From NCBI GenBank assembly GCA_965220965.1, contig CBDCRI010000001.1:160001-224000 (forward strand): DNA of 64,000 nucleotides, given 5' to 3'. The position numbers and the translations under genes were made by a program. This DNA comes from Candidatus Marinacidobacterium sp. (GTDB taxonomy: Bacteria > Acidobacteriota > Vicinamibacteria > Marinacidobacterales > Marinacidobacteraceae). Below are positions 1 to 64,000 of the stretch, piece by piece (position 1 is the stretch's first letter; the number at the start of each line of letters is the position of its first letter). The notes beneath the pieces were generated by a model, which saw only the letters and a program-made list of their open reading frames with translations, had not been told where the DNA came from and made no database searches.

Positions 1-276
1 CGGCCGCAGGGCCGCGAGTCGGCCTACCTCGACTGGCTGGCCGAGCGGCTCGCCCCGGCGGCCGCGCTCGAGCGGGACTCGTGCCGGCTGGCGGCCCACC
101 GGCGCCGCCCCGCGGTGCGCGGCCGGCGGCTGATCCCAAGCTCGGAGGCGGTCATCCAAGGGACTTTGGCGATCACGGACCCCCCAGCCTTCAGCGCCCT
201 GCTGGCGGCCGGCGTCGGCCGCCACCGGAGCTACGGCTACGGCATGGTGCTGCTGCGCGCGCCGGCCCCCGAGTGA
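1..276 (+). CDS. cas6e: Cas6e/Cse3-type CRISPR endoribonuclease, 3' part (5' truncated by window edge)
   Basis: Not in the ORF track. Frame 1 reads RESAYLDWLAERL...IQGTLAITDPPAFSALLAAGVGRHRSYGYGMVLLRAPAPE*, the Cas6e C-terminal Gly-rich loop (G-x-G-R-H-R-x-(F/Y)-G-(F/Y)-G-M). Confidence 0.9.
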   Translation, partial: RPQGRESAYLDWLAERLAPAAALERDSCRLAAHRRRPAVRGRRLIPSSEAVIQGTLAITDPPAFSALLAAGVGRHRSYGYGMVLLRAPAPE

Positions 277-325
277 GGGCGCTGGTTGGACGAAGCCGAC
301 GCTGACGGGAAGCGCGCCCCCGGCC

Positions 326-1186
326 TCACGGGGCCGGGCCGACCGCGCGCGGGCCGGCCGGCTCCATGGCGACCTTGACGGACGCCCTCAGGCGCGCCTC
401 GGAGCCCTGCGCCCCCAGGGTCGCCTGCGGGGCCGGGCTCCGGTCGGCCTCGACGTGCCGCCGAAACTCGGCACTGGTCTTCTCCAGCCAGCGAACCAGC
501 CTTGCCGTGTCGGCGAAGCCGGCGCCGTGCAGCGCGTCCGCCGTCCTCCGGAGAGCCCCCCTGCGCTGGCGCATCGGCAGCTCATGGGCACGGGTCACGT
601 GGGAGGCCACCCAAGCGCCGATGCGCTCCGGGGAGCCGCCGGATAGCCGCCGCAAGGTCAGGTCCGGCGACAGGATGAAGTCCCGGCCGTCGCCAAGGAC
701 CGTGCGCGCCCAGGCGTTGGCCCGCTCATGGTCTATCGTGTTCAGGTTGTTGGTGCTCAGCAACGTGGCCCCGTGAATGAGCGCTTGGGCGAGAATCAGC
801 GGATCGCCGGCAGGCGGGTCAGGGACGGGGGCGGCAATCCCGCTGGGCAGCGACCTGACGATGCGGGCGGCGTTCGCCGCCTGCTGCCAGGTCTGCTCAA
901 CGCGGCGGTAGGCGGTGTCCTCGCGGTCGAGCTCCGCCCGGAACCACTGCTGCGCGGAAGCCATCATCCGTTCCGCAATCTCCGATTGCGCCCCTTCCCC
1001 CAGGTTGCTCCGCCCTTGAAAGAGCTCCTGGGCCCTCTCCGCTTGGGTGATGCGGATGCCGCGCGTGACCTCGTCGAGCACTTCCGGCAGGATGAGCAGC
1101 TCATGGCCCTGCTCAAGGGCGATGGCATGCAGCAGCGTTCTGGGCGTCGGACGCAGCAGCAGGTTGGTGTCAGGGGCCAGGAGCAT
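326..1186 (-). CDS. PIN-domain-like protein (putative toxin/nuclease)
   Basis: Internal ATG gives MLLAPDTNLLL...ILPEVLDEV...GDPLILAQA...LSTNN, a PIN-like acidic pattern. Overlaps the small upstream ORF and resembles 23050-23943 and 27598-28494. Confidence 0.6.
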   Translation of the reverse strand: MLLAPDTNLLLRPTPRTLLHAIALEQGHELLILPEVLDEVTRGIRITQAERAQELFQGRSNLGEGAQSEIAERMMASAQQWFRAELDREDTAYRRVEQTWQQAANAARIVRSLPSGIAAPVPDPPAGDPLILAQALIHGATLLSTNNLNTIDHERANAWARTVLGDGRDFILSPDLTLRRLSGGSPERIGAWVASHVTRAHELPMRQRRGALRRTADALHGAGFADTARLVRWLEKTSAEFRRHVEADRSPAPQATLGAQGSEARLRASVKVAMEPAGPRAVGPAP

Positions 1187-1415
1187 CCTTCGGCGCCTCC
1201 CCCTCCGCACCCGTGGCCCCTTGGGCCATTCCCCGGTGCTGGCGCATGGCGATGCACCATTGCTCGTGCTCGGAGAGGGGAACGTCCTTGAAGGGCGCGT
1301 GCGCATCGACGTCCGCGTCCGCAACGATCTCCCGGGCGGCGGCCTCCCCGACCACGCCGGCAACCGCGGCGCGCTGCGTTTCGATGAAGCGGAGCTTTTC
1401 CGGTGGGATCGCCAT
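1170..1415 (-). CDS. small protein, putative antitoxin partner of the PIN-like gene
   Basis: 81 aa; TATAAT on the minus strand at about 1425-1430 and a GAGGGG RBS; overlaps the start of the PIN-like gene. Confidence 0.55.
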   Translation of the reverse strand: MAIPPEKLRFIETQRAAVAGVVGEAAAREIVADADVDAHAPFKDVPLSEHEQWCIAMRQHRGMAQGATGAEGEAPKDAPGP

Positions 1416-1504
1416 GGCCCCTCAATTATAGCAGCGGCGGCGGGGATTGCCGCAAGGCGGGGCCATGCAACGGGCCCGCCGGCTCCCTGCGCGGGCGGCC
1501 GCCC

Positions 1505-2368
1505 TCACGGCGAGCCGCCGGCCAAGCCGTCGAGCCCAGGGCGAATGACGAGCGCCAGGCCGCCCGCCGCCGCCAGGAAGGGGCCGAAGCGAATGGGCGC
1601 GTTGCGGTCGCGGCGGCCCGTCAGGGCCGGCGGCAGGACGCACAGGACGGCGGCCGCGGCGGCCAGCGCCAGGACCGCCGGCAGCGCCTGCCAGCCCAGC
1701 CAAGCGCCGATGGCCGCGCAGAGCTTGAAGTCGCCGCGGCCCATGCCCTCCCTGCCGGCGGCAAGCTTGAACGCCCAAGCGGCCGCCCACGGAAGCAGGT
1801 AGCCCGCCGCCGCGCCGCCGACCGCCGAGGCCAGCGGCGCGAAGGCTCCCGACAGGTTGGCCAGCAGGCCGCACCAAAGCAGCGGCAGGGTGAGCCGGTC
1901 GGGCAGGAGGCCTGCCTCGAGGTCGAGGCCCGACAGCGCGATCAACGTCCACAGGCACAGGGCCGCCGCCACGGCCGCCCACGTCAGGCCGAAGGCCAGC
2001 ACGGCGGCCAGCGCCGCCAGCAGGCCGAGCAGCTCGACGATCGGGTAGCGCGGGCTGATGGGCGCGGCGCAGGCGGCGCAACGTCCGCGCAGGCGGAGCC
2101 AGCCCAGCACCGGAATGTTGTGCGCCACCTTGATCCGGGCGCCGCAGGCCGGGCAGTGCGAGCGCGGCACGGCGAGGTTGAAGGGGACAGGCGACGGCTC
2201 GGCCGCGGCGCCGAGCTCGGCGGACGCCTCCAGCCGCCAAGCGCGGGACAGCATGATCGGCAGCCGGTGGATGACCACGTTCAGGAAGCTGCCGACGGTC
2301 AGGCCCGCCGTGAGGAGCAGGCCGCCCAGCACGGCCAGCCCATGGCCAGTCGCCTCGATCTCCGCCAT
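1505..2368 (-). CDS. pilD: type IV prepilin peptidase / N-methyltransferase (A24 family)
   Basis: GSFLNVVIHRLP, RSHCPAC...HNIPVLGWLRLRGRCAAC, ISPRYPIVE, GMGRGDFKL and IRFGPFLA motifs; GAGG RBS before ATG 2368. Confidence 0.93.
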   Translation of the reverse strand: MAEIEATGHGLAVLGGLLLTAGLTVGSFLNVVIHRLPIMLSRAWRLEASAELGAAAEPSPVPFNLAVPRSHCPACGARIKVAHNIPVLGWLRLRGRCAACAAPISPRYPIVELLGLLAALAAVLAFGLTWAAVAAALCLWTLIALSGLDLEAGLLPDRLTLPLLWCGLLANLSGAFAPLASAVGGAAAGYLLPWAAAWAFKLAAGREGMGRGDFKLCAAIGAWLGWQALPAVLALAAAAAVLCVLPPALTGRRDRNAPIRFGPFLAAAGGLALVIRPGLDGLAGGSP

Positions 2369-2829
2369 CCCAGCCTCAAGCGAGGGATCCGGGCGCCAAG
2401 GCCACCTGCGGCCGGAGGGCCTCGACCCCGCCGTTCCGCCCGGCAAGGACGCCCATGGCCAACGGCTCCCCAATGCGCAGCATGGGCAAGCGGCGGGCTT
2501 CAATGCGGCGGCGCGCCTCTTCCGACGGGCGTGGCTCGGTTGTCGCGATGGGTTTCAACTCCCTCAGCGGGGCGCCGCTGCAGCGGCCGTCCCTTCCGGC
2601 CGGACAATTGTAAACCGCCCGCCATCCGCCCTTGAAAGGGGAGGAATGCGGCAGCGGGCACGAATCAAAAGAGCGACTCCCCTCCACCAAGGGCTTGGCG
2701 CGCAGGGCGTGCCCCCGCCCACGGGGGATGCGCCACTGACGACGCAGCCTCGCGAACCTCCAGCTGCGGATTGCCCCGCCCGCGCGGCGATGGACCTTGC
2801 GCGCCGTGCCCCTCCAGCCGATTTTTGGG

Positions 2830-2919
2830 TTTGGCCCCGCCGGCGCGGGGATGATCCAGGTTTGGACCGTGCGGTGCCTGTGGTTTGGCTGACTGCCCCC
2901 CCCTGTGCGGGGACGGCCT
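2830..2919 (+). CRISPR. mini-array: repeat, 32-nt spacer, degenerate repeat
   Basis: TTTGGCCCCGCCGGCGCGGGGATGATCCA (2830-2858), spacer 2859-2890, then a damaged repeat from 2891. The spacer is 27/32 identical to 3845-3876. Confidence 0.75.
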
Positions 2920-3339
2920 CTTGCATCAGCGTGAAGCGCATTGAGGGGGCATCCCCATTGACGGCTCCGGACAGGCCCCCCCCTGCGGCGCCATGAGGCT
3001 GGCTCTCGCCGTGTTGGGCTTTCCAAAGCGCGATGGCTTGGGGAGGCCGCCCCCGACACTGGGCCTTGGCCCCGCCGGGGCTCCGCAATCCGACGGTCTG
3101 GGACGTCCGCCCTGAATGGCCCATGGGCCCAGCATGCGGAAGCCCGGCTCCCGTGCGCAACGCCCCGGTGGGCCGGGTGGACGGTTGGCGCCCCGCTGCC
3201 ACCATGGGGGACTTCGTCGCCGAGCCTGCCAAGGACCGCTTCGGCGCGCGCCGCGCGCTCCGGCGACTAGGGCGAAAGGTCCGGTCACCTCTCATCGAGA
3301 GCCGTTGGAAGGCGGCATGCGCAGCTCGGGAATGGCGCT

Positions 3340-3449
3340 TTTGCGCGATTGCTGTACACTGGCCGACATCGGCTTTGAGTTGGGGAGGATGCGGCAGAAA
3401 GTACTCTAGGCGCCCACAACAGGCATTCAATCAAGGACTTAGTGCATAG
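3340..3449 (+). promoter_or_regulatory. CRISPR leader of array 1 with IHF consensus site
   Basis: Lower GC; TACACT -10-like box at about 3355; AATCAAGGACTTA at 3429-3441 matches WATCAANNNNTTR at -21 to -9 from the first repeat. Confidence 0.75.
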
Positions 3450-3970
3450 GCTGGCCCCGCCCGCGCGGGGATGGACCCGGCAAATTACTTTACCGCGGTC
3501 AGTGGAGTGACTTGGCCCCGCCCTCGCGGGGATGGACCCAGGGACCGTTATGCAGTCGATCAATCGAAGGACTTGGCCCCGCCCGCGCGGGGATGGCCCC
3601 TTGTCGAGCAGGAAGGGATGAAGGTGATCGTGGTTGGCCCCGCCTGCGCGGGGATGGGCCGTCGAAGGGAAAGTTTGGTTGCGAACTGATGTCGTTGGCC
3701 CCGCCTGCGCGGGGATGGTCCCGAGTTAATCGAGGGCAGGACGGAAAGTCTTGCGTTGGCCCCGCTTGCGCGGGGGTGGACCCTGAAGATCGGGGCTTGG
3801 GACGATGCCGGCATTGTTGGCCCCGCCCACGCGGGGATGATCCAGATTTGGACCGCGCCGTGCCTGCGGTTTAGCTGACTGGCTGCCCCGCCTGCGCGGG
3901 GATGGGCCTCCATCGATGAACAGGAGCCGACCGTTCCTCGACGCTCGCCCCGCCCAAGCGGGGATGGACC
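3450..3970 (+). CRISPR. type I-E-like CRISPR array 1: 9 repeats (29 nt), 8 spacers (mostly 32 nt)
   Basis: Repeats of consensus GTTGGCCCCGCNNNNGCGGGGATGGACCC at 3450, 3511, 3572, 3633, 3694, 3755, 3816, 3881 and 3942; 61-nt period (one 65). Confidence 0.95.
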
Positions 3971-4887
3971 GATGGCAGGAGTTGGGACGCGATTCGGGTT
4001 TAGGAGGACGCCAATGGGACTGAGCGTTGCACAGTCGGTGGACTCGACGAGCTAACCCGCACGGACATGGAGGACCGCGAGTTGCCCGACGAGGCGGCTT
4101 CGGCGCTTCCATCCTGAAAGGCCATCGACTGGGTCTGGCGAACCCCAGCCCTTCCGTGGCGACACGAGTCGAGACGAACGGTGTCCAAGACACCGTGGGG
4201 CCGCCCGTACACCGCCATGCTCGTAGAGATCGACTGCGTGGAGACCAAGCCTAGGAAGCCCATCCGCGAGCAACAGGCGCCTGCGCCCTAGCGGCGGCCG
4301 GCGCTCCAGCTGATTGCTCACGAGAAAAAGCATGGTCATTCACGAGCAGCCAATCCGCCTGCCACTCGCATTTCACGGAACTGGCATTCGCAGTCGCCTC
4401 GAGGCCATCGTCCTGGGCTCCGACGCCGTGCGGGAGGAGGTTCGCGAGTCCCATGGGCGCTGATGCAGTCTCACGACTTGTCGGATTGATTGCCTAGAGC
4501 GGCTCTTTTGCCAGAGCCCCTCGAAATGGCAACAAACGCGCACGCGAAGCGAGAGGTACTCCCCGTGAGGCCGGGCTTTCCGCGGAACCTCGCTAGGAAC
4601 AAGTTGGGGCAACATTGCGCCCCACCTTCGGCTGCGAATCCACATCAAGGCTAAGCCGTGCTCTTACATTGGCACGTCTTCCGGGGAAAGTAGGTGTTGC
4701 CTAGTGCAACTGGCTAACGCTGCCACAACACCAAAAGAAGGCTCCTTCTAGCCCAAACCTTTGCCGCGCCTCAACACCCCATGTCTTGAAGCATCCCTTC
4801 ATTCACGGTTCCCGAGGACACGACGCGCGGGGGAGGACGCCACCCTTCAGATTGCACCTTCCCCCACCTTGATTCGCGAGCGCCCCT

Positions 4888-6696
4888 CTACCCAAGAGGG
4901 CCTCCACAATTCGGGTAAGAGGGACACCCCGACCCGCCACCGCACGTAACAGCTATCTTGGGGTAACCCGAGCAGCTTTCACTATTGCCACAAGGAGACT
5001 GACAGGTGGTCAACGTGTGGTTGTAGAAACAAGTAGTCCCTTGTGGAGTATCCCAAACTTCCGAGAAAGTCTGATAGTCAAGTTCTGGGTCGCAAGAGGG
5101 GGGAGGTTTCGGTTCTGGGCACTTTCCGCAGTTGAGAGTCTTGGAGCAGTTCCGTGAGAGGCCCACGTTGGCGCAGGAGGCCTGGGCGCACTGCCCGGTT
5201 CCGGGCGTGCAAGTCCGGTGCTCCTTTCCGTACTTAAGCGTGGGGCCACAGTCATCCGGTGCGCAGGCGGCCGAGCAGCCCCCCCAGTCGCTGATCGTTC
5301 GCTTCGTGCCGCAGTTCTTGGTGCAGGACGCTTGGAGCGGGTACCCCGCGCAGGTCTGGTGCGCGTAGCTGCCGGTCCCGGGCGTGCAGGTCCGGTACTT
5401 CTTTCCCGACTGGGCCCCGCACTTCCCGGTGCACGAGGCTTGGCAAGCCCCGTATTCGGAGACGTGGCGCGGCGCGCACCCGCGCGACTCGGTTTCCGTC
5501 CCCGCCGGGGGGGTGCAGCCCGCGCCGCAGGTGGCGCCGCTGCAGGTCCGACTGCAGGTCCTTGACTGCTGGCCGTTCGAGCAGCCCGACCAAGCCCCGC
5601 AGGACCATCCGGACAAAGTTCCCTTTTGCCCGGGATTCGTCCCCGTGGCCAGCCGGCTGGTCCCCGGGCAGCTGGCAGGTGACGCGGAGCGCGTTTGCGT
5701 GAACTTCGTGCCCTTACAGTAGGAGCTCGTTGACGGAGCCCAGCTCCCGTAGCTGCACGTGCAGTCCGTCCTGGTGCCAGGCGTGGAGGTGGCCGGCTTC
5801 TGACCCGTCGGCGTGCAGCCCGACGGGCTCTCCCACACGGAGCGGCTCGCCGACTGGGGCGGGCAGATGGTCGACGGGTCGGGGCTCCACGCCGAGGTCT
5901 GCCAGCGGCAGGGCGGGGTGGAGCAGTTCTGCTTCGTGCCGGGCATTGTCGTCGCCGGCTTCGCCGCGCTCGGCGTGCAGCCGGCGGCGCTCGAGCGCAC
6001 CGTGCGGGTGGCGGAGTACTGCGGGCAGAGCGTCGCCGGGTTCGGGTTCCAGGCGCCCACCTGCCAGTCGCACGCGCAGGGGCAGCTCACGCTGCACGCC
6101 CGCGACAGAACCTGCCCGTCGCAGGTCTCCGAGGCGTGGCTGCCGGTCCCCGGCGTGCAGGTCCGCGTCTGCTGGCCCTGCGCCGTGCCGCAGTTGTCCT
6201 GCGCCCCGCAGGAGGCGGAGCACGCCCCCCAGGGGCCGAGCGAGCGCGGCGCGTTCGGGGCCGCGGTGACCGGCGTGATCGAGACCAGGCCGCGGGCCTC
6301 CCAGCGCTTCACCTCCTCCCACCGGGGCGGCCAGTCGATGCGGCCCTGGTTGGCGGGCGGGCTCTCCACGTCGCTGCTCTCGCCGCCGAACAGCAGCGGC
6401 CGGCCGGCGTCGCCCCAGGCCGGCAGCGCCTTTATCTCCAGCTCGGTGCCGATGGGGTACGGCGGCATCGGGTAGTCGGCGGTGGCGCGCAGGTGCAGGT
6501 CGCCGCCGGCCCCGAAGCGCATGATCTTCGGGTCGGTGAGGCAGTGCGAGGAGCCCGCCGGACCCTCCTGCGCGACAATGAAGCCCCCCAGGCTGCCCGG
6601 CGGGCACTCGTTCTCCTGGGCCAGCGCCAAGGAGGCCGACAGCAAGGCGGCCACCGCCGCGAGCAGGCCAAGCTTCCGGTGCGAACTCCTGTGCAT
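4888..6696 (-). CDS. secreted Cys/Trp-rich protein with thrombospondin type-1-like repeats
   Basis: GGAGG RBS then signal peptide MHRSSHRKLGLLAAVAALLSASLALAQ; repeats WGACSASCG...GQQTRTC, WSGCSNGQQSRTC, SDWGGCSAAC and WxPxPxTxCP units. Confidence 0.8.
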   Translation of the reverse strand: MHRSSHRKLGLLAAVAALLSASLALAQENECPPGSLGGFIVAQEGPAGSSHCLTDPKIMRFGAGGDLHLRATADYPMPPYPIGTELEIKALPAWGDAGRPLLFGGESSDVESPPANQGRIDWPPRWEEVKRWEARGLVSITPVTAAPNAPRSLGPWGACSASCGAQDNCGTAQGQQTRTCTPGTGSHASETCDGQVLSRACSVSCPCACDWQVGAWNPNPATLCPQYSATRTVRSSAAGCTPSAAKPATTMPGTKQNCSTPPCRWQTSAWSPDPSTICPPQSASRSVWESPSGCTPTGQKPATSTPGTRTDCTCSYGSWAPSTSSYCKGTKFTQTRSASPASCPGTSRLATGTNPGQKGTLSGWSCGAWSGCSNGQQSRTCSRTCSGATCGAGCTPPAGTETESRGCAPRHVSEYGACQASCTGKCGAQSGKKYRTCTPGTGSYAHQTCAGYPLQASCTKNCGTKRTISDWGGCSAACAPDDCGPTLKYGKEHRTCTPGTGQCAQASCANVGLSRNCSKTLNCGKCPEPKPPPSCDPELDYQTFSEVWDTPQGTTCFYNHTLTTCQSPCGNSESCSGYPKIAVTCGGGSGCPSYPNCGGPLG

Positions 6697-6889
6697 GCCG
6701 CCTCCCTCGCGCGATGCGCCCGCCGCCAGCCGGGAAACGGCTCCGCAGACGCTTTCGAATGGAATCCTTCTATGCTGGCCAGCAGTATAGCAACGGGCAC
6801 CTTGCCCGCCACCGCGGAGGCTGCGCGTCCGCCGGGGCCGTGCCGGCCGGCCACGGGTCGCGGCGCCCAAGCGGAAAGCCCCTCCCGCT

Positions 6890-6903
6890 CCCCCCCCCCC
6901 CCC
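6890..6903. repeat. C14 homopolymer in the divergent promoter region
   Basis: 14 consecutive C between the TSP1-like gene and the RNA ligase. Confidence 0.85.
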
Positions 6904-7055
6904 GGCTGACCGGACGTCACTTTCCCCCAATCAATTGAACAGCTTGGGTCCGCCTCCTCGACCCATTCCAGCTGCCAATCCCCCGGCCACCCGTTGATCC
7001 CGTCGGGCCTCCGCCGTGGATTCAAGGGCACGGGACCACCCGCCAGCGTCGGTCT

Positions 7056-7068
7056 ATGGTATAATGCA
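7056..7068 (+). promoter_or_regulatory. extended -10 promoter ATGGTATAATGCA
   Basis: TG-n-TATAAT upstream of the RNA ligase; the same 13-mer (R at position 11) recurs at 40985-40997(-), 58920-58932 and 63506-63518. Confidence 0.7.
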
Positions 7069-7103
7069 TGTGTCACGCATTGGAGCAACGGAGTCCCCCC
7101 CCC

Positions 7104-8159
7104 ATGTCCGCATTCGAGGCCCGCATCCACGCCCTCGCCGTGGAGCCCCACCCCAACGCCGACCGGCTCGAGCTGGCCGCGGTCGGCGGCTATCGCTGCG
7201 TGGTCGGCAAGGGCCAGTTCGCCGACGGCGACCTGGCGGCCTACATCCCGGAGGGCGCGCTGTGCCCGGACTGGCTCATCGCGGACCTCGGCCTGGAGGG
7301 CAAGCTGGCCGGCCCGGAGGCCAACCGCGTCAAGGCATTGGTCCTGCGCGGGGCGCTCTCCGAAGGGCTGGTGTACCCGGTGCGGGAGGGACGCCTGCGC
7401 GGCCGTGCGGTGGCGGTCGGCGACGACGTGACCGAGCTGCTCGAGATCGAGAAGTACGTGCCGCCCATCCCGGTGCACATGTCGGGCCAAGTCAGGGCCG
7501 TCCACGGGGCCACGCTCAAGTACGACATTGAGCCCTACAAGAGGCACCTGGGCGTCCTGCGGGAGGGGGAGCCGGTGTGCATCACCGAAAAGCTGCACGG
7601 CACCTGGTGCTGCCTGGGCGTCCATCCCGCGCACGGCCCCATCGTCACCTCCAAGGGGCTGTCCGGCCGCGGGCTGGCCTTCGACCTTGACGAAGCGGCG
7701 GGCAACGCCGACAACCTGTACGTCAAGGCATGGCGTCGGCTGGAGGGGAGCATCCGAGCGCTCGCCGACGAGTTCGGCGCCCCCGTCCACGTTCTGGGCG
7801 AGGTCTTCGGCAAGGGCGTTCAGGACCTGCACTACGGGCGCCAGGCGCCCGACTTCGCGGCGTTCGACGTCCACGTGGGCGAGCCGGGGGAGGGGCGCTA
7901 CCTCGACGCCGCGGAGTTCCGCCCAGCGGTCGCCCGCCACGGCCTGGAGCCCGTCCCCGTCCTCCACGAAGGGCCTTTCTCGCATGACGCGCTCATGGCG
8001 TGCGTGGACGGGGGCACCAGCTTCGGCGCCGGGCACATCCGCGAGGGGGCGGTGGTCCGCCCGGCGGCGGAGCGGCGGGATCCGGCGATCGGGCGCGTGC
8101 TGCTCAAGTGCACGTCCGGCGGCTACCTGACCCGCCGCGGGGGCACCGAGCACGCCTAG
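7104..8159 (+). CDS. ATP-dependent RNA ligase, Rnl2/DRB0094-like family
   Basis: N-terminal HPNADRLELA domain; ligase motifs I TEKLHGT, III LGEVFG, IIIa FAAFDV, IV REGAVVRP and V LLKCTS. Confidence 0.9.
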   Translation: MSAFEARIHALAVEPHPNADRLELAAVGGYRCVVGKGQFADGDLAAYIPEGALCPDWLIADLGLEGKLAGPEANRVKALVLRGALSEGLVYPVREGRLRGRAVAVGDDVTELLEIEKYVPPIPVHMSGQVRAVHGATLKYDIEPYKRHLGVLREGEPVCITEKLHGTWCCLGVHPAHGPIVTSKGLSGRGLAFDLDEAAGNADNLYVKAWRRLEGSIRALADEFGAPVHVLGEVFGKGVQDLHYGRQAPDFAAFDVHVGEPGEGRYLDAAEFRPAVARHGLEPVPVLHEGPFSHDALMACVDGGTSFGAGHIREGAVVRPAAERRDPAIGRVLLKCTSGGYLTRRGGTEHA

Positions 8160-8256
8160 GTACCCTGCCCCCGAGCGGTCCCAACCAACCCGGGCGCGAG
8201 TTCCTATATTCGGCCCGAAGCCCTCCGCCCGGGAGGGCGCGCTTGCAGGAGGGGCC

Positions 8257-9285
8257 ATGGAAGACAGCCATGTCGAATCGAGCGAGGTCAAGGACGCGCG
8301 CGTCAGGCACGCGAAGGCGGCGGCCGCCGCGCACGAGGCGCTGCTCGATGCCATTCACGCCGCGTTCGGCGACAGTCCCCCGCATGGCCGGCTATGCGTG
8401 CATTGGGACGGGTTCGGCGACCATGGCTGCGTTGACGCCGTCGACTGGGGGTTCCCGGACCCCGCCGAGGAGGCCGACGCTGAGTCCCTCACTTGCATCA
8501 TCGACGAAAAGGCGGAAAGGCCGCCGTCTTCGGTGACGGAGGCGGCCATGAATTTCGTCCACAGGTTGATCGACTTTGATCGGTGGCTTCGGGACATGGA
8601 GGTCGGCGCAGGCGGCGACATCGCCTTCATCCTCGACTGCGTCTCGGGCCGCGTCTCCGTGAGTGCCCGGCGCTGGGTGGTCAAGCTTAGAGCGCTCGAC
8701 CCCCGCGCCGAGCGTAGCTGGTTTCTGCCAGTTAAAAAGCTCGAAGGAGAGGGTTTCGAGGAGCCTCGGCTCGGGCTCGACAGTGGCGGCGCGCAAGCCA
8801 TCGCCCGCCTCGAGCACGGGGTGTCAAAATCCCTGCGCGCAGCCATCGGGGGCCGCTGGGCGCACCGCCGGTGGGACAGGCTTGCGTGGGATGGCCTCGG
8901 GGTGACCTACGTTTTCGGCAGGATGGGCGACAAACTCTTCATCCACAGTTTGCACTTCCATCCACCGGCAGTCGGGATCAGAGGGCGGGGGCCGGCGTTG
9001 GAGGACTTGGTGATGGACGTAATCGATGAGTGGGGCATCGACCGGGTCTGCACTGACCCGGCCGCACGGTCAGGCGATGACCGGCCCCGCAGCGAGAACT
9101 CCTTTGCGACCATCGGCGTTCGGCTTCCGATCAACGCGAAGGCCCGCTCCGCGGCCGTCACCATCACGCGCGACATCAAGAAAGTGGTGTATCAGCTGGA
9201 GCAGTTCTACACCCGCGACCCGCTGCCGTCCTCGTCCTACTACCGCCCGAGGGTGGCTAGCGCCCCGGCGGGCCCTGGCCTCTGA
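8257..9285 (+). CDS. acidic GxGDxG-family protein (DUF6878-like), paralogue 1
   Basis: LCVHWDGFGDHG motif; AGGAGG RBS; clear similarity to neighbours. Confidence 0.75.
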   Translation: MEDSHVESSEVKDARVRHAKAAAAAHEALLDAIHAAFGDSPPHGRLCVHWDGFGDHGCVDAVDWGFPDPAEEADAESLTCIIDEKAERPPSSVTEAAMNFVHRLIDFDRWLRDMEVGAGGDIAFILDCVSGRVSVSARRWVVKLRALDPRAERSWFLPVKKLEGEGFEEPRLGLDSGGAQAIARLEHGVSKSLRAAIGGRWAHRRWDRLAWDGLGVTYVFGRMGDKLFIHSLHFHPPAVGIRGRGPALEDLVMDVIDEWGIDRVCTDPAARSGDDRPRSENSFATIGVRLPINAKARSAAVTITRDIKKVVYQLEQFYTRDPLPSSSYYRPRVASAPAGPGL

Positions 9286-9554
9286 AGCCAGCTGCGGCAA
9301 CCGCGGGGGGAGCGTCCCGCCGGATCGGTGTGGACGGCTGGGAACCCGGCATTTCCGAGCTGCCCGACGCAGGGCGGCGGCCTTGACAAGGCGTTTTCTC
9401 CGGCGCCAGATCGACGCGGACGGCCAGCCAGGGGTTCGGCTTCGCGGCGCTGGAGCCTCAAGCGGGAGCGCCGGGGAAGGGCGCCTCCCTCGACGGCGCC
9501 GACTTCCGCGCAGGGGCCGCCCCACGGCGCAGTGGCACGATCCGGCGGCCACCT

Positions 9555-9668
9555 GACACGCCGCGGTGCGCCGGGCCGGCCTGACGCACGCGGGGCCAAC
9601 CCACGGCGGCTTCCTATAATCGACGCGATGTCCCCCCGAAGGGGCGGGCGCCTTTGCAGGAGGGGATT
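9555..9668 (+). repeat. repeated promoter/leader unit (copy at about 10787-10910, diverged copy at about 8180-8256)
   Basis: Shared CGCGGGGCCAACCCACGGCGGCTTYCTATAATCGACGC...CCCCGAAGGGG...GCGCCTTTGCAGGAGGGGA. Confidence 0.85.
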
Positions 9669-10697
9669 GTGGACGACGGCCAGGCCGCAGCGAGAGAAAC
9701 GAGGAGCGCGCGCGCGAAGGAGGCGGACGACGCGCACAAGGCGCTGCTGGATGCCATTGGCGCCACCTACCGGGGCGGCGCCCCGCATGAACGGCTTTGC
9801 GTGCATTGGGACGGGTTCGGCGACCAAGGCTGGGTTGACGCCGTCGCCTGGGGGGTCCCGGACCCCGCCGAGGAGGCCGGCGCAGCGCCGCTCACGTGCA
9901 TCATCGACGAGAAGGCGGAGAGGCCGCCGCCTTCGGTGACGGAGGCGGCCACGAATTTCGCCTACCTGGCGATGTCCGCGCACCCGGCGGAGCTTAAGGG
10001 CTTGTGCGACAACGACGGCGGCGACGTCTCCCTCGTCCTCGACTGCGCCTCGGGCCGCGCCACCGTGAATTCGCGCCGCCGGGAGAGGCAGCTAAAGGCG
10101 CTCGACCCCAACGCCGCCCGCGCCGCCAGCCTGCCCCTCAACGCGCTCGACGGCACGCCCGGCGAGGCGCGCGCGCTGGGGCTTTTCAGCGGCGGCGCGC
10201 AAGCGGTCGCGGACCTCGGGCGCGGGCTGTCACGCACCCTGCGCTCCCTCGTCCCAGCCTCAAAGCAGGCCCTCGCGGAGGATGTGGCCCGGGAGGGCAT
10301 CGCGGTCAGGTACCTGTTCAGCGCGGAGAGCGGCAGAGGCGTCATCGAGGAGATCATGACCCCCTCCCCGCTGAGGGGTGACGAGAATGACGGGGACTTC
10401 CAGTGGTGGAGTTCCCACTGGTGCGACCTGGTGGACGAACTGATGGATAAGGGGGGCATCGACGACGTCTGCACCGGCCTCGCCGACCGGGCCGGCCACG
10501 AATGGACCCGAAAGGAAGGCTGCCTTTTGTCCATCGAGATGCGCTTTCCGATCGACCCGGAAGCCGACGGCGCGGCCGTCGCCATCACGCGCGAGGTCGT
10601 GAAGTGGGAGAGCTCGTTCGAGGACATCGCCACCTTCGACATGCCGCCGCGCGACCGACCGCGGGCGGCCAGCTCCCCGGACGGCCCTGGCCTGTGA
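9669..10697 (+). CDS. acidic GxGDxG-family protein (DUF6878-like), paralogue 2
   Basis: GTG start after AGGAGGGG; HWDGFGDQG...CDNDGGDVSLVLDCASG and a second related domain. Confidence 0.75.
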   Translation: MDDGQAAARETRSARAKEADDAHKALLDAIGATYRGGAPHERLCVHWDGFGDQGWVDAVAWGVPDPAEEAGAAPLTCIIDEKAERPPPSVTEAATNFAYLAMSAHPAELKGLCDNDGGDVSLVLDCASGRATVNSRRRERQLKALDPNAARAASLPLNALDGTPGEARALGLFSGGAQAVADLGRGLSRTLRSLVPASKQALAEDVAREGIAVRYLFSAESGRGVIEEIMTPSPLRGDENDGDFQWWSSHWCDLVDELMDKGGIDDVCTGLADRAGHEWTRKEGCLLSIEMRFPIDPEADGAAVAITREVVKWESSFEDIATFDMPPRDRPRAASSPDGPGL

Positions 10698-10910
10698 CAT
10701 CCGCCGCTGCAACCGCAGGCGGCTGGGCGGGGCGGACGGGCCGGCGACTGGCCGCGTGCCGCCCAAGCGCACGCGCGGCGGTCTCCTGACCCGCCGCGGG
10801 GGCGCCGCGACCGCCTGACGCCCGCGACGCCGCGCGGGGCCAACCCACGGCGGCTTTCTATAATCGACGCAACGCCCCCGAAGGGGAGGGCGCCTTTGCA
10901 GGAGGGGAAC

Positions 10911-11951
10911 GTGGACGACAGCCAGACCGCAGCAAGCGCGGCCAGCGACCGGCGCGCCGAGGAGGCGGCGGAGGCCGCGCGCGACGCGCTGCTCGATGCC
11001 ATTCGCGCCGCTTTCGGCAACCACCCCCCGCATGAGCGGCTTTGCGTCCATTGGGACGGGTTCGGCGACAATGGGGCGGTTGACCTAGCCGCCTGGGGCC
11101 GCGCGGATCCCGCCGAGGATGCCGACCCCAAGACGCTCACCTGCCACCTTTGCGAAGAGCCCGAGCCCATGCCGCCCTCGGTGGAGGAGCGGGCGATGGA
11201 CTTCGCCCTCCTTGCGATCGATGCGCACGAGGAGCTCCACCACTTCGGGGACGGCGACGGCGGCGTCATCGACGTCATCCTCGACTGCCGCTCAGGCCGG
11301 GCCACCGTGGATGCCCAGCGCAGGGAGGCCCGGCTCCAAGTGCCGGACACCAGCGCCATCAGGAACGCAAGGCTGCCCCTGGACGCCCCGGAGGCGCCGA
11401 ACGGCGAGTGGGCCAAGCTCGGGCTCAGCGACCGCGGCGCAAAAGCCATCAGGAGCTTTGCGCGCGGGGTGTCCAGCGACCTGCGCGCCGGCGTCGAGGC
11501 CGTCAGGGCGGGGCTCTGGGAGGAGCTTGCCGAAGAGCGCATCGTGGTGCGGTACTGCTTCAACGGTGAGGGCGACGAAGGCATGCTGGAGGACGTCGAG
11601 GCCCTCCCCACGCCAAGGTTCTGGGCGGATGATGGGCTCCGTCAGCAGTGGCATGCCGAGTGGGCGGGCATGGTGTTCCGGCGCATCGGGAAGATGGGCA
11701 TCGACGACGTCTGCACCGGCCTCGCCGACCGGGCCGGCTGGGACTGGAGCAGCAACCACGGCGGAGCCCTGTGGATCGAGCTGCGGCTGCCGCTGGACGC
11801 GAGCGCCGAGGAGGCGGCCGTCGAGATCGCCCGGGTGGTCCAGATCAGGACGTACCCCTTGGTGGACGACCTGACCTTTGACATGTCGCCCGGCCCCCCG
11901 CCGCAACCCCAGGAGGAGCGCCATGCCGGACCGGCTTCCGGACCGCAGTGA
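10911..11951 (+). CDS. acidic GxGDxG-family protein (DUF6878-like), paralogue 3
   Basis: GTG start; HWDGFGDNG and a second motif FNGEGDEG. Confidence 0.75.
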   Translation: MDDSQTAASAASDRRAEEAAEAARDALLDAIRAAFGNHPPHERLCVHWDGFGDNGAVDLAAWGRADPAEDADPKTLTCHLCEEPEPMPPSVEERAMDFALLAIDAHEELHHFGDGDGGVIDVILDCRSGRATVDAQRREARLQVPDTSAIRNARLPLDAPEAPNGEWAKLGLSDRGAKAIRSFARGVSSDLRAGVEAVRAGLWEELAEERIVVRYCFNGEGDEGMLEDVEALPTPRFWADDGLRQQWHAEWAGMVFRRIGKMGIDDVCTGLADRAGWDWSSNHGGALWIELRLPLDASAEEAAVEIARVVQIRTYPLVDDLTFDMSPGPPPQPQEERHAGPASGPQ

Positions 11952-12468
11952 CAGCGAGCTTGCCGAGCTGAATGACGTCCGGCGGCGGCTTTGCGCCGCA
12001 GTGCTCGATGAGGCCGCTCCGCTCGGCCTCGACCACGCCGAGGCGCGCCTGGTCCTGGAATGGTCGGGCCACGGCGACTCGGGCTGCCTCGAGAAGGCCT
12101 ACTTCCAGCGACGCTCCGGCGGCGATGGGCCGGCGGGGCCGTGGGCGGACCTGGGCAGCATCGACCTCTCCGAGACCACGGCGTGCATGGCCGACGATTT
12201 CCTGACCCGCCTTGTCTGCCACTTCCCCGAAACGGAAGGTCTTGAGATGCACGACGGCGGCGGCCTCAGGGCCGCCCTCGACCTGCGCGACGGGACCTGC
12301 GAGGCCACCGCGGGATTCGGCTTGTGCGAGTGGGACGTTGCGGCCATCGACGCAATCGAGTTCGACGGGCGCTTGCCCCCCGATCCCGAGATCGCCGCGG
12401 CCTTCCGGCGGGCGGAGCGCGCCAAGCCGGGGCGAGAAGGCCCGCGCCCGCCCGGCGTCGCGACCTGA
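11923..12468 (+). CDS. acidic GxGDxG-family protein, single-domain paralogue 4
   Basis: AGGAGGAG RBS; LEWSGHGDSG; C-terminal EFDGRLPPDPEIAAAF shared with paralogues 5 and 6. Confidence 0.72.
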   Translation: MPDRLPDRSDSELAELNDVRRRLCAAVLDEAAPLGLDHAEARLVLEWSGHGDSGCLEKAYFQRRSGGDGPAGPWADLGSIDLSETTACMADDFLTRLVCHFPETEGLEMHDGGGLRAALDLRDGTCEATAGFGLCEWDVAAIDAIEFDGRLPPDPEIAAAFRRAERAKPGREGPRPPGVAT

Positions 12469-12480
12469 CCGGAGACGAGC

Positions 12481-13491
12481 ATGCCGATGACGAAGGAGGA
12501 GCGCTGGAGCAGGAACCGCGACGAGATGGTCGCCGCCCGGCGGCGGCTTTGCGCCGCCGTGCTCGAGGAGGCCGCCCAGCACGACCTCGGCCGGGCGCGC
12601 CTGCTCCTTGAGTGGTCCGGGCTCGGCGACGAGGGCACCTTGGACTTCATGGAGTTCAGGCCCTGGCCGTCCGGGACGCCGACCGGCCCCGACCTCCCGC
12701 GCATCCGCCTCTCCCCCTCGACCCGCAGCCTCGCCAGCGACTTCGTGGACCGCCTGGTCAACCACTTCCCCGAAACCGAGGGGCTGGACAACGAGTGCGG
12801 CGGCCACTTCCGGTGCGCGCTCGACGTGCGCGACGGCGCCTGCGAGTCGACCGCGGAAGCCAACCAGGAGGCGGAGGACGTGCAGGTTCAGCGCGTCGAC
12901 TCCGACCGCGTGGCCCATCCCTGGTCCCTGCTGCCGACGCTCACCGGACCCATGGCGGTGCCGATGGTGCAGGCCCAGGCCATCGTCGGCTTCTGCGCCG
13001 GCCTCGGGGGCCAGCTGGCCGAGGGGGGCGCCCTGGCCGAGGCCACGTCGGGCCTCGAGGAGGTCACGATACTGGTGTTGTACTCCGGGGGCGGCGACGA
13101 AGGCGAGCTTGAGTCGGTGTCGGTCGAGGACGCCAAGCGCATCCCGGGCGTTGGGGCGGCATCCCTGATGGACGCCCTCGACGCCGTCGACTCGGCCATC
13201 CGCAAGCTCCTCACCCCCGAGCTCGAGGAGGCGCTCTGCAAGGCCGCCCGGGATTGCGGCCATGACGTCGTCCATGACCTCGGTGGGTACGTGCACCTCC
13301 AACTGACCCTGCCCGGCCCCCGGGCCGCCAATCCCGGCTACAGCCTGAGCCGGGTCGTCTACAACTGGGAGGAGTCCTCCCGGGAGGTTGAGTTCAACGG
13401 CCGACTGCCGGCCGACCCCGAGATCGCCGCGCACTTCGCGCGCGGGCGCTCGCCCGACGCGGACCCCGGCGCCCCCGGCCCGGCCCCCTGA
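12481..13491 (+). CDS. acidic GxGDxG-family protein, paralogue 5
   Basis: LEWSGLGDEG and YSGGGDEG motifs; EFNGRLPADPEIAAHF tail. Confidence 0.75.
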   Translation: MPMTKEERWSRNRDEMVAARRRLCAAVLEEAAQHDLGRARLLLEWSGLGDEGTLDFMEFRPWPSGTPTGPDLPRIRLSPSTRSLASDFVDRLVNHFPETEGLDNECGGHFRCALDVRDGACESTAEANQEAEDVQVQRVDSDRVAHPWSLLPTLTGPMAVPMVQAQAIVGFCAGLGGQLAEGGALAEATSGLEEVTILVLYSGGGDEGELESVSVEDAKRIPGVGAASLMDALDAVDSAIRKLLTPELEEALCKAARDCGHDVVHDLGGYVHLQLTLPGPRAANPGYSLSRVVYNWEESSREVEFNGRLPADPEIAAHFARGRSPDADPGAPGPAP

Positions 13492-13560
13492 ATGCAAGCG
13501 AGGCCGGAGCCGCAAGCCGCTTGCCGCTCCGGCGCAGAGCAGGGCCGACAGGAGACAGCC

Positions 13561-14619
13561 ATGCAAAACGCGCTTCGGCATCCCAAGGAAACGAATGCGA
13601 GCGACCCGCTCTTCATGCGGCGCGAACTGTGCGCCGCGGCGCTCGAGGACGCGGCCTTCCTCGGCCTCGACCTCGGCCGGACGCGACTGAACCTCGAGTG
13701 GACGGGCCGTGGAGGCTGCAGCCACATGGAGGACGTCTACTTGCTCGTCCGGCCCGCCGGCGGCGTGGCGGGAGAGGCCCCTCACGCCAGCCTTCTCCGC
13801 GACTCCCTCTCCGAGCGGACCCGAAGCCTTGCCAGCGGCTTCCTAGGCGCCTTGGTGGGACGGTTTCCGGAAACCCGGCACCTGGACCAAGGCGACGGCG
13901 GGGAATTCGAGGCCTGGCTTGACCTGCGCTCCGGGTCGGGCCATGCGTCCGCATGGTCCAGGCAGAGCCAGCTTCGGCAAGTCGAGATGCTGGCCACGGC
14001 GCCGTCGGCCAGCCCAATCAGCTTGGGCCAGGCGCTTTCCGGGCCGATGGGCGTCGCGCCAAGGCACGCGAGGGCGGTGGCCCGGTTCTGCGCGCGTCTC
14101 GGGCGGCAACTCGGCGACGGGGGCGAGCTGGCCATGGCGGTCCCCGAACTTGCGGAGATCGAGATATTGGCCGAGTTCGAGGCCTGGGGCGAGACGGGCG
14201 AACTGGAGTCCGTGGAGGTGGATCCCGCCGGAAAGTCCTTCGCGGCTGCCGACCCGCGGGCCGTGCGCGAAGCCATGCCTGCGGTTAACGCCGCCATTCA
14301 CGAGCTGCTCACCTGCGAGGAGGAGGAGGCGTTGTGCCAAGTGGCCCTGAGCACGCAATGCGGCGCGGTCAGCGAGGACGGGGAGTTCGGGCGCGTTGCC
14401 GTCCGAATGGTGCTGCCCACCGCCCACGCGCCCGAACCATGCTACCGCGTGAGCCGGCAGGTCCTGCACGTGGAGGACGTCCACACCCCGATCCCCTTCG
14501 ACGGCCGGCTGCCGGCCGACCCGGAGATCGCCGCGCGCTTCGCGCGGCCGGAGCGCGCCCACGCGGCGGGCGGACGCTTGGACGGCCCTGGCCGCAGCAG
14601 GCGCGGCCTTGCACCCTGA
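13561..14619 (+). CDS. acidic GxGDxG-family protein, paralogue 6 (motifs degenerate)
   Basis: AGGAG RBS; RRELCAAALE...LEWTGRGGCS, FEAWGETGELE; FDGRLPADPEIAARF tail. Confidence 0.72.
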   Translation: MQNALRHPKETNASDPLFMRRELCAAALEDAAFLGLDLGRTRLNLEWTGRGGCSHMEDVYLLVRPAGGVAGEAPHASLLRDSLSERTRSLASGFLGALVGRFPETRHLDQGDGGEFEAWLDLRSGSGHASAWSRQSQLRQVEMLATAPSASPISLGQALSGPMGVAPRHARAVARFCARLGRQLGDGGELAMAVPELAEIEILAEFEAWGETGELESVEVDPAGKSFAAADPRAVREAMPAVNAAIHELLTCEEEEALCQVALSTQCGAVSEDGEFGRVAVRMVLPTAHAPEPCYRVSRQVLHVEDVHTPIPFDGRLPADPEIAARFARPERAHAAGGRLDGPGRSRRGLAP

Positions 14620-15835
14620 GGCCCGCGTGGCGGCGTACGAGAAGCGCCCGCGGGCGCGGCGGCGCAGCCCGCGCGTGCTGAGCCTGTTCTCCGGCGCCGG
14701 GGGCCTCGACCTCGGCTTCATCCAAGCCGGCTTCGTCCCAGTCGGCGCCTACGACATCTGCCCGGCGGCGGTCGCGGCCTACCGGAGCAACATCTGCGCT
14801 GACGCGCACGTCCTCGACCTGTCCGACAGCGCGCCGGACCCGGATGGCGTCCCGGACGTCGTGGTCGCCGGCGCCCCGTGCCAGGGCCACTCAACGATCG
14901 GCGCGCGCCGGCTTAACGACCCGCGCAACGCGCTCTTCCCGCGCGCCGCCAAGCTGGCGGTACGCCTGTCCCCGCAGGCCATCGTGCTCGAGAACGTCCC
15001 GGGCCTGCTCGCCGGGCGGCACAGAGGCTACTACGACGCGGCGGCCGAGCTGCTCCGCGAGGCCGGCTACGCCGTTCGCCACGTCGGCCTGGCCGCCGAG
15101 GCGGCGGGGCTGCCGCAGCGCCGCAAGCGCATCTTCCTGGTCGGCACGCACTCCGACCGACCGCTGGCCGTTCGAGCCGGTCCCGCCGCGCCGTCCCTAG
15201 GGCAGGCGATCGCCAACTGCGACGGCCTGCCCAACCACGAGCCGCGGCTGCTGCGGCCGGGAACGGACGCCCACCGCATCGCCAGCGCCATCGCCCCCGG
15301 GCAGAAGCTGTGCGACGTCCGCGCAGGCCCAGCTTCGGTGCACTCCTGGGACATTCCCGGCGTGTTCGGCGCGACCACCCGAAGCGAGCGCCGCCTGCTC
15401 GTGGAGGTCATGCGCCTGCGCCGGCGCCTTCGGCGGCGGCCGAACGGGGACGCCGACCCCGTCCAGGCGCCGGAGCTGGGGAAGCGGCTCGGAGCGGGCT
15501 TCCTCGGGGATGCCCACGCGCTGGTCGGGAAGGGCTACCTCGTGCGCTCCGGCGACTGCATCGACCTGTCCAGGCGGTTCAACGGCAAGTTCCGCCGGCT
15601 CGACGCCGAGGGCCTGTCCAACGCCGTGGACACGCGCTTCGGCGACCCGCGCTGCTTCCTCCACCCGGTGGAGCAGCGCGGGCTCAGCGTGCGTGAGGCG
15701 GCCCGAATCCAAGGTCTTCCAGACGGCTTCATCCTAGCCGGAAGCCTTGCCGAGCAGTTCCGGATGGTCGGCAACGCCGTCCCGCCCCCCATGGCCAAGG
15801 CGGTCGCGCTGGCGGTTCTGCAGACACTTCGCTGA
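14609..15835 (+). CDS. DNA (cytosine-5)-methyltransferase
   Basis: LSLFSGAGG (I), GAPCQGHS (IV), LENVPGL (VI), PQRRKRIF (VIII), VGNAVPP (X); start codon uncertain. Confidence 0.92.
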   Translation: MHPEARVAAYEKRPRARRRSPRVLSLFSGAGGLDLGFIQAGFVPVGAYDICPAAVAAYRSNICADAHVLDLSDSAPDPDGVPDVVVAGAPCQGHSTIGARRLNDPRNALFPRAAKLAVRLSPQAIVLENVPGLLAGRHRGYYDAAAELLREAGYAVRHVGLAAEAAGLPQRRKRIFLVGTHSDRPLAVRAGPAAPSLGQAIANCDGLPNHEPRLLRPGTDAHRIASAIAPGQKLCDVRAGPASVHSWDIPGVFGATTRSERRLLVEVMRLRRRLRRRPNGDADPVQAPELGKRLGAGFLGDAHALVGKGYLVRSGDCIDLSRRFNGKFRRLDAEGLSNAVDTRFGDPRCFLHPVEQRGLSVREAARIQGLPDGFILAGSLAEQFRMVGNAVPPPMAKAVALAVLQTLR

Positions 15836-15868
15836 CGACATGAGGCCGGCACGCGCGGTCGTGCGGCG

Positions 15869-16675
15869 TCAGCGGCCTGGGCCGCACCCCCCGTTCGATG
15901 GCGAAGGCGGCTCGGGCGCGCTCTCCGGGCTAGGCTGCGGAGGGGTGAGGACGGCGGCCGCCAAGTCGGCGAAGGCGCCCCATGGGTCGCGGGCCAGGTC
16001 CTTGTGCGCGGCTTCCATCAAGGGGCGCCCCAAGATAATCCGAGACGACGAAGCCCTTATCTGCTCAAGCACCAGCGCCAGCTCGCTGTGGTGGCTCTCC
16101 TTTGCCGCCAAGACCAGCGCCTCCGCCACGCCGGGCTCGTGCCGGAACATGCAGCACAGGTCATACCCGTCGCGGACCAGCAGCTTTCCGCCGTGGATGA
16201 CGCGGCCGATGAGCTTGCCCTCCAGTATGCCGGCGGTCGGCGCAAGCGCGATTCCAGTGTCCTCCTCCCGGTCCATGCCGTCCGTGTCGAGCGGCTTCCT
16301 GGCAGCGGACAGGCTCACGGGTCCGCTGTCCGTGTACGACCACGACGCCACTTGCCTGCCCACGCGGAAGCTTCGCTTCACGAGGCCCTCGGCGGCCAGC
16401 CGGCCCAGCTCCAGGCGGAGCTCAGCGCGTGCGCGTCCGACGAAGCGGCCAGCGAGTTCCGCGTTCATTGCGAGGTCTATGTCCGTGCTGCGCCTGTGTC
16501 CCCAGCGCATGGCCAGCGCGGTGCCGCCGCCGAGGCGCAGGTTGCGGAGCTCGTCCGGGGCCATCATCGCGTCAAGCAGCCGCCCCGCCCTGAGCAGGGA
16601 GAGCTTCGGCTTCCCCTCAAGGCGGAACGTGCGCGGCTGACGGTCCTTAGACGCCGACAAGGCCAGGCTCCCCAT
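15869..16675 (-). CDS. AbiEii/AbiGii-family nucleotidyltransferase toxin
   Basis: LRLGGGTALAMRWGHRRSTDIDL and K...RDGYDL motifs. Confidence 0.85.
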   Translation of the reverse strand: MGSLALSASKDRQPRTFRLEGKPKLSLLRAGRLLDAMMAPDELRNLRLGGGTALAMRWGHRRSTDIDLAMNAELAGRFVGRARAELRLELGRLAAEGLVKRSFRVGRQVASWSYTDSGPVSLSAARKPLDTDGMDREEDTGIALAPTAGILEGKLIGRVIHGGKLLVRDGYDLCCMFRHEPGVAEALVLAAKESHHSELALVLEQIRASSSRIILGRPLMEAAHKDLARDPWGAFADLAAAVLTPPQPSPESAPEPPSPSNGGCGPGR

Positions 16676-17093
16676 CCAGGTTCGCCATGCGCCTGTCCCA
16701 TTCGGGATCCTCGCCCAGGTCCGTGACCGGCACTTCGGGGCATGCGAAGGTGATGAGGTTGTTCCAGATCCGGTTCCGGTCGCCGTTGCAGCGGACCACC
16801 AGCCTCGCGACCTGGCCCATGCTTGCGCGCCCGTCGAACAGCGCCCTTCGGGCCTCGTCGGCGTCCATGTTCAGGAGCGCCTCCTGTAGGGCAAAGCGCC
16901 GGTCTGCGTCCGGGGCGTCGCCGGCCCTCGCCCACAGGATGAAATCCCGCTCACTGATGTCGACGGGGCAGCCGGCGAGGTGCTTCTCCAAAGCCAGCCC
17001 GAGCTCCCCGACGCCGGTTTGGGTCTCCCGCGGCTCGTCATCGTAGGGTGCGTCCAAGGCAACGTCCTGCACCTGTCGGCGAAGCGTCTTCAT
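16647..17093 (-). CDS. putative antitoxin upstream of the AbiEii-like toxin (148 aa)
   Basis: GGGAG RBS then MKTLRRQVQD...; overlaps the toxin start; no recognised domain. Confidence 0.6.
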   Translation of the reverse strand: MKTLRRQVQDVALDAPYDDEPRETQTGVGELGLALEKHLAGCPVDISERDFILWARAGDAPDADRRFALQEALLNMDADEARRALFDGRASMGQVARLVVRCNGDRNRIWNNLITFACPEVPVTDLGEDPEWDRRMANLDGEPGLVGV

Positions 17094-17307
17094 GTGCGTT
17101 CTCCCTAGTCGTCCTGCATCTTGAAGCGCCCATTGTAAGGCCTGCGGGAAGCGCGTTGGGGGAAGTTCCTGCCTTCCCGGATCGCGCGGGCGCTGCTGGC
17201 TTGCCGCTTGACGCCCCGTTCGCGAAGTCGCCCCCGTCCGCGCCGGCCCGGAGGCCGACGCGCTTTCTACAATCGCCGCATGACAGACAAGAGCGGGGCC
17301 AGGGCGG

Positions 17308-18379
17308 ATGGCTGAAACGGCGGACGACTTCGAGCTGGTCCTCTCGGGGTCACCCGAGCCCTCTATGGCGAGGCTCATGGGGGTGGCCAAGGACGCGGAC
17401 GCGCGCGCGGAGAAGGCCCGCGACGCGCTGCTGGGGGCCATTCGGCAGGCCACGGCGGCGGGTTCCGCCCCCCCAGCGGATGTGGGTCGAGCGGTCAGGC
17501 GACGGGAGCGGACGCGTGACCGACTCGGTCCTCTGGGGCACCCCGCAAACGCGCGCGGGATCGGCCGGCGGTCGTCCGGCCGGCGACGTGGGGGCCGAGG
17601 CCGCCGTGCCGCCGAGTCCCGCCGCGCTGGCCGCCCGGGAATTCCTGGACGCATGGAGGAAAGCCCACTGGCAGCTTGTGCGCTGGGACATCGGCCGCCA
17701 TCGCAGCAGCCTGCGCATCGCCGTTGACTGCGCCACGGGGGCCGCGGCCCTCAGCGCGCGCACGCCCCTCGCCAAGCTGACCCATGCTGAGGAGGGCGCC
17801 TTCCACCGCCTCATGGTGCCCAAGCCGGCCTCTCCGCCCCAGCGCGGGGCCTCGGAAGCGCTGACCGCGGAGCAGGCCGGCGCGCTCTGGGAATTCGCGG
17901 AGCTGGCCTCGGCCGAGCTGCGGACCGCAGACATGGCGATGACGGAGGGCCTCGGCGACGCGCACGCCGACCGCCGCCTCATCGCGCTCGTCTCCTTCCA
18001 AGGGGAGGGCGCGACAAGCTCAATTCATTCGATCGGCGCCGACCCCGCCCATCATCCGGACCGGGGCGGCGCCTTTGGGCGCGGGAGGTGGAATTGGGCC
18101 ACCGGGCTGCTGGCAAAGGCCGCCGAACGGACCGGGCTTGCCGAAGCGCTTCAGGGGTTGGCTGACGGCTCTCCGCCCGAGTGGCGGGATGGCGGGGTGG
18201 TCAACGTGAGGCTGACGCTGCCTGCGGTCGCGACGGACGAGGGCGCTGCCATCGCCGTCGAGCGGGAGACGCTTCTGAGGACGGTCAGCGACGAGGAGTT
18301 CCTCATCCTCTCAATGCCGCCGGAGCGGCTGCCCGAGCCGCGCAAGGCCGCCCGCGGGACCGCCGCGCCGAGTCCCTGA
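17308..18379 (+). pseudogene. GxGDxG-family paralogue 7, split by a frameshift in a C7 run
   Basis: N-terminus ...ARDALLGAIRQ lies in the 17308 frame; PQRMWV...IAVDCATG...FQGEG lies in the +1 frame; junction at C7 17468-17474. Confidence 0.7.
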
Positions 18380-18645
18380 CGCGCGAAGCCTCCCCCCGGA
18401 CCGGGGCGCACCGCCCCACGGGCGGCTGCGCACGCTTTCGCGTCCCCGACGCCCGCGCCCTTGCCCGCCTCCAGCGCCCGCCGCCGCTCCAAGGCTGCCC
18501 GACGGCCCCCCCCCACACACAGCCGGTCGGGCGGCGGCTTCCGCAAGGTTGCCATGGACGGCGAACTCGGGGTCGGGCTCCTATAATCCCGGAAGAGGCC
18601 AACGGCAATTGCGCCTGCTGGCGTGTGCAGCGAGGAGAGCAGCGA

Positions 18646-19728
18646 ATGGAAGAAAGGCAGGACGGACCGGAGGGCGCCCGCGCCCGGGCTTCCGGGAGAC
18701 CGACGGATCACCCGGTGGAGGTCGGCGACCCGGGCACGCCCGAGGCGGAGGCGCTAAACGCGTTGCTGGGAGCGATTCGGCAGTGCCCCCCCGAGGAAAC
18801 GCCGGAGCGCCTGTGGATTCTCTGGGAGGGCTACGGCGACTCCGGGGCGATCGAGGAGATCGACTGGGGCGAGCGGGAGCCTCGGCCGGAAGGCGAATCC
18901 GGCCCCTTGGTCGACGAGCCGGGGCCCTACGCCTTCACGCCGCCGCGCCACGTCACGCACGCCGCCGCGGAATTCGGCGGGGCTTGGATCGAGGCCCTCT
19001 CCGACCTCCAGAACCTGGAGGACAACGCCGGCGGAAGCATTCGGATCGCCGTGGACTGCGCCACGGGGGACGCGTTCCTGAGCGCCTGCAGCCCCGAGCC
19101 GAGGCTGCAGCGCCCCGAGGACCCTGACCGGCTCCACTTCACGCTGCCCAAGCCGCCCGCCTCCGGGCAGTGGAAGGACGCTGACCTGCCGGAGGAGCTG
19201 TCGGCGGATGCCGCCGACGTTCTCTGGGCGTTCGCCGAGAGCCTTGCTCCGGGCATGCGCGAGGCGGTCGCGGAGTTCGGGGACGTCCTGGGGGACGTGC
19301 CTGCCGCGGGCCGCTTCGTGGCGCTTTTCACGTTCTCGGGGCAGGGCGACGAGGGCATGTTCGACGACGTCTCGGACGATCCGGTCCTGCTCCGGGAGCG
19401 GCACGACGGAAAGTCGCTCCGCCGGCGCTGGTCGTGGTCGTCGCGGGCGGGCAAGCTGCTCGAGAAGGCGGCCGAAAGGTGCGGGGTCGCCGACGTCGTG
19501 CAGGAACTGGCCGACGACTCCCCGCACGAATGGCGGAACGGCATCGGCGGCGAGGTGCGGGTGAGGGTGACGCTGCCGCTCGACCCCGACGCCGAGGGAG
19601 CCGAGCTGGCGGTGGAGCGGGAGACGCTGTACCGGGAGGAAATGGACGTGGAGTTCCTCACCCACCGCATGCGGCCACCGGGGCCCTCCCCCAAGGCCGC
19701 CAAGGCGCCGGCGGCCGCCAGCTCCTGA
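18646..19728 (+). CDS. acidic GxGDxG-family protein (DUF6878-like), paralogue 8
   Basis: CTATAAT at about 18582; WEGYGDSG...LEDNAGG and FSGQGDEG...WRNGIGG. Confidence 0.78.
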   Translation: MEERQDGPEGARARASGRPTDHPVEVGDPGTPEAEALNALLGAIRQCPPEETPERLWILWEGYGDSGAIEEIDWGEREPRPEGESGPLVDEPGPYAFTPPRHVTHAAAEFGGAWIEALSDLQNLEDNAGGSIRIAVDCATGDAFLSACSPEPRLQRPEDPDRLHFTLPKPPASGQWKDADLPEELSADAADVLWAFAESLAPGMREAVAEFGDVLGDVPAAGRFVALFTFSGQGDEGMFDDVSDDPVLLRERHDGKSLRRRWSWSSRAGKLLEKAAERCGVADVVQELADDSPHEWRNGIGGEVRVRVTLPLDPDAEGAELAVERETLYREEMDVEFLTHRMRPPGPSPKAAKAPAAASS

Positions 19729-20030
19729 GGAGCCAGCCCGCCGGTCGAAACTGATTGCAAGGCCTGTCCATCGCGGTCCGGCTTCCGGCCTTGAGACCGT
19801 GCCCGCCGGTCAGTCGCCGCAGGATTCCGTTGTGGGGGAATCCCCGGGCGCGACGGGCCTTGGCAGCGGCCGCTCGGAGCACGGATCGGCTAGCGTCCGC
19901 GAGGGCCTCCCGGCGCGCACGGCCCCGCTGGCTGGTTAGCCAACCCTGCAACCGGCGTCCAGGGCCACTCCGGCTCCGTCCCCATTGGGCCTTGAACAGC
20001 GCGACTGTTTTTTAGCTTGGGCGCACGGCC

Positions 20031-20298
20031 GTGGAACCCAGGAATGCCGGGACGACCCAGTTTCCCGAGAAGCCCTTGAAGGCGGCGCAGGCGCTTGCCG
20101 GAGCCATGGGCGGCGGCACCGTGCCCCTGGCGAGATGGGGCCACCGCGCCTCCCGAGCGTGGACCTCTTCTGCAGGACTTGCACACGCTCGCCTGGCGCT
20201 GCGGCGCGCCCATCGCACGTCTGGCGGCGCACGCCTGGGCCGGCGGAACCGCCAACCGCAACGTGATCCTGTCGCTGAACCAGTTCGCCGTCGCATGA
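20031..20298 (+). pseudogene. relic of a second AbiEii-type toxin-antitoxin locus
   Basis: MGGGTVPLARWGHRAS followed, out of frame, by VDLFC, matching GGGTALAMRWGHRRSTDIDL of 15869-16675. Confidence 0.55.
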
Positions 20299-20351
20299 GC
20301 CGGCCCTAGCCGCGTCCGGCGCGCGGCCTGGCAAACGCGCCCGGACCCGGG

Positions 20352-20549
20352 CTAGGGCTTGCGGGGCTTGGCCCGCTGCCGCCGCCGGTGGCGCTCCACG
20401 ATGTGCGGATGGGTCTCGCTGGCGGGGCGCATCCGCTTGAAGTCCTCGGCGTCGAGCTCGCGGGCGTCGGGATCGGCTTCGATCCCCGCCCGAATGCGCT
20501 CCGCCTCCTCAGGCGTCGGCCTCACGGTTCCCGGTTTCAGCTTGGGCAT
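20352..20549 (-). CDS. BrnA-like antitoxin N-terminal part lacking the RHH domain
   Basis: MPKLKPGTVRPTPEEAERIRAGIEADPDARELDAEDFKRMRP resembles BrnA-family N-termini; GGAAGG RBS. Confidence 0.55.
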   Translation of the reverse strand: MPKLKPGTVRPTPEEAERIRAGIEADPDARELDAEDFKRMRPASETHPHIVERHRRRQRAKPRKP

Positions 20550-20561
20550 GGTCCTTCCCTC

Positions 20562-21458
20562 CTAGAAGTACTTGGCCACCGCGCCGCGCTCGGCCTGGGC
20601 GTCCGCGGCGTAGTGCGCGACCATTCGCGCGGTCTTCCAGCCGCCGGCCTTCATGGTCTCGGTGGTGCTGGCGCCCCTGGCCGTCGCCTCGCTGGCCAGC
20701 CCGACGCGGAAGCTGTGGGCGCTGATGCCCGGCATGCCCGCCGCGGCCGCGGCCGCCTTGAGCCGGCGGTTGACCTGGCTCGCCGACAGGCCGATGACCT
20801 TGCCGTCGCGCTGCGCCTCGCCGCGCGCCTCGGCCTCGGCGCGCAGCACGCGAAGGGCCATGGCGCCGGGGCCCTTGACCGCCCGGACGTCGGCGCGGGC
20901 GCCCTCCTGGTTGGTCTTGCTGCGCTTGAGGTCGATCAGCAGCAGCTCGGGATCCTCGGCGTCCTTGACCATCCCCCAGGTGAGGGCGGCGATCTCGCTG
21001 CGGCGCAGGCCGCCGAGGAACGCCAGGCCGATCATCGCCGAGTCGAGCAGCCCGCGCGCCTGCGCCTCCTCGACGGTCTCCCTGCGCCGCCCGCGGCGCC
21101 TGGGCGCGCCGGCCGCCGACTGCATGGCCAGCACGGCCTCGTAGCGCACCGGCAGCGCCTGACCCCGCCCGCGGTCCGCGTCCGTCCGCTTGGCGCCGGC
21201 CAGCACGCGGTCCGTCAGCGGGCCGCTCACCCGCGCGCCCGGGTCCAGCGCCTCCAGGCGCGCCCGGAAGTTGGCCGCGGCCACCACCAGCGCCAGCGTG
21301 CTCGGCGCCACCCCTTCGGCGCGGCGCCGGCCCAGGTGCGCCGCCAGGGCGGCGTCGGTGAGGGGCTCGCCGTCCAGGTCGGCGTCCAAGGTCCGTAGCG
21401 CGGCCTCGTAGGCGCGGCGCGTGTTCGGCGCGATGCTCGAGGCGATCAGCGCCGCCAT
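20562..21458 (-). CDS. tyrosine recombinase/resolvase (Cre-like)
   Basis: APNTRRAY, GLRRSEI, RSKTNQ, SAHSFRVG, GGWKT...MVAHY give the R-K-H-R-W-Y catalytic set. Confidence 0.9.
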   Translation of the reverse strand: MAALIASSIAPNTRRAYEAALRTLDADLDGEPLTDAALAAHLGRRRAEGVAPSTLALVVAAANFRARLEALDPGARVSGPLTDRVLAGAKRTDADRGRGQALPVRYEAVLAMQSAAGAPRRRGRRRETVEEAQARGLLDSAMIGLAFLGGLRRSEIAALTWGMVKDAEDPELLLIDLKRSKTNQEGARADVRAVKGPGAMALRVLRAEAEARGEAQRDGKVIGLSASQVNRRLKAAAAAAGMPGISAHSFRVGLASEATARGASTTETMKAGGWKTARMVAHYAADAQAERGAVAKYF

Positions 21459-21517
21459 GTCCCCAGCCTCCCGGGGGGCCGGCGGGGCGGGGGCGGAGCC
21501 GCCCCCCGCGGGCGGCC

Positions 21518-22654
21518 TCACGGCGACGCCTCCACGGCCATAGGGGCTTCGAGCCTGGCGGGCCTTGGCGCCAGCACCTCCGGAAAGCGCCCGGCGAGGT
21601 GCCGGGCCAGCGCGATGGACACCGGCGGGGCCACGGCGTTGCCGAACTGCTGGTAGGCCTGCGTGTCCGACACGGGTATCCGGAAGCGCGGCGCCCCGGG
21701 CCGGTCGAACCCCTGCAGGCGGGCGCACTCCCTAGGCGTCAGGCGCCTCGGCGGCCGGCCCTCCTGCCGGACCAGTATCTCCGCCCCGTCCTTGTGGTAG
21801 CGGGCGGACAGCGTGCGCGCCACGTCCGCGGGGCCCACCAGCCCGAAGCCGAAGCCGTTGCCCTGCTCAGCGTGGCGCTCGGCATGGCCCCTCAGGGCCT
21901 TCCAGGTGGCGGGGCGGAGCGTGTAGCGGGCCGCCACCGCCGCGTCAGGCCCCTCGGTGTAGGGCGGCTCCGCCGCCTCCGAGCCGTCCTGCGGATTCAG
22001 GACGGCTCCCAAGGTCGGCTGCGGGCCCGACAGGGGCGGCACGAAGAGGTCGTCGAAGCGGAAGGCCGCGCCCTCACGGGCGCCGACGATGAACAGCCGC
22101 TCGCGGCTCTGCGGCACCCAGTGCCGGGCGTTGATGAGGTGCACGTTCACCTGGTAGCCCAAGTCCTCGGCCAAGGTCTGGTAGATCACCCTGAAGGTGC
22201 GCCCGCCGTCGTGGGCGCGCAGGTTCCTGACGTTCTCGAGCACGAACAGGGCTGGGCGGCGATGGGCGATGATCCGCGCCACGTCGAAGAAGAGCGTGCC
22301 GCGGCTGGCGTCCAGGAAGCCGTGCCGGCGCCCCATCGAGTTGGCCTTCGACACGCCCGCGGTCGAGAAGGGCTGGCAGGGGAACCCGGCGAGCAGCACG
22401 TCGTGCGCGGGAACCTCCTCCTCCGGCACCGCCGCGACGTCGTGGGCCCAGCGGTGCGGCCCGGGGTGGTTGGCCTCGTAGGTGGCCCGGGCGAAGGGGT
22501 CCCTCTCGGCCGCCCACACGCACCGGCCGCCCAAGGCGTCGAACCCGGCCCGCAGGCCGCCGATCCCGGCGAACAGGTCGATGTGGTCAAAGGCGGCGCC
22601 GCCGCGCCGTCCGGCGGGTTCCTGCGCCAAGGGCCGGCCCTGCAAGCTGCACAT
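21518..22654 (-). CDS. dcm: DNA cytosine methyltransferase, Dcm/M.EcoRII-like
   Basis: IDLFAGIGG, GFPCQPFS, GTLFFDV, LENVRNL.HDGGRTF, ARTLSARYHKDGAEIL, RIPVSDTQAYQQFGN. Confidence 0.9.
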   Translation of the reverse strand: MCSLQGRPLAQEPAGRRGGAAFDHIDLFAGIGGLRAGFDALGGRCVWAAERDPFARATYEANHPGPHRWAHDVAAVPEEEVPAHDVLLAGFPCQPFSTAGVSKANSMGRRHGFLDASRGTLFFDVARIIAHRRPALFVLENVRNLRAHDGGRTFRVIYQTLAEDLGYQVNVHLINARHWVPQSRERLFIVGAREGAAFRFDDLFVPPLSGPQPTLGAVLNPQDGSEAAEPPYTEGPDAAVAARYTLRPATWKALRGHAERHAEQGNGFGFGLVGPADVARTLSARYHKDGAEILVRQEGRPPRRLTPRECARLQGFDRPGAPRFRIPVSDTQAYQQFGNAVAPPVSIALARHLAGRFPEVLAPRPARLEAPMAVEASP

Positions 22655-22759
22655 GGCCTCGATTCTACCATCCGGGGCGCCGGACGGACCCGTGGCGGGC
22701 GCGGCCGGGCGGGGGAGGGCGGCGTTGAGCTTCCCGGGGGCCGGCCCTACCATGGCCGC

Positions 22760-23053
22760 ATGCCCAAGTCCCCGAAAGGCGCCGCTCCGCGCCCGCTCAG
22801 CTTCGAAGGCCCCGCCGCGATGCCGGCGCGCACGCGGGCGGCCATCCAGGCCGAGTGCGCCTCCCGCCTGGCGGCCCTGTCCGCCGTGCTTGGTCCGGAG
22901 CGCGCCGCCGAGCTCTTTGAGCGTGCCGAGGCCATGCCCCCGCCAGCCAGGCAGGAGGCCCCGCGGGAGACGCCGGGCCAGCGGGCGCTGAGGCTCATGG
23001 AGACCCGTGCCGGCCGGGCCGAGCTCGCGAAGCTTACGTGGGAGACCCTGTGA
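22760..23053 (+). CDS. small protein, putative antitoxin of the downstream PIN-like gene (97 aa)
   Basis: ATG at 22760; the stop overlaps the next start as GTGA (translational coupling). Confidence 0.6.
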   Translation: MPKSPKGAAPRPLSFEGPAAMPARTRAAIQAECASRLAALSAVLGPERAAELFERAEAMPPPARQEAPRETPGQRALRLMETRAGRAELAKLTWETL

Positions 23054-23943
23054 GGCCCGTCGCGCCGGCCCGCGCCACCGCCGACACGGAGCTGCTCGTC
23101 GACCCGACCTGCCGGCAGTTCACGTCGGCCCTTTGGGAGCTTGCCGGCGGGCGCCTTGCCGTGACGCCCACGGTCGCCGACGAGCTCCCGGGCAACGCGA
23201 GGGGATCAGAGGGCCGGCACTGGAACAGAGTGCTCTCCCGCGAGATGGAGGCCTCGAACATCCATTACGACGCGGAGACCTATCGTGACATCATCGCAGC
23301 AACCAAGGACGCGGCCGGGGAATGGATGCTTCGGGAGCTGGCCGGCGGGGGCTCCGGCGCCCTCGTTGCGGTGCGCGCCCTAGCCCCGGACGCGTACGCG
23401 CTGGCCCGGGAGGTGGCCGCGCGCATCCCCAAGCAGTGCTTCCGCCGGCCCAGCCAAGCCAACCAGCGCCGCGACGCCGAGGTGATCGGCGAGTCGGTCG
23501 CTTTGGGGTTCGCCCTGCTGTCCACGCAGAACCTCGGCAGCATCAAGGACGAGCGGGCCAATGAATGGCTCATCCGCGAGGGTTACGTGGAGGGTCCGCT
23601 GATCCAAACCATTGCCAACGCGCTGCGCGCGCTGAACCCCGAGACCAGCCACGAGGAGGCGGCGCTGCGCGCCGTTCTTGGCGCGTCGCTGCCGAACGAG
23701 AATCGCGGCCTTGAGCGCGACCTTCGAGCGGTCACGGCCTTCATCGAACGGCTTGGGGCGAGCCACGCGAAGGCCTGCGCGGTTTGGGCGGAGGACTGCT
23801 TGGAGCACCTTGGAAGCCTGGCCGACACGGTCCGCGCCGTGCGCCGGGACCTTCCAGTCCGGACAAGGGCGATGGAGGACTCCCGCCTGCGTGCTACGCG
23901 CTCCGCAGCCGTTAGGGCGGGCTTTGCCGGGCACTCCGGCTGA
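23050..23943 (+). CDS. PIN-domain-like protein
   Basis: ADTELL...VTPTVADEL...RDAEVIGES...LSTQN; paralogue of 326-1186. Confidence 0.6.
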   Translation: MRPVAPARATADTELLVDPTCRQFTSALWELAGGRLAVTPTVADELPGNARGSEGRHWNRVLSREMEASNIHYDAETYRDIIAATKDAAGEWMLRELAGGGSGALVAVRALAPDAYALAREVAARIPKQCFRRPSQANQRRDAEVIGESVALGFALLSTQNLGSIKDERANEWLIREGYVEGPLIQTIANALRALNPETSHEEAALRAVLGASLPNENRGLERDLRAVTAFIERLGASHAKACAVWAEDCLEHLGSLADTVRAVRRDLPVRTRAMEDSRLRATRSAAVRAGFAGHSG

Positions 23944-24249
23944 GCCGAAGGGCCTGCAGCGCCCCGCCGTCGCGCCCTAGGGCCAGCGGGGGAGGGGGGC
24001 CAGGTCGCGCGGGGGCAGCGGGTCAGGGCCGGGAAGCCAAGCGCGCGCTCCTGCGGACCCTCCTCACAGCGACGGGCCGGCCGGAGCCCCCCGGCACGGC
24101 GCCGTGAAGCGCGCCGCCTGTCCTGGGCCGGTTCCCAACCGCAGCGGGGACAAGGATGTCGGGCATTGCGCCCGACGGGCGCCAGCGCTCCGGCACGGTG
24201 CGCCTTGGCGGGGCCGGATGCCCTTGGTGATGGACTTGGCGTGCCCTCC

Positions 24250-25887
24250 TCAGGGGCGCGGGAGTGACGACTGCGACCGTTCACGCGCGGGCGCTGGCGC
24301 ATCGGCATCGCTGTCAGGCGCCTGCCGGCGATCCGCTCCAAGAGGAAGGGCAAGCTGCCCGGCCACGAACTCGGCGAAGGCGGAGATGTTCTGGCCGACG
24401 CTGGCCTCCTCTAGAGCTGCCATGTAAGGCCGGCGGAGCTCCACCCGGATGGTGGTCCAAGGGTAGCCGCCTGACGCCAGCATGGCGTTCATCAGGAATC
24501 GCGCCATGCGTCCGTTGCCGTCGGGAAAGGGGTGGGCGTAGCCGAGCATCCAGTGCCCCACCACTGCGCGCACGGCAGGCTCCGGCTCATGCTCCAGCAG
24601 CTCAAAAAGGGCTTCCATGCAGTCCGGTAGAAGCTCCGCTCGGGGCGGGACGTGCCTCGATCCGCGAATGAACACGGGCCGGTTTCGGTAGCCGGCCAGG
24701 GCTGACCGGTCGTACAGCCCAGCTGCGGCGAAAGGCTGGAACAGCTGCAGGAACCACTGCCCGTGCGCATTGCGGAACAGGGTGCCGGGATCCGCGCCGT
24801 TCAGCACGGCCTCCACCGACTCCCGCACGGCCTGAAACGCCTGCCAGTAGCCGCGAGCGGCCAGCGCGTCCTGCTGCTGGCGGTCTTCAGCGACCTTCTG
24901 CGGATTCCAATTCCCCGACCTCACCTGATCGATCAACTTGGGGGTGACGCGGTAGCCTTCGATGGACAGGGAGTGGTAGGCGTCTTCCCGGTATGCCGCG
25001 GCCACGCCGTCGAGATACTGCTGCGCCAACGGGCCCGACGGCAATCCCGGCGCCTCCGGAAAGGCCGACAGGACGGGCTCGCGCGCCCTGTTCCACAGCA
25101 CGCGCAGGCGGTGCATGACGGACGACCCGGAACGCAGGGCGATCCGCCCGGCACGCTCCGGGGCCGAGCCTGCCGCCTTGAACGGATCCGCCTCCCGGAA
25201 ACTGTCGTGCCCGGTTTCCCGCATTGCGCTGCGAATCTCGTCCGCGAAGGCGTCGCGTCCAATGTGGCGGCACGCGCCTGCCAGCCGTCCGGCGACCTTC
25301 GAACAGCTCCCAGCCAGCAATCGACTCACGAGGGGCGCGGCGTGGCGCACGCTCTCGAGCGCCGTGCGCGCCTCGACCGGGCGGTCGCGGAAGAAGGCCG
25401 CAGGGACTCGGACCAACGCCGCCTCGATCGTGAAAATGCGCAGGCCGTTCCTTTCGCAAAGGTCCGCGGCTGGCGGCTCCTCAGAGGACTCCAGGTCGAA
25501 CAGCGACGTCGCGAACGGCAGCCGCACGTTGTTGTTTCGCCCTTCCGGGGCCCGCACGATGACCTGGGACGGGACACTGGTGTCCTCAGCGTGGAGCCGC
25601 AACGAGATTTCGGGGGACAGATGCCAGCGGGCGCCGAAGCGGTGCGAGCTGTAGCGGGCGCAGAACTCCCAGAACGCCGCGTGCCACGCCGTGGTGTCGT
25701 CGGGTGGCGCGTCCGGCCTCGAAAGCATCAACCAGCCTTTGATGACGGGTTGAAGGTAGCCGTTGCGGAGGAGTCGTTCGCGATGTTCGCGGCGGAACTG
25801 CCGGGATCGAAAGACGTGCCTTCCATCGCCTTGCAGTTCGGACAGCGCCTCCAGCGCATCAGCCAGCTTGTGGTTGGGAGAGACCAT
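24250..25887 (-). CDS. Fic-domain protein with long N-terminal extension
   Basis: Intact Fic motif HPFPDGNGRMAR; AYHSLSIEG. Confidence 0.9.
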   Translation of the reverse strand: MVSPNHKLADALEALSELQGDGRHVFRSRQFRREHRERLLRNGYLQPVIKGWLMLSRPDAPPDDTTAWHAAFWEFCARYSSHRFGARWHLSPEISLRLHAEDTSVPSQVIVRAPEGRNNNVRLPFATSLFDLESSEEPPAADLCERNGLRIFTIEAALVRVPAAFFRDRPVEARTALESVRHAAPLVSRLLAGSCSKVAGRLAGACRHIGRDAFADEIRSAMRETGHDSFREADPFKAAGSAPERAGRIALRSGSSVMHRLRVLWNRAREPVLSAFPEAPGLPSGPLAQQYLDGVAAAYREDAYHSLSIEGYRVTPKLIDQVRSGNWNPQKVAEDRQQQDALAARGYWQAFQAVRESVEAVLNGADPGTLFRNAHGQWFLQLFQPFAAAGLYDRSALAGYRNRPVFIRGSRHVPPRAELLPDCMEALFELLEHEPEPAVRAVVGHWMLGYAHPFPDGNGRMARFLMNAMLASGGYPWTTIRVELRRPYMAALEEASVGQNISAFAEFVAGQLALPLGADRRQAPDSDADAPAPARERSQSSLPRP

Positions 25888-25906
25888 GTCCTAGGCGCCC
25901 TCGGCC

Positions 25907-25949
25907 GTTGCTTGCGCAAGTATATCGTGTGTTGCTCTTGCAAGTACAT
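25907..25949. promoter_or_regulatory. imperfect direct repeat with palindromic cores between the divergent fic and hipA genes
   Basis: GTTGCTTGCGCAAGTATAT (25907-25925) and GTTGCTCTTGCAAGTACAT (25931-25949). Confidence 0.45.
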
Positions 25950-26096
25950 TCTGCATTCGCGCAATGGCGCGACACTGGCCGTCAAGTGGAACAACACGGC
26001 CTTTCCACCCAGAATAGGCAACGGCTTTCTGATTTTTGGAGAGGCCCTCGTAGGATGGCTGGCTCTTACGGACGGCGAGGTGAACGACTGAACGCG

Positions 26097-27458
26097 ATGA
26101 AAATTGAGCTGCGCCTGCACGGCAGGCGGGCCTGCGCCTTGGAGGCGGACCCGCGGCTGCCGGAGGGCGTTTTCGCGCGCGGGAAGGCCATGGCGTGGCT
26201 GTCGGCGGGCTGGGACGGGACCGAGGCCCACGACACCGCCCGGCGCTGGCTGCTGGGGGCGCTGCCGGAGAACGGCACCCTGCCGGCTTGGATGGGCGAG
26301 GCCGAGGCCCGCTTCCGGGCGCTCGGCGTGGCGGGGGACATCCGCCGGCCGGAGTCCCTGCTGTGGGTATATCGTAGCGCCGAGTTTCCGGGGGCGCTGC
26401 AGGTGCTGCGCGAGGGGGAACGCGCCGCCAAGCCGCTTCCGGTTGCTTCGTCGGCCTACCAGTCCCTGTCCGAGACTGACGTGGGCGAAATGCTCAGCAA
26501 GGTCGTGCGCACAGCCTTGGCCCTGAAGGGGCGGCCGGAAGTCGCGCCGGAGCGGGCGCGCTCCTCGCTGTCCGGCGTGCGCCCCAAGGTGTCGCTTACG
26601 GCTGCCGGGGACGGCCTCGGAGGCGGTTGGCTGCAGGGCCAGACGGGGCAGCTGAACACGTGGATCGTCAAGGTGGAGAATGACATGGAGCTGCCGGGCG
26701 AGGCCGGCGTCGAGAGCCTCTGCCAAAGGGCGCTCGCCCTGGCCGGCATGCCAGCCTCCCGGACCTTGGCACGGGTGGTGGACGGGCGGCAGTGCGTGTT
26801 GAGCGAGCGCTCGGACCGCAGGATGGAGGGCGGCTGCGTGCTGGCGGCGCACCAAGAGGAATTCCGCCAAGCCTGCGACGCCGGCACCGAGCGCTTCCCC
26901 GCCGGGCTGGGCCGCGAAGCTGAGTGGCCGGCCGCCTACCGGCTGCTCGGCCGAGCGAGCGCCGACCCCGACGGCGAGGCCGACCGCCTGACGCGCCTGC
27001 TGGCCGCATCGGCCATGATCTGCCACGCCGACCTGCACCGCGGCAACCTCGGCTACCGGGTCTCGGCGCCCGGCGACGGCCCGAAGCGGGTCAGCCTGGC
27101 CCCCGCCTACGACGTTTCGACCGCCATCGGCACCAAGCTCAGCAAGGACCTCACCTTTGGCATCGCCGGGCAGCGAAGTCCGGCCGAGATCGGAGCGCCC
27201 CAGTGGAAGGCCCACGCCGCGCGCTGCGGGATTGACGCGGAGCGGACTCTGGCGGCTGTGGCTGAAGTCGCCGCGGCGCTGCCGGAAGCCTTCGCGCAGG
27301 CTAGGATCGAGGCGTCCGCGGAGGACGTGAACGCGGACCAGGCCGCCGTCGACCGGCGGGCGGAGCGGACGCTGGCCTATTTGGAGAATCGGCGAGCAGA
27401 CTTCGAACGCTGCATGCGGGGCCGCAGCCGTCCCGCCACGCCGGGGCCGGGGGGCTAG
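26097..27458 (+). CDS. hipA: HipA-family kinase toxin
   Basis: SLSGVRPK, WIVK, ICHADLHRGN and LAPAYD motifs; ATG 26097 (MKIELRLHG). Confidence 0.85.
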   Translation: MKIELRLHGRRACALEADPRLPEGVFARGKAMAWLSAGWDGTEAHDTARRWLLGALPENGTLPAWMGEAEARFRALGVAGDIRRPESLLWVYRSAEFPGALQVLREGERAAKPLPVASSAYQSLSETDVGEMLSKVVRTALALKGRPEVAPERARSSLSGVRPKVSLTAAGDGLGGGWLQGQTGQLNTWIVKVENDMELPGEAGVESLCQRALALAGMPASRTLARVVDGRQCVLSERSDRRMEGGCVLAAHQEEFRQACDAGTERFPAGLGREAEWPAAYRLLGRASADPDGEADRLTRLLAASAMICHADLHRGNLGYRVSAPGDGPKRVSLAPAYDVSTAIGTKLSKDLTFGIAGQRSPAEIGAPQWKAHAARCGIDAERTLAAVAEVAAALPEAFAQARIEASAEDVNADQAAVDRRAERTLAYLENRRADFERCMRGRSRPATPGPGG

Positions 27459-27597
27459 CGCGGAGGGCCGATGCCGCCCATGGATGCGAACCCTCCGAAA
27501 CCGGCTATGCAGTTGCCGTTCCTCGTGGAGGTCGGCCTAGTGCGGCTGCCGGTGTCGATAAGGAGCAGGCGGGACCCGAACGGAAGGAGAGGGCAAG

Positions 27598-28494
27598 CTA
27601 GGGATGCAGGCCGCGTTCCCTCACGGCTTGCCGGACTCTTGCGTAACGCGCCTCCTCCGTCTGCCGGGACCGCCTCGGAAAGGATGTCCGGATTTGATCG
27701 AAAGTCGCCTGTGGATCGGGGTCATTCAGCAAGCCCTGCTTGAGTCGGCAGCGAACGTGGTGCATCTCCGCACTTTCCAAGGCCGCCAACAGGTTATCCA
27801 TCTGAGCAAGGTCATCGCCCTGGTTCTCTTCCCGCAGGGCGCAGGCGGCTGCCCAGTGATAGCTCGGGTTCAGCCTTCGCTTGGCGTCCATGCGCCTCTC
27901 AATGTCGATCAGGGCGTCCCGCCTCACCATGACCAGTTGCTCATGCTCGGTGAATCCGTTGTCCATGAGCCAGACGTTCAGCGGCCCCTGAGCAATGGTG
28001 TCCGAGTCCTCGCTGATCAGGAGGCGTTTGCCGAGCAGGCAGCACTCAATGACCATTTGCCTGTCGCCCTCAGCGTTGTCCGGGTTCTTCGACGGAAAGA
28101 ACCGAGCTGGCAACGCATCGACCAGGGCGGCCGCCCGTTGCCGGTCCCCCTCTGGCATTTCGATGGGCTTGAGCATGCTGTTCGGATCCTGAAGGCAGGA
28201 TTCCAGCCAGGCCGACGCCTCATTCATGGCCACGTTGACCAGCGAAACATAGCGAGCCTCGCCCATTCCCCATCCGGCTTTTCGAGCGACGCTCCCCCAC
28301 CGTCTCCTTTCCGATCCGCGGACGGCTCGCCTCATTGCCGCGCAAACCGAAGGAAGGACTTCGACTCGACGGAGCCCATCGTCCATCATTGACATAATGA
28401 ACCGGCGCCGGATCGGGTCCGACAGATCGATGGCGTCGTGAACCACGCCGTCCAGAGTCGGATGCCCACAGAAAAAGGAGAGCGGATCCTGCAT
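27598..28494 (-). CDS. PIN-domain-like protein
   Basis: VVHDAIDL...VEVLPSV...EGDRQMVIEC...LISEDSDT; same size and layout as the other two; lower GC. Confidence 0.55.
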   Translation of the reverse strand: MQDPLSFFCGHPTLDGVVHDAIDLSDPIRRRFIMSMMDDGLRRVEVLPSVCAAMRRAVRGSERRRWGSVARKAGWGMGEARYVSLVNVAMNEASAWLESCLQDPNSMLKPIEMPEGDRQRAAALVDALPARFFPSKNPDNAEGDRQMVIECCLLGKRLLISEDSDTIAQGPLNVWLMDNGFTEHEQLVMVRRDALIDIERRMDAKRRLNPSYHWAAACALREENQGDDLAQMDNLLAALESAEMHHVRCRLKQGLLNDPDPQATFDQIRTSFPRRSRQTEEARYARVRQAVRERGLHP

Positions 28495-28499
28495 TCAGG

Positions 28500-28733
28500 C
28501 TACGCCTCGCCCCAGCCAATGTCGTCATCCCGAGGCAGGTTCATGGCCTTCTGCCGACGCATTTCCTCCTCCCATGGCCACATCGGGAAGGAGGGAACGT
28601 CCTTCTCCCGTTCGTACAGCGCCATGAAACGCTCCACCTCGTCCGCAGGCATGCCCTTGGCCAGAAACGCGGCCCGGTAGCGCGCTGCCAAGGCGTCCTC
28701 AGTGGCCGTTGCCCTTCTGTTCAGTCCTGCCAT
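28500..28733 (-). CDS. small protein, putative antitoxin of the downstream PIN-like gene
   Basis: GAGGAG RBS; TACAAT box at about 28772-28777; 5 nt from the next gene. Confidence 0.6.
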   Translation of the reverse strand: MAGLNRRATATEDALAARYRAAFLAKGMPADEVERFMALYEREKDVPSFPMWPWEEEMRRQKAMNLPRDDDIGWGEA

Positions 28734-29014
28734 CGCCGTTTTCTCCTCGGGAAGCTTGCTTTCGCCGCCCAATTGTACCCCTGAGCCGGATGTGCCCGAA
28801 CACCAACGTTTATGCGCTGAACCTTGGGGCGGACGTCCCTGTGCGGGAACGGCCCGACCCCTCCGCCCGGTTAGCCCCGCTTCGAAACCGCATTCGGCCG
28901 GGCGGCCGCCCCGATCCCGAAGGCGCCCAACAGCGCCGCCGTTCGCTGACGGAACACTGACATGGGGCGCTTCGTCCTGTCTGGCAAGTCAATCGCCTAA
29001 CTCATTGTTTTTGC

Positions 29015-29067
29015 TGATTCCCGAACGCGGAGTCGAGCCGCGGGCCTACTGATTGGCGGCGATCAGT
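29015..29067 (-). other. degenerate tRNA 3'-half (tRNA-Thr-like), possible att-site relic
   Basis: Minus strand ACTGA..TCAGT-AGGCC-CGCGG-CTCGACT-CCGCG-TTCGGGA-ATCA resembles an anticodon stem, T-arm and acceptor end; followed by IHF-like AAACAATGAGTTA (28998-29010). Confidence 0.5.
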
Positions 29068-29144
29068 GGTAAAATGGCCTCGACATGCGGCGGCCCCGCC
29101 TTCAGCGGGGCCAAAGCGACGTTGCGACCCAACCGGAGGCGGCC

Positions 29145-29834
29145 ATGAGCAGCGACGAAAAGGTGGTGGTGGAGATTCGGGCCGCCGAGGGCGGCGCCGA
29201 CAGCCTGCTCTTCGCGGAGGAGCTGGCGCTGGCCTACGAGCGGCTCGCGGCGAGGAAGCGCTGAAAGGCGCGCCGGGCGCCCTCGGGCGGCAGGGGGCTG
29301 GCCTTGGCGGTCGAGGGGCCCGGGGCCGGCGGCCTGCGCCGGGAGGCGGGCGGGCACCGCGTCCAGCGGGTGCCCGCCAACGAGCGGCGCGGGCGCGTGC
29401 ACACCAGCACGGTCACCGTCGCGGTGCTTTCCGAGGGCGGCCCGGACGCGAACCTTCCCGACATCCCCAAGCGCGACCTGCGCATCGACTGGTTCTCCGG
29501 CCAGGGCAAGGGCGGGCAGCACCGCAACCGCAAGCGGAACTGCTGCCGCGTCACGCACCTGCCGTCCGGCATGCGGGAGGTCCGCCAGGGCCGCGAGCGC
29601 GAGCGCAACCTCGCGCAGGCGGTCGAGGCGCTGCGGCGGCGGCTCGCAACGGGCCGCAGGGACGCGGCGCTCGGGCGGCAGGCGGCGAGCCGCCGCGGGC
29701 AGGTCGGCAGCGGCATGCGCGGCGACAAGGCGTTCACGGTGCGCTTCCAGGACAACGTCGCGGTGCGCCACGCCACCGGCGCCAGGATGCGCGCCGACCT
29801 GTACATGGCCGGCCACATGGACCGGCTGTGGTGA
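29145..29834 (+). CDS. short RF1-like peptide chain release factor with in-frame TGA at codon 40
   Basis: GGAGG-ATG MSSDEKVVVEIRAAEGGADSLLFAEELALAYERLAARKR*KA... continues in frame to EAGGHRVQRVPANERRGRVHTS and GKGGQHRN; TGA at 29262-29264. Confidence 0.85.
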
Positions 29835-30191
29835 CGGCCGGCGGCGGCTTCGCGGGCCGCGGGCGCCCGGTGCCGCCGCCCGCGCTTCGCAAGGCCGCCG
29901 GAATGCCCGCAAAACGCCCCGGATACGCACATCATGCACGACAACTGCAATTGTCGCGCATCATTAAGAGGGCGGAAACCGACCCGTCCCGCCGCCGAGG
30001 AACGTCGCCGAAAAGCGGCTTCCGGGGCCTTCGCCCAAGTGCCGAACGCGGCCTTCGAACGTGCGGCATGCCGTTCAGTCCAAATGTCGGAAACGGCCGC
30101 AACTGCCTGGAAAGGCAAGGATTCGAGCCGCCATCCGGCGCCGGTCCTGCCGGGACCGGCTCGCAGGGGCGGCTCCTTGGCAAAGCTGGCC

Positions 30192-30623
30192 ATGGCCATT
30201 GAGTCCACGCTGCAGGGCGGGCTGCTGCTGGCCGCGGGCGCGCTGTTCGGCGATTGCCCCGACAGTCCCTTCGCGGTCGTTGTCTCGCAGGGCGCGGGCG
30301 AGCCGGCCAGCGTCGGCAGCTATGCCGTTCGGCTGTACGACGCCCGGGATCCGGAGTGGCCGCTCGATGCGTTCCTCGGCGGCTTGGTGCGCCCCCGCGA
30401 CGGCGCGGTCGAGTCGCTGGAGTTCGGCGACGTGGACGACGACGGAGAAGCCGAGGCGGTGGTGGCCGTGCGCTCCATGGGTTCAGGGAGGCATCTAGAC
30501 GCGGAGGCCTTCAAGGCCTGCCGCGGATCGCTCAGGCACGTCAGGTCCACCAGCGGGCTCCCGCCCGGTGCGGACCCCGTCAAGGCCCTCAAATCCTCCC
30601 CAGCTGGCATGGCGCGCCCATGA
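30192..30623 (+). CDS. pliI: PliI-family inhibitor of invertebrate-type lysozyme
   Basis: EPASVGSYAVRLY...RDG...RSMGSG motifs; hydrophobic N-terminus. Confidence 0.78.
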   Translation: MAIESTLQGGLLLAAGALFGDCPDSPFAVVVSQGAGEPASVGSYAVRLYDARDPEWPLDAFLGGLVRPRDGAVESLEFGDVDDDGEAEAVVAVRSMGSGRHLDAEAFKACRGSLRHVRSTSGLPPGADPVKALKSSPAGMARP

Positions 30624-30659
30624 AGGCATGGGGTGGCGCGTGGAACGCGCCCTGGCAGG

Positions 30660-30768
30660 GGTTGTTGTAAACTGCTTGCACCGCGCCGCCCGCGCGTCCT
30701 TGCCAAGAGGTTGAATAGACACGAAAGAAACGACAAATCGCCGCTGTTTCATTGGCTTAAGGCTTAGG
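30660..30768 (+). promoter_or_regulatory. CRISPR leader of array 2
   Basis: Lower GC; degenerate IHF-like TTTCATTGGCTTA at 30747-30759; the two leader-proximal repeats are identical. Confidence 0.6.
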
Positions 30769-31590
30769 GGCGGCCCCGCTTGCGCGGGGATGAACCCTTA
30801 TACTCAGGCAACTTTGATTAGTGCGTGATGGCGGCCCCGCTTGCGCGGGGATGAACCCGATGAATATGCGCCGATTACGCCGAACAGGGCGGCTGCCCCG
30901 CCAGCGCGGGGATGGACCTTCGCATTGACAATCGGGATGCGTATCCGGTAGGACTGCCCCGCCTGAGCGGGGATGGCCCCCCGTAAAGCAGAGCTTACGG
31001 ACACCATGCCATGACTGCCCCGCCAGCGCGGGGATGGGCCCAGGCAGCTACTATAGTGCGGCAGCATGAACAGGGCGGCCCCGCCTGCGCGGGGATGGAC
31101 CCATTGTCGCATTGATCGAAGGGAGTCGTGCGGCGACGGCCCCGCCAGCGCGGGGATGGACCCTCCATGCCTAGTCTCCTTGCGATGCATCAAAGGGCGG
31201 CTCCGCCAGCGCGGGGATTGACCCACATGGTTTGAGCTGCTCGAGTGGCGCGAGCCGGCGGCCCCGCCTGCGCGGGGATGGACCCTTTTTAGTGTGGTCG
31301 TGTGCAACCGATTCTGAGGCTGCCCCGCCTGCGCGGGGATGGCCCCCCGAAAATCAGGGCTTGCGGAAACCATGCCATGACTGCCCCGCCTGAGCGGGGA
31401 TGGACCCGTTTTGGAAGCACCCACGGGACATCTGAGCATGGCGGCCCCGCCGGCGCGGGGATGCACCCTTGATGGCGGCGTCATCGAGCTCCGAGGCAAT
31501 AACCGCCCCGCCAGCGCGGGGATGGAGCGACTGACGCTTAGTTGGGCTCAATTGCCTTTGCGGCTGCCCCGCCACTGCGGGGACGGGCCC
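30769..31590 (+). CRISPR. type I-E-like CRISPR array 2: 14 repeats (29 nt), 13 spacers (32 nt)
   Basis: G(G/A)C(G/T)GCCCCGCNNNNGCGGGGATGGACCC-like repeats at an exact 61-nt period from 30769 to 31562. Confidence 0.96.
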
Positions 31591-32243
31591 TCCGAAGCCG
31601 GCGGGGCGCTGCCGGTGACCTGATTGGCCCGTCGGTTCCGCGGCCCGTTGGCCCGCCCTGCCGCTCCGACAACGCCCTCGCTGCAGCCGTCTGGGCGCCC
31701 GGGGACGGCGAGTCCCGCTTAGGCGCCGCCATCGGCCCTTCGTCGGCGGCAAGCCCCTCGGGGTCCACCGCGGCGACGAACTCGCTGAGGCGGTCCGGCA
31801 ATTCGGCCATGACGACGCACGCCGACTCGATCGCCGGCCGGGCCAAACCCGCGCGGAACGGAACGTCGAGGCCGCGCACGGCCCAATCGCGCAGGGACAG
31901 GCATCGGCGGGCGTGGGCGGCCAGATCGGGCGGCAGGATCGCCGGGCGGCCCCGGCTGGCCTCGGCCGCCCGGTCAATGAGCGGCGCGCCCCTCGCCTCC
32001 CCTCCGGGCATTGACTCCCTGAGCGCGCGCAGCGCCTTCAGCAACGCCGCCTCCAAGGAGGCGTGGCCGCAACTGCATGGAGTAAAGAATGACCTTCTGG
32101 CCGTCCCTGCCCGCCGCCCCTGGCTGGGCATGGCTACCGGCCTCGAAGTGCCGAACGGCGTCGCCGAAGTGGCGCACGGCGCTTTGCGCGTCCGCCATCA
32201 TGGTCGCCCAAGGCGCGCCGAGCCGCCGGTCCGCCCCATCCAT
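31538..32243 (-). pseudogene. HepT/HEPN-like gene, frameshifted
   Basis: WATMMADAQSAVRHF...YSMQ, one extra T near 32072, then CGHASLEAALL...RPAILP...EFVAAVDP; the reading frame runs into the last CRISPR repeat. Confidence 0.5.
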
Positions 32244-32464
32244 GGCCTACGGCCGCCCCGAATGCCGCGTGGCGAGCGCAAGGCCGCCCGGGCGCCCATG
32301 CGCTTGGGCCGGGCTCGGCAGGCCATGCGTCGCGCCAAGCTTGCTGGCCTGGCCGCCGCGGTCAGCCCTGCCGCCGCTCGCAGCAGGCTGCCGAGGGATG
32401 TCCCGGCCGAGCAGCATTGGGATCGGGCCGGAGCCAGCGGGCTTTCCCAGGGCCGGACCAGGGC

Positions 32465-33448
32465 TCAGGGCGAGGGCGCGCGTCCGCGCGTCCGCCCCGC
32501 CCGCCGCAGGGTCGCAAGGTCCGCCTCGACCACGCCGCGGCGGACCTTTCCGAGGAAGGGGTCCCGCCGCCGAAGGGCCTCCCCGGTGCCGCCGCGGCGC
32601 AGCGCGGTGCCGCGGCCCCGGCCGATGCGCCAAGCGTGGCCGTGGCCGGGGCTCTCGAGAACGGCGTCCCCATCCCCGTCGCCGCCGCGCGTGACCACGA
32701 GGCTGAAGCCGGGCAGCGCCTCCGCGCGCACCAGCAGGTCGCCATCGCCGTCGGAAACGCAATCGACGCGGATTCGCCCGTGCCCGTCGGTGACGTCGAC
32801 CGCCACTTCCCAATGCGCCCCGTCCGGGGCCTCGACCTCCACGCCCGCGGGCGGGCGCCTGGCCCGCGCGCCATCGCCGAACGCCACCCCCTCGAACGGC
32901 CACGGCTGCTCATAGGGACTGGCCCGGAACCCGGGCGCCAGCACGTCCCGCTCCGCGCCGACGGACCGGTCGCGGTGCAGCCGGCGTATGCCGTCCCTAA
33001 GGTGCGAGCCGAGCGGCGGCAGGCCGGCCGGGCTGTCCGGGGGAAGCTCACCGCTGCGAACGGCCCGCTCCCGGTCGGCGCGCACGTCGGACCAGTCGAA
33101 GCAGATGACCTCAAGGGCCGCCGTGCCGTGCCCGGCGGATGCGACTTCGGCCCGCATCGAGACCTGGCTTCCGCAATGGCCGGGAAAGGGCTTGATGTCG
33201 GCGCTGGCCCGCAGCTCCAAGGCGGCGACCCCCCTGCCCCGGAAGTGATCGAGGACCTCGCAGGCCTCCTCGCTGAGGTGCGCCAAGCGGTCCCAGTGCC
33301 CGCAGTCGGCCGCGTCCGTCACGCCGCGGCCCATGTCGAGCACCCAGTGGGCCTCCAGGCCGCGGCCCTTGCCGGGCTCATGCCCAACCTCGCGCGCCAA
33401 GGCCTCCAAGGCGGCCCTCACGGAATAGGCTTTCGGCTCCCGGCGCAT
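32465..33448 (-). CDS. hypothetical protein with C-terminal Gly-rich repeat domain
   Basis: TATAAT on the minus strand at 33481-33486; TRGGDGDGDAVLESPGHGHAWRIGRGRGTALRRGGTGEALR. Confidence 0.65.
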   Translation of the reverse strand: MRREPKAYSVRAALEALAREVGHEPGKGRGLEAHWVLDMGRGVTDAADCGHWDRLAHLSEEACEVLDHFRGRGVAALELRASADIKPFPGHCGSQVSMRAEVASAGHGTAALEVICFDWSDVRADRERAVRSGELPPDSPAGLPPLGSHLRDGIRRLHRDRSVGAERDVLAPGFRASPYEQPWPFEGVAFGDGARARRPPAGVEVEAPDGAHWEVAVDVTDGHGRIRVDCVSDGDGDLLVRAEALPGFSLVVTRGGDGDGDAVLESPGHGHAWRIGRGRGTALRRGGTGEALRRRDPFLGKVRRGVVEADLATLRRAGRTRGRAPSP

Positions 33449-35024
33449 CGCGCCCGCCCCCTTCGAGATCGCTTGCGTCCATTATAGGAGCCGCCGTCCG
33501 GTCGGAGACCAGCTCGTCGAACCGCCGGTTGACCGCCGCCGGCAGGCGCCCGTCGCGGGCCACCGCCTCGATGGCGAGCGCGGCCGCTGACGCGGGAATG
33601 CCGGCCAGCCACGCCCGGGAGGGCGCGTGCGCGGCGTTGAGGTCCCCCGGCTCGAACTTCGCAAGGCCCCCTCCGTACGCGCGCTGGGTCAGCGCCAGCA
33701 GCCGGCGGCCGGCGTCGGAGAGCAGGTAGAGGAACAGCCGGTCCACCCAGCGGCGTCCGTCCCTAGCCGGCACGAAGCCGTGGTAGCAGGCCAGCGACAG
33801 CGCGCCCGCCCGGTTGAGCACCGGCTTGTACCCGCCGCGCGAGAACGTCCCGACCCACAGCGGGTCCGGCCCGTGGCGCTCCGTCCGGTGCCAGGCCGCG
33901 CGCCGGGAGGTTTGGTGGCGCAGGTGCACGCCCTCCCCCTCCCCGGTCGCGATCCGGGCAAGCGCGGCCGGCGAAGGGGGGTCCCCCGGCGCGAACAGTC
34001 GCACCCGGGCGTCCGCCGCCTCCAGCGCGCGCAGCCGCCGCCCGTCGAGCACCGGGCCCGCCACGTCGGCGCTGCGCGTGACGCACGGCAGCGCCTCCTG
34101 GCCGTCGCGCAGGCCCAGCGCGCGCACCTGCGACGGGCGCAGGGCGAAGAAGGCGTTGGCGCCGGAGACGATGCCCCGGCGGAAGCGCCCGTAGTCGCCG
34201 ATGCGGGCCAGGCCGGGGGCCGGGGCCGCCGCGGCCGGGTCGAACAGGGGCAGCCACCTCCCCGCCGGGTCGAGCCCGGCGGCCGGCTCGTCGGCCCCCT
34301 GCGGCAGGCGGCCGCCGCCGTCGAGCTCGGACAGGGCCGCCACCGAGGCGAAGCGCACCGCGCCGGCGCCCGCGCCGCGCTCGTGCAGCACGATGCCCAC
34401 CGTGGTGACCGCGTCCGGGAACGCCTCGGCCTCGCAGGCGACGCGGATCAGCGCGACCAGGCCGCCGTCCGCGAGCAGCCGCGCCTTGACCGCCCGGCCG
34501 TAGGCGGCGTTCAGGAACTCCAAGGGCATGACGTAGGCCGCCCGCCCGCCGGGCGCCAGCTCCGACAGGGACTTCACCAGGAACGCCGAGGCCATGTTCG
34601 CGTTGCCCGGCAGCGGCACCCCGGTGCGCCGCCTGATCAGCTCGATGGCGGCGGCCCGGGCGGCGAAGCCGTGGAAGCGGACGTAGGGCGGGTTGCAGAC
34701 GACGGCCTCGCGGCCCCCCTGCCCCCAATCGAGCAGGTAGTCCGCCTGCTTGACGCCGCCGCGGCCGGCGCCGCCCGGGGAGGACCGCCAGTGCGCGGCG
34801 ATGGCGGGGTCGACCTCGTGCCCGGTGCAGCGCACCCCCCGCATCCGGGCCTGGGCCTCGAAGGCGCCCAGCCCGAACGCCGGGTCGTGGAGGCTGCGCG
34901 CGCCGCCCCGCAGCGCCCAGCCGACCATGAAGCGGGCGATCGGGTCGGGCGTCATGAACTGCCCGAACCGGCGCCGGTGCGCCTCGCCGACCGAGGCGAC
35001 GTAGGCGGCTTCCGGATCCTTCAC
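33378..35024 (-). CDS. N6-adenine DNA methyltransferase (gamma class, Eco57I/TaqI-like)
   Basis: FGQFMTP, LHDPAFGLGAF, VVCNPPY and YVMPLEFLNAAYG; probable GTG start at 35024. Confidence 0.88.
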   Translation of the reverse strand: MKDPEAAYVASVGEAHRRRFGQFMTPDPIARFMVGWALRGGARSLHDPAFGLGAFEAQARMRGVRCTGHEVDPAIAAHWRSSPGGAGRGGVKQADYLLDWGQGGREAVVCNPPYVRFHGFAARAAAIELIRRRTGVPLPGNANMASAFLVKSLSELAPGGRAAYVMPLEFLNAAYGRAVKARLLADGGLVALIRVACEAEAFPDAVTTVGIVLHERGAGAGAVRFASVAALSELDGGGRLPQGADEPAAGLDPAGRWLPLFDPAAAAPAPGLARIGDYGRFRRGIVSGANAFFALRPSQVRALGLRDGQEALPCVTRSADVAGPVLDGRRLRALEAADARVRLFAPGDPPSPAALARIATGEGEGVHLRHQTSRRAAWHRTERHGPDPLWVGTFSRGGYKPVLNRAGALSLACYHGFVPARDGRRWVDRLFLYLLSDAGRRLLALTQRAYGGGLAKFEPGDLNAAHAPSRAWLAGIPASAAALAIEAVARDGRLPAAVNRRFDELVSDRTAAPIMDASDLEGGGRDAPGAESLFREGRLGGLGARGWA

Positions 35025-35241
35025 GAGGCGGGCGCCTTGCGGCCGGGGCCGCGGCGTTGGGGACGTGGCGGCGGCCAATGCCTGTCGGCCGCCGCCACTG
35101 GGCACTGCACCATTCGGCGGAGCCGGCCGTGGTGGGAAGGGAGGAGGGAAGCCGGCGCCCCGTGCAATGCGTGGCATGGAATATAGGCCGCGATTTTCAA
35201 TTAGTCAAGGCCTGTAGCGGAAGGGCCTGCCGACGCGCCGG

Positions 35242-36516
35242 CTACGGTGACGCAGGCGGCCGCGGGGACCGCCTTGCGGCGCCGCCGGGCGCGGGCGCGC
35301 CGACGGCCGGCCCGAACGCGGTGGACCAGGGCTCGGGGACTGAGAACACCTGCCCGCCCTCGGTCGGCGGAGGCACCTTGCCGGAGCCGGCCGACACCGC
35401 CAGGCCCGCGTTGAGCGGCCGGCGCCCGTGCCACGGAAGCCCCTCGGCATGGCCCACGTGGTACGCCCACCCGGCGCCCTCCCCGGCCCGTTCGGCGTTC
35501 CCCGGCCCACCGTAGCGCCCCACCGTGCCGCTGCCGGGCCCGGTTCGAACGGCGTAGCCGAATCCGCGCCCGACGAGGAACAGCCCGCCTGCCATTCCCC
35601 CGTCGAGCGTCACGTGGAGGGACTCCCCCTCCGGCAGGTCGACGATCCAGTCTCGGCCGTCCGCCTCAATGCCGACCGTCATGTACCGGCCGCCGTCCTT
35701 GGATGCGTTCAGGACGCGGGCCCCTCCCGATGCGTCCTGCGCCAGCCGCCGCAGCTGCTGCGCCGTCAGCCGAACGGCGGCCCGGGGGTCCGCCTCGCCG
35801 GGAAGGTATCCCGGCCGCCCGGCCGCTGCCGCCTCCAAGGACCAATAGGCCAGCTCGGCCTCCTCGCCCACCGCCGCCGACGGGCGCCCGCCGCACGCTG
35901 CCATGACTTCGCACTCCTCCCGCCAGCGCCGCCACAGCGGGGCCGGCACCCCCAGCCGGAGGAACTCCGCTTCCATGTCCCGCGGCAGCCGGACGCCGGA
36001 GGCGGCCACGCAAAGCGCCGCCAAGGCCCGCAGCCCGGCGCGGAGGTCCATGGCTTGCGGAAGCTCGCGGCCTTCGGCGACCGCGGCCCGCGCCCTTCCC
36101 GCCAGCGCGCTGTGGCGCGTCGCCCTCAGCAGGGCGCCCTCCTGGGTGAACCGAGCCGCCTCGGGGCTCAGCGCGGAGGCCAGCGGCGCGCCCGCCGACG
36201 AGCGGGCGCACGGGCCTTCGGGGGCCAGCGCCCCGCCCCGCAGGAGGGCGCGGGCCTCCAGCGCCATGGCGGCCACGGCGGCCCGCTCCAGCCGCTCACG
36301 GCCTTCCGCCCCCCCCAGCGGATCCCCGCCCGCGGTCGGATCGGTTGGGCGCCGGCCGGCGGCCACCGCATCGTGGACGAAGCCGCCGCCGAGGAGGCGC
36401 CCGGGGCCGTTGAGGAGCGCCATGGCCACGCCGAGCGCCTCGGCGGCCTTCGCGCTGGCCAGCCGGGCCAGCTCCTGGGCGTCGGCGTCGGGCCGCCCCT
36501 GTTCCGAGTCCGTCAT
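35242..36516 (-). CDS. hypothetical protein with C-terminal Gly-rich repeat domain
   Basis: AAGGA RBS then MTDSEQ; VGRGFGYAVRTGPGSGTVGRYGGPGNAERAGEGAGWAYHVG. Confidence 0.65.
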   Translation of the reverse strand: MTDSEQGRPDADAQELARLASAKAAEALGVAMALLNGPGRLLGGGFVHDAVAAGRRPTDPTAGGDPLGGAEGRERLERAAVAAMALEARALLRGGALAPEGPCARSSAGAPLASALSPEAARFTQEGALLRATRHSALAGRARAAVAEGRELPQAMDLRAGLRALAALCVAASGVRLPRDMEAEFLRLGVPAPLWRRWREECEVMAACGGRPSAAVGEEAELAYWSLEAAAAGRPGYLPGEADPRAAVRLTAQQLRRLAQDASGGARVLNASKDGGRYMTVGIEADGRDWIVDLPEGESLHVTLDGGMAGGLFLVGRGFGYAVRTGPGSGTVGRYGGPGNAERAGEGAGWAYHVGHAEGLPWHGRRPLNAGLAVSAGSGKVPPPTEGGQVFSVPEPWSTAFGPAVGAPAPGGAARRSPRPPASP

Positions 36517-36684
36517 TGGGTTTCCTTGTCCTTGGCCGAGGCGGTCCGCGGCGGCGTTGCCTGAATTAAAGCGGCCCGCCCCCGAATCGGTCCCTGGGCC
36601 GGGCCGGAAGGGGGCGCGAAGCGGACGGGGAGGCCTTCCCGTCGCGGCCCCTATAATCGCCCACCCAGCCCGACGCGGAGGGCG

Positions 36685-37278
36685 ATGATGTCCCCACCAA
36701 CCGACCCCTCCGGCCTGCGCTACGCCGGCATCGGCGCCCGCAGCACGCCGGCCGCGGTCCTCGCCCAGATGGCCACCATCGCCCGGTGGCTGGAGCGCCA
36801 GGGCTGGCACCTCGCCACCGGCGGCGCCAGCGGCGCCGACGCCGCCTTCGCGGACGCCGCCAGTCCCGGGGCGCGCACGCTCTACCTGCCCTGGGCCGGC
36901 TACAACGGCCGCGCGGGCGCCGACGCGGCGGTCCCCTCGCCCGCGCAGCTCGCCGCCTGGGCGGCGTGCGCCAGGGCGCACCACCCGGCCTGGGAGCGGT
37001 GCTCGCCCGCGGTCCGCAAGCTGCACGCCAGGAACGCCGCCATCCTGCTCGGCCCGGACCTCGACCGGCCGGTCGACGCCGCCGTCGCCTGGACCCCCGG
37101 CGGGCGGGCGGCGGGCGGCACGGGGCTCGGGATCAGGATCGCGCGATCGGCCGCCATACCGGTGCTGAACCTCGCGACGGTCGCCCCGCGGGCCGCCTGC
37201 GAGCGCCTCCGGGACCTGCGCCGGGCGCGGCTGTCCGGGCCCGCCGCGGACGGCGCCCGGCCGGGGGCGGGTTGCTAG
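36685..37278 (+). CDS. SLOG/DprA-like nucleotide-binding protein (phage type)
   Basis: YAGIGAR.TP, LATGGASGADAAF, LHARNAAILLG, WTPGG..GGTG and IPVLNL; CTATAAT at about 36651. Confidence 0.8.
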   Translation: MMSPPTDPSGLRYAGIGARSTPAAVLAQMATIARWLERQGWHLATGGASGADAAFADAASPGARTLYLPWAGYNGRAGADAAVPSPAQLAAWAACARAHHPAWERCSPAVRKLHARNAAILLGPDLDRPVDAAVAWTPGGRAAGGTGLGIRIARSAAIPVLNLATVAPRAACERLRDLRRARLSGPAADGARPGAGC

Positions 37279-37314
37279 AATCCGGTCGACCCCACGACCC
37301 GGAGGCGGCGCCCC

Positions 37315-38913
37315 ATGCCAACCTCAACGCGCTGGCTGTTCTACGACCTGGAGACCACCGGCCTGTCGCCGCAGCACGACCAGGTGCTCGGCTTCGCCTG
37401 GATCCTGACCGACGACCAGCTGGAGCCCTTGGAGCGCAGGGAGGGCGTGGTGCGGGTGCGGCCCGACGTGATCCCGACGCCCGGCGCCGCGATGGTCCAC
37501 GGCCTGTCGCCCAAGGACCTGCAGGCGCGGGGCGTCTCCGAGGCCGACTTCATCGCCGCCTTCCAGACGCGCCTGCTGAGCCAGCAGGGGGCGCACCGCG
37601 TGCTGGTCAGCGGCTACAACACGATCGCCTTCGATGACGAATTCATCCGCCACACGCTGTGGAGGAACCTGCTGCCGCCCTACGACCACGAGTGGCGCGG
37701 CGGCAACGCCCGCTGCGACGTGTACCACATGGTGCAGCTCGCCCACGCCTGGGAGCGCGGGCTGGCCTTCTCGGCCAACGCCGACGGCCGGCCCGACATG
37801 CGCCTGGTGGCCGTGGCGCAGGCCAACGGCATCGACCTGTCCGACGAGGCCGCCCACGACGCGCTCGCCGACGTCGAGGCCACGGTCGCGGTGGCGCGGC
37901 GCATCCGCTCCGAGGCGCCCGAGCTGTTCCGGCTGGCCACCACGGCGCTGACCGACAAGAAGGGGCTCAAGCGGCTGCTGTCCCACGCCAACGTGCACGG
38001 GCTGCCCGTCTGGATGACCTCGCGCAAGCTGCCCGGCGGCGGCTCCCTGGTCTACCCGCTCTGCCTGGATCCGCAGAACCTCAACAAGTACTACGCGGTC
38101 GACCTGAACCGTCCGTGCGACGACCTCCTGGAGGCCGATCCGGCCACCATCCGCGAGAACGTCTTCAAGCGGGCCGCCGAGCGCTCCGCCACGGACCCGG
38201 TGATGCCCTGCGTCTCCATCGAGTGCAACCGGATGCCGATGGTTGAGGCGTTCGAGCCCGACTCGCCCGCCCACGTGGCGCGCGCGGCCCGCTTCGGCCT
38301 AGACGTGGCCCGCTGCGAGGAGAGCCTGGCCCTGCTCGCCGACCGCCAGTCCTCGCTGTCGGCGCGGCTGATCGAGGCCCATGACTCGTCCCACCTGCCG
38401 CCGCCGGCGGACCCGGCGTACGGCGGGCTGTACAGCGGCGGCTTCGTCAGCGACGTGGACCGCCAGGGCCTGGAGGCGCTGCGCGGCCCGCTCTTCCTGG
38501 GCGGCCCGCCGCGGATCGCCAGCGCCGACCTGCGCGCCTACTGGCCCGGCAACGCCGACCCGCGCCTGTACGCCCTGTCGCTGCGCCACAAATGGATCGA
38601 GCACGGCCGCGCCGCCCTCGCCGACTTCCCCGACGAGGGCGGCGACTTCGCGCGCTTCCTCTTGGACCGCTTCTTCGGCGACGGCCCCGACGGCATCCCG
38701 CGGCTGGCCGCCTTCCGCCAGGAGATGGCCGAGAAGCGGATCGCGCACGCCAACGACCCGCGGCGGCTGCAGGTGCTCAACGAGCTGGAGGAGCACGTGA
38801 TGGGGCAGGCCCGGCGCGTGCGCGCCTTCGCGCAGCGCTGCGGGGTGGGCTCCGAGCCGCAGTCCGCGCCCAGGGCCGCCGGCGGCCGTCCGTCGCCCGG
38901 GCAGGCCGCCTGA
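37315..38913 (+). CDS. sbcB: exodeoxyribonuclease I
   Basis: DEDDh motifs FYDLETTG, GYNTIAFDDEFIR and AHDALADV; LYSGGF. Confidence 0.88.
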   Translation: MPTSTRWLFYDLETTGLSPQHDQVLGFAWILTDDQLEPLERREGVVRVRPDVIPTPGAAMVHGLSPKDLQARGVSEADFIAAFQTRLLSQQGAHRVLVSGYNTIAFDDEFIRHTLWRNLLPPYDHEWRGGNARCDVYHMVQLAHAWERGLAFSANADGRPDMRLVAVAQANGIDLSDEAAHDALADVEATVAVARRIRSEAPELFRLATTALTDKKGLKRLLSHANVHGLPVWMTSRKLPGGGSLVYPLCLDPQNLNKYYAVDLNRPCDDLLEADPATIRENVFKRAAERSATDPVMPCVSIECNRMPMVEAFEPDSPAHVARAARFGLDVARCEESLALLADRQSSLSARLIEAHDSSHLPPPADPAYGGLYSGGFVSDVDRQGLEALRGPLFLGGPPRIASADLRAYWPGNADPRLYALSLRHKWIEHGRAALADFPDEGGDFARFLLDRFFGDGPDGIPRLAAFRQEMAEKRIAHANDPRRLQVLNELEEHVMGQARRVRAFAQRCGVGSEPQSAPRAAGGRPSPGQAA

Positions 38914-38983
38914 GGCGCCTTGCGCCCCGGCCGCGCCGGCCTCCTGACCGCGCCTTGCCCGGCGGGCCGCTGGCCGGCCCGGC

Positions 38984-39601
38984 TCAAGGGGCGGGGGCGC
39001 GCCTCCCGCGCCGGCGCCCCGCGCCGCCGGGCGCCCGGGCCAAGGCCGCCTCGCTGCGCTCCAGCAGCGCCCGCGCCTCGTCGCGCAGCGCGTCGTGGGC
39101 GCGGGCCAGGGGGCTGCCCGGCGGGCCGTCGTTGGTCAGCGCCTCGTCGATCAGGAGCCGCTTCTCCGCGAGGTAGACGCGGGCGAAGCGGGGGTCGTGG
39201 GCGACGATCGAGTGGGTGTTGTCGATCAGGTCGGCCAGCTTGACCAGCTTGGCGCGGGGCTCGGCGCCGGCCAGGCGGCGCCGGTCGATGGCCTTGCGCG
39301 CGGCGCGGTTGCCGTCCTGCGGGCGCGAGGCGTCGGTCAGGTGGGCCACCAGGCGCGCCACGTGGGGCCCGAGGCCCGACCCCGCAATCTCCGCCTCGGT
39401 CATGGCGGTGTCCTCGATGACGTCGTGCAGCAGGGCCGCGCAGGCGCTGTCCCGGTCCGGGAAGACGGCGATCACGCGCTTGGCGACGGCGATCGGGTGC
39501 TCGACGTAGGGCTCGCGCGTGTACTTGCGCACCTGCCCCGCGTGCGCCCGCACCGCCATGCGCAGCGCATGCGCCACCGAGGGCTCGGCCGCCGGTCCCA
39601 T
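38984..39601 (-). CDS. HD-domain hydrolase (small alarmone hydrolase / Mesh1-like)
   Basis: AHAGQVRKYTREPYVEHP, AALLHDVIEDT and VKLADLIDN. Confidence 0.85.
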   Translation of the reverse strand: MGPAAEPSVAHALRMAVRAHAGQVRKYTREPYVEHPIAVAKRVIAVFPDRDSACAALLHDVIEDTAMTEAEIAGSGLGPHVARLVAHLTDASRPQDGNRAARKAIDRRRLAGAEPRAKLVKLADLIDNTHSIVAHDPRFARVYLAEKRLLIDEALTNDGPPGSPLARAHDALRDEARALLERSEAALARAPGGAGRRRGRRAPAP

Positions 39602-39705
39602 GGCCTTGGCCAGGGACAGCAGCTCCCGGCCGGCCTGGCCCGCGCCGGCGTCCTCGACGGGGCGCTGCGGCGGTTGGGACGGGGGGCGGCCCCCTTTGGC
39701 GTCGC

Positions 39706-40614
39706 TCAGTCGGTGCACAGGCAGTCCATCTCCTGCTCGCCCTCCCCGCCGCCCTGCGCGAACGCCTCCGCGAACAGGTCTTCGGACTGCGTGGCGATGC
39801 GCTTCAGCTCGCTGTAGGAGTGGCGCGACGAGAAGCGCGCGGTCTCGGGGCCGCGCATGGCGCGGCCCGCGGCGTCCTTGGCGATCAGGCGCTCCTCGTT
39901 GATCCACCAGTCGGCGAGGTGCGGCTCGGCGCGGATCACCGACAGCAGGTGGCGGCGGCCCTTGAGGAAGCAGAGCGTGCAGTTGCTCAGCTCCGAGGGG
40001 ATGCCCAGGTCGAAGTTCTGCCGCGCCCAGAACGCGTCCACGTCGGCGCGCGCGACCCGCTGCACGACCAGCGGGTAGTCCGACGTGCAGCCCGCCGGGT
40101 TCATGAGGTGCCGGCGCCAGCGGGCGGGCTCGTCGTGGCGGATGCCCAGGACGTTGCGGACCCGCTCCTTGGGGCGGCCGAGGACGCGCGAAACGTAGCG
40201 CTGCGCGGTCATGACCTTCAGCTCCGCCGTGCACTTGCGCATCACCGCGTTGGGCAGGATCCGCGCCGCCCTGTTCAGCTGCGAGAACGGCTCCCCCGCC
40301 CGGCTGGCGGTCTCGAAGCCGACGCGCTCGACATCGTAGACCCACTCCCCCTCCCCCGGGCTCTCCCGGTGCCGGAACTCGAGCCAGTGGACCTCCATCC
40401 CGGCGCGCTCCTCGATGTCGCGCACGAAAGCGTACGTCTCCTCGCGCTCGAGGCCGGTGTTGCAGAACACCACCGCCGCCCGCTCCGCGGGGATCTCGCC
40501 GCCGTTGGCCGCCTGGATGCGCATCGCCATCATCGCGGAGGAGCGCCCTCCGGAGAGGTTGATGGTGCGGAAGCAGCCGTCGTCCGGCAGCTCGTAGCCC
40601 GGCATCGGCATCAC
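39706..40614 (-). CDS. PAPS-reductase-family PP-loop protein (phage/plasmid type)
   Basis: NLSGGRSS, FCNTGLERE, RKCTAELK, SNCTLCFLKG and terminal CLCTD. Confidence 0.82.
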   Translation of the reverse strand: MMPMPGYELPDDGCFRTINLSGGRSSAMMAMRIQAANGGEIPAERAAVVFCNTGLEREETYAFVRDIEERAGMEVHWLEFRHRESPGEGEWVYDVERVGFETASRAGEPFSQLNRAARILPNAVMRKCTAELKVMTAQRYVSRVLGRPKERVRNVLGIRHDEPARWRRHLMNPAGCTSDYPLVVQRVARADVDAFWARQNFDLGIPSELSNCTLCFLKGRRHLLSVIRAEPHLADWWINEERLIAKDAAGRAMRGPETARFSSRHSYSELKRIATQSEDLFAEAFAQGGGEGEQEMDCLCTD

Positions 40615-40630
40615 GGCACGGCCCCCCGCC

Positions 40631-40900
40631 TCAGTGCCACGTCTCCTCCTCGCCGCTCAGGCAGCGCGCGGCCATGCGCAGCGCCTCGGCCTCGGAGATC
40701 CCCAGGCGGCGGTTCAGCCGGGCGCTCAGCGCCCGGGCGTTGGCCTCGCCGCGCGCCACGAGCCCGGTGCCGAACAGGGACGCAACGCCCTCGATGGCCA
40801 TCAGCACGCGCCCGGCGCGGCCGGGCCGCGAGTCGGCCAGGAAGCAGAAGTTGACCGGCGGGAGGGCCGCCGGCGGCGGCGCTTCCTCGATGTCGCCCAT
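40631..40900 (-). CDS. hypothetical protein (89 aa)
   Basis: AGGAGG...GAGG RBS; ATGGTATAATGCA promoter at 40985-40997; first gene of a three-gene run. Confidence 0.6.
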   Translation of the reverse strand: MGDIEEAPPPAALPPVNFCFLADSRPGRAGRVLMAIEGVASLFGTGLVARGEANARALSARLNRRLGISEAEALRMAARCLSGEEETWH

Positions 40901-41076
40901 TGGCCTCAATCCTCCTTTGCGGGCGGGGCCCGGACGGCCCCGGCACCGCCTGCCGGGCCGCGCGCCCCGCCCCGTTGAAACACTTGCATTATACCATATC
41001 CCGGCCCGCCGACGGCGCCGGGACGCCGCCTTGCGGGCCTTGCCGGGCATCCGCCAGGGGCGGGGCGCCGCGTCCC

Positions 41077-42048
41077 TCACGGCCGCGGGAACCCCGCCCC
41101 GGCGGGTCGCGGGGCCGGCGCGCCCAGCGGCCGCCCCTGCGGGTCGAAGGCGGCCTCCATCCGCCGCTCTACGACGTGGCGGCGCAGCCACACGCGCCGC
41201 TCCACGACGATCGCGCCGGCCGCCCCGGCGGGCGCGCGCACGCAGACCCTGACCCGTCCGCCGTCGCCCCGGATCCAGTCGTGCAGCGCACCCTCCGCCA
41301 CGTCGAGCATCGCGCGGGCCAGCGGCGTCGCCGCGAACGCCGCCTCCCTCTCCGCGGCCCCGGCGTCGGACGGGCCGGCGGACGCGCCCCCGGCTCCCAC
41401 CTCCAGGCCGTCCAGCCAAAGCTCCTCGCCCGCCCCGATGAAGGTGGCCTCGATCCGAGCCTCGCGCCCTGCGGGGAGGCCCGCCCGCAGCTCGCCGACG
41501 CCGGCCTGGATGGCCCGCGCGGCGCCGGGGCCGAGGTCGAGCTCGTCGGTGCCCGGCACCGGCGCCGCCGAGCCCCTGGGGATGGCGGTCGAGTGCGCCG
41601 CGCCGGGCCTGGGGACGACGAAGCGCTCGGCCGTGCGGACCGCCGACAGCGAGACCGCCCCGTCTGGCACGGACACGGTGACGGCGAGCGTCCCGCCACC
41701 GCCCTGCTCCAGGCCGTCGAGGTCCGGGCGCTCCTCGATCAGCCGCCAGGCCAGGTCGGCGGCGCGCTCGCGCATGGCCTCGGTCTCGCCCTCGGCAAAG
41801 CCCGGCTCGTCGGACTCCACGTCCATCGGCCCGCCGTCGTCGCGCCAGCGGGCGGCGCGCCCGCCGAAGCGGCAGGAGACGCGCTCCACCGCCCCCTCGT
41901 CGCCGAAGCCCGACCAGTGCACGGTGACCGTCTCCGGCGGCGCCGGGCCGTAGGCGGCCGCGACCTCCGCCAGCAGCGCCCGCAGCGCGGCGTGCGAGGC
42001 CCCGCGCCTGGCGCGGTCCACGGCCTGCGTCCCTTGCCTCTCCTCCAT
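41077..42048 (-). CDS. acidic GxGDxG-family protein, paralogue 9
   Basis: VTVHWSGFGDEG...GLEQGGGG and a second motif FIGAGEE. Confidence 0.72.
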   Translation of the reverse strand: MEERQGTQAVDRARRGASHAALRALLAEVAAAYGPAPPETVTVHWSGFGDEGAVERVSCRFGGRAARWRDDGGPMDVESDEPGFAEGETEAMRERAADLAWRLIEERPDLDGLEQGGGGTLAVTVSVPDGAVSLSAVRTAERFVVPRPGAAHSTAIPRGSAAPVPGTDELDLGPGAARAIQAGVGELRAGLPAGREARIEATFIGAGEELWLDGLEVGAGGASAGPSDAGAAEREAAFAATPLARAMLDVAEGALHDWIRGDGGRVRVCVRAPAGAAGAIVVERRVWLRRHVVERRMEAAFDPQGRPLGAPAPRPAGAGFPRP

Positions 42049-42326
42049 GGAACCATTAAAGCAATCGGCTGACAGGGGGGGCGGCGCCTTTCTCACCCTG
42101 ATTGTCGCTGGCCTCCGCATTGCCTCTCATCTTGATTGTCGCTAGACAGCGCCCCCTTCGGGGCGGCAATGGCGGCGCCGGCCCCGCGCGCCTGCGCCTG
42201 CCTTTGCTTTTGTGCAGCGATTGCCTCTATGCTGTCAGCCCGCAGCGCCGTTGCGCGCTCGGGGAGAGGGCAGGCCGCCAGAGGACAGGCGAGGAGGAGC
42301 TGTGGGCGATCGGCCACCGCCACACC

Positions 42327-43424
42327 GTGCATAACCCGGAACCGGCCGCCTTGGCCCCCCGCCGCCCCGCCGCCCCGCCGGCCGAGCCGGACGCCGCGGC
42401 GGCGCTGGCGGCGCTGCGCCTGGCCTTCAGCGAGCCCCAGGCGCCGGCCTCGCGCAACGTGCGCATCTTCATGCGCTACTTCACCCCCTTCGAAGGGCGC
42501 GCCACCCTGCGGGGCATCGGCGCGGACATGGGCCTGACCCGGGAGCGGGTCCGCCAGGTGGTGGAGGCCGTCGCCGCCGGCTCCAAGCGGCACCGCCTGC
42601 GCGCGCCGCTGGCCGCCGCGGTGGACGCCCTCGGCAGCGCCTCGCCGGTCCGGGTGGACGCCGTCTCGCCCGGCCTGGCCGCCCCCGGGCAGCTGCTGCG
42701 CCTGGCCAAGGCCCTCGGCGTGGACGCCGGGGGCCTGTCCCTGGAGGTGGTGCGCGGCGCCGAGGTGCTCGCCTTCGCCGCCGACGCCAAGGCGCTGCGC
42801 GCCGCCCTCGCCAGCCTCGAGCGGCAGACCGCCCGCCGCGGGCTGGCGGACGTGCCGACGGCGGTGCGCGCCGGCACCCGCGACGCGGCCCTGCAGCCCC
42901 GCCTGCGGCGCTTCATGCTCCGGGACATGCCGCGCTACCCGCTGGCCTGGGTGGCGGCCGACGGGCGCTGCGCGCAGTTCGGCCCCGCCTGCGCCAAGCT
43001 CAGCCGCAACATCGGCAAGGCGCTCGCGCTGTACGGCGCCATCGAGGAGCGCGACTTCGTCAGCGGCCTGCTGCGCCTGTTCCGCCGCGGGGAGGTGGAC
43101 GGCGCCGGGGCCGCGCACCGCGAGGCGATGCTGTCGGCCGCCGCCGCGCTGCCGTTCGCGGAGCGCTCGGGCGGCTGCGTGCGGGCCGCCGGCGCGCCGC
43201 CGGCCAGCCCGGGGGAGGACGCGGGCGACGCCTTCCTGGAGGACCGCATCGCGGCCCACGTGCTGGCGCGGGGGCAGGCGTCGATCAAGGAGATCATGGC
43301 GCGCTTCGGCCTGCCCAGGACGCTGGTGGCGCCGATCCTGTGCTACTCGGCCCTGCTGCTGCCCACCGGCCGGCCCGGCGTGTACCGGGCGCTGGCCCAG
43401 CGCCCGGCGGACGGGCCGGGCTAG
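42327..43424 (+). CDS. protein with sigma-70 region-4-like HTH
   Basis: ATLRGIGADMGLTRERVRQV; start uncertain (frame open from 42102). Confidence 0.6.
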   Translation: MHNPEPAALAPRRPAAPPAEPDAAAALAALRLAFSEPQAPASRNVRIFMRYFTPFEGRATLRGIGADMGLTRERVRQVVEAVAAGSKRHRLRAPLAAAVDALGSASPVRVDAVSPGLAAPGQLLRLAKALGVDAGGLSLEVVRGAEVLAFAADAKALRAALASLERQTARRGLADVPTAVRAGTRDAALQPRLRRFMLRDMPRYPLAWVAADGRCAQFGPACAKLSRNIGKALALYGAIEERDFVSGLLRLFRRGEVDGAGAAHREAMLSAAAALPFAERSGGCVRAAGAPPASPGEDAGDAFLEDRIAAHVLARGQASIKEIMARFGLPRTLVAPILCYSALLLPTGRPGVYRALAQRPADGPG

Positions 43425-44824
43425 CCGGCGCTGACGCCGTTGGCCGGCGCCCCCGGCCCCGGCAGGCGCCCGGCCAGCGCCCAGGCGGCCTCCCACTCGG
43501 GAACGCCGCGCCCGAACCGGGCGTGCACGGCCTGCAGGGCGGCGGCCGCGTCGCCGCCGTGCACGGCGGCCCAGCGGCGCACCATGCACAGCGCCGCCAG
43601 CGGCTCGAAGCGCTCCGCGGCGGCCTCGACGTCGGCCTCGATGAGGGCGACCGCGGCGGCCGCGGACACCGGCCCGCGGATGCGGCGCCAGACCGCCTCG
43701 TAGCGCTCCCCCCAGGGGTTGGCGAACTCGCCGTTCGGCTCCGCGGGGTCGATGCCGCGGCGGTAGGCCGCCTCCGCGTTGGCCACCCACACCGCCACCG
43801 CCCGCTCGTCGAGCCGGACGCCGCGGGCCTTGTCCCAGGCGGAGGCGAACATCTCCGGCAGCTCGTCGAGGGTGTTGCCCGACTCCATGGGGCGCGAGCC
43901 GTGCCGGCTTGCGGTGCGCAGCATCCAGGCGGTCAGCGCGGTGACCGCGCGCTCGTCGCCGCAGCGCACCGGACTGCCCGCCGCCGCCATGGTCACCTTG
44001 AGGGCGAACGCGTGCCGCGAGTCGCTCTCATCGAGCGCCTCGACGGCCGGCCGGAAGCGGTGCGCGAGGTCGGCCTCCGAGAACCCGGCCACGCCCTCCG
44101 TCCAGCCGAGCCGCGTCGGGTCGGCCGGGCCGGACGGGGCCGCCCCCGGCGCGGCCGGCGGCGCCCGCCTGGGGGCCCGCCGCGGCCTGCCGGCGGCCCC
44201 GCCGGGGGCGGCGCCGCCGTGGCCGAGCAGGAAGGCCGCGTCCACCCAGGGGCCGCGGGTGCGCTGGATGGTGCCGGTCCAGTCGTTGTCCGGATGGGTG
44301 GCCGGCAGGTAGTAGACGCCCGAGGGGTTCTGCCGCTGGGTGTCGGCGCCGCAGGCGCGCAGCAGGCCGAGCACGTGCGCCTTCCACTGCTCCGCGGGAA
44401 CGTCCTGGGCGAGAGGCGCCACCAGCCGGTACTTGTGCGGCTTCTCCGCGGTCCACGAGTAGGTCCGGTGGATGACGTGCTCGCGGCCGGCGAAGCGCTC
44501 CCGCGCCCGGTCGAGGGCGCCCGGGGCGTCGAGGTCGAGCACCACCATGGTCACCGCCGCCACGTTGGCGTCCAGCCGCACCGAGCGGGTCGGCCGGCCG
44601 GTGTGGCGGCTGACCTTGTCCGACACCCGCCACTCCGACGGCGGCTTGTAGCGCGCCGGGATGAAGCAGGGGCCGTCCTTGCGCGCCAGCGGCCGGTAGC
44701 CCGAGAGGTGCTCGGCCACGAAGGCCTCCCAGGTGCCGGTCTCCATGCCGCGCTCCAGGTCCTCGCGCCGCGTGCATGACGCGGAGTCCATGAGCAGGCG
44801 GGCGAGCTGGCGGTCGCCGCTCAC
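43421..44824 (-). CDS. primase-polymerase (AEP)-like replication protein
   Basis: R..ANV...VVLDLD, HRTYS...KYRLVAPL and D...NPSGVYYLP; GTG start overlaps the recJ stop (GTGA). Confidence 0.6.
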   Translation of the reverse strand: MSGDRQLARLLMDSASCTRREDLERGMETGTWEAFVAEHLSGYRPLARKDGPCFIPARYKPPSEWRVSDKVSRHTGRPTRSVRLDANVAAVTMVVLDLDAPGALDRARERFAGREHVIHRTYSWTAEKPHKYRLVAPLAQDVPAEQWKAHVLGLLRACGADTQRQNPSGVYYLPATHPDNDWTGTIQRTRGPWVDAAFLLGHGGAAPGGAAGRPRRAPRRAPPAAPGAAPSGPADPTRLGWTEGVAGFSEADLAHRFRPAVEALDESDSRHAFALKVTMAAAGSPVRCGDERAVTALTAWMLRTASRHGSRPMESGNTLDELPEMFASAWDKARGVRLDERAVAVWVANAEAAYRRGIDPAEPNGEFANPWGERYEAVWRRIRGPVSAAAAVALIEADVEAAAERFEPLAALCMVRRWAAVHGGDAAAALQAVHARFGRGVPEWEAAWALAGRLPGPGAPANGVSAG

Positions 44825-46599
44825 GGCGCGGCCCCGGCCGCCGGCCGCGCCGCCAGGGCGGGGCCGTCGAGGACGTCGAGGATGCGCACCTGGAACTCGG
44901 CGCGCCCGTGGCGGCGGCGCACCTCCAGGGCGTAGCGGCAGTCGATCGCCGGCCCCTGCGCCGCCGCGCGCGGCGGCCCGTCCCCGTGGCGCGAGAACAG
45001 CACGCCCTCGAAGCGCCGCTCCGGGGCGGACGGGCAGGCCAGCAGCAGGCGCAGGTGGCCGCCGCGCAGCGGCGTGCGCTCGGCGACCCGCAGCCGCCCG
45101 GCGAAGGCCGGCGGCTCGAACCCGGCCCCCCAGTGGGCCCCGGCCTCCAGCGCCAGGGCCGTCTCCAGGCCGTGCCACTCGGCGGGCGGGTCGATGCGGT
45201 CGACGTAGCGCGCCCCGTCCAGGGCGCCGGGCGCCGCGGTGGCCGCCACCGCCTCCGCGAACGCCTCGCGGAACGGCTCCAGGGCGTCCTCCCGGATGGA
45301 CAGCCCGGCAGCCATCGCGTGGCCGCCGAAGCCGTGGAACCAGTCGGGCCTGGCGCTGTGCAGGCCGTCGAGGACGTGCTTCACGTGCACCCCCTCCACG
45401 GAGCGCGCGCTGCCCTTCAGGCGGCCGGCGCCGGACTGCGCGAAGCACACCGCCGGGCGGCCGTGGCGCTCCACCAGGCGGCTCGCCGCCAGCCCCACCA
45501 CGCCCTCGTGGGCGCCCGCCCGGAACGCCACCATGGCGGCGGCGCCGGCCTCCGCGCCCCAGTCGCCGAGGTCGAGCGAGGCCAGCCGGTCGAGCTCGTC
45601 GCGCCGCTCGACGTTCATCGCCTCCAGCGCCCGGGCGAGGCGCGAGGCGGTGCGGAAGTCGGGCGCCCGCAGCGCGTCGATGCCGGCGCTCATGTTGGCC
45701 ATGCGGCCCGCCGCGTTCAGGCGCGGGCCGATGCCGAAGCTGATGTCGGCGGTGGTCAGGTGGTCGCGGTCGATGCGCGCCTGCGCCATCAGCGCCTTGA
45801 TCCCCGGCCGCCCGCGGCCCGCCCGCAGCCGGGCGATGCCGTGCTCCACCAGGGTGCGGTTGACGCGGTCCATGGGCACCATGTCGGCCACCGTGGCGAG
45901 CGCCACCAGGTCAAGCAGCGCCGCGATGTCCGGCTCCCCGTCGGGAAAGGCGCCGCGCTCGCGCAGCGCCTGGCGCACGGCGGCGGCGACGTACCAGGCC
46001 ACGCCGCAGCCGGCCAGGCTGCGCGTCGGGAAGCCGCAGCGCGGCCGGTTGGGGTTGACGATGGCCAGCGCCTCCGGCTCGCCCAGGGCGCTCTCCAGGT
46101 GGTGGTCGGTGATGATCAGGTCGGGCGGCCGCGCCCAGGAGGCCACCGCCCGCGCCCCGTCGATGCTCGCGGTGCCGTTGTCCACGGTGACCAGCACGTC
46201 GGGCCGGCGCGCCTCCAGGTGCGCCGCCACCGCCGGCGACAGGCCGTAGCCGTGCGCCACGCGGTCCGGCACCGCCCACTCGACCTGGCTGGCGCCGAAG
46301 CCGGCGAGCGCCTCGGCCATCACCGTGGTGGCGGTGGCGCCGTCCACGTCGTAGTCGCCGAGGATGAGCACGCGCTCGCCGCGCTGCACCGCGTCGGCCA
46401 GCCGGTCGGCCGCCTTGCCGATGTCGGCCATGGCGCGCGGCTGCGGCAGCCCGCCGAGCCCGGTGTCGAGGTCGCCGGCGCCGCGCACGCCGCGGTTGTG
46501 CAGGCAGAGGTCGAGGCAGGCGTTGCCGGTCAGCGGCGCCGGGGCGGCGCCGTCGCCGCGCACGATGATCGGCCTCTCGATGTCCCCCGGATTGTCCAC
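44821..46599 (-). CDS. recJ: single-stranded-DNA-specific exonuclease RecJ
   Basis: GDYDVDG, TVDNG, ITDHH, PRLNAAGR, GSARS and GGHAMAAG. Confidence 0.95.
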   Translation of the reverse strand: MDNPGDIERPIIVRGDGAAPAPLTGNACLDLCLHNRGVRGAGDLDTGLGGLPQPRAMADIGKAADRLADAVQRGERVLILGDYDVDGATATTVMAEALAGFGASQVEWAVPDRVAHGYGLSPAVAAHLEARRPDVLVTVDNGTASIDGARAVASWARPPDLIITDHHLESALGEPEALAIVNPNRPRCGFPTRSLAGCGVAWYVAAAVRQALRERGAFPDGEPDIAALLDLVALATVADMVPMDRVNRTLVEHGIARLRAGRGRPGIKALMAQARIDRDHLTTADISFGIGPRLNAAGRMANMSAGIDALRAPDFRTASRLARALEAMNVERRDELDRLASLDLGDWGAEAGAAAMVAFRAGAHEGVVGLAASRLVERHGRPAVCFAQSGAGRLKGSARSVEGVHVKHVLDGLHSARPDWFHGFGGHAMAAGLSIREDALEPFREAFAEAVAATAAPGALDGARYVDRIDPPAEWHGLETALALEAGAHWGAGFEPPAFAGRLRVAERTPLRGGHLRLLLACPSAPERRFEGVLFSRHGDGPPRAAAQGPAIDCRYALEVRRRHGRAEFQVRILDVLDGPALAARPAAGAAP

Positions 46600-46693
46600 G
46601 GGGCCATTGTACAATCCGGCGGCCCGGCGGCCCCGCGCGACGCCCGGCCGCTATAATGGCGGCAGCCCCGTTGCGCGCCGGAGGGAGCGCCCC

Positions 46694-47341
46694 ATGAACC
46701 AAGGCCCGGCCTACGGCTTCCACTTCCTGCTGCCGATGCCCGACCTCGCGGCCGCCCGCCGCGCGGAGGCGGCGATTGCGCTGCTGACGAAGGGCGGCGC
46801 GCGCATCGAGTGGCCCCGCGCGCCGGCGGACGGGGACGGCCCCCCGCGGATCGGCTCGAAGGCCTTCCCGTCGCCGGCGTCCCTGTTCCGCGGCACCGCT
46901 CCCCTGCCGGCCTCCGAGGAGGCCCTCGACCTGGCCTGGCGCCTGGCCAACGACCTGCTGGCGCAGGCGGACGGCCGCCACTCGTTGGAGGCCTGCCTGG
47001 AGAGGGACGGATGGTGGCCCGGGTTCTACCCCGCCGCCGAGGAGAATTGGAGGCGGGGCGCCACCCTGAGGTTCCATGCGCGGGGGCGGTCGGCCAGCGT
47101 TGAAGGCGCCGCCGCCCTGGTTGTCGGGCTGTGCCGGGCGCTCGACCTGCCGCCCCACGAATGGGAGTGGTGGCTCTGGTCCACGGGCGGGCCCGCCGCA
47201 TGCCTCAGCGGGACGGTGGCATGCTCCCGGGAGGGCGCGGAGCACCGCCTCCCGACCGCTTGGGGGGCGCCCACGCTTGGCGAAGCGCAAGCCGAAGGCA
47301 CTTCGGCCGGGCGCGCCTGGGTGCGGTCCCCGGATCCCTGA
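46694..47341 (+). CDS. hypothetical protein, paralogue of the next gene
   Basis: CTATAAT at about 46651, GGAGGGAG RBS; PMPD...RRAEAA..LLT.G.ARI.WP...FPSPASL...AWRLAN shared with 47451. Confidence 0.7.
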   Translation: MNQGPAYGFHFLLPMPDLAAARRAEAAIALLTKGGARIEWPRAPADGDGPPRIGSKAFPSPASLFRGTAPLPASEEALDLAWRLANDLLAQADGRHSLEACLERDGWWPGFYPAAEENWRRGATLRFHARGRSASVEGAAALVVGLCRALDLPPHEWEWWLWSTGGPAACLSGTVACSREGAEHRLPTAWGAPTLGEAQAEGTSAGRAWVRSPDP

Positions 47342-47450
47342 CCGCGGCCGTCCAGCGACACGCTGGGCCACTGACGCCGCCGCGGGGGCCGAAGCGGCGC
47401 TGCGCTCCTACAATGGTTCGGCGACGACCACTGCCGGAGGGCGGCCTTCG

Positions 47451-48107
47451 ATGACCAACTACCACAAGCGCTTCAACTTCGACATGCCCATGCCGGACGC
47501 CGAGGCCGGACGCCGGGCCGAGGCCGCCGTCGGCCTGCTCACCGACGGCGACGCCCGGATCGCCTGGCCCAGCCTGCCCGACGACCTGGCCGAGAATCCC
47601 TGGCGCGGCTCGATCCCCTTCCCCTCGCCGGCCTCGCTGCTGCGCGGCCCGCCGCCGCCGGGGACGTCCCAGGCCGTCGTGGAGACGGCCTGGCGGCTGG
47701 CCAACGAGCTGCTGGAGCAGGAGGACGGGCGCCACGCCCTGCGCTACCACCGCCTCATGGGCGCGTGGTCCCCCGGGGTCGTGGCCGAATACCGCGAGGA
47801 CGAAAGGCTCGGCCCCACGCTGGCCTTCGAAGGCGACGCGGAATGCGCCTCCGCGGAGGGCGCCGCGGCCCTGGCCGTCGGCCTGTGCCGGGCCTATGAC
47901 CTGCCGGCGTTCGCTTGGGAGTGGGCGGCCTGGACCGACCCGCCGCAGCCCCACACCTGCCATGGCGGGGCGGTGGTGTGCTCCCGGGCGGGCGTTCAGC
48001 AGATGCAGCCGCTCGCGTGGATCGACGCGACGCTCAAGCGCCTCGCCGACGCCGAGGCCGCCAACGCCCCGAAGCCGGCCGCGCCCTCCCCGGCGCCGGG
48101 CCCCTAG
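47451..48107 (+). CDS. hypothetical protein, paralogue of the previous gene
   Basis: CTACAAT at about 47408, GGAGG RBS; WEWAAWT...CHGGAVVCSR. Confidence 0.72.
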   Translation: MTNYHKRFNFDMPMPDAEAGRRAEAAVGLLTDGDARIAWPSLPDDLAENPWRGSIPFPSPASLLRGPPPPGTSQAVVETAWRLANELLEQEDGRHALRYHRLMGAWSPGVVAEYREDERLGPTLAFEGDAECASAEGAAALAVGLCRAYDLPAFAWEWAAWTDPPQPHTCHGGAVVCSRAGVQQMQPLAWIDATLKRLADAEAANAPKPAAPSPAPGP

Positions 48108-48153
48108 GGCCGATGCCGGGAAGCGCGGGCGGGCGCCGGGGGGCGCGGGCGAT

Positions 48154-48168
48154 GGGGGGGGGGGGGGG
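48154..48168. repeat. G15 homopolymer upstream of a TATACT box
   Basis: 15 G, about 19 nt before TATACT at about 48188. Confidence 0.85.
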
Positions 48169-48244
48169 ACGTTTCCGCCAGCCTTGCTATACTCCAGCAA
48201 CCCGCAGCCACTGGGGGCGTCGCGATGACCGCCTTGCAGACCCC

Positions 48245-48553
48245 GTGAACGACTTCGACGACCACCGAGTCACGACGCTGCCGTCGCGGCTCGCCCCGCG
48301 GCCCGTCGAGCCCCGGCCGACCGTGGTGAGGGCCGCCCCTGCGGAGATCGACGGGCACAGCGAGGCGCTAGCCGCCGAGGGCGGCGGCCCGATCGAGGTG
48401 CTGCTGCTCGACGAGCGGCGCATCGCCAGCCTTGAGGCCGGCCAGGGCGCAGCCTACGAGCCGGCCTGGTCGGAGACCGGCCCGGACGGGGAGCGCCTGC
48501 TGCTCTGGCGGCCCGGCCCGGCGCCGGCGCCCAAGCCCTCCCCCGCGCCCTAG
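48245..48553 (+). CDS. hypothetical protein (about 102 aa)
   Basis: GTG start downstream of TATACT; protein-like composition; ends PAPKPSPAP. Confidence 0.5.
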   Translation: MNDFDDHRVTTLPSRLAPRPVEPRPTVVRAAPAEIDGHSEALAAEGGGPIEVLLLDERRIASLEAGQGAAYEPAWSETGPDGERLLLWRPGPAPAPKPSPAP

Positions 48554-48569
48554 CCGCCGGCGCCGGGGG

Positions 48570-51500
48570 TCACGGCCCCACCGCGGGGTCGAACGCCCTG
48601 CACGCCCACTCCGCCGCCCCGGGCGCCCTTGCGTACACCCGGTGGACCGGCCCGTCGACCCGCCAGGCCAGCCCCAGCCTGGGGGTGCCCTCGGACGCGC
48701 CGAGGAACGCCGTCAGGTCCAGCGTGACCTCTGCCCGCGCCGGCGCGGGCGCCTCCGCCGCCCCGCAGGCGCCGGCCTCGCGGCCGAACGCGAGCTGCCA
48801 TCCGCCGCTGGCCCCCGGGTTCGGCCAGGCCGGCAGCCCGTCGGCCGCGAAGGCCTCGATCGCCGACGCGTCGGGACGGCGCGCGCCGCCGTCCCCCTCC
48901 ACCACCGGCACGACCACCGCGACGCTGCGCTGGGCGCCGGTCGGCGCGTCGCCCGGACGGACGGCCAGGCCGGCGTTGCGCACCATGTCCCGCCACGTCT
49001 CGGCCGAGGGCACGTTGGGCTCCGCCGGGCTGCGCTCGTTGACGTCGCGCACGCCGGCGCCGTCGAGGTGGGCCACCAGTCCCGGCGCGCGGCTGAGCAG
49101 GTCGAGCCACTCGCCGTCCACCAGGCGCGCCGGCTCGCCCGGCCCCGGGGCGGCCACGTGGAGCAGGTGGGCGGCCGCGTAGGCCCAGGTCTCCACCGCC
49201 TCCCGGTAGCCCTCCCATTGGCGGTCGTCGCAGCTCGCCGGCGTGCCGGGGTCGCACTGCGCCGACGGCACGGCCGGCACCAGGGCGATGCGGGCATGGG
49301 AGCCGTTGAGCGTTCGGCCGGTCCCGACGGTCGCCCGCAGGTCCGACCCGGAGGCCATCAGCACCCAGTCCTTCGGGTCCGTGGCCCGGCTGGCGAACGC
49401 GCCCAGCGCCTCGACCGCGTTGCCGCGGCCCGCCCTGCGGCCGCCGGCCGGCGGAGCCTCGATGTCGCGGGCGCGCAGCGGCAGCGGCACCCGGTCGCCG
49501 ACGTGGGCGAGGAACGCCAGGTGGCCGGCCGGCGCGCTGCCGCCCCAGTCGATGACCACCGGGCGGCGCAGGTCCTCCGCGCCCGCCTCGAAGGCGCCCC
49601 AGGCGACCGTGGCGACCGGCGAGGGGGCGTTGGCTTCGGGCAGCACCACCTGCAGCTCTCCGGACCACTCGCCGCCCTGCGGCAGCGCGAACAGCTGCCA
49701 GGTCCGCAGCGCGCCGGAGGGCGCCGCGGCGGTGCGCTCGGCGAGCGGCAGCAGGCGCTCGCGGGGGCCGGCGGCGCCGGCCGCGCGGTGGCTGACGATC
49801 GGCGCCAGGGCGTCCGGCCCCTCGGCGGCCAGGCTCAGGTGCGTTCGCCGGGCGCCATGGGGCGCCACGTAGCCCGGCTCGGTCCGTCCCAGCAGCGTGC
49901 GGTCGTCCGAGGGGTCGCTGGGGTCGCCGTAGTCCACCCGGCGCACGGTGCGGCCCTGGTGCCAGCCGAGCTGCGCCACGAACGGCAGCACGGCCTGGTC
50001 GAGGCCGCAGGCAAGCTCCACGGCGAAGGCCCGCGGGTCGAGCTCGAAGCCGCCGTTGCCGACGCCGACGGAGAGCGTGCCGCGCTGCACCGCCTTGCCG
50101 GTGCAGTCCCACTCCGCCACCAGGCGGACCTGCTCCTCCAGCCCGGCGGTGCGCGTCCGGTCGGCCAGCACGGCGCACTGGGCGGGCTCGAACGGCTCGG
50201 GCTCCTCCGGCCGCTGCGGCTCGTCGCCGCGGTCCTGCGGGGGAAGCGCGCGCCAGGCCTCCAGCTCGGCGAAGTACTCCGCGAGGTCGGCGGCGTACTT
50301 GCGCGCCTCGCGGTCGGCCCGGCGGCGCTCCGCCAGGCAGCTCAGCCAGCTGCCCGCCTCGAAGAAGCTCATGCGCCCCTCGGACGGCTCCGAGAGGCGC
50401 CAACGCACGTCCGCCACCGCGGCCCGGTTCGGGTTCAGGGAGGACTCAAGCTTCACGTCGGAGTAGCCCGAGTTGCGCAGCGAGTGGAGGTAGTCGTAGG
50501 CGAAGGCCGCCACCGTCGCGTCCAGCGGCGGCGGGCCGCAGGTGACGGCCACCGTTCGCTCCACCGTCGGGCCGCCGGAGGGGGTGACGCGCAGCGTGAC
50601 GTCGCGCGCGCCCTGCGCCGTGCAGGGCACGTGCAGGTGGACGTGCTCGCTGCCGAGCGGCGCCACCTCGACGCCGCGCAGGGTCGCATCGCCCTGGGGC
50701 AGGCGCCCGCCGGGATAGGTCTGGGAGAGCACCCCGCCCCCCGGCAGGGAGAGGTCGAAGCTGACGTCAGCGTCCTCGCGGCCGTTGCTCAGCTGCACGA
50801 CGCCCTCCGCGTACTCCAGCGCCCGTCCGACCGCCGTGAGGCCCTCCTGCACCGGCTCGACCGCCGCTAGGCAGTTGACCGCCACGTCGACGTCGCGCGT
50901 CCAGACCTCCGCGCCCGAGGCGGGGGACTCCGCCCGCAGCGCCACCGTGCCCGTGTGGGAGCTCGCGCCGCCCGCCGGGCACTGCGCCACCAGGATGAAG
51001 GCGGACATCGCGCCGGGCGGCAGGGCGACCTCGCCGACCGGCCGGCACAGGCCGGCGTCGCCCTCGCAGCCCTCCCAGTCCTCGGCCCGGTGCAGGGTGG
51101 CCTCAAGGCCGGCGAACTCGGCGGCCAGCGTCAGGAGCGGCGCCCGCGCGCCCTCCCCGCGGGCGCGGTTCTCCACCCACAGCGGGATGATGGCGTTGGC
51201 GGCCTCGCCGCCGACCCGCCGCGTGACCCGCTCGGGGAGGGCGTGCAGGGGGGCGCCGGCGCAGGTCACCGGCACGCTGAGCGTGGCGCCGCCGTAGCCG
51301 TCGGCCGCCGCCGCCGCGACGGCGCGCGGCGCATCCGCGCCGGTCTCCTCCCGGCATTCCACGGCGTACGCCTGCGGGGCGGAGGTGGCGTTGGCCGGCA
51401 CCGTGACCCGGACGGTCTCAACCGGCGAGTCGGCGCCCTCGAAGGAGACCGCGAAGGTCCGCTCGATCGGGCTGGCGTTGACGATCCGCACCGCCGCGGA

Positions 51501-52457
51501 CGCCGTCTCCAGCACGCGGGCGCTGATCGCGTCGGCGCCGCCCACCGGCTCCAAGGCCGGCTTCGCGGGCGGCTCGCAGGACTGGCTCCAGGCGACTTCG
51601 TCGCCCGCCCACTCGTAGTCCCCGTCGGCGAGCGCCACCTCGATGGCGCCGCTCCACCGCGCCGCCTCCGGGGACACCGGGCAGTCCCAGACCACCGTGA
51701 ACAGGGAGCTTCCGCCGAGGGGCTGCTCCTGCTCGCCCCAGGCCAGCGGCGCGCACTCCCCGTCCGGGCCCGCCGCCCCCTGGCAGGCCTCCCAGACGGG
51801 GCGCGACCAGAGCTGGGGCGCGGGCTCGGCGGCGGGGTCGGAGGAGTGGTCGATGAGCCAGCGCACGGCGTCCGGCTGGCCGGCGTCGCCCTCGAACTCG
51901 GTGACCCGGTTGCCGACGGTGAAGTGGCCGTGCGCGGAGCGCGGGGCGTCCCCCGCGCCCACCGCCAGGTCGCGGTAGGACTCCGGCGACACCGAGGCCG
52001 GGAACGCCTCGCAGGAGAAGCTGAAGCGCAGCGTCTCGTCGTCGAACTGGTCGCGCACGCGCAGCTGCGCCTGAACCTCCCCGGGCGCCTGGCACAGCGC
52101 CCGCCACTCCACCGTGGCGGCCCCCCAGCCCGCGATCGCCAGCGAGCCGTCGCCGGCGGCGAGGGCGACGCCGCCGCCGCTCAGGCTGACCGTGAAGGTG
52201 CGGTCGTCCGGCGAGTCGTTCTCCACCTCGATCCGGCCGGTGGCGACCTCCATGACGGCGGCGTCCCGCGAGCCGAGGGAGGCCAGCCCGAGGCTTGCCG
52301 AGCCGCCGGTCGGGCCGGGCCCGCCGCCGCCGGAGGAGCCCCCGCCGCCGCCGCAGGCCGCGGCCGCCGCGCAGGCCGCGGCGAGGGCCGCCGTCCGGGC
52401 CGTCCGCGCCATGCGCGCGCGCCGCCCTCCTGTCAGGTGTCTGCGGGCTCGGCTCAT
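48570..52457 (-). CDS. large surface lipoprotein with repeated Cys-containing beta-rich modules
   Basis: GAGGAG RBS; basic N-region, Ala-rich h-region, AAAC lipobox and Gly linker; about 1295 aa. Confidence 0.75.
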   Translation of the reverse strand: MSRARRHLTGGRRARMARTARTAALAAACAAAAACGGGGGSSGGGGPGPTGGSASLGLASLGSRDAAVMEVATGRIEVENDSPDDRTFTVSLSGGGVALAAGDGSLAIAGWGAATVEWRALCQAPGEVQAQLRVRDQFDDETLRFSFSCEAFPASVSPESYRDLAVGAGDAPRSAHGHFTVGNRVTEFEGDAGQPDAVRWLIDHSSDPAAEPAPQLWSRPVWEACQGAAGPDGECAPLAWGEQEQPLGGSSLFTVVWDCPVSPEAARWSGAIEVALADGDYEWAGDEVAWSQSCEPPAKPALEPVGGADAISARVLETASAAVRIVNASPIERTFAVSFEGADSPVETVRVTVPANATSAPQAYAVECREETGADAPRAVAAAAADGYGGATLSVPVTCAGAPLHALPERVTRRVGGEAANAIIPLWVENRARGEGARAPLLTLAAEFAGLEATLHRAEDWEGCEGDAGLCRPVGEVALPPGAMSAFILVAQCPAGGASSHTGTVALRAESPASGAEVWTRDVDVAVNCLAAVEPVQEGLTAVGRALEYAEGVVQLSNGREDADVSFDLSLPGGGVLSQTYPGGRLPQGDATLRGVEVAPLGSEHVHLHVPCTAQGARDVTLRVTPSGGPTVERTVAVTCGPPPLDATVAAFAYDYLHSLRNSGYSDVKLESSLNPNRAAVADVRWRLSEPSEGRMSFFEAGSWLSCLAERRRADREARKYAADLAEYFAELEAWRALPPQDRGDEPQRPEEPEPFEPAQCAVLADRTRTAGLEEQVRLVAEWDCTGKAVQRGTLSVGVGNGGFELDPRAFAVELACGLDQAVLPFVAQLGWHQGRTVRRVDYGDPSDPSDDRTLLGRTEPGYVAPHGARRTHLSLAAEGPDALAPIVSHRAAGAAGPRERLLPLAERTAAAPSGALRTWQLFALPQGGEWSGELQVVLPEANAPSPVATVAWGAFEAGAEDLRRPVVIDWGGSAPAGHLAFLAHVGDRVPLPLRARDIEAPPAGGRRAGRGNAVEALGAFASRATDPKDWVLMASGSDLRATVGTGRTLNGSHARIALVPAVPSAQCDPGTPASCDDRQWEGYREAVETWAYAAAHLLHVAAPGPGEPARLVDGEWLDLLSRAPGLVAHLDGAGVRDVNERSPAEPNVPSAETWRDMVRNAGLAVRPGDAPTGAQRSVAVVVPVVEGDGGARRPDASAIEAFAADGLPAWPNPGASGGWQLAFGREAGACGAAEAPAPARAEVTLDLTAFLGASEGTPRLGLAWRVDGPVHRVYARAPGAAEWACRAFDPAVGP

Positions 52458-52708
52458 GCGATCTCCTCGGTGGGCCGCGCCGGCCGGCGCGGGAGCCACA
52501 AAAGATATGTCGGCCTTCGCGAAATGGCAAGGGCCGCGCCCCTGGTGGGCCGGCGCCGGGAATCCCGGCCTTTCCGCCGGCGCCTGAGCCTAGGGGCCGC
52601 CCCTTTGGCCGCCCCCTGCCATGCGGCGCGGGGCCGCGCTTGGCCGCGGCCGGGCGGGGGGGGGGCGGCGCCGTCAGGGGCGCCGCGTCGCCCCGCGGCG
52701 GGCGCCGG

Positions 52709-55417
52709 TCAGCCGCACTTGCTGTAGCCGCAGCCGCCGCAGACCTGGCAGCCCTCCTCGCGGCGCAGCTCGCCGCCGCATGCCGGGCACGCGCCGGGCA
52801 CCGGCGCCGCGGCGGGCCGGGCGGAGATCGGCTTGCCGAGCAGGTCCTCGGCGGCCCGCTCCAGGGCGTAGCCGACCTCGGAGATGATGGAGGGCACGTA
52901 GCGGTGCCCGCCGTCCACGGAGCGCCCCAGCGCCCCGCCGTCGGCGTCGCGCACCGACTTGAGGTCGCTGATCAGGTCGGCGATCTCGGCCAGGCCGTCG
53001 ATGCGCCGCAGCAGCGCCGACAGCGTCAGCGAGAACGAGGCCTGCCAGGCCGCGTGCTGGGTGTCCTTCGAGTTGATGAACACCTCGTGCAGGCGGTCGC
53101 CGAGCTTGCTCACGTGGACGTAGATCGGCATCGCGTCGGGCACGTTGACGTGCAGCCTGTAGGTCATCGACGGCAGCGCCAGCGGGCGGGTCTTCGCGGA
53201 CTGGGTGGCGCCCCGGCGGATCTCGTCGATCAGCTCGGGCAGCTCCGGCTCCGAGCGGGGCCGCGCCTCGACGGCCGCGGCGGCGTCGGCCTCCGCCGCC
53301 AGCTCCGGCGGCAGCGCGGGGGCGTCCGCGGCGGCCGGCGCCTGCGCGGGGCCCGCCACCGCCCACTCCACCAGCTCGCCCTCGATGCGCCCGGCGCCGT
53401 CCGGCCACGCGGCGCCCTCCGGCGCGGGCCGGGGGGCGTACTGGCCTTGGTTGAGCGCCTCGTGCAGCAGCGCCGCCCGCGTCGGCTCGCGCCGGTCGTG
53501 GGAGACCGACTCGCCGCCGCCGAACTCGCGCCAGGCGCCGTCGGCGGTGCGGAACCGGTAGCGGCGCCGCGCCATCTCGCCCTCGCGGGTGAGCACGCCG
53601 GCCCGCTGCGGGGTCGGCCGGTAGGTCGCGCAGCCCTTCAGGCCCTGCTCGTAGGCCAGCCGGTAGACGTCCTTGAACGCCTGGAACGGCATGTCCTCGG
53701 GCACGTTCACGGTCTTGGATATGCTGCTGTCGACAAAGCGCTGCACCGCCGCCTGCATCGCCACGTGCTCGGCCGGGGAGACGTCGTCGGCCGCCGTCCA
53801 GGCCGGCCCGCGCGGGAGCCCGTGGCGCTCCGCGTAGGCCTCCTCCAGCGAGCGCACGAGCACGGTGCGCTTGGCCTCCCCGGCGGCCACCAGGATGTTG
53901 CGCTCGGTCCGGTGCGCGAAGGTCGGCTCGATGCCGTTGGAGCAGTTGCCGGACACGAACGCCGTCGTGCCGGTCGGCGCCACCGTGGTCGCGTGCGACC
54001 AGCGCAGCCCGTGCTCGGCCGCGGCCGCCCGCCAGTCCCCGTCGAGCACGCCCTCGTCCACCAGGCGGCTGACGTAGGGCGAGGCGAGGTGCGCCTCGAG
54101 CACCGCCGGGTCCTCGAACACGGGCGCCCGGCCCTTCTCCCGGGCCAGCGCCACCGCCTCGCGCCAGGACTGCTCCGCCAGGACCGCCCCGACCCGCCTG
54201 GCGAAGGCCTGCGCGGGGTCCGACCCGTAGCGCAGGCCGAGCAGGTTGAGGGCGCTGCCGAGGCCCATGATGCCCATGCCGTGGCGGCGCTTGGCGCGCA
54301 GCTCCGCGTCCTGCTCGGGCAGCGGCAGCCGGGCGTCCTCCACCACGTTGTCGAGCATGCGCGAGAACGTCCGCGCCGCCCGGGCGAAGCCCTCCCAGTC
54401 GAACGCGGCGCCCTCCGTCAGGCCGTCCGTCACGTGGTCGGTGAGCCGGATGGCCCCCAGCAGGCAGGCGCCGTGCGGCGGCAGCGGCTGCTCCCCGCAC
54501 GGGTTGGTCGCCCAGATCTCCTCGACCGAGCGCAGCGGGTTCATGGCGTTGATGCGGTCGATGAACAGCACGCCGGGCTCGGCGCTGTCGTAGGTCAGGC
54601 GCATGATCCGGTCCCACAGGTCGCGCGCCGGCAGGCGCTTGTGGATGCGGCACAGGTAGCGCCCCTCGGCGTCGCGCTCGTACTCCGCGTCGGGCCCCGG
54701 CCGCTGCCAGCGCGCCCAAGCCGACTCGCCCTCGGGCGGGCGCGGCTCGCCGGCCCGGACCGGGTACATGAGGCGGTGCTCGCCGTCGGCGGCGACCGCC
54801 GCCATGAACTCGTCGCCCACCAGCACCGAGAGGTTGAAGTTGGTCAGCCGCCCGGCCCTGGCCTTGGCCTCGATGTAGTCCTCCACGTCCGGGTGGCGCA
54901 CGTCAAGCGTGCCCATCTGGGCGCCGCGGCGTCCGCCCGCCGAGCTGACGGTGGCGCAGGCGGCGTCGAAGGTGTCCATGAACGGCAGGACGCCGCCGGT
55001 GGCGGCGCCGACGCCGGCGACCAGGGCGCCGCGGGGGCGCAGGGTCGAGAAGCAGTAGCCGATGCCGCAGCCCTTGGCGAGCGTCTCCATGGCCTCGCCG
55101 ACCGCCCGCGCGATGCCCGCCATCGAGTCCTCCACCGTGCGCGACACCGTGCAGTTGATGGCCGAGGCGTTGCGCCCGTCGCGGCCCATGTTGGCCAGGA
55201 TGCGCCCGCCGGGCCGGGCGCCGCCCTCGAGCAGCGCCCACAGGAACTCGCGCTCCCTCGCCCGGCGGGCCTTGGCCGGGCCGCCGTCCAGCTTGGCCAG
55301 CGCCTTGGCGACGCGCTCCGCCACGTCCTCCCAGCACGCCTCCCCGGGCGCGCCGTACTTGTCCAGCAGGGTGTCGAGCATCGGGTCCGCAAGCGGTGCG
55401 GCGGCGGCGTTGAGCAT
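52709..55417 (-). CDS. nrdJ: class II (adenosylcobalamin-dependent) ribonucleotide reductase with C-terminal Zn ribbon
   Basis: PGGRILAN, INC, GGRRGAQM, EPGVLFID, TNPCGEQ, APTGT, SISKTVN, GLKGCATYR and terminal CPAC...EGCQVCGGCGYSKCG. Confidence 0.93.
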   Translation of the reverse strand: MLNAAAAPLADPMLDTLLDKYGAPGEACWEDVAERVAKALAKLDGGPAKARRAREREFLWALLEGGARPGGRILANMGRDGRNASAINCTVSRTVEDSMAGIARAVGEAMETLAKGCGIGYCFSTLRPRGALVAGVGAATGGVLPFMDTFDAACATVSSAGGRRGAQMGTLDVRHPDVEDYIEAKARAGRLTNFNLSVLVGDEFMAAVAADGEHRLMYPVRAGEPRPPEGESAWARWQRPGPDAEYERDAEGRYLCRIHKRLPARDLWDRIMRLTYDSAEPGVLFIDRINAMNPLRSVEEIWATNPCGEQPLPPHGACLLGAIRLTDHVTDGLTEGAAFDWEGFARAARTFSRMLDNVVEDARLPLPEQDAELRAKRRHGMGIMGLGSALNLLGLRYGSDPAQAFARRVGAVLAEQSWREAVALAREKGRAPVFEDPAVLEAHLASPYVSRLVDEGVLDGDWRAAAAEHGLRWSHATTVAPTGTTAFVSGNCSNGIEPTFAHRTERNILVAAGEAKRTVLVRSLEEAYAERHGLPRGPAWTAADDVSPAEHVAMQAAVQRFVDSSISKTVNVPEDMPFQAFKDVYRLAYEQGLKGCATYRPTPQRAGVLTREGEMARRRYRFRTADGAWREFGGGESVSHDRREPTRAALLHEALNQGQYAPRPAPEGAAWPDGAGRIEGELVEWAVAGPAQAPAAADAPALPPELAAEADAAAAVEARPRSEPELPELIDEIRRGATQSAKTRPLALPSMTYRLHVNVPDAMPIYVHVSKLGDRLHEVFINSKDTQHAAWQASFSLTLSALLRRIDGLAEIADLISDLKSVRDADGGALGRSVDGGHRYVPSIISEVGYALERAAEDLLGKPISARPAAAPVPGACPACGGELRREEGCQVCGGCGYSKCG

Positions 55418-55581
55418 GGTCCCTCCTCGTTGGCACAGGTCCGGCGCAGCGGGCGCCATGCAGGCATTGTAGCGACGGCGCGGGGTTTCGCGCCCCGGCC
55501 CGCGCGTTCGCGCCGCCTCAACAGCCGCATCGCGCCCCGCCTTCCTCGCGCCTGCCCCCGGCGATATACTCCCCATCCACG

Positions 55582-56172
55582 ATGCCCACCACGCTCCTCC
55601 AGCCCCCGGAGGCGGCGCCCCTGGCCCTCAAGGCCCTCGGCGCCGCGCCGCCGGGGTTCGGCCCGCTCCCCGCCGAGCCGGTTCGCCGCAGCCCATGGGG
55701 GACGCCCGGCCAGCGGTTCGCGGTGCTGCGCCGCCAAGGCGGCGGGCTCGACGCCGCCATGCCGCGCTGGGGCCTGCTGCCCGCCTGGATGCCGCACGCC
55801 AGCGCCCGCCGGAAGCCCACCTGCGCGCGGGCGGGCAGCCTGCTCAGCCGCAAGGCCTTCCGGGAGGCGTTCCGGCGCCGGCGCTGCCTGGTCCCGGCCA
55901 CGGGCTGGGCGGCCGGCGGCCAAGGGCGGCGCGCGGCCGTGCCGGACGGGGTCGCCCTGCTGGCCGGCGTCTGGGAGCGCTGGACGCCGCCCGATCCCGC
56001 CAAGCCGCCGATCGACACGTTCGCCCTGGTCCTCGCGCCGCGCGGCGCGGGGCTTCCCGCCGCCATCCCGCCGGCCCGCGCGCCGGAGTGGCTGGCCCCG
56101 GACGGGCCGCCGGACGGCCTCATCGCCCTGCTGCGCGACGCCCGGCCATGCGCCCGCGCGCTCGCCGCATGA
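55582..56172 (+). CDS. SRAP/YedK-like protein lacking the catalytic N-terminal Cys
   Basis: RWGLLPAW, AR......KAFREAF..RRCLVPATGW and LAGVWERW; begins MPTT instead of MCGR. Confidence 0.7.
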   Translation: MPTTLLQPPEAAPLALKALGAAPPGFGPLPAEPVRRSPWGTPGQRFAVLRRQGGGLDAAMPRWGLLPAWMPHASARRKPTCARAGSLLSRKAFREAFRRRRCLVPATGWAAGGQGRRAAVPDGVALLAGVWERWTPPDPAKPPIDTFALVLAPRGAGLPAAIPPARAPEWLAPDGPPDGLIALLRDARPCARALAA

Positions 56173-56450
56173 GCGACGACCACGAGGCCGAGCGGCGCAG
56201 CCAGCTGGCGTACGGGCGGGCGCTGGCCGGCCAGGGCGCTCCCAAGCCGCCCGGGGGGCGGAGACCCGGGGGAAAGCGGTCCGGGGGAAACCGGTCCGGA
56301 GGCAGGCGGCGGACGCGGTCGGTGGCGCTGCCGGACGCCCTCTGGCGGCGGATGGCCAAGGCGGCCGCGGCGGAGGGCAAGCGGGCGGAGGACTTCGCGC
56401 TGGCGGCGATCCAGGCGTCGCTGCGCGCTTCGGAGGCCCGCGATCCGTGA
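56169..56450 (+). CDS. small ribbon-helix-helix-like DNA-binding protein
   Basis: ATGA overlap with the upstream stop; RTRSVALPDALWRRMAKAAAAEGKRAEDFALAAI. Confidence 0.6.
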   Translation: MSDDHEAERRSQLAYGRALAGQGAPKPPGGRRPGGKRSGGNRSGGRRRTRSVALPDALWRRMAKAAAAEGKRAEDFALAAIQASLRASEARDP

Positions 56451-56529
56451 CGGGCGGGGCCGAAGGCGGAGGGGGCCGGCGCCGATGGGGGGCTCCCGGC
56501 CCCCCAAGGGCAACGCCCCGGCCGTCGGG

Positions 56530-57159
56530 CTAGAGGCCGAACCTGAGCGTTGCCGCGGACGTGCCCGAGTGGACGCACTGAATGGTAATGGTCAGCCCGG
56601 CCGCGTTGCGGTTGGCCGCGGTCGAGAAGGCGCCGGAGGCGGCGTTCGCCGAGCCGGCGGCCTGGACGACGACCTGGTCGCTGCTCTCGCCGAGGTAGGC
56701 GGCCACGTTGTCGCAGGCGTCGCGTCCCTCATCACCGAAGCCATACTGGTACAGCCCGGCGGTGCCGCCGCCATTGGTGCTCGCGGTGACCGCCTGGTTG
56801 TACGCGTTCACCGCAGTGGTGTCGTTGGCGGTCCTCAGGATGTTGGGCGCACCGTGGGCGCGCAAATGCGTCTCGTCGAAGTCGTCGGACTTCTGGGTGC
56901 CGCCGAGGGTCTGCGTGCGCAGCGCTACCGCGGCAATGACCACCTGCGCGTTGTCCTGGCGCGCCTGCTGGATGTTGACGTCCTCGGTCAGCTGCAGGGC
57001 GCCGCCGATGGCCGCGGCGGCGAGTATCCCGGTGATTCCTATCCAGATGGCCAGCTGGGTCATGCTGTAGCCCTGCTGCCGCGACCTCCCGGCGGGGGGC
57101 AGGTCGTTTGCTCGGGGGCGCACGGCCGCAGCCGCCTTCTTGATGATGATGGGTTCCAC
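56530..57159 (-). CDS. type IV (IVb-like) prepilin
   Basis: AGGAG RBS with GTG; about 30-aa basic leader, QQG|YSMTQLAIWIGITGILAAAAIGG; two C-terminal Cys. Confidence 0.75.
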   Translation of the reverse strand: MEPIIIKKAAAAVRPRANDLPPAGRSRQQGYSMTQLAIWIGITGILAAAAIGGALQLTEDVNIQQARQDNAQVVIAAVALRTQTLGGTQKSDDFDETHLRAHGAPNILRTANDTTAVNAYNQAVTASTNGGGTAGLYQYGFGDEGRDACDNVAAYLGESSDQVVVQAAGSANAASGAFSTAANRNAAGLTITIQCVHSGTSAATLRFGL

Positions 57160-57344
57160 GGGTGGTATCTCCTAAAAAATTGACAAACGGTCTTGAACCA
57201 TATATCCTTGTTTTCGAATTAGTCAACCCCCCGCCCGGGGAGCCGCGGACGGCTCCCGCACCCGCCAGCCCTGCCCGACGCCGCATCGCCCGCGCCCGCC
57301 CGAATCCGCGGTCGGCCGCGTCCCTTAGGAGCCATCCCCCTCCG

Positions 57345-57404
57345 CCCGTCCCAGCCCGCGGACAGCCATGCCATCGCCCGCCCGCGGGCGAAGACGCCCT
57401 GCGG
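57345..57404 (-). pseudogene. fragment of a hipA paralogue
   Basis: PQGVFARGRAMAWLSAGWDG versus PEGVFARGKAMAWLSAGWDG at 26160-26219 (18/20 aa). Confidence 0.7.
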
Positions 57405-58041
57405 ACGCCCGGCGCCGAGCCGCGCGCGGGCCTTTGCGTCTATGATTGCCCGAGCGTTGAGCGCCGCTCGGCACCGGGCCCCTGAGGCGCCCCCGGAAGA
57501 GGCCCGCGTCGCAGGGGCCTGCACGCTCGGCCGTCCCGCCGCCCGGCCGCCGAACCGGACGGGACCGCCGACGTCCTGGCCGCCCCCTCGTTCACCGGGT
57601 TGGCGGCCATTTCGAGCTGGACCACCGACCCTGCAGCGCCACGGCGTGCCGCCACGATCCCGATCGGCGCCGCGCGCTCCAGCCGCCCCGCCCGTCCGCC
57701 TTTCCGAACCCGCCCGGACTGCGCTTGCGTCGAACCGCCTCGGGGCGCGTCCGACTGCAACCGCCCTTTCTAGAAAAATCACCCAACGCACTGATCCGAT
57801 TCCCTTTTCTTGAGGGCGGCCATCGCCGGCTCACATGCCTGAAGGCATGTTCCACAACGGCTTTCGGCCAGCGGAATCCGGCATCGCCCCCTCCGCCTCC
57901 TTCGGTGCGGGCGCCTGCGTCCTCCCCTTTCGGGAACGCACGCAGCAGCCCGCTCCAGCAAATGCCAGTAGCACAATCAGCACGCTTGCCGCCGCCCCGC
58001 CTGCTGATTATGCTACTGGCAAGGTTGCGCGGAGGGGGCGC

Positions 58042-58695
58042 GTGGGCAGGAAAATAAGCGGGCGGCGGCAAGGCGATGCGGGCGATGGCCCCCGCCGGCT
58101 CACCGTTCCGGCGCTGTACCGCGCCTTCCCGGACGAAAGCGCCTGCCGCCGATGGCTGGAGGGCGTTCGATGGGCCGGGCGGGCCGCCTGCCCGCGCTGC
58201 GGCGGCGAGGCCGCCGGCCGCAAGCCGCCGGCGTCCAAGCCCGGGCACCATTGGTGCGGGCGCTGCCGCAAGCACTTCACGGTCTCCAGCGGCACGTTCC
58301 TGCATGGGTCCAAGGTGCCGATGCAGGACTGGCTTTACGCCGTGCACGGGGCCTTGGCGGCCGACGGGGGCGTGTCCGCCCGGCAGCTTGCCGAGGACCT
58401 CGGGCGCCAGCCGAGGACCGCCCTGCGCATGCTGCGGCGCCTCGGCGCGGCCGCCGCTCAAGCCGCTTGGCCGACGGGCGCCGACGCCCGCCCCGCCCCG
58501 CTCCCGGGCGCCGGGCGGGCGCTGGCGGGAAGCCGGCCCGCGGGGACCACTTGGCCAGAATTCGAGGACTTCGTGCGGCGGGCCCTCGCCGTTCCGGCGG
58601 GCGGCCTGCCTAGGAGCGAGAACCGGGAGCCCACCGCGGCACAGATCGACCGGCGCTTCAGCTTCCGGGCGGGCCGCGGCGAAGGGGACGCTTGA
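58042..58695 (+). mobile_element. IS1595-family transposase derivative (Zn ribbon plus HTH, no DDE domain)
   Basis: FPDESACRRWLEGVRW..CPRCG...WCGRCRKHFTV..GT.LHGSKVP..DW, GVSARQL; the ORF ends without the DDE core. Confidence 0.72.
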
Positions 58696-58964
58696 AGGCC
58701 GGCCAGCGCTCCCGCTCCCGGCCCCGGACGGCCGCCCCGCGCCAGCCCGGCGGCGGCCCGGCCGATGGCGGCATGCCGTGTTGGCGGCGTGCCGCCATGC
58801 CGTGGCGCACACAGGACGATAGCGCGGCTTTGCGGCGCCGCGGCGGAGAGGCACTGAGGCGCACGCCCTGCCTCGCGGCCGCCGGCCAGGCCAAGCCGTT
58901 GAGGCCCCAGAAAAAAGTCATGGTATAATACAAATGAAGTCAAGGCGGCAGGGAGCGGGCAGGA

Positions 58965-59969
58965 ATGGAAGAGAAGTCGAGGGCGGTATCGGATGGGTCT
59001 CTCTGGGATCATGCGCTTTTCTGGGGTTTGGTGATTTTGGTGGTGGGCGTTTTAGCAGCAATGGCTGCCCTGATTGCCGAGGACCTTGAGGAGTGGTCGG
59101 AAACAGCGCGCCTGCTGGAGCGCAGGGAGGCGTTTCCCTACGCCGTGGCTCCCCCTCCGTTGGCCATCGTCGCCATCCCCGTGCAAGTCCCGGGCGCCCT
59201 TGGAGAGGCGCCTCCGCCTGGCGGCGAGCTCCCCTCCTTGGCGGACGTCAAGTCGAGTGCGGAAAAGGCGTGGCCGCTGCCGGAGGTGACGGTGCGCCGG
59301 CACGGCGCCACGCTGTCGCTCACCGAAATCGACCCGGGGCAAGGGCTCTCGGCTTGGGACGCCGCGCTTGGAGAGCTCGCGGTCTTGCGCACCTCGGAGA
59401 GCACGGGGACGCCCACCGAGCTGTGGGTCGGCTACGTTGACTGGCCGGAAGGATCCGCGGCCGCCGCTGCGGGCTGCAGCCGGAGCTATGCCGGGACGCC
59501 GTTTGGAAAGAAGCTTTTCAACGACTCCCTTGAGGGCGTGTGGTCCCCGTACAGCGTCGTCCTGGTCAGCGCCGCGCCGGGTTGCGCGTCCTTTCTGGCC
59601 GCAGAGGTGCGCAGGATTTACGACCTGCCCGCCGAAGCGGAGGGCAAGGCCTTGCTTCTGGGGGGACTGCAGGGGGCAGGCGGGGCGTTCAGGCTGACGC
59701 ACAGCCGCCTTGTCGACAGGGATCCAACGCGGGTCCCGTGTTCTTCGCAGCACCCTGGAGACCACAAGCTCATCGTCGACGTCCCGAGCCAAGGCCTCAG
59801 GGCGGAGCGGCCCTTGGCCATCGTGCGGAAGGCCGCTGGCCACGATGCCGGCCTCGGCGGCTTCTGGCTTGACCTCGTTCCGATGACGGCGCAGGCCCAC
59901 CCCACGCAGGTCAGGATCGTCGATGCGGCGGGCAGAACCGTCCTGCAGGAGTGGCTGTTCCGGGAATGA
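58965..59969 (+). CDS. membrane-anchored hypothetical protein
   Basis: N-terminal TM helix (LFWGLVILVVGVLAAMAALI); ATGGTATAATACA promoter at 58920. Confidence 0.72.
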   Translation: MEEKSRAVSDGSLWDHALFWGLVILVVGVLAAMAALIAEDLEEWSETARLLERREAFPYAVAPPPLAIVAIPVQVPGALGEAPPPGGELPSLADVKSSAEKAWPLPEVTVRRHGATLSLTEIDPGQGLSAWDAALGELAVLRTSESTGTPTELWVGYVDWPEGSAAAAAGCSRSYAGTPFGKKLFNDSLEGVWSPYSVVLVSAAPGCASFLAAEVRRIYDLPAEAEGKALLLGGLQGAGGAFRLTHSRLVDRDPTRVPCSSQHPGDHKLIVDVPSQGLRAERPLAIVRKAAGHDAGLGGFWLDLVPMTAQAHPTQVRIVDAAGRTVLQEWLFRE

Positions 59970-60142
59970 CACCCCCTTGGCCGGCGGAGCGGCCGAGGTA
60001 GCCTCCCCACCGCAGGGCGGGGCGCCCGGCCCGCACGCCGTCCGAATCCTTCCGGCGCGGGCCCCGCGCCTCCCTTCCCGGACCCGGGCGCCGGCAGGCC
60101 GTGGCGACGCATTGCCGGCGTGACGCGGCCCCGGCTGCGGGG

Positions 60143-60970
60143 CTATTCCGTGACGGCGTCCTGCGGCAGCGCGCATTGCTCCAGCCCGGCCGCGGCTGCG
60201 GGTCGAGCCGCGGCATTGCCGCCCAGCAGCAGGCGCCTCAGGGCGCCGGCCCTGGCCGGCGTGTCGAACGAGAGCGCCCTCACCGCGGCGAGCCCATCCC
60301 GCACGCCGCTTTCGCCGTGCGCGTCGATGCAGCTCGCCATGGCCGCGAGGCCTTGCATCGCGGGGCCGTCGTCGCGGGCGTCAGCCGTGGCCCCCGCGGC
60401 CACCATGCGCGAGTAGACGGCCGCCGCGTGGCGCAGCAGCTGCCGGTTGCGCTGCGACAGCGGATTGGCCTCGAGGATGGCGATCTCGATGTCGTCGCGC
60501 ACCCGGTCACGGTCCGCGTCGACGCCGAACAGGCCCTGGCCCGGGCTTTCGGGCTTGGGCGGCAGCCGGTCGGAGTCGAGCTCGCGAAGGGTGAGCGCAT
60601 GGGCGGCCTCGGAGGCCGCCCCGTAGGAGTCGGCCACGCGCAGGCTGACGACGGCGCGGACGTCGGCGGCCAGCTCCCCAACGCTCAGCACGGCGGTCTC
60701 GCCCACGGAGGAGAGCGCCACGTCCGCGCCCTGCGGCCCGTCCAGCGCCATGCTCCAGCCATGGGACACGACGCGGCCGTCCGGGTCCGACGACAGCGTC
60801 CCGTCTAGGACGTATTCGGCCCGCTCGTGGGGATTCCCGGGGACCGAGAAGGCGGCCACCGGCGGCGCGTTGCGGGCCGGGCCGCCGCAGGCGGCCAGCC
60901 CGAGGGCGAGGAGGCCCGCCGCCAGGCCACGGAGGGGAAGGCTGATGCCGACGGCCGTGGACCGAGCCAT
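60143..60970 (-). CDS. lipoprotein with PKD/Ig-like domain
   Basis: LAAC lipobox; NAPPVA...LDGTLSSDPDG...W...LRVAD.YG; GVDADRDRVRDD. Confidence 0.75.
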   Translation of the reverse strand: MARSTAVGISLPLRGLAAGLLALGLAACGGPARNAPPVAAFSVPGNPHERAEYVLDGTLSSDPDGRVVSHGWSMALDGPQGADVALSSVGETAVLSVGELAADVRAVVSLRVADSYGAASEAAHALTLRELDSDRLPPKPESPGQGLFGVDADRDRVRDDIEIAILEANPLSQRNRQLLRHAAAVYSRMVAAGATADARDDGPAMQGLAAMASCIDAHGESGVRDGLAAVRALSFDTPARAGALRRLLLGGNAAARPAAAAGLEQCALPQDAVTE

Positions 60971-61004
60971 TGTCTCCCTGGGCGATTCCGAGTCGCGGGG
61001 CACT

Positions 61005-62378
61005 CTACCAGAACAGGCGGTGGGCGGCCTCGGGCCTCCCCTGCCCCAGCAGCCCGCGCACGCGCTCCACGGCCCCGCCCGGCGCCTCGCAGCCGGCGCA
61101 GGCCTCGACCAGCTCGCTGCCCGCCACGCCCTCCAGGGGGAAGGACTCCGCCAGCCGACCCAAGGCCCACAGGCCCGAGCAGAGCACGTCGAGCAGGGCC
61201 TCCAAGGCGCCGTCGAGCTGCTCCAGGGCGATGAGGCCATGGGTCCAGAGGTCCTCGACGCCGTGGGAGGCCGCGCCGCCGGCCGCGAAGGTGCGGCGGC
61301 CGAACGCCATGCGGGCCCGCTCGCAGGACGCCGCCATCACCTTCGGCAGCTGGATCAGCCCCAGCGGCGCGGCGGCCGTGGCGCCGTCGCGGGGCACGCC
61401 CGGGGCGCGGCCGCTCAGCAGGTGCCCGGTCCAGCCCTGCTGCGCCCACATGAGGAACAGGGCGGCCTCGACGACGGCCCCCGTCCTGATCGACAGCGTC
61501 GGCGCGAGGAAGCTCGCCTGGGAGAGCGGCAACGGCCGTCCCGTCTCCACCAGCGGGTTGCCGGACGGCTTGAACAGCAGGTAGCCGACCTCGGCCAGGA
61601 AGTCCTCCACGGCGCAGCACCACGCCTCCAGCACCTGCGGCATGGCGCGCATCGACACCGGGTCCTGCGTCCCGCCCTTCCGCCCCGTTGCGCGCCCGCG
61701 GACGTGGCGCACGGCCTCCAGCGCCCATGCCCGCTCCGCCGTGGCGGCGAAGTGCAGGTTGGAGTCGTTGGCCCGCGCGGCCGCGTGGTGCAGGGCCGCC
61801 GCCTCGACGGCCAGCGCCGAGGCGCTGCGCAGCTTCGGCGCCATGGCGGCGGCGAGGCCGACGTGGACGAAGCTGCCGTTGACCATGGCCATCGCCTCCC
61901 CCGGGCGGAGCGCGTCGGCGCCCTCCCCGTCCAGCGCCTGCAGAACCGACCTCGCCCAGTGGGCCGCAGGCACCACGTCGCCGCAGGAGTAGCTGGCCCC
62001 CCGGGGCACCAGGGGCCTGAAGCCGTCGCGGACCACCAGCCGCGCCACGGCCCGGAACAGGTCCGGGGAGACGCCGGAAAGCCCGGCGGACCAGGCGTGC
62101 AGCTTCGCGTAGCCGACGCAGCGCGCGGCGCGGGGGCCGTGCCAGGGCGGCGAGGCGATGGCGTGGGAGCGCAGGATCTCCTCCGCGACGCCATCCGGAT
62201 CGGCCACCGGCTCTGCGTCGCGGTGGCCGGGCAGCGTGTTGGCGCCGTAGACCCGCACGGCCGGGTCCTCCACCATCGCCCGCAGGTGGCGGTGCTCGGC
62301 GTCAAGCCGCTTCGCGGCCGCGGCCCAGAGGGGCGGCGCCGTGCGGGCCTCGACGTGCCGCAGGAACTCCGCGAGCAT
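61005..62378 (-). CDS. aromatic amino acid ammonia-lyase (HAL/PAL) family protein
   Basis: VYGANT, ILRSHA, PRGASYSCGDVVPAAH, EAMAMVNG, QDPVSMRAMPQV, GNPLV and SHGVED. Confidence 0.85.
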   Translation of the reverse strand: MLAEFLRHVEARTAPPLWAAAAKRLDAEHRHLRAMVEDPAVRVYGANTLPGHRDAEPVADPDGVAEEILRSHAIASPPWHGPRAARCVGYAKLHAWSAGLSGVSPDLFRAVARLVVRDGFRPLVPRGASYSCGDVVPAAHWARSVLQALDGEGADALRPGEAMAMVNGSFVHVGLAAAMAPKLRSASALAVEAAALHHAAARANDSNLHFAATAERAWALEAVRHVRGRATGRKGGTQDPVSMRAMPQVLEAWCCAVEDFLAEVGYLLFKPSGNPLVETGRPLPLSQASFLAPTLSIRTGAVVEAALFLMWAQQGWTGHLLSGRAPGVPRDGATAAAPLGLIQLPKVMAASCERARMAFGRRTFAAGGAASHGVEDLWTHGLIALEQLDGALEALLDVLCSGLWALGRLAESFPLEGVAGSELVEACAGCEAPGGAVERVRGLLGQGRPEAAHRLFW

Positions 62379-62435
62379 GCCTACCGAGCGCACGGGCGCT
62401 CCCGGTCGGCGGCGCGCCGTCGGGCGCGGAATTGC

Positions 62436-62452
62436 GGGGGGGGGGGGGGGGG
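62436..62452. repeat. G17 homopolymer upstream of the ammonia-lyase gene
   Basis: 17 consecutive G. Confidence 0.85.
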
Positions 62453-62733
62453 TAGGCAGCGCCAAGCGGGACGCGGCGGGCCTGCACGGGCGCCGGGCCG
62501 TCGACGGATCCCATCGGGCGGTCGACGGCGCCGCCCGTTCGCCGGCCGCGGGCGGCCACGCCCGGGGCGGCTTCAACGGCTGTTGCATTCAGCGGGCGGC
62601 CCGGCAAGGGGAGCGTCAGCATTCGCTGGAGGTCAAGTCGCGCGTCGCGCGTGGCCGACCATGATACAACGGTCGCCCGACCGCCCGCGCCCGGGCTCAT
62701 GGCATAATGCCAAAAACGGCAGGAGGATCGTCG

Positions 62734-63417
62734 ATGGGCTCCAATCGGCCTACCGGCAAGCAGGAGGGCGGAAGCGGCCAGCAAGCGGAGCCGTCCGAAT
62801 CGCGTCGCCGGATGCAAGCGTGGATTGAGGCGGCTGCTGAGCGCCCTTTGATGGCGTTTTTCAAGGTTCTGGCCGCAGCGTCCTTTGTGTTCTGGGGAGT
62901 GGTCGCCTACGAGGAGCTCTGGGCGCCGCGCTGGATGCTCATGCAGGACGGCTCCGGCGGTGAGTTCCTCGCCCTGCGCCAGCCGCACCGTTGCGAGCTG
63001 CCGGAAGCGGCCATCGAACAGAAGCGCTGGGGGATGCTCTTCGCCGACTTCGGCGCCAGCCTTGCCTATTTTGGCGAGGCGCAATGGCGGGAGGGAGGGG
63101 ACCGGATCGGCCGCATCAGCCGAGTGGCCGCCGACCAAGGCCACCTCTGGCTGGCCACCTGGTGGGATCCCCGCGAGGGGCGGGCGGCCTCCGGCCTCTT
63201 CCAGCCCAGCGACTGGACAGTGCCCGGCCCCGCTCCCGTCGCATTGCTCGGCAGCGGGACGGGCGCGGCGGGCGAAGGGTCCGCCGAGGATGTAGAGCGC
63301 CTGCGCGCCCACCAAGCGGAGACGCTCCGCATCGGCCGGCAGGCCGTCCAGCCGCCGGTTTCCTGCGAAGGGGCGCTTCGCCTTGCGGCGCGGCTGCGGG
63401 ACCTGCCCGGTCCGTAG
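62734..63417 (+). CDS. single-TM hypothetical protein
   Basis: ATGGCATAAT box, AGGAGG RBS; TM segment FFKVLAAASFVFWGVVAY. Confidence 0.65.
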   Translation: MGSNRPTGKQEGGSGQQAEPSESRRRMQAWIEAAAERPLMAFFKVLAAASFVFWGVVAYEELWAPRWMLMQDGSGGEFLALRQPHRCELPEAAIEQKRWGMLFADFGASLAYFGEAQWREGGDRIGRISRVAADQGHLWLATWWDPREGRAASGLFQPSDWTVPGPAPVALLGSGTGAAGEGSAEDVERLRAHQAETLRIGRQAVQPPVSCEGALRLAARLRDLPGP

Positions 63418-63551
63418 GCCGGGGCGCAACGCGGGCCGTCGGCCGCGGACGGCCGTTCCGACCCATGGGGGCGCCCGCCCCCCGCCCCTCGCCCGACCTT
63501 GGTTTATGGTATAATACAGGTAACACCAAAGGCGGCCGCCAAGGAGGGCCA

Positions 63552-63767
63552 ATGGGCGTGAACGGGGCGACGGACAGGCAGGTGCGCTACGCCATGCGCC
63601 TGCTGGCGGAGGCGGGCTACTCCACGAGATACATGAATGCCAAGTTCAAGGATCTCGGCGCCACCATGCGGGAGCGCAGCGGCAGCGTCGAGGACTGGGT
63701 GGCCGGCATGAACCGGCAGGAGGCCTCGGCCCTGATCGAGAGGCTTCTGGCGCAGGAGCCGCGATGA
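63552..63767 (+). CDS. small hypothetical protein (ATxxQ...EASxLI motif)
   Basis: ATGGTATAATACA promoter at 63506 and AAGGAGG RBS; ATDRQVRY...MNRQEASALIERL. Confidence 0.7.
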   Translation: MGVNGATDRQVRYAMRLLAEAGYSTRYMNAKFKDLGATMRERSGSVEDWVAGMNRQEASALIERLLAQEPR

Positions 63768-64000
63768 AGTCCTTCGCCTTCATCGACCGTAAGGGCGGCT
63801 TCCTCTTGGGCCATGCGGAGGCCGAGAGCCCGGAGATCGGCGCGCTGGTGCTGATGCGGGACATCGATGGGGACCGCGGGCAAACGGCGCAGGCCGTGGC
63901 GGACGTGCGCCTCGCGCGCGGAAAGGACGCCTTCGACGTCTACGAGGTGCCGCGCGGCCTGGAACTCCCCGACGCCCAGGCTGACGCGGAGGCCTCGATG
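63764..64000 (+). CDS. hypothetical protein, 3' truncated by window edge
   Basis: ATGA overlap with the previous stop, AGGAG RBS; MKSFAFIDRKGGFLLG... open to the end. Confidence 0.6.
   Translation, partial: MKSFAFIDRKGGFLLGHAEAESPEIGALVLMRDIDGDRGQTAQAVADVRLARGKDAFDVYEVPRGLELPDAQADAEASM

Follow-up and report, generated by a model that had tools for sequence, protein, structure and literature searches.

Two type I-E CRISPR arrays with near-invariant repeat stems and variable loops next to an effector-only cas operon in Candidatus Marinacidobacterium sp.

In active CRISPR arrays the first repeat serves as the template for every later addition, and turnover keeps the repeats uniform. The locus described here raises the question of why the repeats of two apparently well-formed arrays should nearly all differ from each other and yet share a nearly unchanged hairpin stem. 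The analysed stretch of DNA, hereafter the window, comprises 64 000 nt of Candidatus Marinacidobacterium sp. (CBDCRI010000001.1:160001-224000; positions are counted from its first nucleotide unless a contig is named). It holds two type I-E arrays with 23 repeats in total, nine in A1 and 14 in A2. The relevant features are the following.

1..276, + strand: 3' part of cas6e, the gene with which the I-E effector operon ends (Pfam PF08798, 87 bits)
2769..2920, + strand: remnant mini-array A0, found by a fuzzy consensus scan; its three repeats (2769, 2830 and 2892) are degenerate
3300..3449, + strand: putative leader of A1; the motif TGCTGTACACTGG lies near 3350-3362, and the sequence adjoining repeat 1 is CTTA-rich
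3450..3971, + strand: array A1, nine repeats of 29 nt and eight spacers, of which the first six have 32 nt and the last two 36 and 33 nt
30662..30768, + strand: putative leader of A2; the motif TTGTTGTAAACTG occupies 30662-30674
30769..31590, + strand: array A2, 14 repeats of 29 nt with a 61 nt period throughout

The repeats of A1 start at 3450, 3511, 3572, 3633, 3694, 3755, 3816, 3881 and 3943, and those of A2 at 30769 and then at each 61 nt up to 31562. The nearly perfect 61 nt spacing noticed in the first-pass annotation is indeed present, as 19 of the 21 within-array intervals have this length and the remaining two (65 and 62 nt) lie at the trailer end of A1. All 23 repeats have the same layout, a 6 bp G+C hairpin with a 4 nt loop and an 8 nt 3' part that corresponds to the crRNA 5' handle, and the spacers of ∼ 32 nt and the 61 nt period are those of type I-E arrays. 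Rfam had no family reaching its gathering score anywhere in the window, and a search of A2 at E ≤ 1 produced a chance match only. Instead of near-identical repeats that degenerate at the trailer end alone, both arrays vary throughout, with 21 distinct sequences among the 23 repeats.

Analysis of this variation by position, counting deviations from the majority base at each position of the 23 repeats, showed that it is strongly uneven. The stem (positions 6-11 and 16-21) has a single deviation in 276 sites, whereas the loop (positions 12-15) has 23 in 92, so that the near-invariant stem and variable loop of the first-pass annotation are both real, and all ten loop variants that it listed were found. 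The only stem change, a C to T in the repeat at 31196, gives a U-G pair as had been claimed, and standard pairs are thus kept in 100% of the stem cells. The same annotation had both ends of the repeat varying, which holds for positions 1-4 (33/92 deviations), 25-26 (13/46) and 29 (6/23) and fails for G5 (0/23), the ATG at positions 22-24 (3/69) and the CC at positions 27-28 (1/46). Fisher's test gave p = 2.8e-14 for stem versus loop and p = 5.7e-19 for stem versus all non-stem sites, values that are overstated because the repeats share ancestry. The stem remained less variable than the loop in a larger sample, the 56 repeats on the same contig (6/672 versus 64/224 deviations), as well as in the 30 repeats of the distal arrays (3/360 versus 35/120), where two of the 30 stems are broken.

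Since the stem pairs show no covariation among the 23 repeats, the hairpin assignment rests on their invariance and on their likeness to canonical I-E repeats. When each 29-mer is folded alone, 21 of the 23 repeats have the canonical 6 bp hairpin as their minimum-energy structure, and those at 3633 and 3755 adopt other folds. The stem, ATG and CC are common to the window repeats, the I-E repeats of the relative G009 and those of a Streptomyces plasmid, and the positions that vary in the window are the same ones that differ between the canonical I-E repeats of G009 and the Streptomyces plasmid.

Could the heterogeneity be an artefact of assembly or sequencing, as the first-pass annotation wished to see excluded? 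Other arrays in the same genome are near-uniform, with 18 of 23 repeats identical in the type I-D array and 15 of 20 in the type I-G array, and in the I-E array of G009 64 of 67 repeats are identical over positions 1-28. A separate 26 453 nt contig from a public run, at a depth of 78, has zero differences from window positions 1-5769, although this run is possibly the source sample and hence not fully independent. Low-depth contigs of three other runs show no difference wherever their full length can be fitted, in parts of 822-4976, which include part of A0 (2706-2856) and lie outside A1. Given the near-uniform I-D, I-G and G009 arrays and the exact match of the deep contig, we regard sequencing or assembly error as ruled out for practical purposes.

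The arrays follow an operon of five genes in the order cas8e-cse2-cas7e-cas5e-cas6e (contig C2:155518-160276), which starts 4.5 kb before the window and comprises the effector gene set of canonical type I-E. The PADLOC models recognized Cas8e (E = 2.4e-115), Cas7e (E = 1.4e-96) and Cas6e (E = 1.5e-25), and Cse2, Cas7e, Cas5e and Cas6e were identified by Pfam and NCBIfam. All five genes are intact and give single collinear tblastn matches to the proteins of a relative, and the third-position G+C content of cas7e and cas8e (0.94-0.96) is host-like. Cas6e retains the conserved His and the glycine-rich loop motifs; its comparison with solved structures gave no sequence match at E ≤ 0.01.

Neither the adaptation genes of type I-E nor its cas3, the signature gene with an N-terminal HD domain, could be found. 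A genome-wide family search detected no I-E cas1 or cas2 (PF09707 had no match at E ≤ 1), tblastn with the Cas1 and Cas2 of G009 had no match at E ≤ 0.01, and the genome encodes Cas1 and Cas2 only once, in a complete type I-D operon 164 kb away. For I-E cas3, PF18019 and TIGR01587 matched only a partial I-G locus on contig C1, the I-D helicase and unrelated helicases, and tblastn with I-E Cas3 of three relatives gave only two weak helicase matches, to the I-G gene, which encodes a Cas3 with a C-terminal HD domain. Where cas3 and cas1-cas2 would be expected there are unrelated genes: upstream one of 183 aa, downstream those for a PIN protein and a prepilin peptidase. The genome consists of two contigs and is rated 94% complete, so that a gene may have been missed, but the scores of closed genomes from this family are 89-95% and the genome is therefore probably near-complete. 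With four more arrays of this type, situated 5-8 kb beyond the I-D cas2 on its downstream side, the I-E-type arrays number six and have 53 repeats in all; separate arrays, with repeats of ∼ 28 and ∼ 37 nt respectively, belong to the I-D and I-G loci.

When the sequences preceding A1, A2 and the four distal arrays were aligned, they revealed common blocks, TTGT(A/G)(C/A/G)ACTG and ..CTTAA.G.ATAGG, and these shared motifs place a leader 5' of repeat 1, in the same orientation as the cas genes. Promoter and terminator scans found no match to the sigma-70 consensus in the A1 or A2 leader. The remnant A0 has no recognizable leader, and the sequence upstream of it is devoid of the shared leader motifs. 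Its second unit, taken together with its spacer and the repeat that follows, is a copy of units 7-8 of A1, to which it is 84% identical (BLAST, C2:162831-162920 versus window 3817-3910), and the stems are broken in two of its three repeats (GCGGCG and CCCCCC), which shows that stems can mutate. A further duplication is found within A2, where units 4 and 10 (30954-31041 and 31320-31407) are 90% identical and their spacers differ at five of 32 bases. Thus, duplicated repeat-spacer-repeat units differ at 10-16% of sites, and at such divergence a neutral stem would be expected to have accumulated tens of changes in 276 sites. Repeat divergence might limit the recombinational loss of spacers, as the first-pass annotation suggested, but recombination of a kind did occur here, since whole units were duplicated. 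Repeats 1 and 2 of A2 are identical and precede different spacers, and two of the distal arrays begin with runs of identical leader-proximal repeats; these identities suggest that acquisition worked not very long ago.

We lean towards the explanation that these are two leader-bearing I-E arrays of an effector-only locus in which acquisition has become rare or has been lost, so that the repeats diverge while the hairpin and the handle stay under selection. The locus would have lost both cas1-cas2, needed for spacer acquisition, and cas3, needed for target cutting, a loss that could be recent. With acquisition rare or absent, every repeat would gather its own point mutations, and the arrays would also change through duplication of repeat-spacer-repeat units. 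Mutations would be tolerated at positions 1-4, in the tetraloop, at positions 25-26 of the handle and at position 29, and purged from G5, the six G-C stem pairs, ATG and CC. The bases kept in this way would make up the Cas6e hairpin, cleavage site included, and the core of the 8 nt 5' handle held by Cascade. Judging from this pattern, pre-crRNAs are most likely still cut by Cas6e into 61 nt crRNAs and loaded into Cascade, which without Cas3 could bind matching DNA and not degrade it. The proposal of the first-pass annotation that the repeats are under selection for Cas6 processing is consistent with the site pattern, with the intact Cas6e and with the broken stems of the leaderless A0. Its statement that they are not homogenized by acquisition agrees with the gene content, with the proviso that acquisition seems to have been rare rather than absent.

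The main competitor of such continuing selection is the view that the locus is a decaying relic, whose site pattern dates from a functional era of infrequent acquisition and which, since the loss of cas3 and cas1-cas2, has been eroding with no present function. This is possible, though in our opinion doubtful. The identical leader-proximal repeats of the distal arrays D3 and D4 and of A2 would fit it as signs of recent acquisition, as would the unrelated genes in the cas3 and cas1-cas2 positions, the broken remnant A0 adjoining A1, and the failure to find spacer targets in the genome itself, phages or plasmids. Besides, Cas7e has no homologue closer than 57% identity in 54 other genomes of the order, and hence nothing points to a lineage in which the system has been maintained. 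However, the five Cascade genes are intact and collinear, with host-like third-position G+C in cas7e and cas8e, and the presence of 21 distinct sequences and zero broken stems among 23 repeats requires selection across the entire period of divergence, relative to which the loss of cas3 is not datable from these data. The pattern might, alternatively, owe nothing to selection, if a palindromic stem made of G and C only were kept by a mutational or repair process (template switching in the hairpin or gene conversion) while the single-stranded loop and flanks were prone to mutation. The lack of compensatory stem changes is compatible with such a process, and the identical leader-proximal repeats of D3, which vary solely at loop position 13 (A or T), hint at a hot spot. 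Yet stems are broken in two of the three A0 repeats and two of the 30 distal ones, so that protection is not absolute; hairpin repair leaves the non-palindromic G5, ATG and CC unexplained; and conversion between repeats would homogenize the loop and flanks as well. We therefore consider this process very improbable.

It is also improbable, if slightly less so, that the arrays guide an effector or nuclease encoded elsewhere, either an unassembled cas3 or the I-D or I-G machinery, in ordinary interference. The two-contig assembly with its completeness of 94%, the complete I-D operon, the Cas3 of the partial I-G locus and the location of four I-E-type arrays near the I-D cas2 would all be in line with this. 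On the other hand, the I-D and I-G loci are each served by an array of their own, in which the repeats are different, and the scores of the closed genomes of the family argue for a near-complete assembly. Cas3 is recruited via the large subunit of its own subtype, which would count against cross-use.

The canonical type I-E systems (the E. coli type, and in our set G009, G020 and a Myxococcales MAG locus) have the same CCCCGC-N4-GCGGGG hairpin followed by ATG..CC., the same 29 nt repeats, 32 nt spacers and 61 nt period, and the same cas8e-cse2-cas7e-cas5e-cas6e order with the array on the same strand. However, the canonical relatives carry an 855-940-aa gene in the cas3 position upstream of cas8e and arrays of 26-104 repeats, and G009 has genes of cas1 and cas2 size before an array that is near-uniform, in contrast to the 21 distinct sequences among 23 repeats in the window.

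Minimal I-E loci without Cas3 are already known, and the present locus is a further example. Minimal or defective variants in Streptomyces that lack cas1, cas2 and cas3 are attributed to Shmakov et al. (2018) in the passages of PMC6452270 and PMC12231136 that deal with them; they are likewise effector-only, and the same passages link them to STAND NTPases and small membrane proteins. At the present locus, 19 ORFs upstream of the window and 37 ORFs in window positions 326-38913 contained no STAND NTPase above threshold, and sub-threshold nSTAND matches fell only inside helicase or ATPase ORFs. According to the relevant parts of PMC12669027 and PMC10910872, I-E2 systems (Cas5-HNH) typically lack cas3 too, and I-E3 has a Cas11 fused to a PD-(D/E)xK nuclease. 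Here, Cas5e is collinear with a canonical 238-aa Cas5e (residues 2-229) and has only the Pfam Cas5 domain, with no domain inserted, which rules out an I-E2 HNH-Cascade, and Cse2 is collinear with a canonical 190-aa Cse2 and has only the Pfam Cse2 domain. Type IV and the I-F3 and I-B systems of Tn7-like transposons are described, in the portion of PMC6452270 devoted to them, as nuclease-free class 1 systems with non-growing arrays; they similarly combine a crRNA-processing, DNA-binding complex with the absence of an adaptation module and Cas3. The six arrays and 53 repeats found here differ from a minimal array, and no tns or DinG genes were detected in the ORFs scanned beside the locus. A CRISPR-associated transposon (tnsB, tnsC, tniQ) was rejected for the same reason, as no transposase family was present in the scanned neighbouring ORFs.

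What the guides might be used for is a separate matter. Searches of the genome itself with 56 spacer or trailer units (blastn-short) returned only inter-array matches and chance-level ones, the best of the latter being 16 nt exact and, for the A2 trailer unit, 21 nt with one mismatch. Among phages A2 had no match and A1 had five chance-level matches (E ≥ 0.01), and the plasmid matches were to other I-E arrays, via their repeats. No orthologous array was matched by A1 DNA in two genomes of the same genus, and among 40 relatives searched with array DNA A1 matched through its repeats only. The spacer differences between the duplicated A2 units extend into the seed region, positions 4 and 8 included, and this is hardly what strictly conserved guides would show. 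A fixed-guide, repurposed role, as suggested in the first-pass annotation, would nevertheless be plausible. More specifically, and tentatively, an I-E Cascade devoid of cas3 and adaptation might carry inherited, slowly mutating guides under selection and act as a nuclease-free binder that silences or excludes mobile elements, in the manner of type IV.

Arrays that no longer grow and yet are still needed would reveal the bases of the repeat that are required by Cas6e and Cascade, and the 56 diverged repeats can be read as a natural mutational scan, with G5, the stem, ATG and CC kept and the loop and positions 1-4, 25-26 and 29 free. Provided that crRNAs are made and that Cascade is expressed, this would represent a natural I-E DNA binder that does not cut and has no recruited nuclease or NTPase. 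Within type I-E it would then be a natural counterpart of CRISPR interference, with no added nuclease or STAND partner, and would bear on the persistence of effector-only CRISPR modules. If crRNAs are not made, it would be a well-documented snapshot of CRISPR-Cas decay.

A search for related loci yielded no match in metagenome contigs and a single match, at 42%, in genome contigs. Contig C2 showed no plasmid hallmark among those tested, ParB included, and carries 11 tRNA genes.

The window arrays A1 and A2 are of type I-E and belong to a minimal I-E locus without cas3, a kind already known; their distinguishing trait is an unusually clear footprint of selection. The genome comprises two contigs, C1 and C2 (3.25 Mb, 73% G+C), with the window at C2:160001-224000. 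The 29-nt repeat consists of 5 nt, CCCCGC, a 4-nt loop, GCGGGG and 8 nt; spacing is 61 nt at 19 of the 21 intervals, the final two intervals of A1 being 65 and 62 nt. A relaxed scan of the contig added a remnant, A0, and four distal arrays.

Type I-E arrays on contig C2
window 2769-2920: remnant A0, three repeats (relaxed scan)
window 3450-3971: array A1, nine repeats
window 30769-31590: array A2, fourteen repeats
C2:330554-333763: four distal arrays, 7, 4, 8 and 11 repeats (relaxed scan)

A0 precedes A1 by 530 nt and falls within a minus-strand ORF (2564-3430) that is long and looks spurious; two stems of A0 are broken, and it is devoid of leader motifs. The distal arrays stand in tandem and have no I-E genes beside them; the type I-D cas2 is 5-8 kb upstream. 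Immediately upstream of the A2 leader is a gene for a PliI-family periplasmic lysozyme inhibitor (29934-30623). Mean spacer G+C is 54% versus 73% for the genome (window spacers 3479-3971 and 30798-31561); active-array spacers of G009, a relative with a canonical I-E locus, appear, by eye, much richer in G+C.

The first-pass annotation described 23 repeats with ten loop variants and a single CTCCGC repeat at 31196, all of which proved correct on recount; 21 of the 23 repeats are distinct. Deviations from the majority base, counted per position, are distributed very unevenly.

Deviations from the majority base in the 23 window repeats
positions 1-4: 33/92
G5: 0/23
stem (6-11, 16-21): 1/276
loop (12-15): 23/92
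positions 22-24 (ATG): 3/69
positions 25-26: 13/46
positions 27-28 (CC): 1/46
position 29: 6/23

The stem differs from the loop at p = 2.8e-14 (Fisher's test), a value that overstates independence because the repeats share ancestry. Both ends had been called hypervariable, which holds for positions 1-4, 25-26 and 29, whereas G5, ATG (22-24) and CC (27-28) are kept. ATG..CC thus forms a second conserved block, within the future 5' handle of the crRNA. The sole stem change in the window arrays retains a U-G pair. There was no covariation in stem pairs among the 23 repeats, so the hairpin rests on invariance and likeness to canonical I-E repeats, not on compensatory change; it is the minimum-energy fold in 21 of the 23 repeats, each folded in isolation. 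The claim that the stem mutates less than the loop also held in the larger sample of 56 repeats on the contig (6/672 vs 64/224). Two of these six stem changes retain a G-U pair, two are in A0 and one is in a terminal repeat.

Such variation is not sequencing error, as judged from other arrays and a separate contig. Repeats are identical in 18 of 23 cases in the I-D array of this assembly (C2:325889-327278), where degeneracy is confined to one end, and in 15 of 20 cases in the I-G array of C1. In the I-E array of G009, 64 of 67 repeats are identical over positions 1-28, and Streptomyces plasmid arrays are near-uniform too, except for two loop types. A 26,453-nt contig at depth 78 from a public run matches window 1-5769 without differences, although that run may represent the source sample.

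By sequence comparison, array units duplicate and then diverge. In A2, the units at 30954-31041 and 31320-31407 share 90% identity, with spacers differing at 5 of 32 bases, and A0 matches A1 units 7-8 at 84%. The distal arrays have diverged spacers in common and trailer-plus-leader segments that are 84-91% identical, which indicates that whole distal arrays arose by segmental duplication. Spacer acquisition was rare rather than absent, to judge from leader-proximal repeats in A2 and in the distal arrays D3 and D4: A2 repeats 1 and 2 are the same, including the derived TTGC loop, but have unrelated spacers, and D3 opens with five repeats and D4 with three that differ only at loop position 13. 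In the five D3 repeats (C2:332124-332396) this position reads A, A, T, T, A, which may mean that the site mutates readily or that arrays have recombined.

The effector operon is complete. The cas6e gene ends at window 276, with cas5e, cas7e, cse2 and cas8e upstream on the same strand (C2:155518-160276). All five Cascade reading frames are intact, and the proteins give single collinear matches to those of a relative (30-56% identity). Cas6e retains the glycine-rich C-terminal loop and the conserved LH-motif His, which, by analogy with the enzymes of E. coli and Thermus, is presumably the catalytic residue. In canonical relatives the effector genes are flanked by cas3 and, on the opposite side, by cas1-cas2, whereas here unrelated genes occupy both places: a 183-aa gene lies upstream of cas8e, and PIN-domain and prepilin-peptidase genes lie downstream of cas6e, all of them on the opposite strand. 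The only Cas1 and Cas2 genome-wide are those of the type I-D operon (C2:315.7-325.8 kb), and the only HD-bearing Cas3 is that of the partial I-G locus on C1, beside IS21 copies. Searches of the genome by tblastn with relatives' I-E Cas3, Cas1 and Cas2 gave nothing further, and the ORFs scanned in the 27 kb separating A1 from A2 included no cas gene. The I-G locus (C1:1450900-1464936) encodes GSU0053, GSU0054 and a Cas3 with a C-terminal HD domain; it has no cas1, and two IS21 copies interrupt its arrays.

With no I-E Cas1-Cas2 to make fresh repeat copies or replace old units, these units would stay and each repeat would drift. The fixed repeat positions are those also constant between I-E systems of different organisms, and the free positions differ between them; such a site pattern would result if purifying selection acted on how Cas6e binds and cleaves the repeat and on how Cascade binds the handle. 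Divergence amounts to a quarter to a third at unconstrained repeat sites and to 10-16% between duplicated units. Over this period the effector genes, too, were probably under selection, because as much neutral change could be expected to disrupt 5 kb of coding sequence, yet the frames are intact. Lacking Cas3, Cascade would be expected to bind DNA and not cut it.

The repurposed, fixed-guide system proposed in the first-pass annotation has a serious rival, an I-E system in early decay. Adaptation seems to have worked until fairly recently, given the identical leader-proximal repeats of the distal arrays, the loss of cas3 could be recent, and no spacer had a target in its own genome or in the phages and plasmids searched. 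A repurposed, fixed-guide role is therefore only possible. Repeat divergence might limit recombination, as the first-pass annotation also proposed, but unit duplications did take place. Array DNA found no orthologous array in 40 relatives, and neither 54 further genomes from the order nor two wider scans yielded a closely related Cascade.

Streptomyces is described as carrying effector-only I-E loci that lack cas1, cas2 and cas3 and are linked to STAND NTPases (PMC6452270, PMC12231136); no such NTPase was found among the ORFs scanned here. Nor does this locus have the Cas5-HNH fusion that replaces Cas3 in I-E2 or the Cas11-nuclease fusion of I-E3, as these are outlined in excerpts of PMC12669027 and PMC10910872. 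Literature searches for degenerate I-E repeats whose stem is conserved brought up no paper describing this pattern in its title or abstract opening; a description may still be published.

Genes in the interval between A1 and A2
7068-8159, plus: RNA ligase with OB fold
about 8257-11951 and 11878-14619, plus: two sets of tandem paralogues of unknown function, DNA copies 60-92% alike
14609-15835, plus: C5 cytosine methyltransferase
15869-16675: AbiEii
20562-21728: tyrosine integrase
21518-22753, minus: C5 cytosine methyltransferase
24250-25887: Fic protein
25908-27458: HipA-like kinase

Neither paralogue set (8257-14619) had a match in Pfam or PADLOC. The RNA ligase, the paralogues and the first methyltransferase belong to a plus-strand gene run (7068-19728) that continues with more unknown genes (17048-19728), and the content of 14609-27458 is of mobile or defence-island type. 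Upstream of the Cascade operon (C2:140700-154300) are genes for an N6 methyltransferase, a DEAD-box helicase, a RecD-like helicase, a GajB-like UvrD helicase, an SspD-like PAPS-reductase-fold protein and a NUDIX protein, and this neighbourhood, from its gene content, looks like a defence island.

Follow-up and report, generated by a model that had tools for sequence, protein, structure and literature searches.

The window, by which we mean the whole 64,000-nucleotide stretch of Candidatus Marinacidobacterium sp. DNA analyzed here, carries a gene for a short RF1-like release factor that is interrupted in frame by a UGA at codon 40, a position that corresponds to a Trp of RF1, and we propose that readthrough of this conserved UGA gates the production of the full-length RF1-type factor. 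Among the explanations weighed below this is the best supported and, on balance, a probable one. As judged by comparison of the predicted genes and proteins, the interruption is shared by well over 100 related genes, and it has the form to be expected of programmed stop-codon readthrough, i.e., a stop conserved at one codon, a single reading frame and constraint on the coding sequence to both sides. Within the explanation proposed here, the interruption of the frame at Trp codon 40 is deliberate.

The gene and its predicted product

The RF1-like gene occupies positions 29145-29834 of the forward (+) strand, the strand of all the features given here, and comprises 229 codons if the UGA is read through, with domain 1 absent. 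A Shine-Dalgarno-like GGAGG (29135-29139), read from the sequence, stands 5 nt before the ATG at 29145, which opens a first segment (29145-29261, the start codon and 38 further codons) of 39 sense codons with the translation MSSDEKVVVEIRAAEGGADSLLFAEELALAYERLAARKR. This segment (EIRAAEGG...AYERLAARKR), identified from its translation, from Pfam and from an AlphaFold2 model, encodes the first beta-strand and helix of release factor domain 2. The in-frame UGA, codon 40, follows at 29262-29264 in the context CGC UGA A (the A being position 29265), and a second segment (29265-29831) of 189 codons then continues in the unchanged frame, uninterrupted and with no frameshift, through the rest of domain 2, domain 3 and domain 4 (QVGSGMRGDK...) up to TGG TGA at 29829-29834; the terminal stop, likewise read from the sequence, is the TGA at 29832-29834 in the context TGA C. 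The decoding tripeptide PAN of domain 2 is encoded at 29373-29381 and the GGQ motif of domain 3 (residues 123-125) at 29511-29519. The preliminary description of this DNA had reported an ATG with a ribosome-binding site, a release factor segment, the TGA at 29262-29264 and a same-frame continuation through GGQ with no second lesion, all of which can be read in the sequence. The upstream 39 codons have G or C at the third position in nearly all cases, and the GC3 of the second segment is 0.98, like that of the best-coding genes of the window, which has an overall GC content of 73.6%.

Pfam matches the read-through protein to PCRF (PF03462; residues 4-92, 78.1 bits) and to RF-1 (PF00472; residues 106-201, 55.4 bits). 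Among the NCBIfam models prfA matches best, but only over positions 103-333 of its 347 and with scores below the equivalog cut-offs (NF001859, 164.7 bits as compared to 400; TIGR00019, 163.5 as compared to 423.25), and the prfB and prfH models score 84.5 and 32.3 bits, respectively, both far under their cut-offs. Only 9 residues stand ahead of the EIR strand, as compared to the approximately 105 residues of prfA domain 1, and the gene product is thus predicted to be an RF1-like protein without domain 1. Its decoding tripeptide is PAN, where RF1 has PxT; within the family PPT is found in 76 of 95 sequences and PxN forms in 13 of 95. The Gln and the His-Thr of the RF1 recognition loop are retained in the window protein (QRVPANERRGRVHTST; pattern Q..P-x-T/N..H-T). 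Given that the recognition loop is RF1-like, the factor should read UAA and UAG, in the manner of RF1, and not its own UGA.

The AlphaFold2 model, made with the family alignment, has a pLDDT of 94.1 and a pTM of 0.83. It superimposes on ribosome-bound RF1 (e.g., 8akn_W, 9mtr and 5j4d) with query TM-scores of 0.91-0.93 and an rmsd of 2.0-2.5 Å, and on RF2 complexes with lower TM-scores of 0.79-0.87; the read-through protein is predicted to fold as RF1 domains 2-4. In the model a strand (residues 5-15) and a helix (residues 18-37) lie within the domain-2 core, and codon 40 starts the next strand. The N-terminal piece also contains the GG(D/E) that presumably corresponds to the tip of the RF1 helix reading the first base of the stop codon. 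Because the strand and helix are integral to the fold and the GG(D/E) tip lies in the same piece, a product without the first 39 residues would be structurally and functionally incomplete, and the model thus suggests that the N-terminal piece would be needed for the factor.

Recurrence of the in-frame UGA

For comparison with canonical RF1, a scan of one genome per species gave 80 loci, 78 outside the short family and two inside it. The 78 included 76 in which the match is preceded by 60 or more open codons and two that were cut by contig ends. At the Trp column these canonical loci have W in 77 cases and Y in one, and none of the 78 has a stop there, while both short-family members from the same scan are interrupted. 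Uninterrupted proteins of the family itself (n = 33) have W at this column in 28 cases, F in two, L in two and V in one, and Cys in none. The earlier placement of the UGA at the Trp position of RF1 is therefore upheld by canonical and family sequences alike.

The DNA set of the short family consisted of six loci, namely the window, L001, L024, L081, L082 and L083, and an in-frame TGA is found in every one of them. The seven stops that these loci hold between them, at codons 36-57, are all TGA (7/7, with no TAA and no TAG), the frame is preserved over the stop in all six, and the base after the TGA is A at five sites and C at two. In four of the six loci, with protein identities of about 50% and locus GC contents of 48-74%, the TGA stands at the Trp codon: CGC TGA AAG in the window (codon 40), CGC TGA ACT in a Rhodospirillales MAG (L001; 47.8% GC, 53% identity), CGT TGA AAG on plasmid pRlX5 of Rhizobium leguminosarum (L081) and GCT TGA ACA on plasmid pBSY19_1 of Bosea sp. 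RAC05 (L082). The TGA on a plasmid of Variovorax sp. WDL1 (L083; GGC TGA CTC) is codon 57, downstream of the Trp codon, and a Bacteroidetes MAG of 40% GC (L024) has two, CGC TGA AGT at codon 46 and ATC TGA CTT at codon 54, with TAA as its terminal stop. The hosts of the interrupted loci include Alphaproteobacteria, Betaproteobacteria and Bacteroidetes. A domain-4 query for further plasmid copies returned Rhizobium and Bosea records only, the additional Rhizobium matches being two decayed fragments, and a tblastn search of a phage collection returned 55 records at 44.7% identity or less, among them no apparent close family member at the protein level.

We also looked for the upstream product as a mini-ORF, using an alignment of seven N-terminal pieces as the query; 8,000 candidates were scored, there were 4,680 matches at E <= 1 and the best 120 of these were examined. 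Of these best 120 matches, 109, which are 35-65 residues long, stop 29 residues past the Glu of EIR..GG, directly before the Trp column; a further 10 finish at the position of the first L024 stop, and one, on a 526-base contig, continues through GW. These end points were observed at the protein level, and the identity of the stop codon was read from DNA at seven sites in six genes. A search with the read-through protein gave 94 family proteins, 33 of them uninterrupted and 61 without the N-terminus. The latter begin at reference positions 42-85, none of them ahead of the Trp column; a few such short database proteins may be contig-edge truncations, and nearly all start with a start-codon residue past the column. 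When 1.84 billion cluster representatives (50% clustering) were searched with a profile, 78 of the best 150 were family-like, and the N-terminus is present in 18 of these 78 and absent from 60.

The interruption explains a systematic mis-annotation in which genes of this kind are entered as two items, a "release factor A" fragment of 35-45 residues and a truncated "PCRF domain protein"; for instance, "protein subunit release factor A" is the label of the mini-ORFs in several sources. In one record a hypothetical protein on the opposite strand is annotated in place of the short RF1 gene.

Selective constraint and phylogeny

In the alignment of 95 family sequences, which includes the 61 interrupted ones, the GGQ motif and nine other columns show no variation. 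Where the TGA is at the Trp codon (four genes), the upstream piece (35-37 codons) has 20-25 identical residues, 9-16 of which are encoded by different codons, and pN is lower than pS both upstream of the stop (0.27-0.35 as compared to 0.59-0.85) and downstream of it (0.37-0.44 as compared to 0.63-0.92). It had been anticipated that, if the interruption was functional, homologues would have a stop at the same codon with purifying selection on both sides, and this is what the Rhodospirillales, Rhizobium and Bosea loci reveal. A pseudogene was ruled out by the invariant GGQ, by pN < pS on both sides and by the frame kept at six of six loci, and true decay has a different appearance, as in the two truncated copies that adjoin the Rhizobium gene, both of which have lost GGQ and one of which has an extra stop.

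A FastTree phylogeny of the shared C-terminal region (101 rows, none dropped, rooted on two RF1 sequences) contains many weak branches. Interrupted and uninterrupted states are interspersed on it, with at least 17 changes by parsimony, and the well-supported branches force 3-5 changes. One clade of 19 rows has no uninterrupted members at all and retains all of the motifs. An avoidance of Gly directly before the stop was considered, as Gly was at first seen in 0 of 5 interrupted sequences versus 27 of 28, and was rejected on the larger sample, in which Gly is present in 89 of the 109 mini-ORFs.

Possible decoding of the UGA

Genome-wide recoding of TGA to Trp (code 4) was rejected since TGA serves as an ordinary terminator here, ending nine of the 12 Pfam-supported genes of the window and also the RF-like gene, and since Trp is otherwise encoded by TGG. 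All of the other Trp codons in the six RF-like genes are TGG, and the five large neighbors examined at each of two loci contain 23 TGG (L001) and 46 TGG (L024) with no in-frame TGA in either; the ORFs of L024 are identical under tables 11 and 4. A +1 frameshift of the prfB type was rejected because the continuation is in frame 0 at all six loci and the CUU codon is absent. The codons preceding the UGA at the seven sites are CGC, CGC, CGT, GCT, GGC, CGC and ATC, none of them the slippery CUU; AGGAAG occurs near the UGA in the window only, and no internal Shine-Dalgarno is conserved. Neither a UACG-type motif, which we take to be the TadA editing motif, nor a homopolymer run is present at the site, and A-to-I editing and transcriptional slippage were rejected on this basis, from the sequence alone.

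With regard to possible RNA signals, ARAGORN found no tRNA gene in the window, suppressor tRNAs included, and Rfam at gathering thresholds gave no matches in the window, SECIS included. A GC-rich stem-loop, putative only and specific to the window, is predicted at 29267-29331, beginning 3 nt past the UGA (-49.1 kcal/mol, z = -2.76, 2 of 200 shuffles equally good). The small hairpin at 29278-29289 that had first been noticed downstream of the UGA is indeed present, inside this larger stem-loop, but it is unmatched in the four homologues folded: when 70 nt from the UGA were folded at five loci (the window, L001, L081, L082 and L083), the four homologous loci gave z = -1.05, -1.96, -0.55 and -0.77, and the window alone was significant. 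For this reason the hairpin is left out of the mechanism proposed below, and a conserved RNA stimulator was rejected, there being none common to the five folded loci.

A UGA followed by A is read at a low rate by tRNA-Trp in E. coli, e.g., where the Q-beta coat gene ends. In uninterrupted relatives the residue after W is mostly T, I or K, and as the next residue partly dictates the A that follows the UGA, we regard this A as weak evidence of selection for leakiness. A UGA followed by C is described in PMC12421855 as a weak stop, and PMC3521657 describes UGA as readable by Trp-tRNA.

Genomic setting

The RF-like gene is found close to the right-hand end of an island of lower GC content at approximately 2-32 kb (65-74% GC as compared to 76-79% in the core) that contains an RNA ligase, two C5 methylases, an AbiEii-like toxin domain, an integrase, a Fic protein and a HipA-like kinase. 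The RNA ligase (PF09414; 7068-8159), the sole ligase found, is some 21 kb from the RF-like gene, directly downstream of which are a PliI-like gene and a 14-repeat CRISPR array; core genes (exonuclease, RecJ and ribonucleotide reductase) lie beyond the island. Among the 38 window ORFs scanned there was no match to a Cas family and, against Pfam, no RtcB-family domain, and PADLOC returned no defense-system match for the RF-like protein.

The Rhizobium, Bosea and Variovorax homologues are on large plasmids, and four of the six DNA-verified copies are either plasmid-borne or located in an island with many toxin and restriction-modification genes. At L001 the neighbors, named by eye from their translations without a family scan, are of the housekeeping type (peptidase, GreA and CarB). 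A tblastn search with 12 window neighbors against L001, L081, L082 and L083 gave no match, and Pfam found nothing in common among the neighbors of L081-L083. A HipA gene is near the RF-like gene both in the window and in Bosea, in different arrangements, which we treat as coincidence. The suggestion in the preliminary description that the gene resides on a mobile element is thus borne out in part only: the low-GC island of the window, with its integrase, Fic, HipA, AbiEii and methylase genes, would fit it, but the housekeeping setting of L001 would not, and no neighbor is shared. The RF-like gene behaves as a stand-alone unit.

Discussion

From one conserved TGA on an ancestral Trp codon, an unchanged frame, constraint on both sides and the exclusive use of TGA-A and TGA-C, we infer programmed readthrough by near-cognate tRNA-Trp, i.e., that the UGA is read through and that Trp is the residue inserted. 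Most ribosomes would terminate at codon 40 via RF2 to release a 39-residue peptide, and a minority would decode the UGA by near-cognate tRNA-Trp (anticodon CCA), which would restore the ancestral Trp and yield a factor of 229 residues complete with decoding loop and GGQ. Since RF2 and tRNA-Trp would contend for one and the same UGA, the output of the factor should be low, should fall with RF2 activity and should rise with opal suppression; more generally, output would go up whenever UGA termination weakens, whether by RF2 shortage, RF2 damage or opal suppression. The claim, made originally from the window alone, that the full-length factor would require UGA readthrough is now well supported by comparison, as the stop recurs, purifying selection acts on both sides of it and seven of seven sites are TGA-A or TGA-C.

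There are several alternative explanations for the interruption. That it is a sequencing error or a strain-private mutation in one genome would be suggested by the prior alone, as in-frame stops are usually lesions, but we consider the chance of this negligible because three independent records from other genera have a TGA at this very codon and 109 protein clusters share the end point; a private TGG>TGA change, which the preliminary description had named as the outcome that would undo its proposal, is ruled out by the recurrence of the stop at one codon across distant homologues. Alternatively, the TGA might be a recurrent or reversible null allele, in which one transition (TGG>TGA) silences a costly or toxic gene with no meaningful readthrough. 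This would fit the interspersion of intact and interrupted forms on the tree, a short protein (P0096) that is identical to residues 41-219 of a protein with W at the column (P0038), and the decayed copies at the Rhizobium locus, although interspersion would also be expected of an on/off switch. Silencing should, however, have produced TAG, TAA and frameshifts at many sites, whereas the observed stops are TGA in seven of seven cases and confined to codons 36-57. Moreover, most genes would be in the off state (109 of the 120 best mini-ORFs), which would have lasted over approximately 50% protein divergence with GGQ kept in all 95 sequences and with pN lower than pS, and the 19-row clade without an intact member has every motif, all of which makes a null allele, in our judgment, unlikely.

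The gene might also be genuinely split, such that the 39-residue peptide and a re-initiated C-terminal protein act separately or assemble, or such that the C-terminal piece alone is functional. In favor of this, the window has an in-frame TTG at 29304 with AGGGGG ahead of it, and two ORFs are annotated by gene callers and by PGAP, e.g., for the Variovorax gene, whose products are given as 56 aa and 172 aa. Yet the first start past the stop is unconserved, falling at reference positions 42-85 and sometimes beyond the decoding tripeptide, the two pieces share a frame at six of six loci, which is unneeded for re-initiation, and the N-terminal strand and helix are predicted to be integral to domain 2; a split gene seems to us decidedly improbable. 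Dedicated recoding, either by selenocysteine and a SECIS, by an opal-suppressor tRNA or by a tRNA-Trp with a 4-bp anticodon stem from the host or an invading element, would likewise accommodate a conserved UGA flanked by coding sequence, as in selenoprotein genes, and the stable hairpin just past the UGA in the window, and bacterial tRNA-Trp(CCA) variants with a 4-bp anticodon stem are described as decoding UGA (PMC13092985). A selenoprotein in particular was rejected since the homologues have W, never C, at the column, there is no Rfam or SECIS match in the window and the downstream fold is not common to the loci. The window also lacks a tRNA gene, and hosts ranging over Alphaproteobacteria, Betaproteobacteria and Bacteroidetes make a shared special decoding machinery unlikely, so that we give dedicated recoding a very low probability.

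Returning to near-cognate readthrough as the preferred explanation, one part of the original proposal is weakened. Autoregulation had been envisaged, but as the factor looks RF1-type (UAA/UAG) and should not recognize its internal UGA, control would, unlike that of prfB, be exerted across factors, by RF2. We note that the physiological rationale for gating an RF1-type factor by an RF2-specific codon is not obvious. Domain 1 is described in PMC1586002 as dispensable for codon specificity and peptide release and as required for RF3-mediated recycling. A factor without domain 1 may therefore be recycled inefficiently, and this would account for the low level at which it is kept. We hypothesize that the dependence on RF2 might be exploited as a regulatory signal, making the gene a "sensor" as opposed to a constant attenuator. 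A bolder speculation, which we advance tentatively and think rather doubtful, is that the short RF1 serves as a trans-sensor of opal decoding and acts as an emergency terminator or an abortive-infection effector when UGA termination fails. The gene might in that case be silent while RF2 works and be turned on by a phage opal-suppressor tRNA, by TGA recoding or by a toxin or stress that disables RF2, and the factor, not being recyclable by RF3, might as an effector lock ribosomes at UAA and UAG.

If the proposed readthrough is true, this would be the first bacterial release factor gene with an early stop that must be read through, with the twist that an RF1-type gene is gated by an RF2-specific codon. 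That a release factor gene can be controlled by the pathway in which it acts is textbook knowledge from prfB frameshifting, and readthrough would represent a simpler design. The gene would also offer studies of near-cognate decoding in bacteria a UGA-readthrough site that is natural, widespread and tuned by evolution, and the family would represent an uncharacterized third kind of stop-codon-reading factor, one without the RF3-contact domain. These possibilities are relevant to the recoding and termination field.

Comparison with known systems

A full-text literature search, with subscription journals outside its scope, returned no description of the short RF1 family, nor any report of a bacterial RF1-like gene with an in-frame UGA. 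PrfH (RFH), which is paired with RtcB, likewise has GGQ and no domain 1. The window protein scores 32.3 against a cut-off of 166.65 with TIGR03072, has no RtcB-family domain among the 38 scanned ORFs around it and has an RF1-like loop where PrfH has its own, and PrfH, unlike the short RF1, is not reported with an in-frame stop. With regard to the decoding event, Q-beta offers a parallel at the coat/A1 junction, where low-level near-cognate reading of UGA-A by tRNA-Trp inserts Trp. Readthrough in Q-beta adds a C-terminal extension, whereas in the short RF1 it would be needed for any functional protein and would restore a conserved residue.

The prfB gene for RF2 is likewise a class-I release factor gene with an early in-frame UGA, at codon 26 in E. 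coli as compared to codons 36-57 in the present family. As in the control proposed here, more full-length factor is made from prfB when RF2 termination at UGA is slow, and the base after the stop provides a weak context (PMC12421855). The two differ in that prfB uses a +1 shift and regulates itself, whereas the short RF1 would use readthrough in the same frame and would be regulated across factors by RF2. In plants, eRF1 expression is likewise tied to termination efficiency through readthrough (PMC5397192), but this system is eukaryotic, involves nonsense-mediated decay and has as its stop the factor's own cognate signal, unlike the short RF1. The TGA-recoded Jade phages are also described as having an additional RF1-type factor, not part of the host core genome, that is tied to the decoding of UGA as Trp (10.1101/2021.08.26.457843). 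As far as the description of that gene in the same source goes, it is in the standard code with no internal TGA, and it adjoins a suppressor tRNA and TrpRS, neither of which is in the window.

That an early in-frame UGA might be read through was an idea entertained for RF2 before the gene was sequenced, as recounted by Atkins et al. 2016 (PMC5009743); the passage of that review concerned with this idea states that such readthrough was not found in bacterial RF2 genes and that an RF1 counterpart is "also unknown". The exception it names is the eRF1-type gene of Mimivirus and Megavirus, in which readthrough of UGA-C is combined with a frameshift. Trp has been proposed as the insert for this class-I release factor gene (R726/mg280; PMC3521657). 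It is, however, a homologue of eRF1/aRF1 in a eukaryotic virus, whereas the short RF1 is bacterial and widespread, and would involve one recoding event, at an ancestral Trp codon.

Internal stops in other members of the family

In the window, the short RF1-like gene lacking domain 1 carries its in-frame TGA at codon 40, the column occupied by Trp in RF1. In a Bacteroidetes MAG (JAJONO010000002.1; locus L024), the GGHRWQ clade is represented by a short RF-like gene at 5992-6675 that has two in-frame TGA codons, at codons 46 and 54, and terminates with TAA. The first of these stops is also the end point of ten database clusters of mini-ORFs, that is, of N-terminal pieces of short RF genes filed as proteins in their own right, among the best 120 of 4,680 matches. 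The TGA pair and the mini-ORF clusters together indicate that in-frame TGA also occurs at other columns, and in another phylum.

Many further members of the GGHRWQ clade are known to us as proteins that lack the N-terminus, P0149, P0154, P0170 and P0202 among them, in which 9-37 unaligned residues stand ahead of the conserved GG-V-F segment. To judge from these leaders, such genes are probably interrupted at yet other, upstream positions; alternatively, a frameshift may account for their form. P0096, a short protein of 179 aa, is identical to residues 41-219 of P0038, itself 219 aa long with W at the column: this pair would reflect either a TGG/TGA polymorphism of near-identical strains or an artefact of a contig edge or of gene calling.

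On plasmid 2 of Variovorax sp. WDL1 the RF-like gene (5827-6531) has its in-frame TGA at codon 57 and is followed by a gene for a SecB-like chaperone; RefSeq enters its first half as a hypothetical protein of 56 aa and its second as a “peptide chain release factor-like protein”. The copy on pBSY19_1 of Bosea sp. RAC05 (5857-6558) has no annotation at all, a hypothetical protein (WP_236840360.1) being called across it on the opposite strand; it is flanked by a Cas6e/RAMP/helicase cluster on one side and a HipA-HTH pair on the other. On pRlX5 of Rhizobium leguminosarum, two decayed, truncated copies of the C-terminal half (7876-8232 and 8605-8922) lie 1.2-2.2 kb downstream of an intact-looking copy.

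Surroundings of the gene in the window

The RF-like gene ends in a TGA at 29832 that is followed by C and shares its frame with the next ORF, at 29934-30623, the C-terminal part of which matches PliI, a periplasmic lysozyme inhibitor. No stop intervenes between that TGA and the ORF, probably just a chance effect of high GC. Elsewhere in the window, the stretch 7068-14619 opens with an RNA ligase gene (PF09414 plus OB domain). After it come six co-oriented ORFs, 196-375 aa long and without matches in Pfam, NCBIfam or PADLOC, and then a C5 methylase; this stretch may represent an uncharacterised island module.

Further downstream, at a distance of 0.9 kb from the RF-like gene, begins a CRISPR array that spans 30767-31592, with 14 repeats of about 29 nt at a 61-nt period. 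Cas families had no match among the 38 window ORFs scanned; the repeat consensus is near CGGCCCCGCCAGCGCGGGGATGGACCC, and we take these repeats to resemble those of type I-E.
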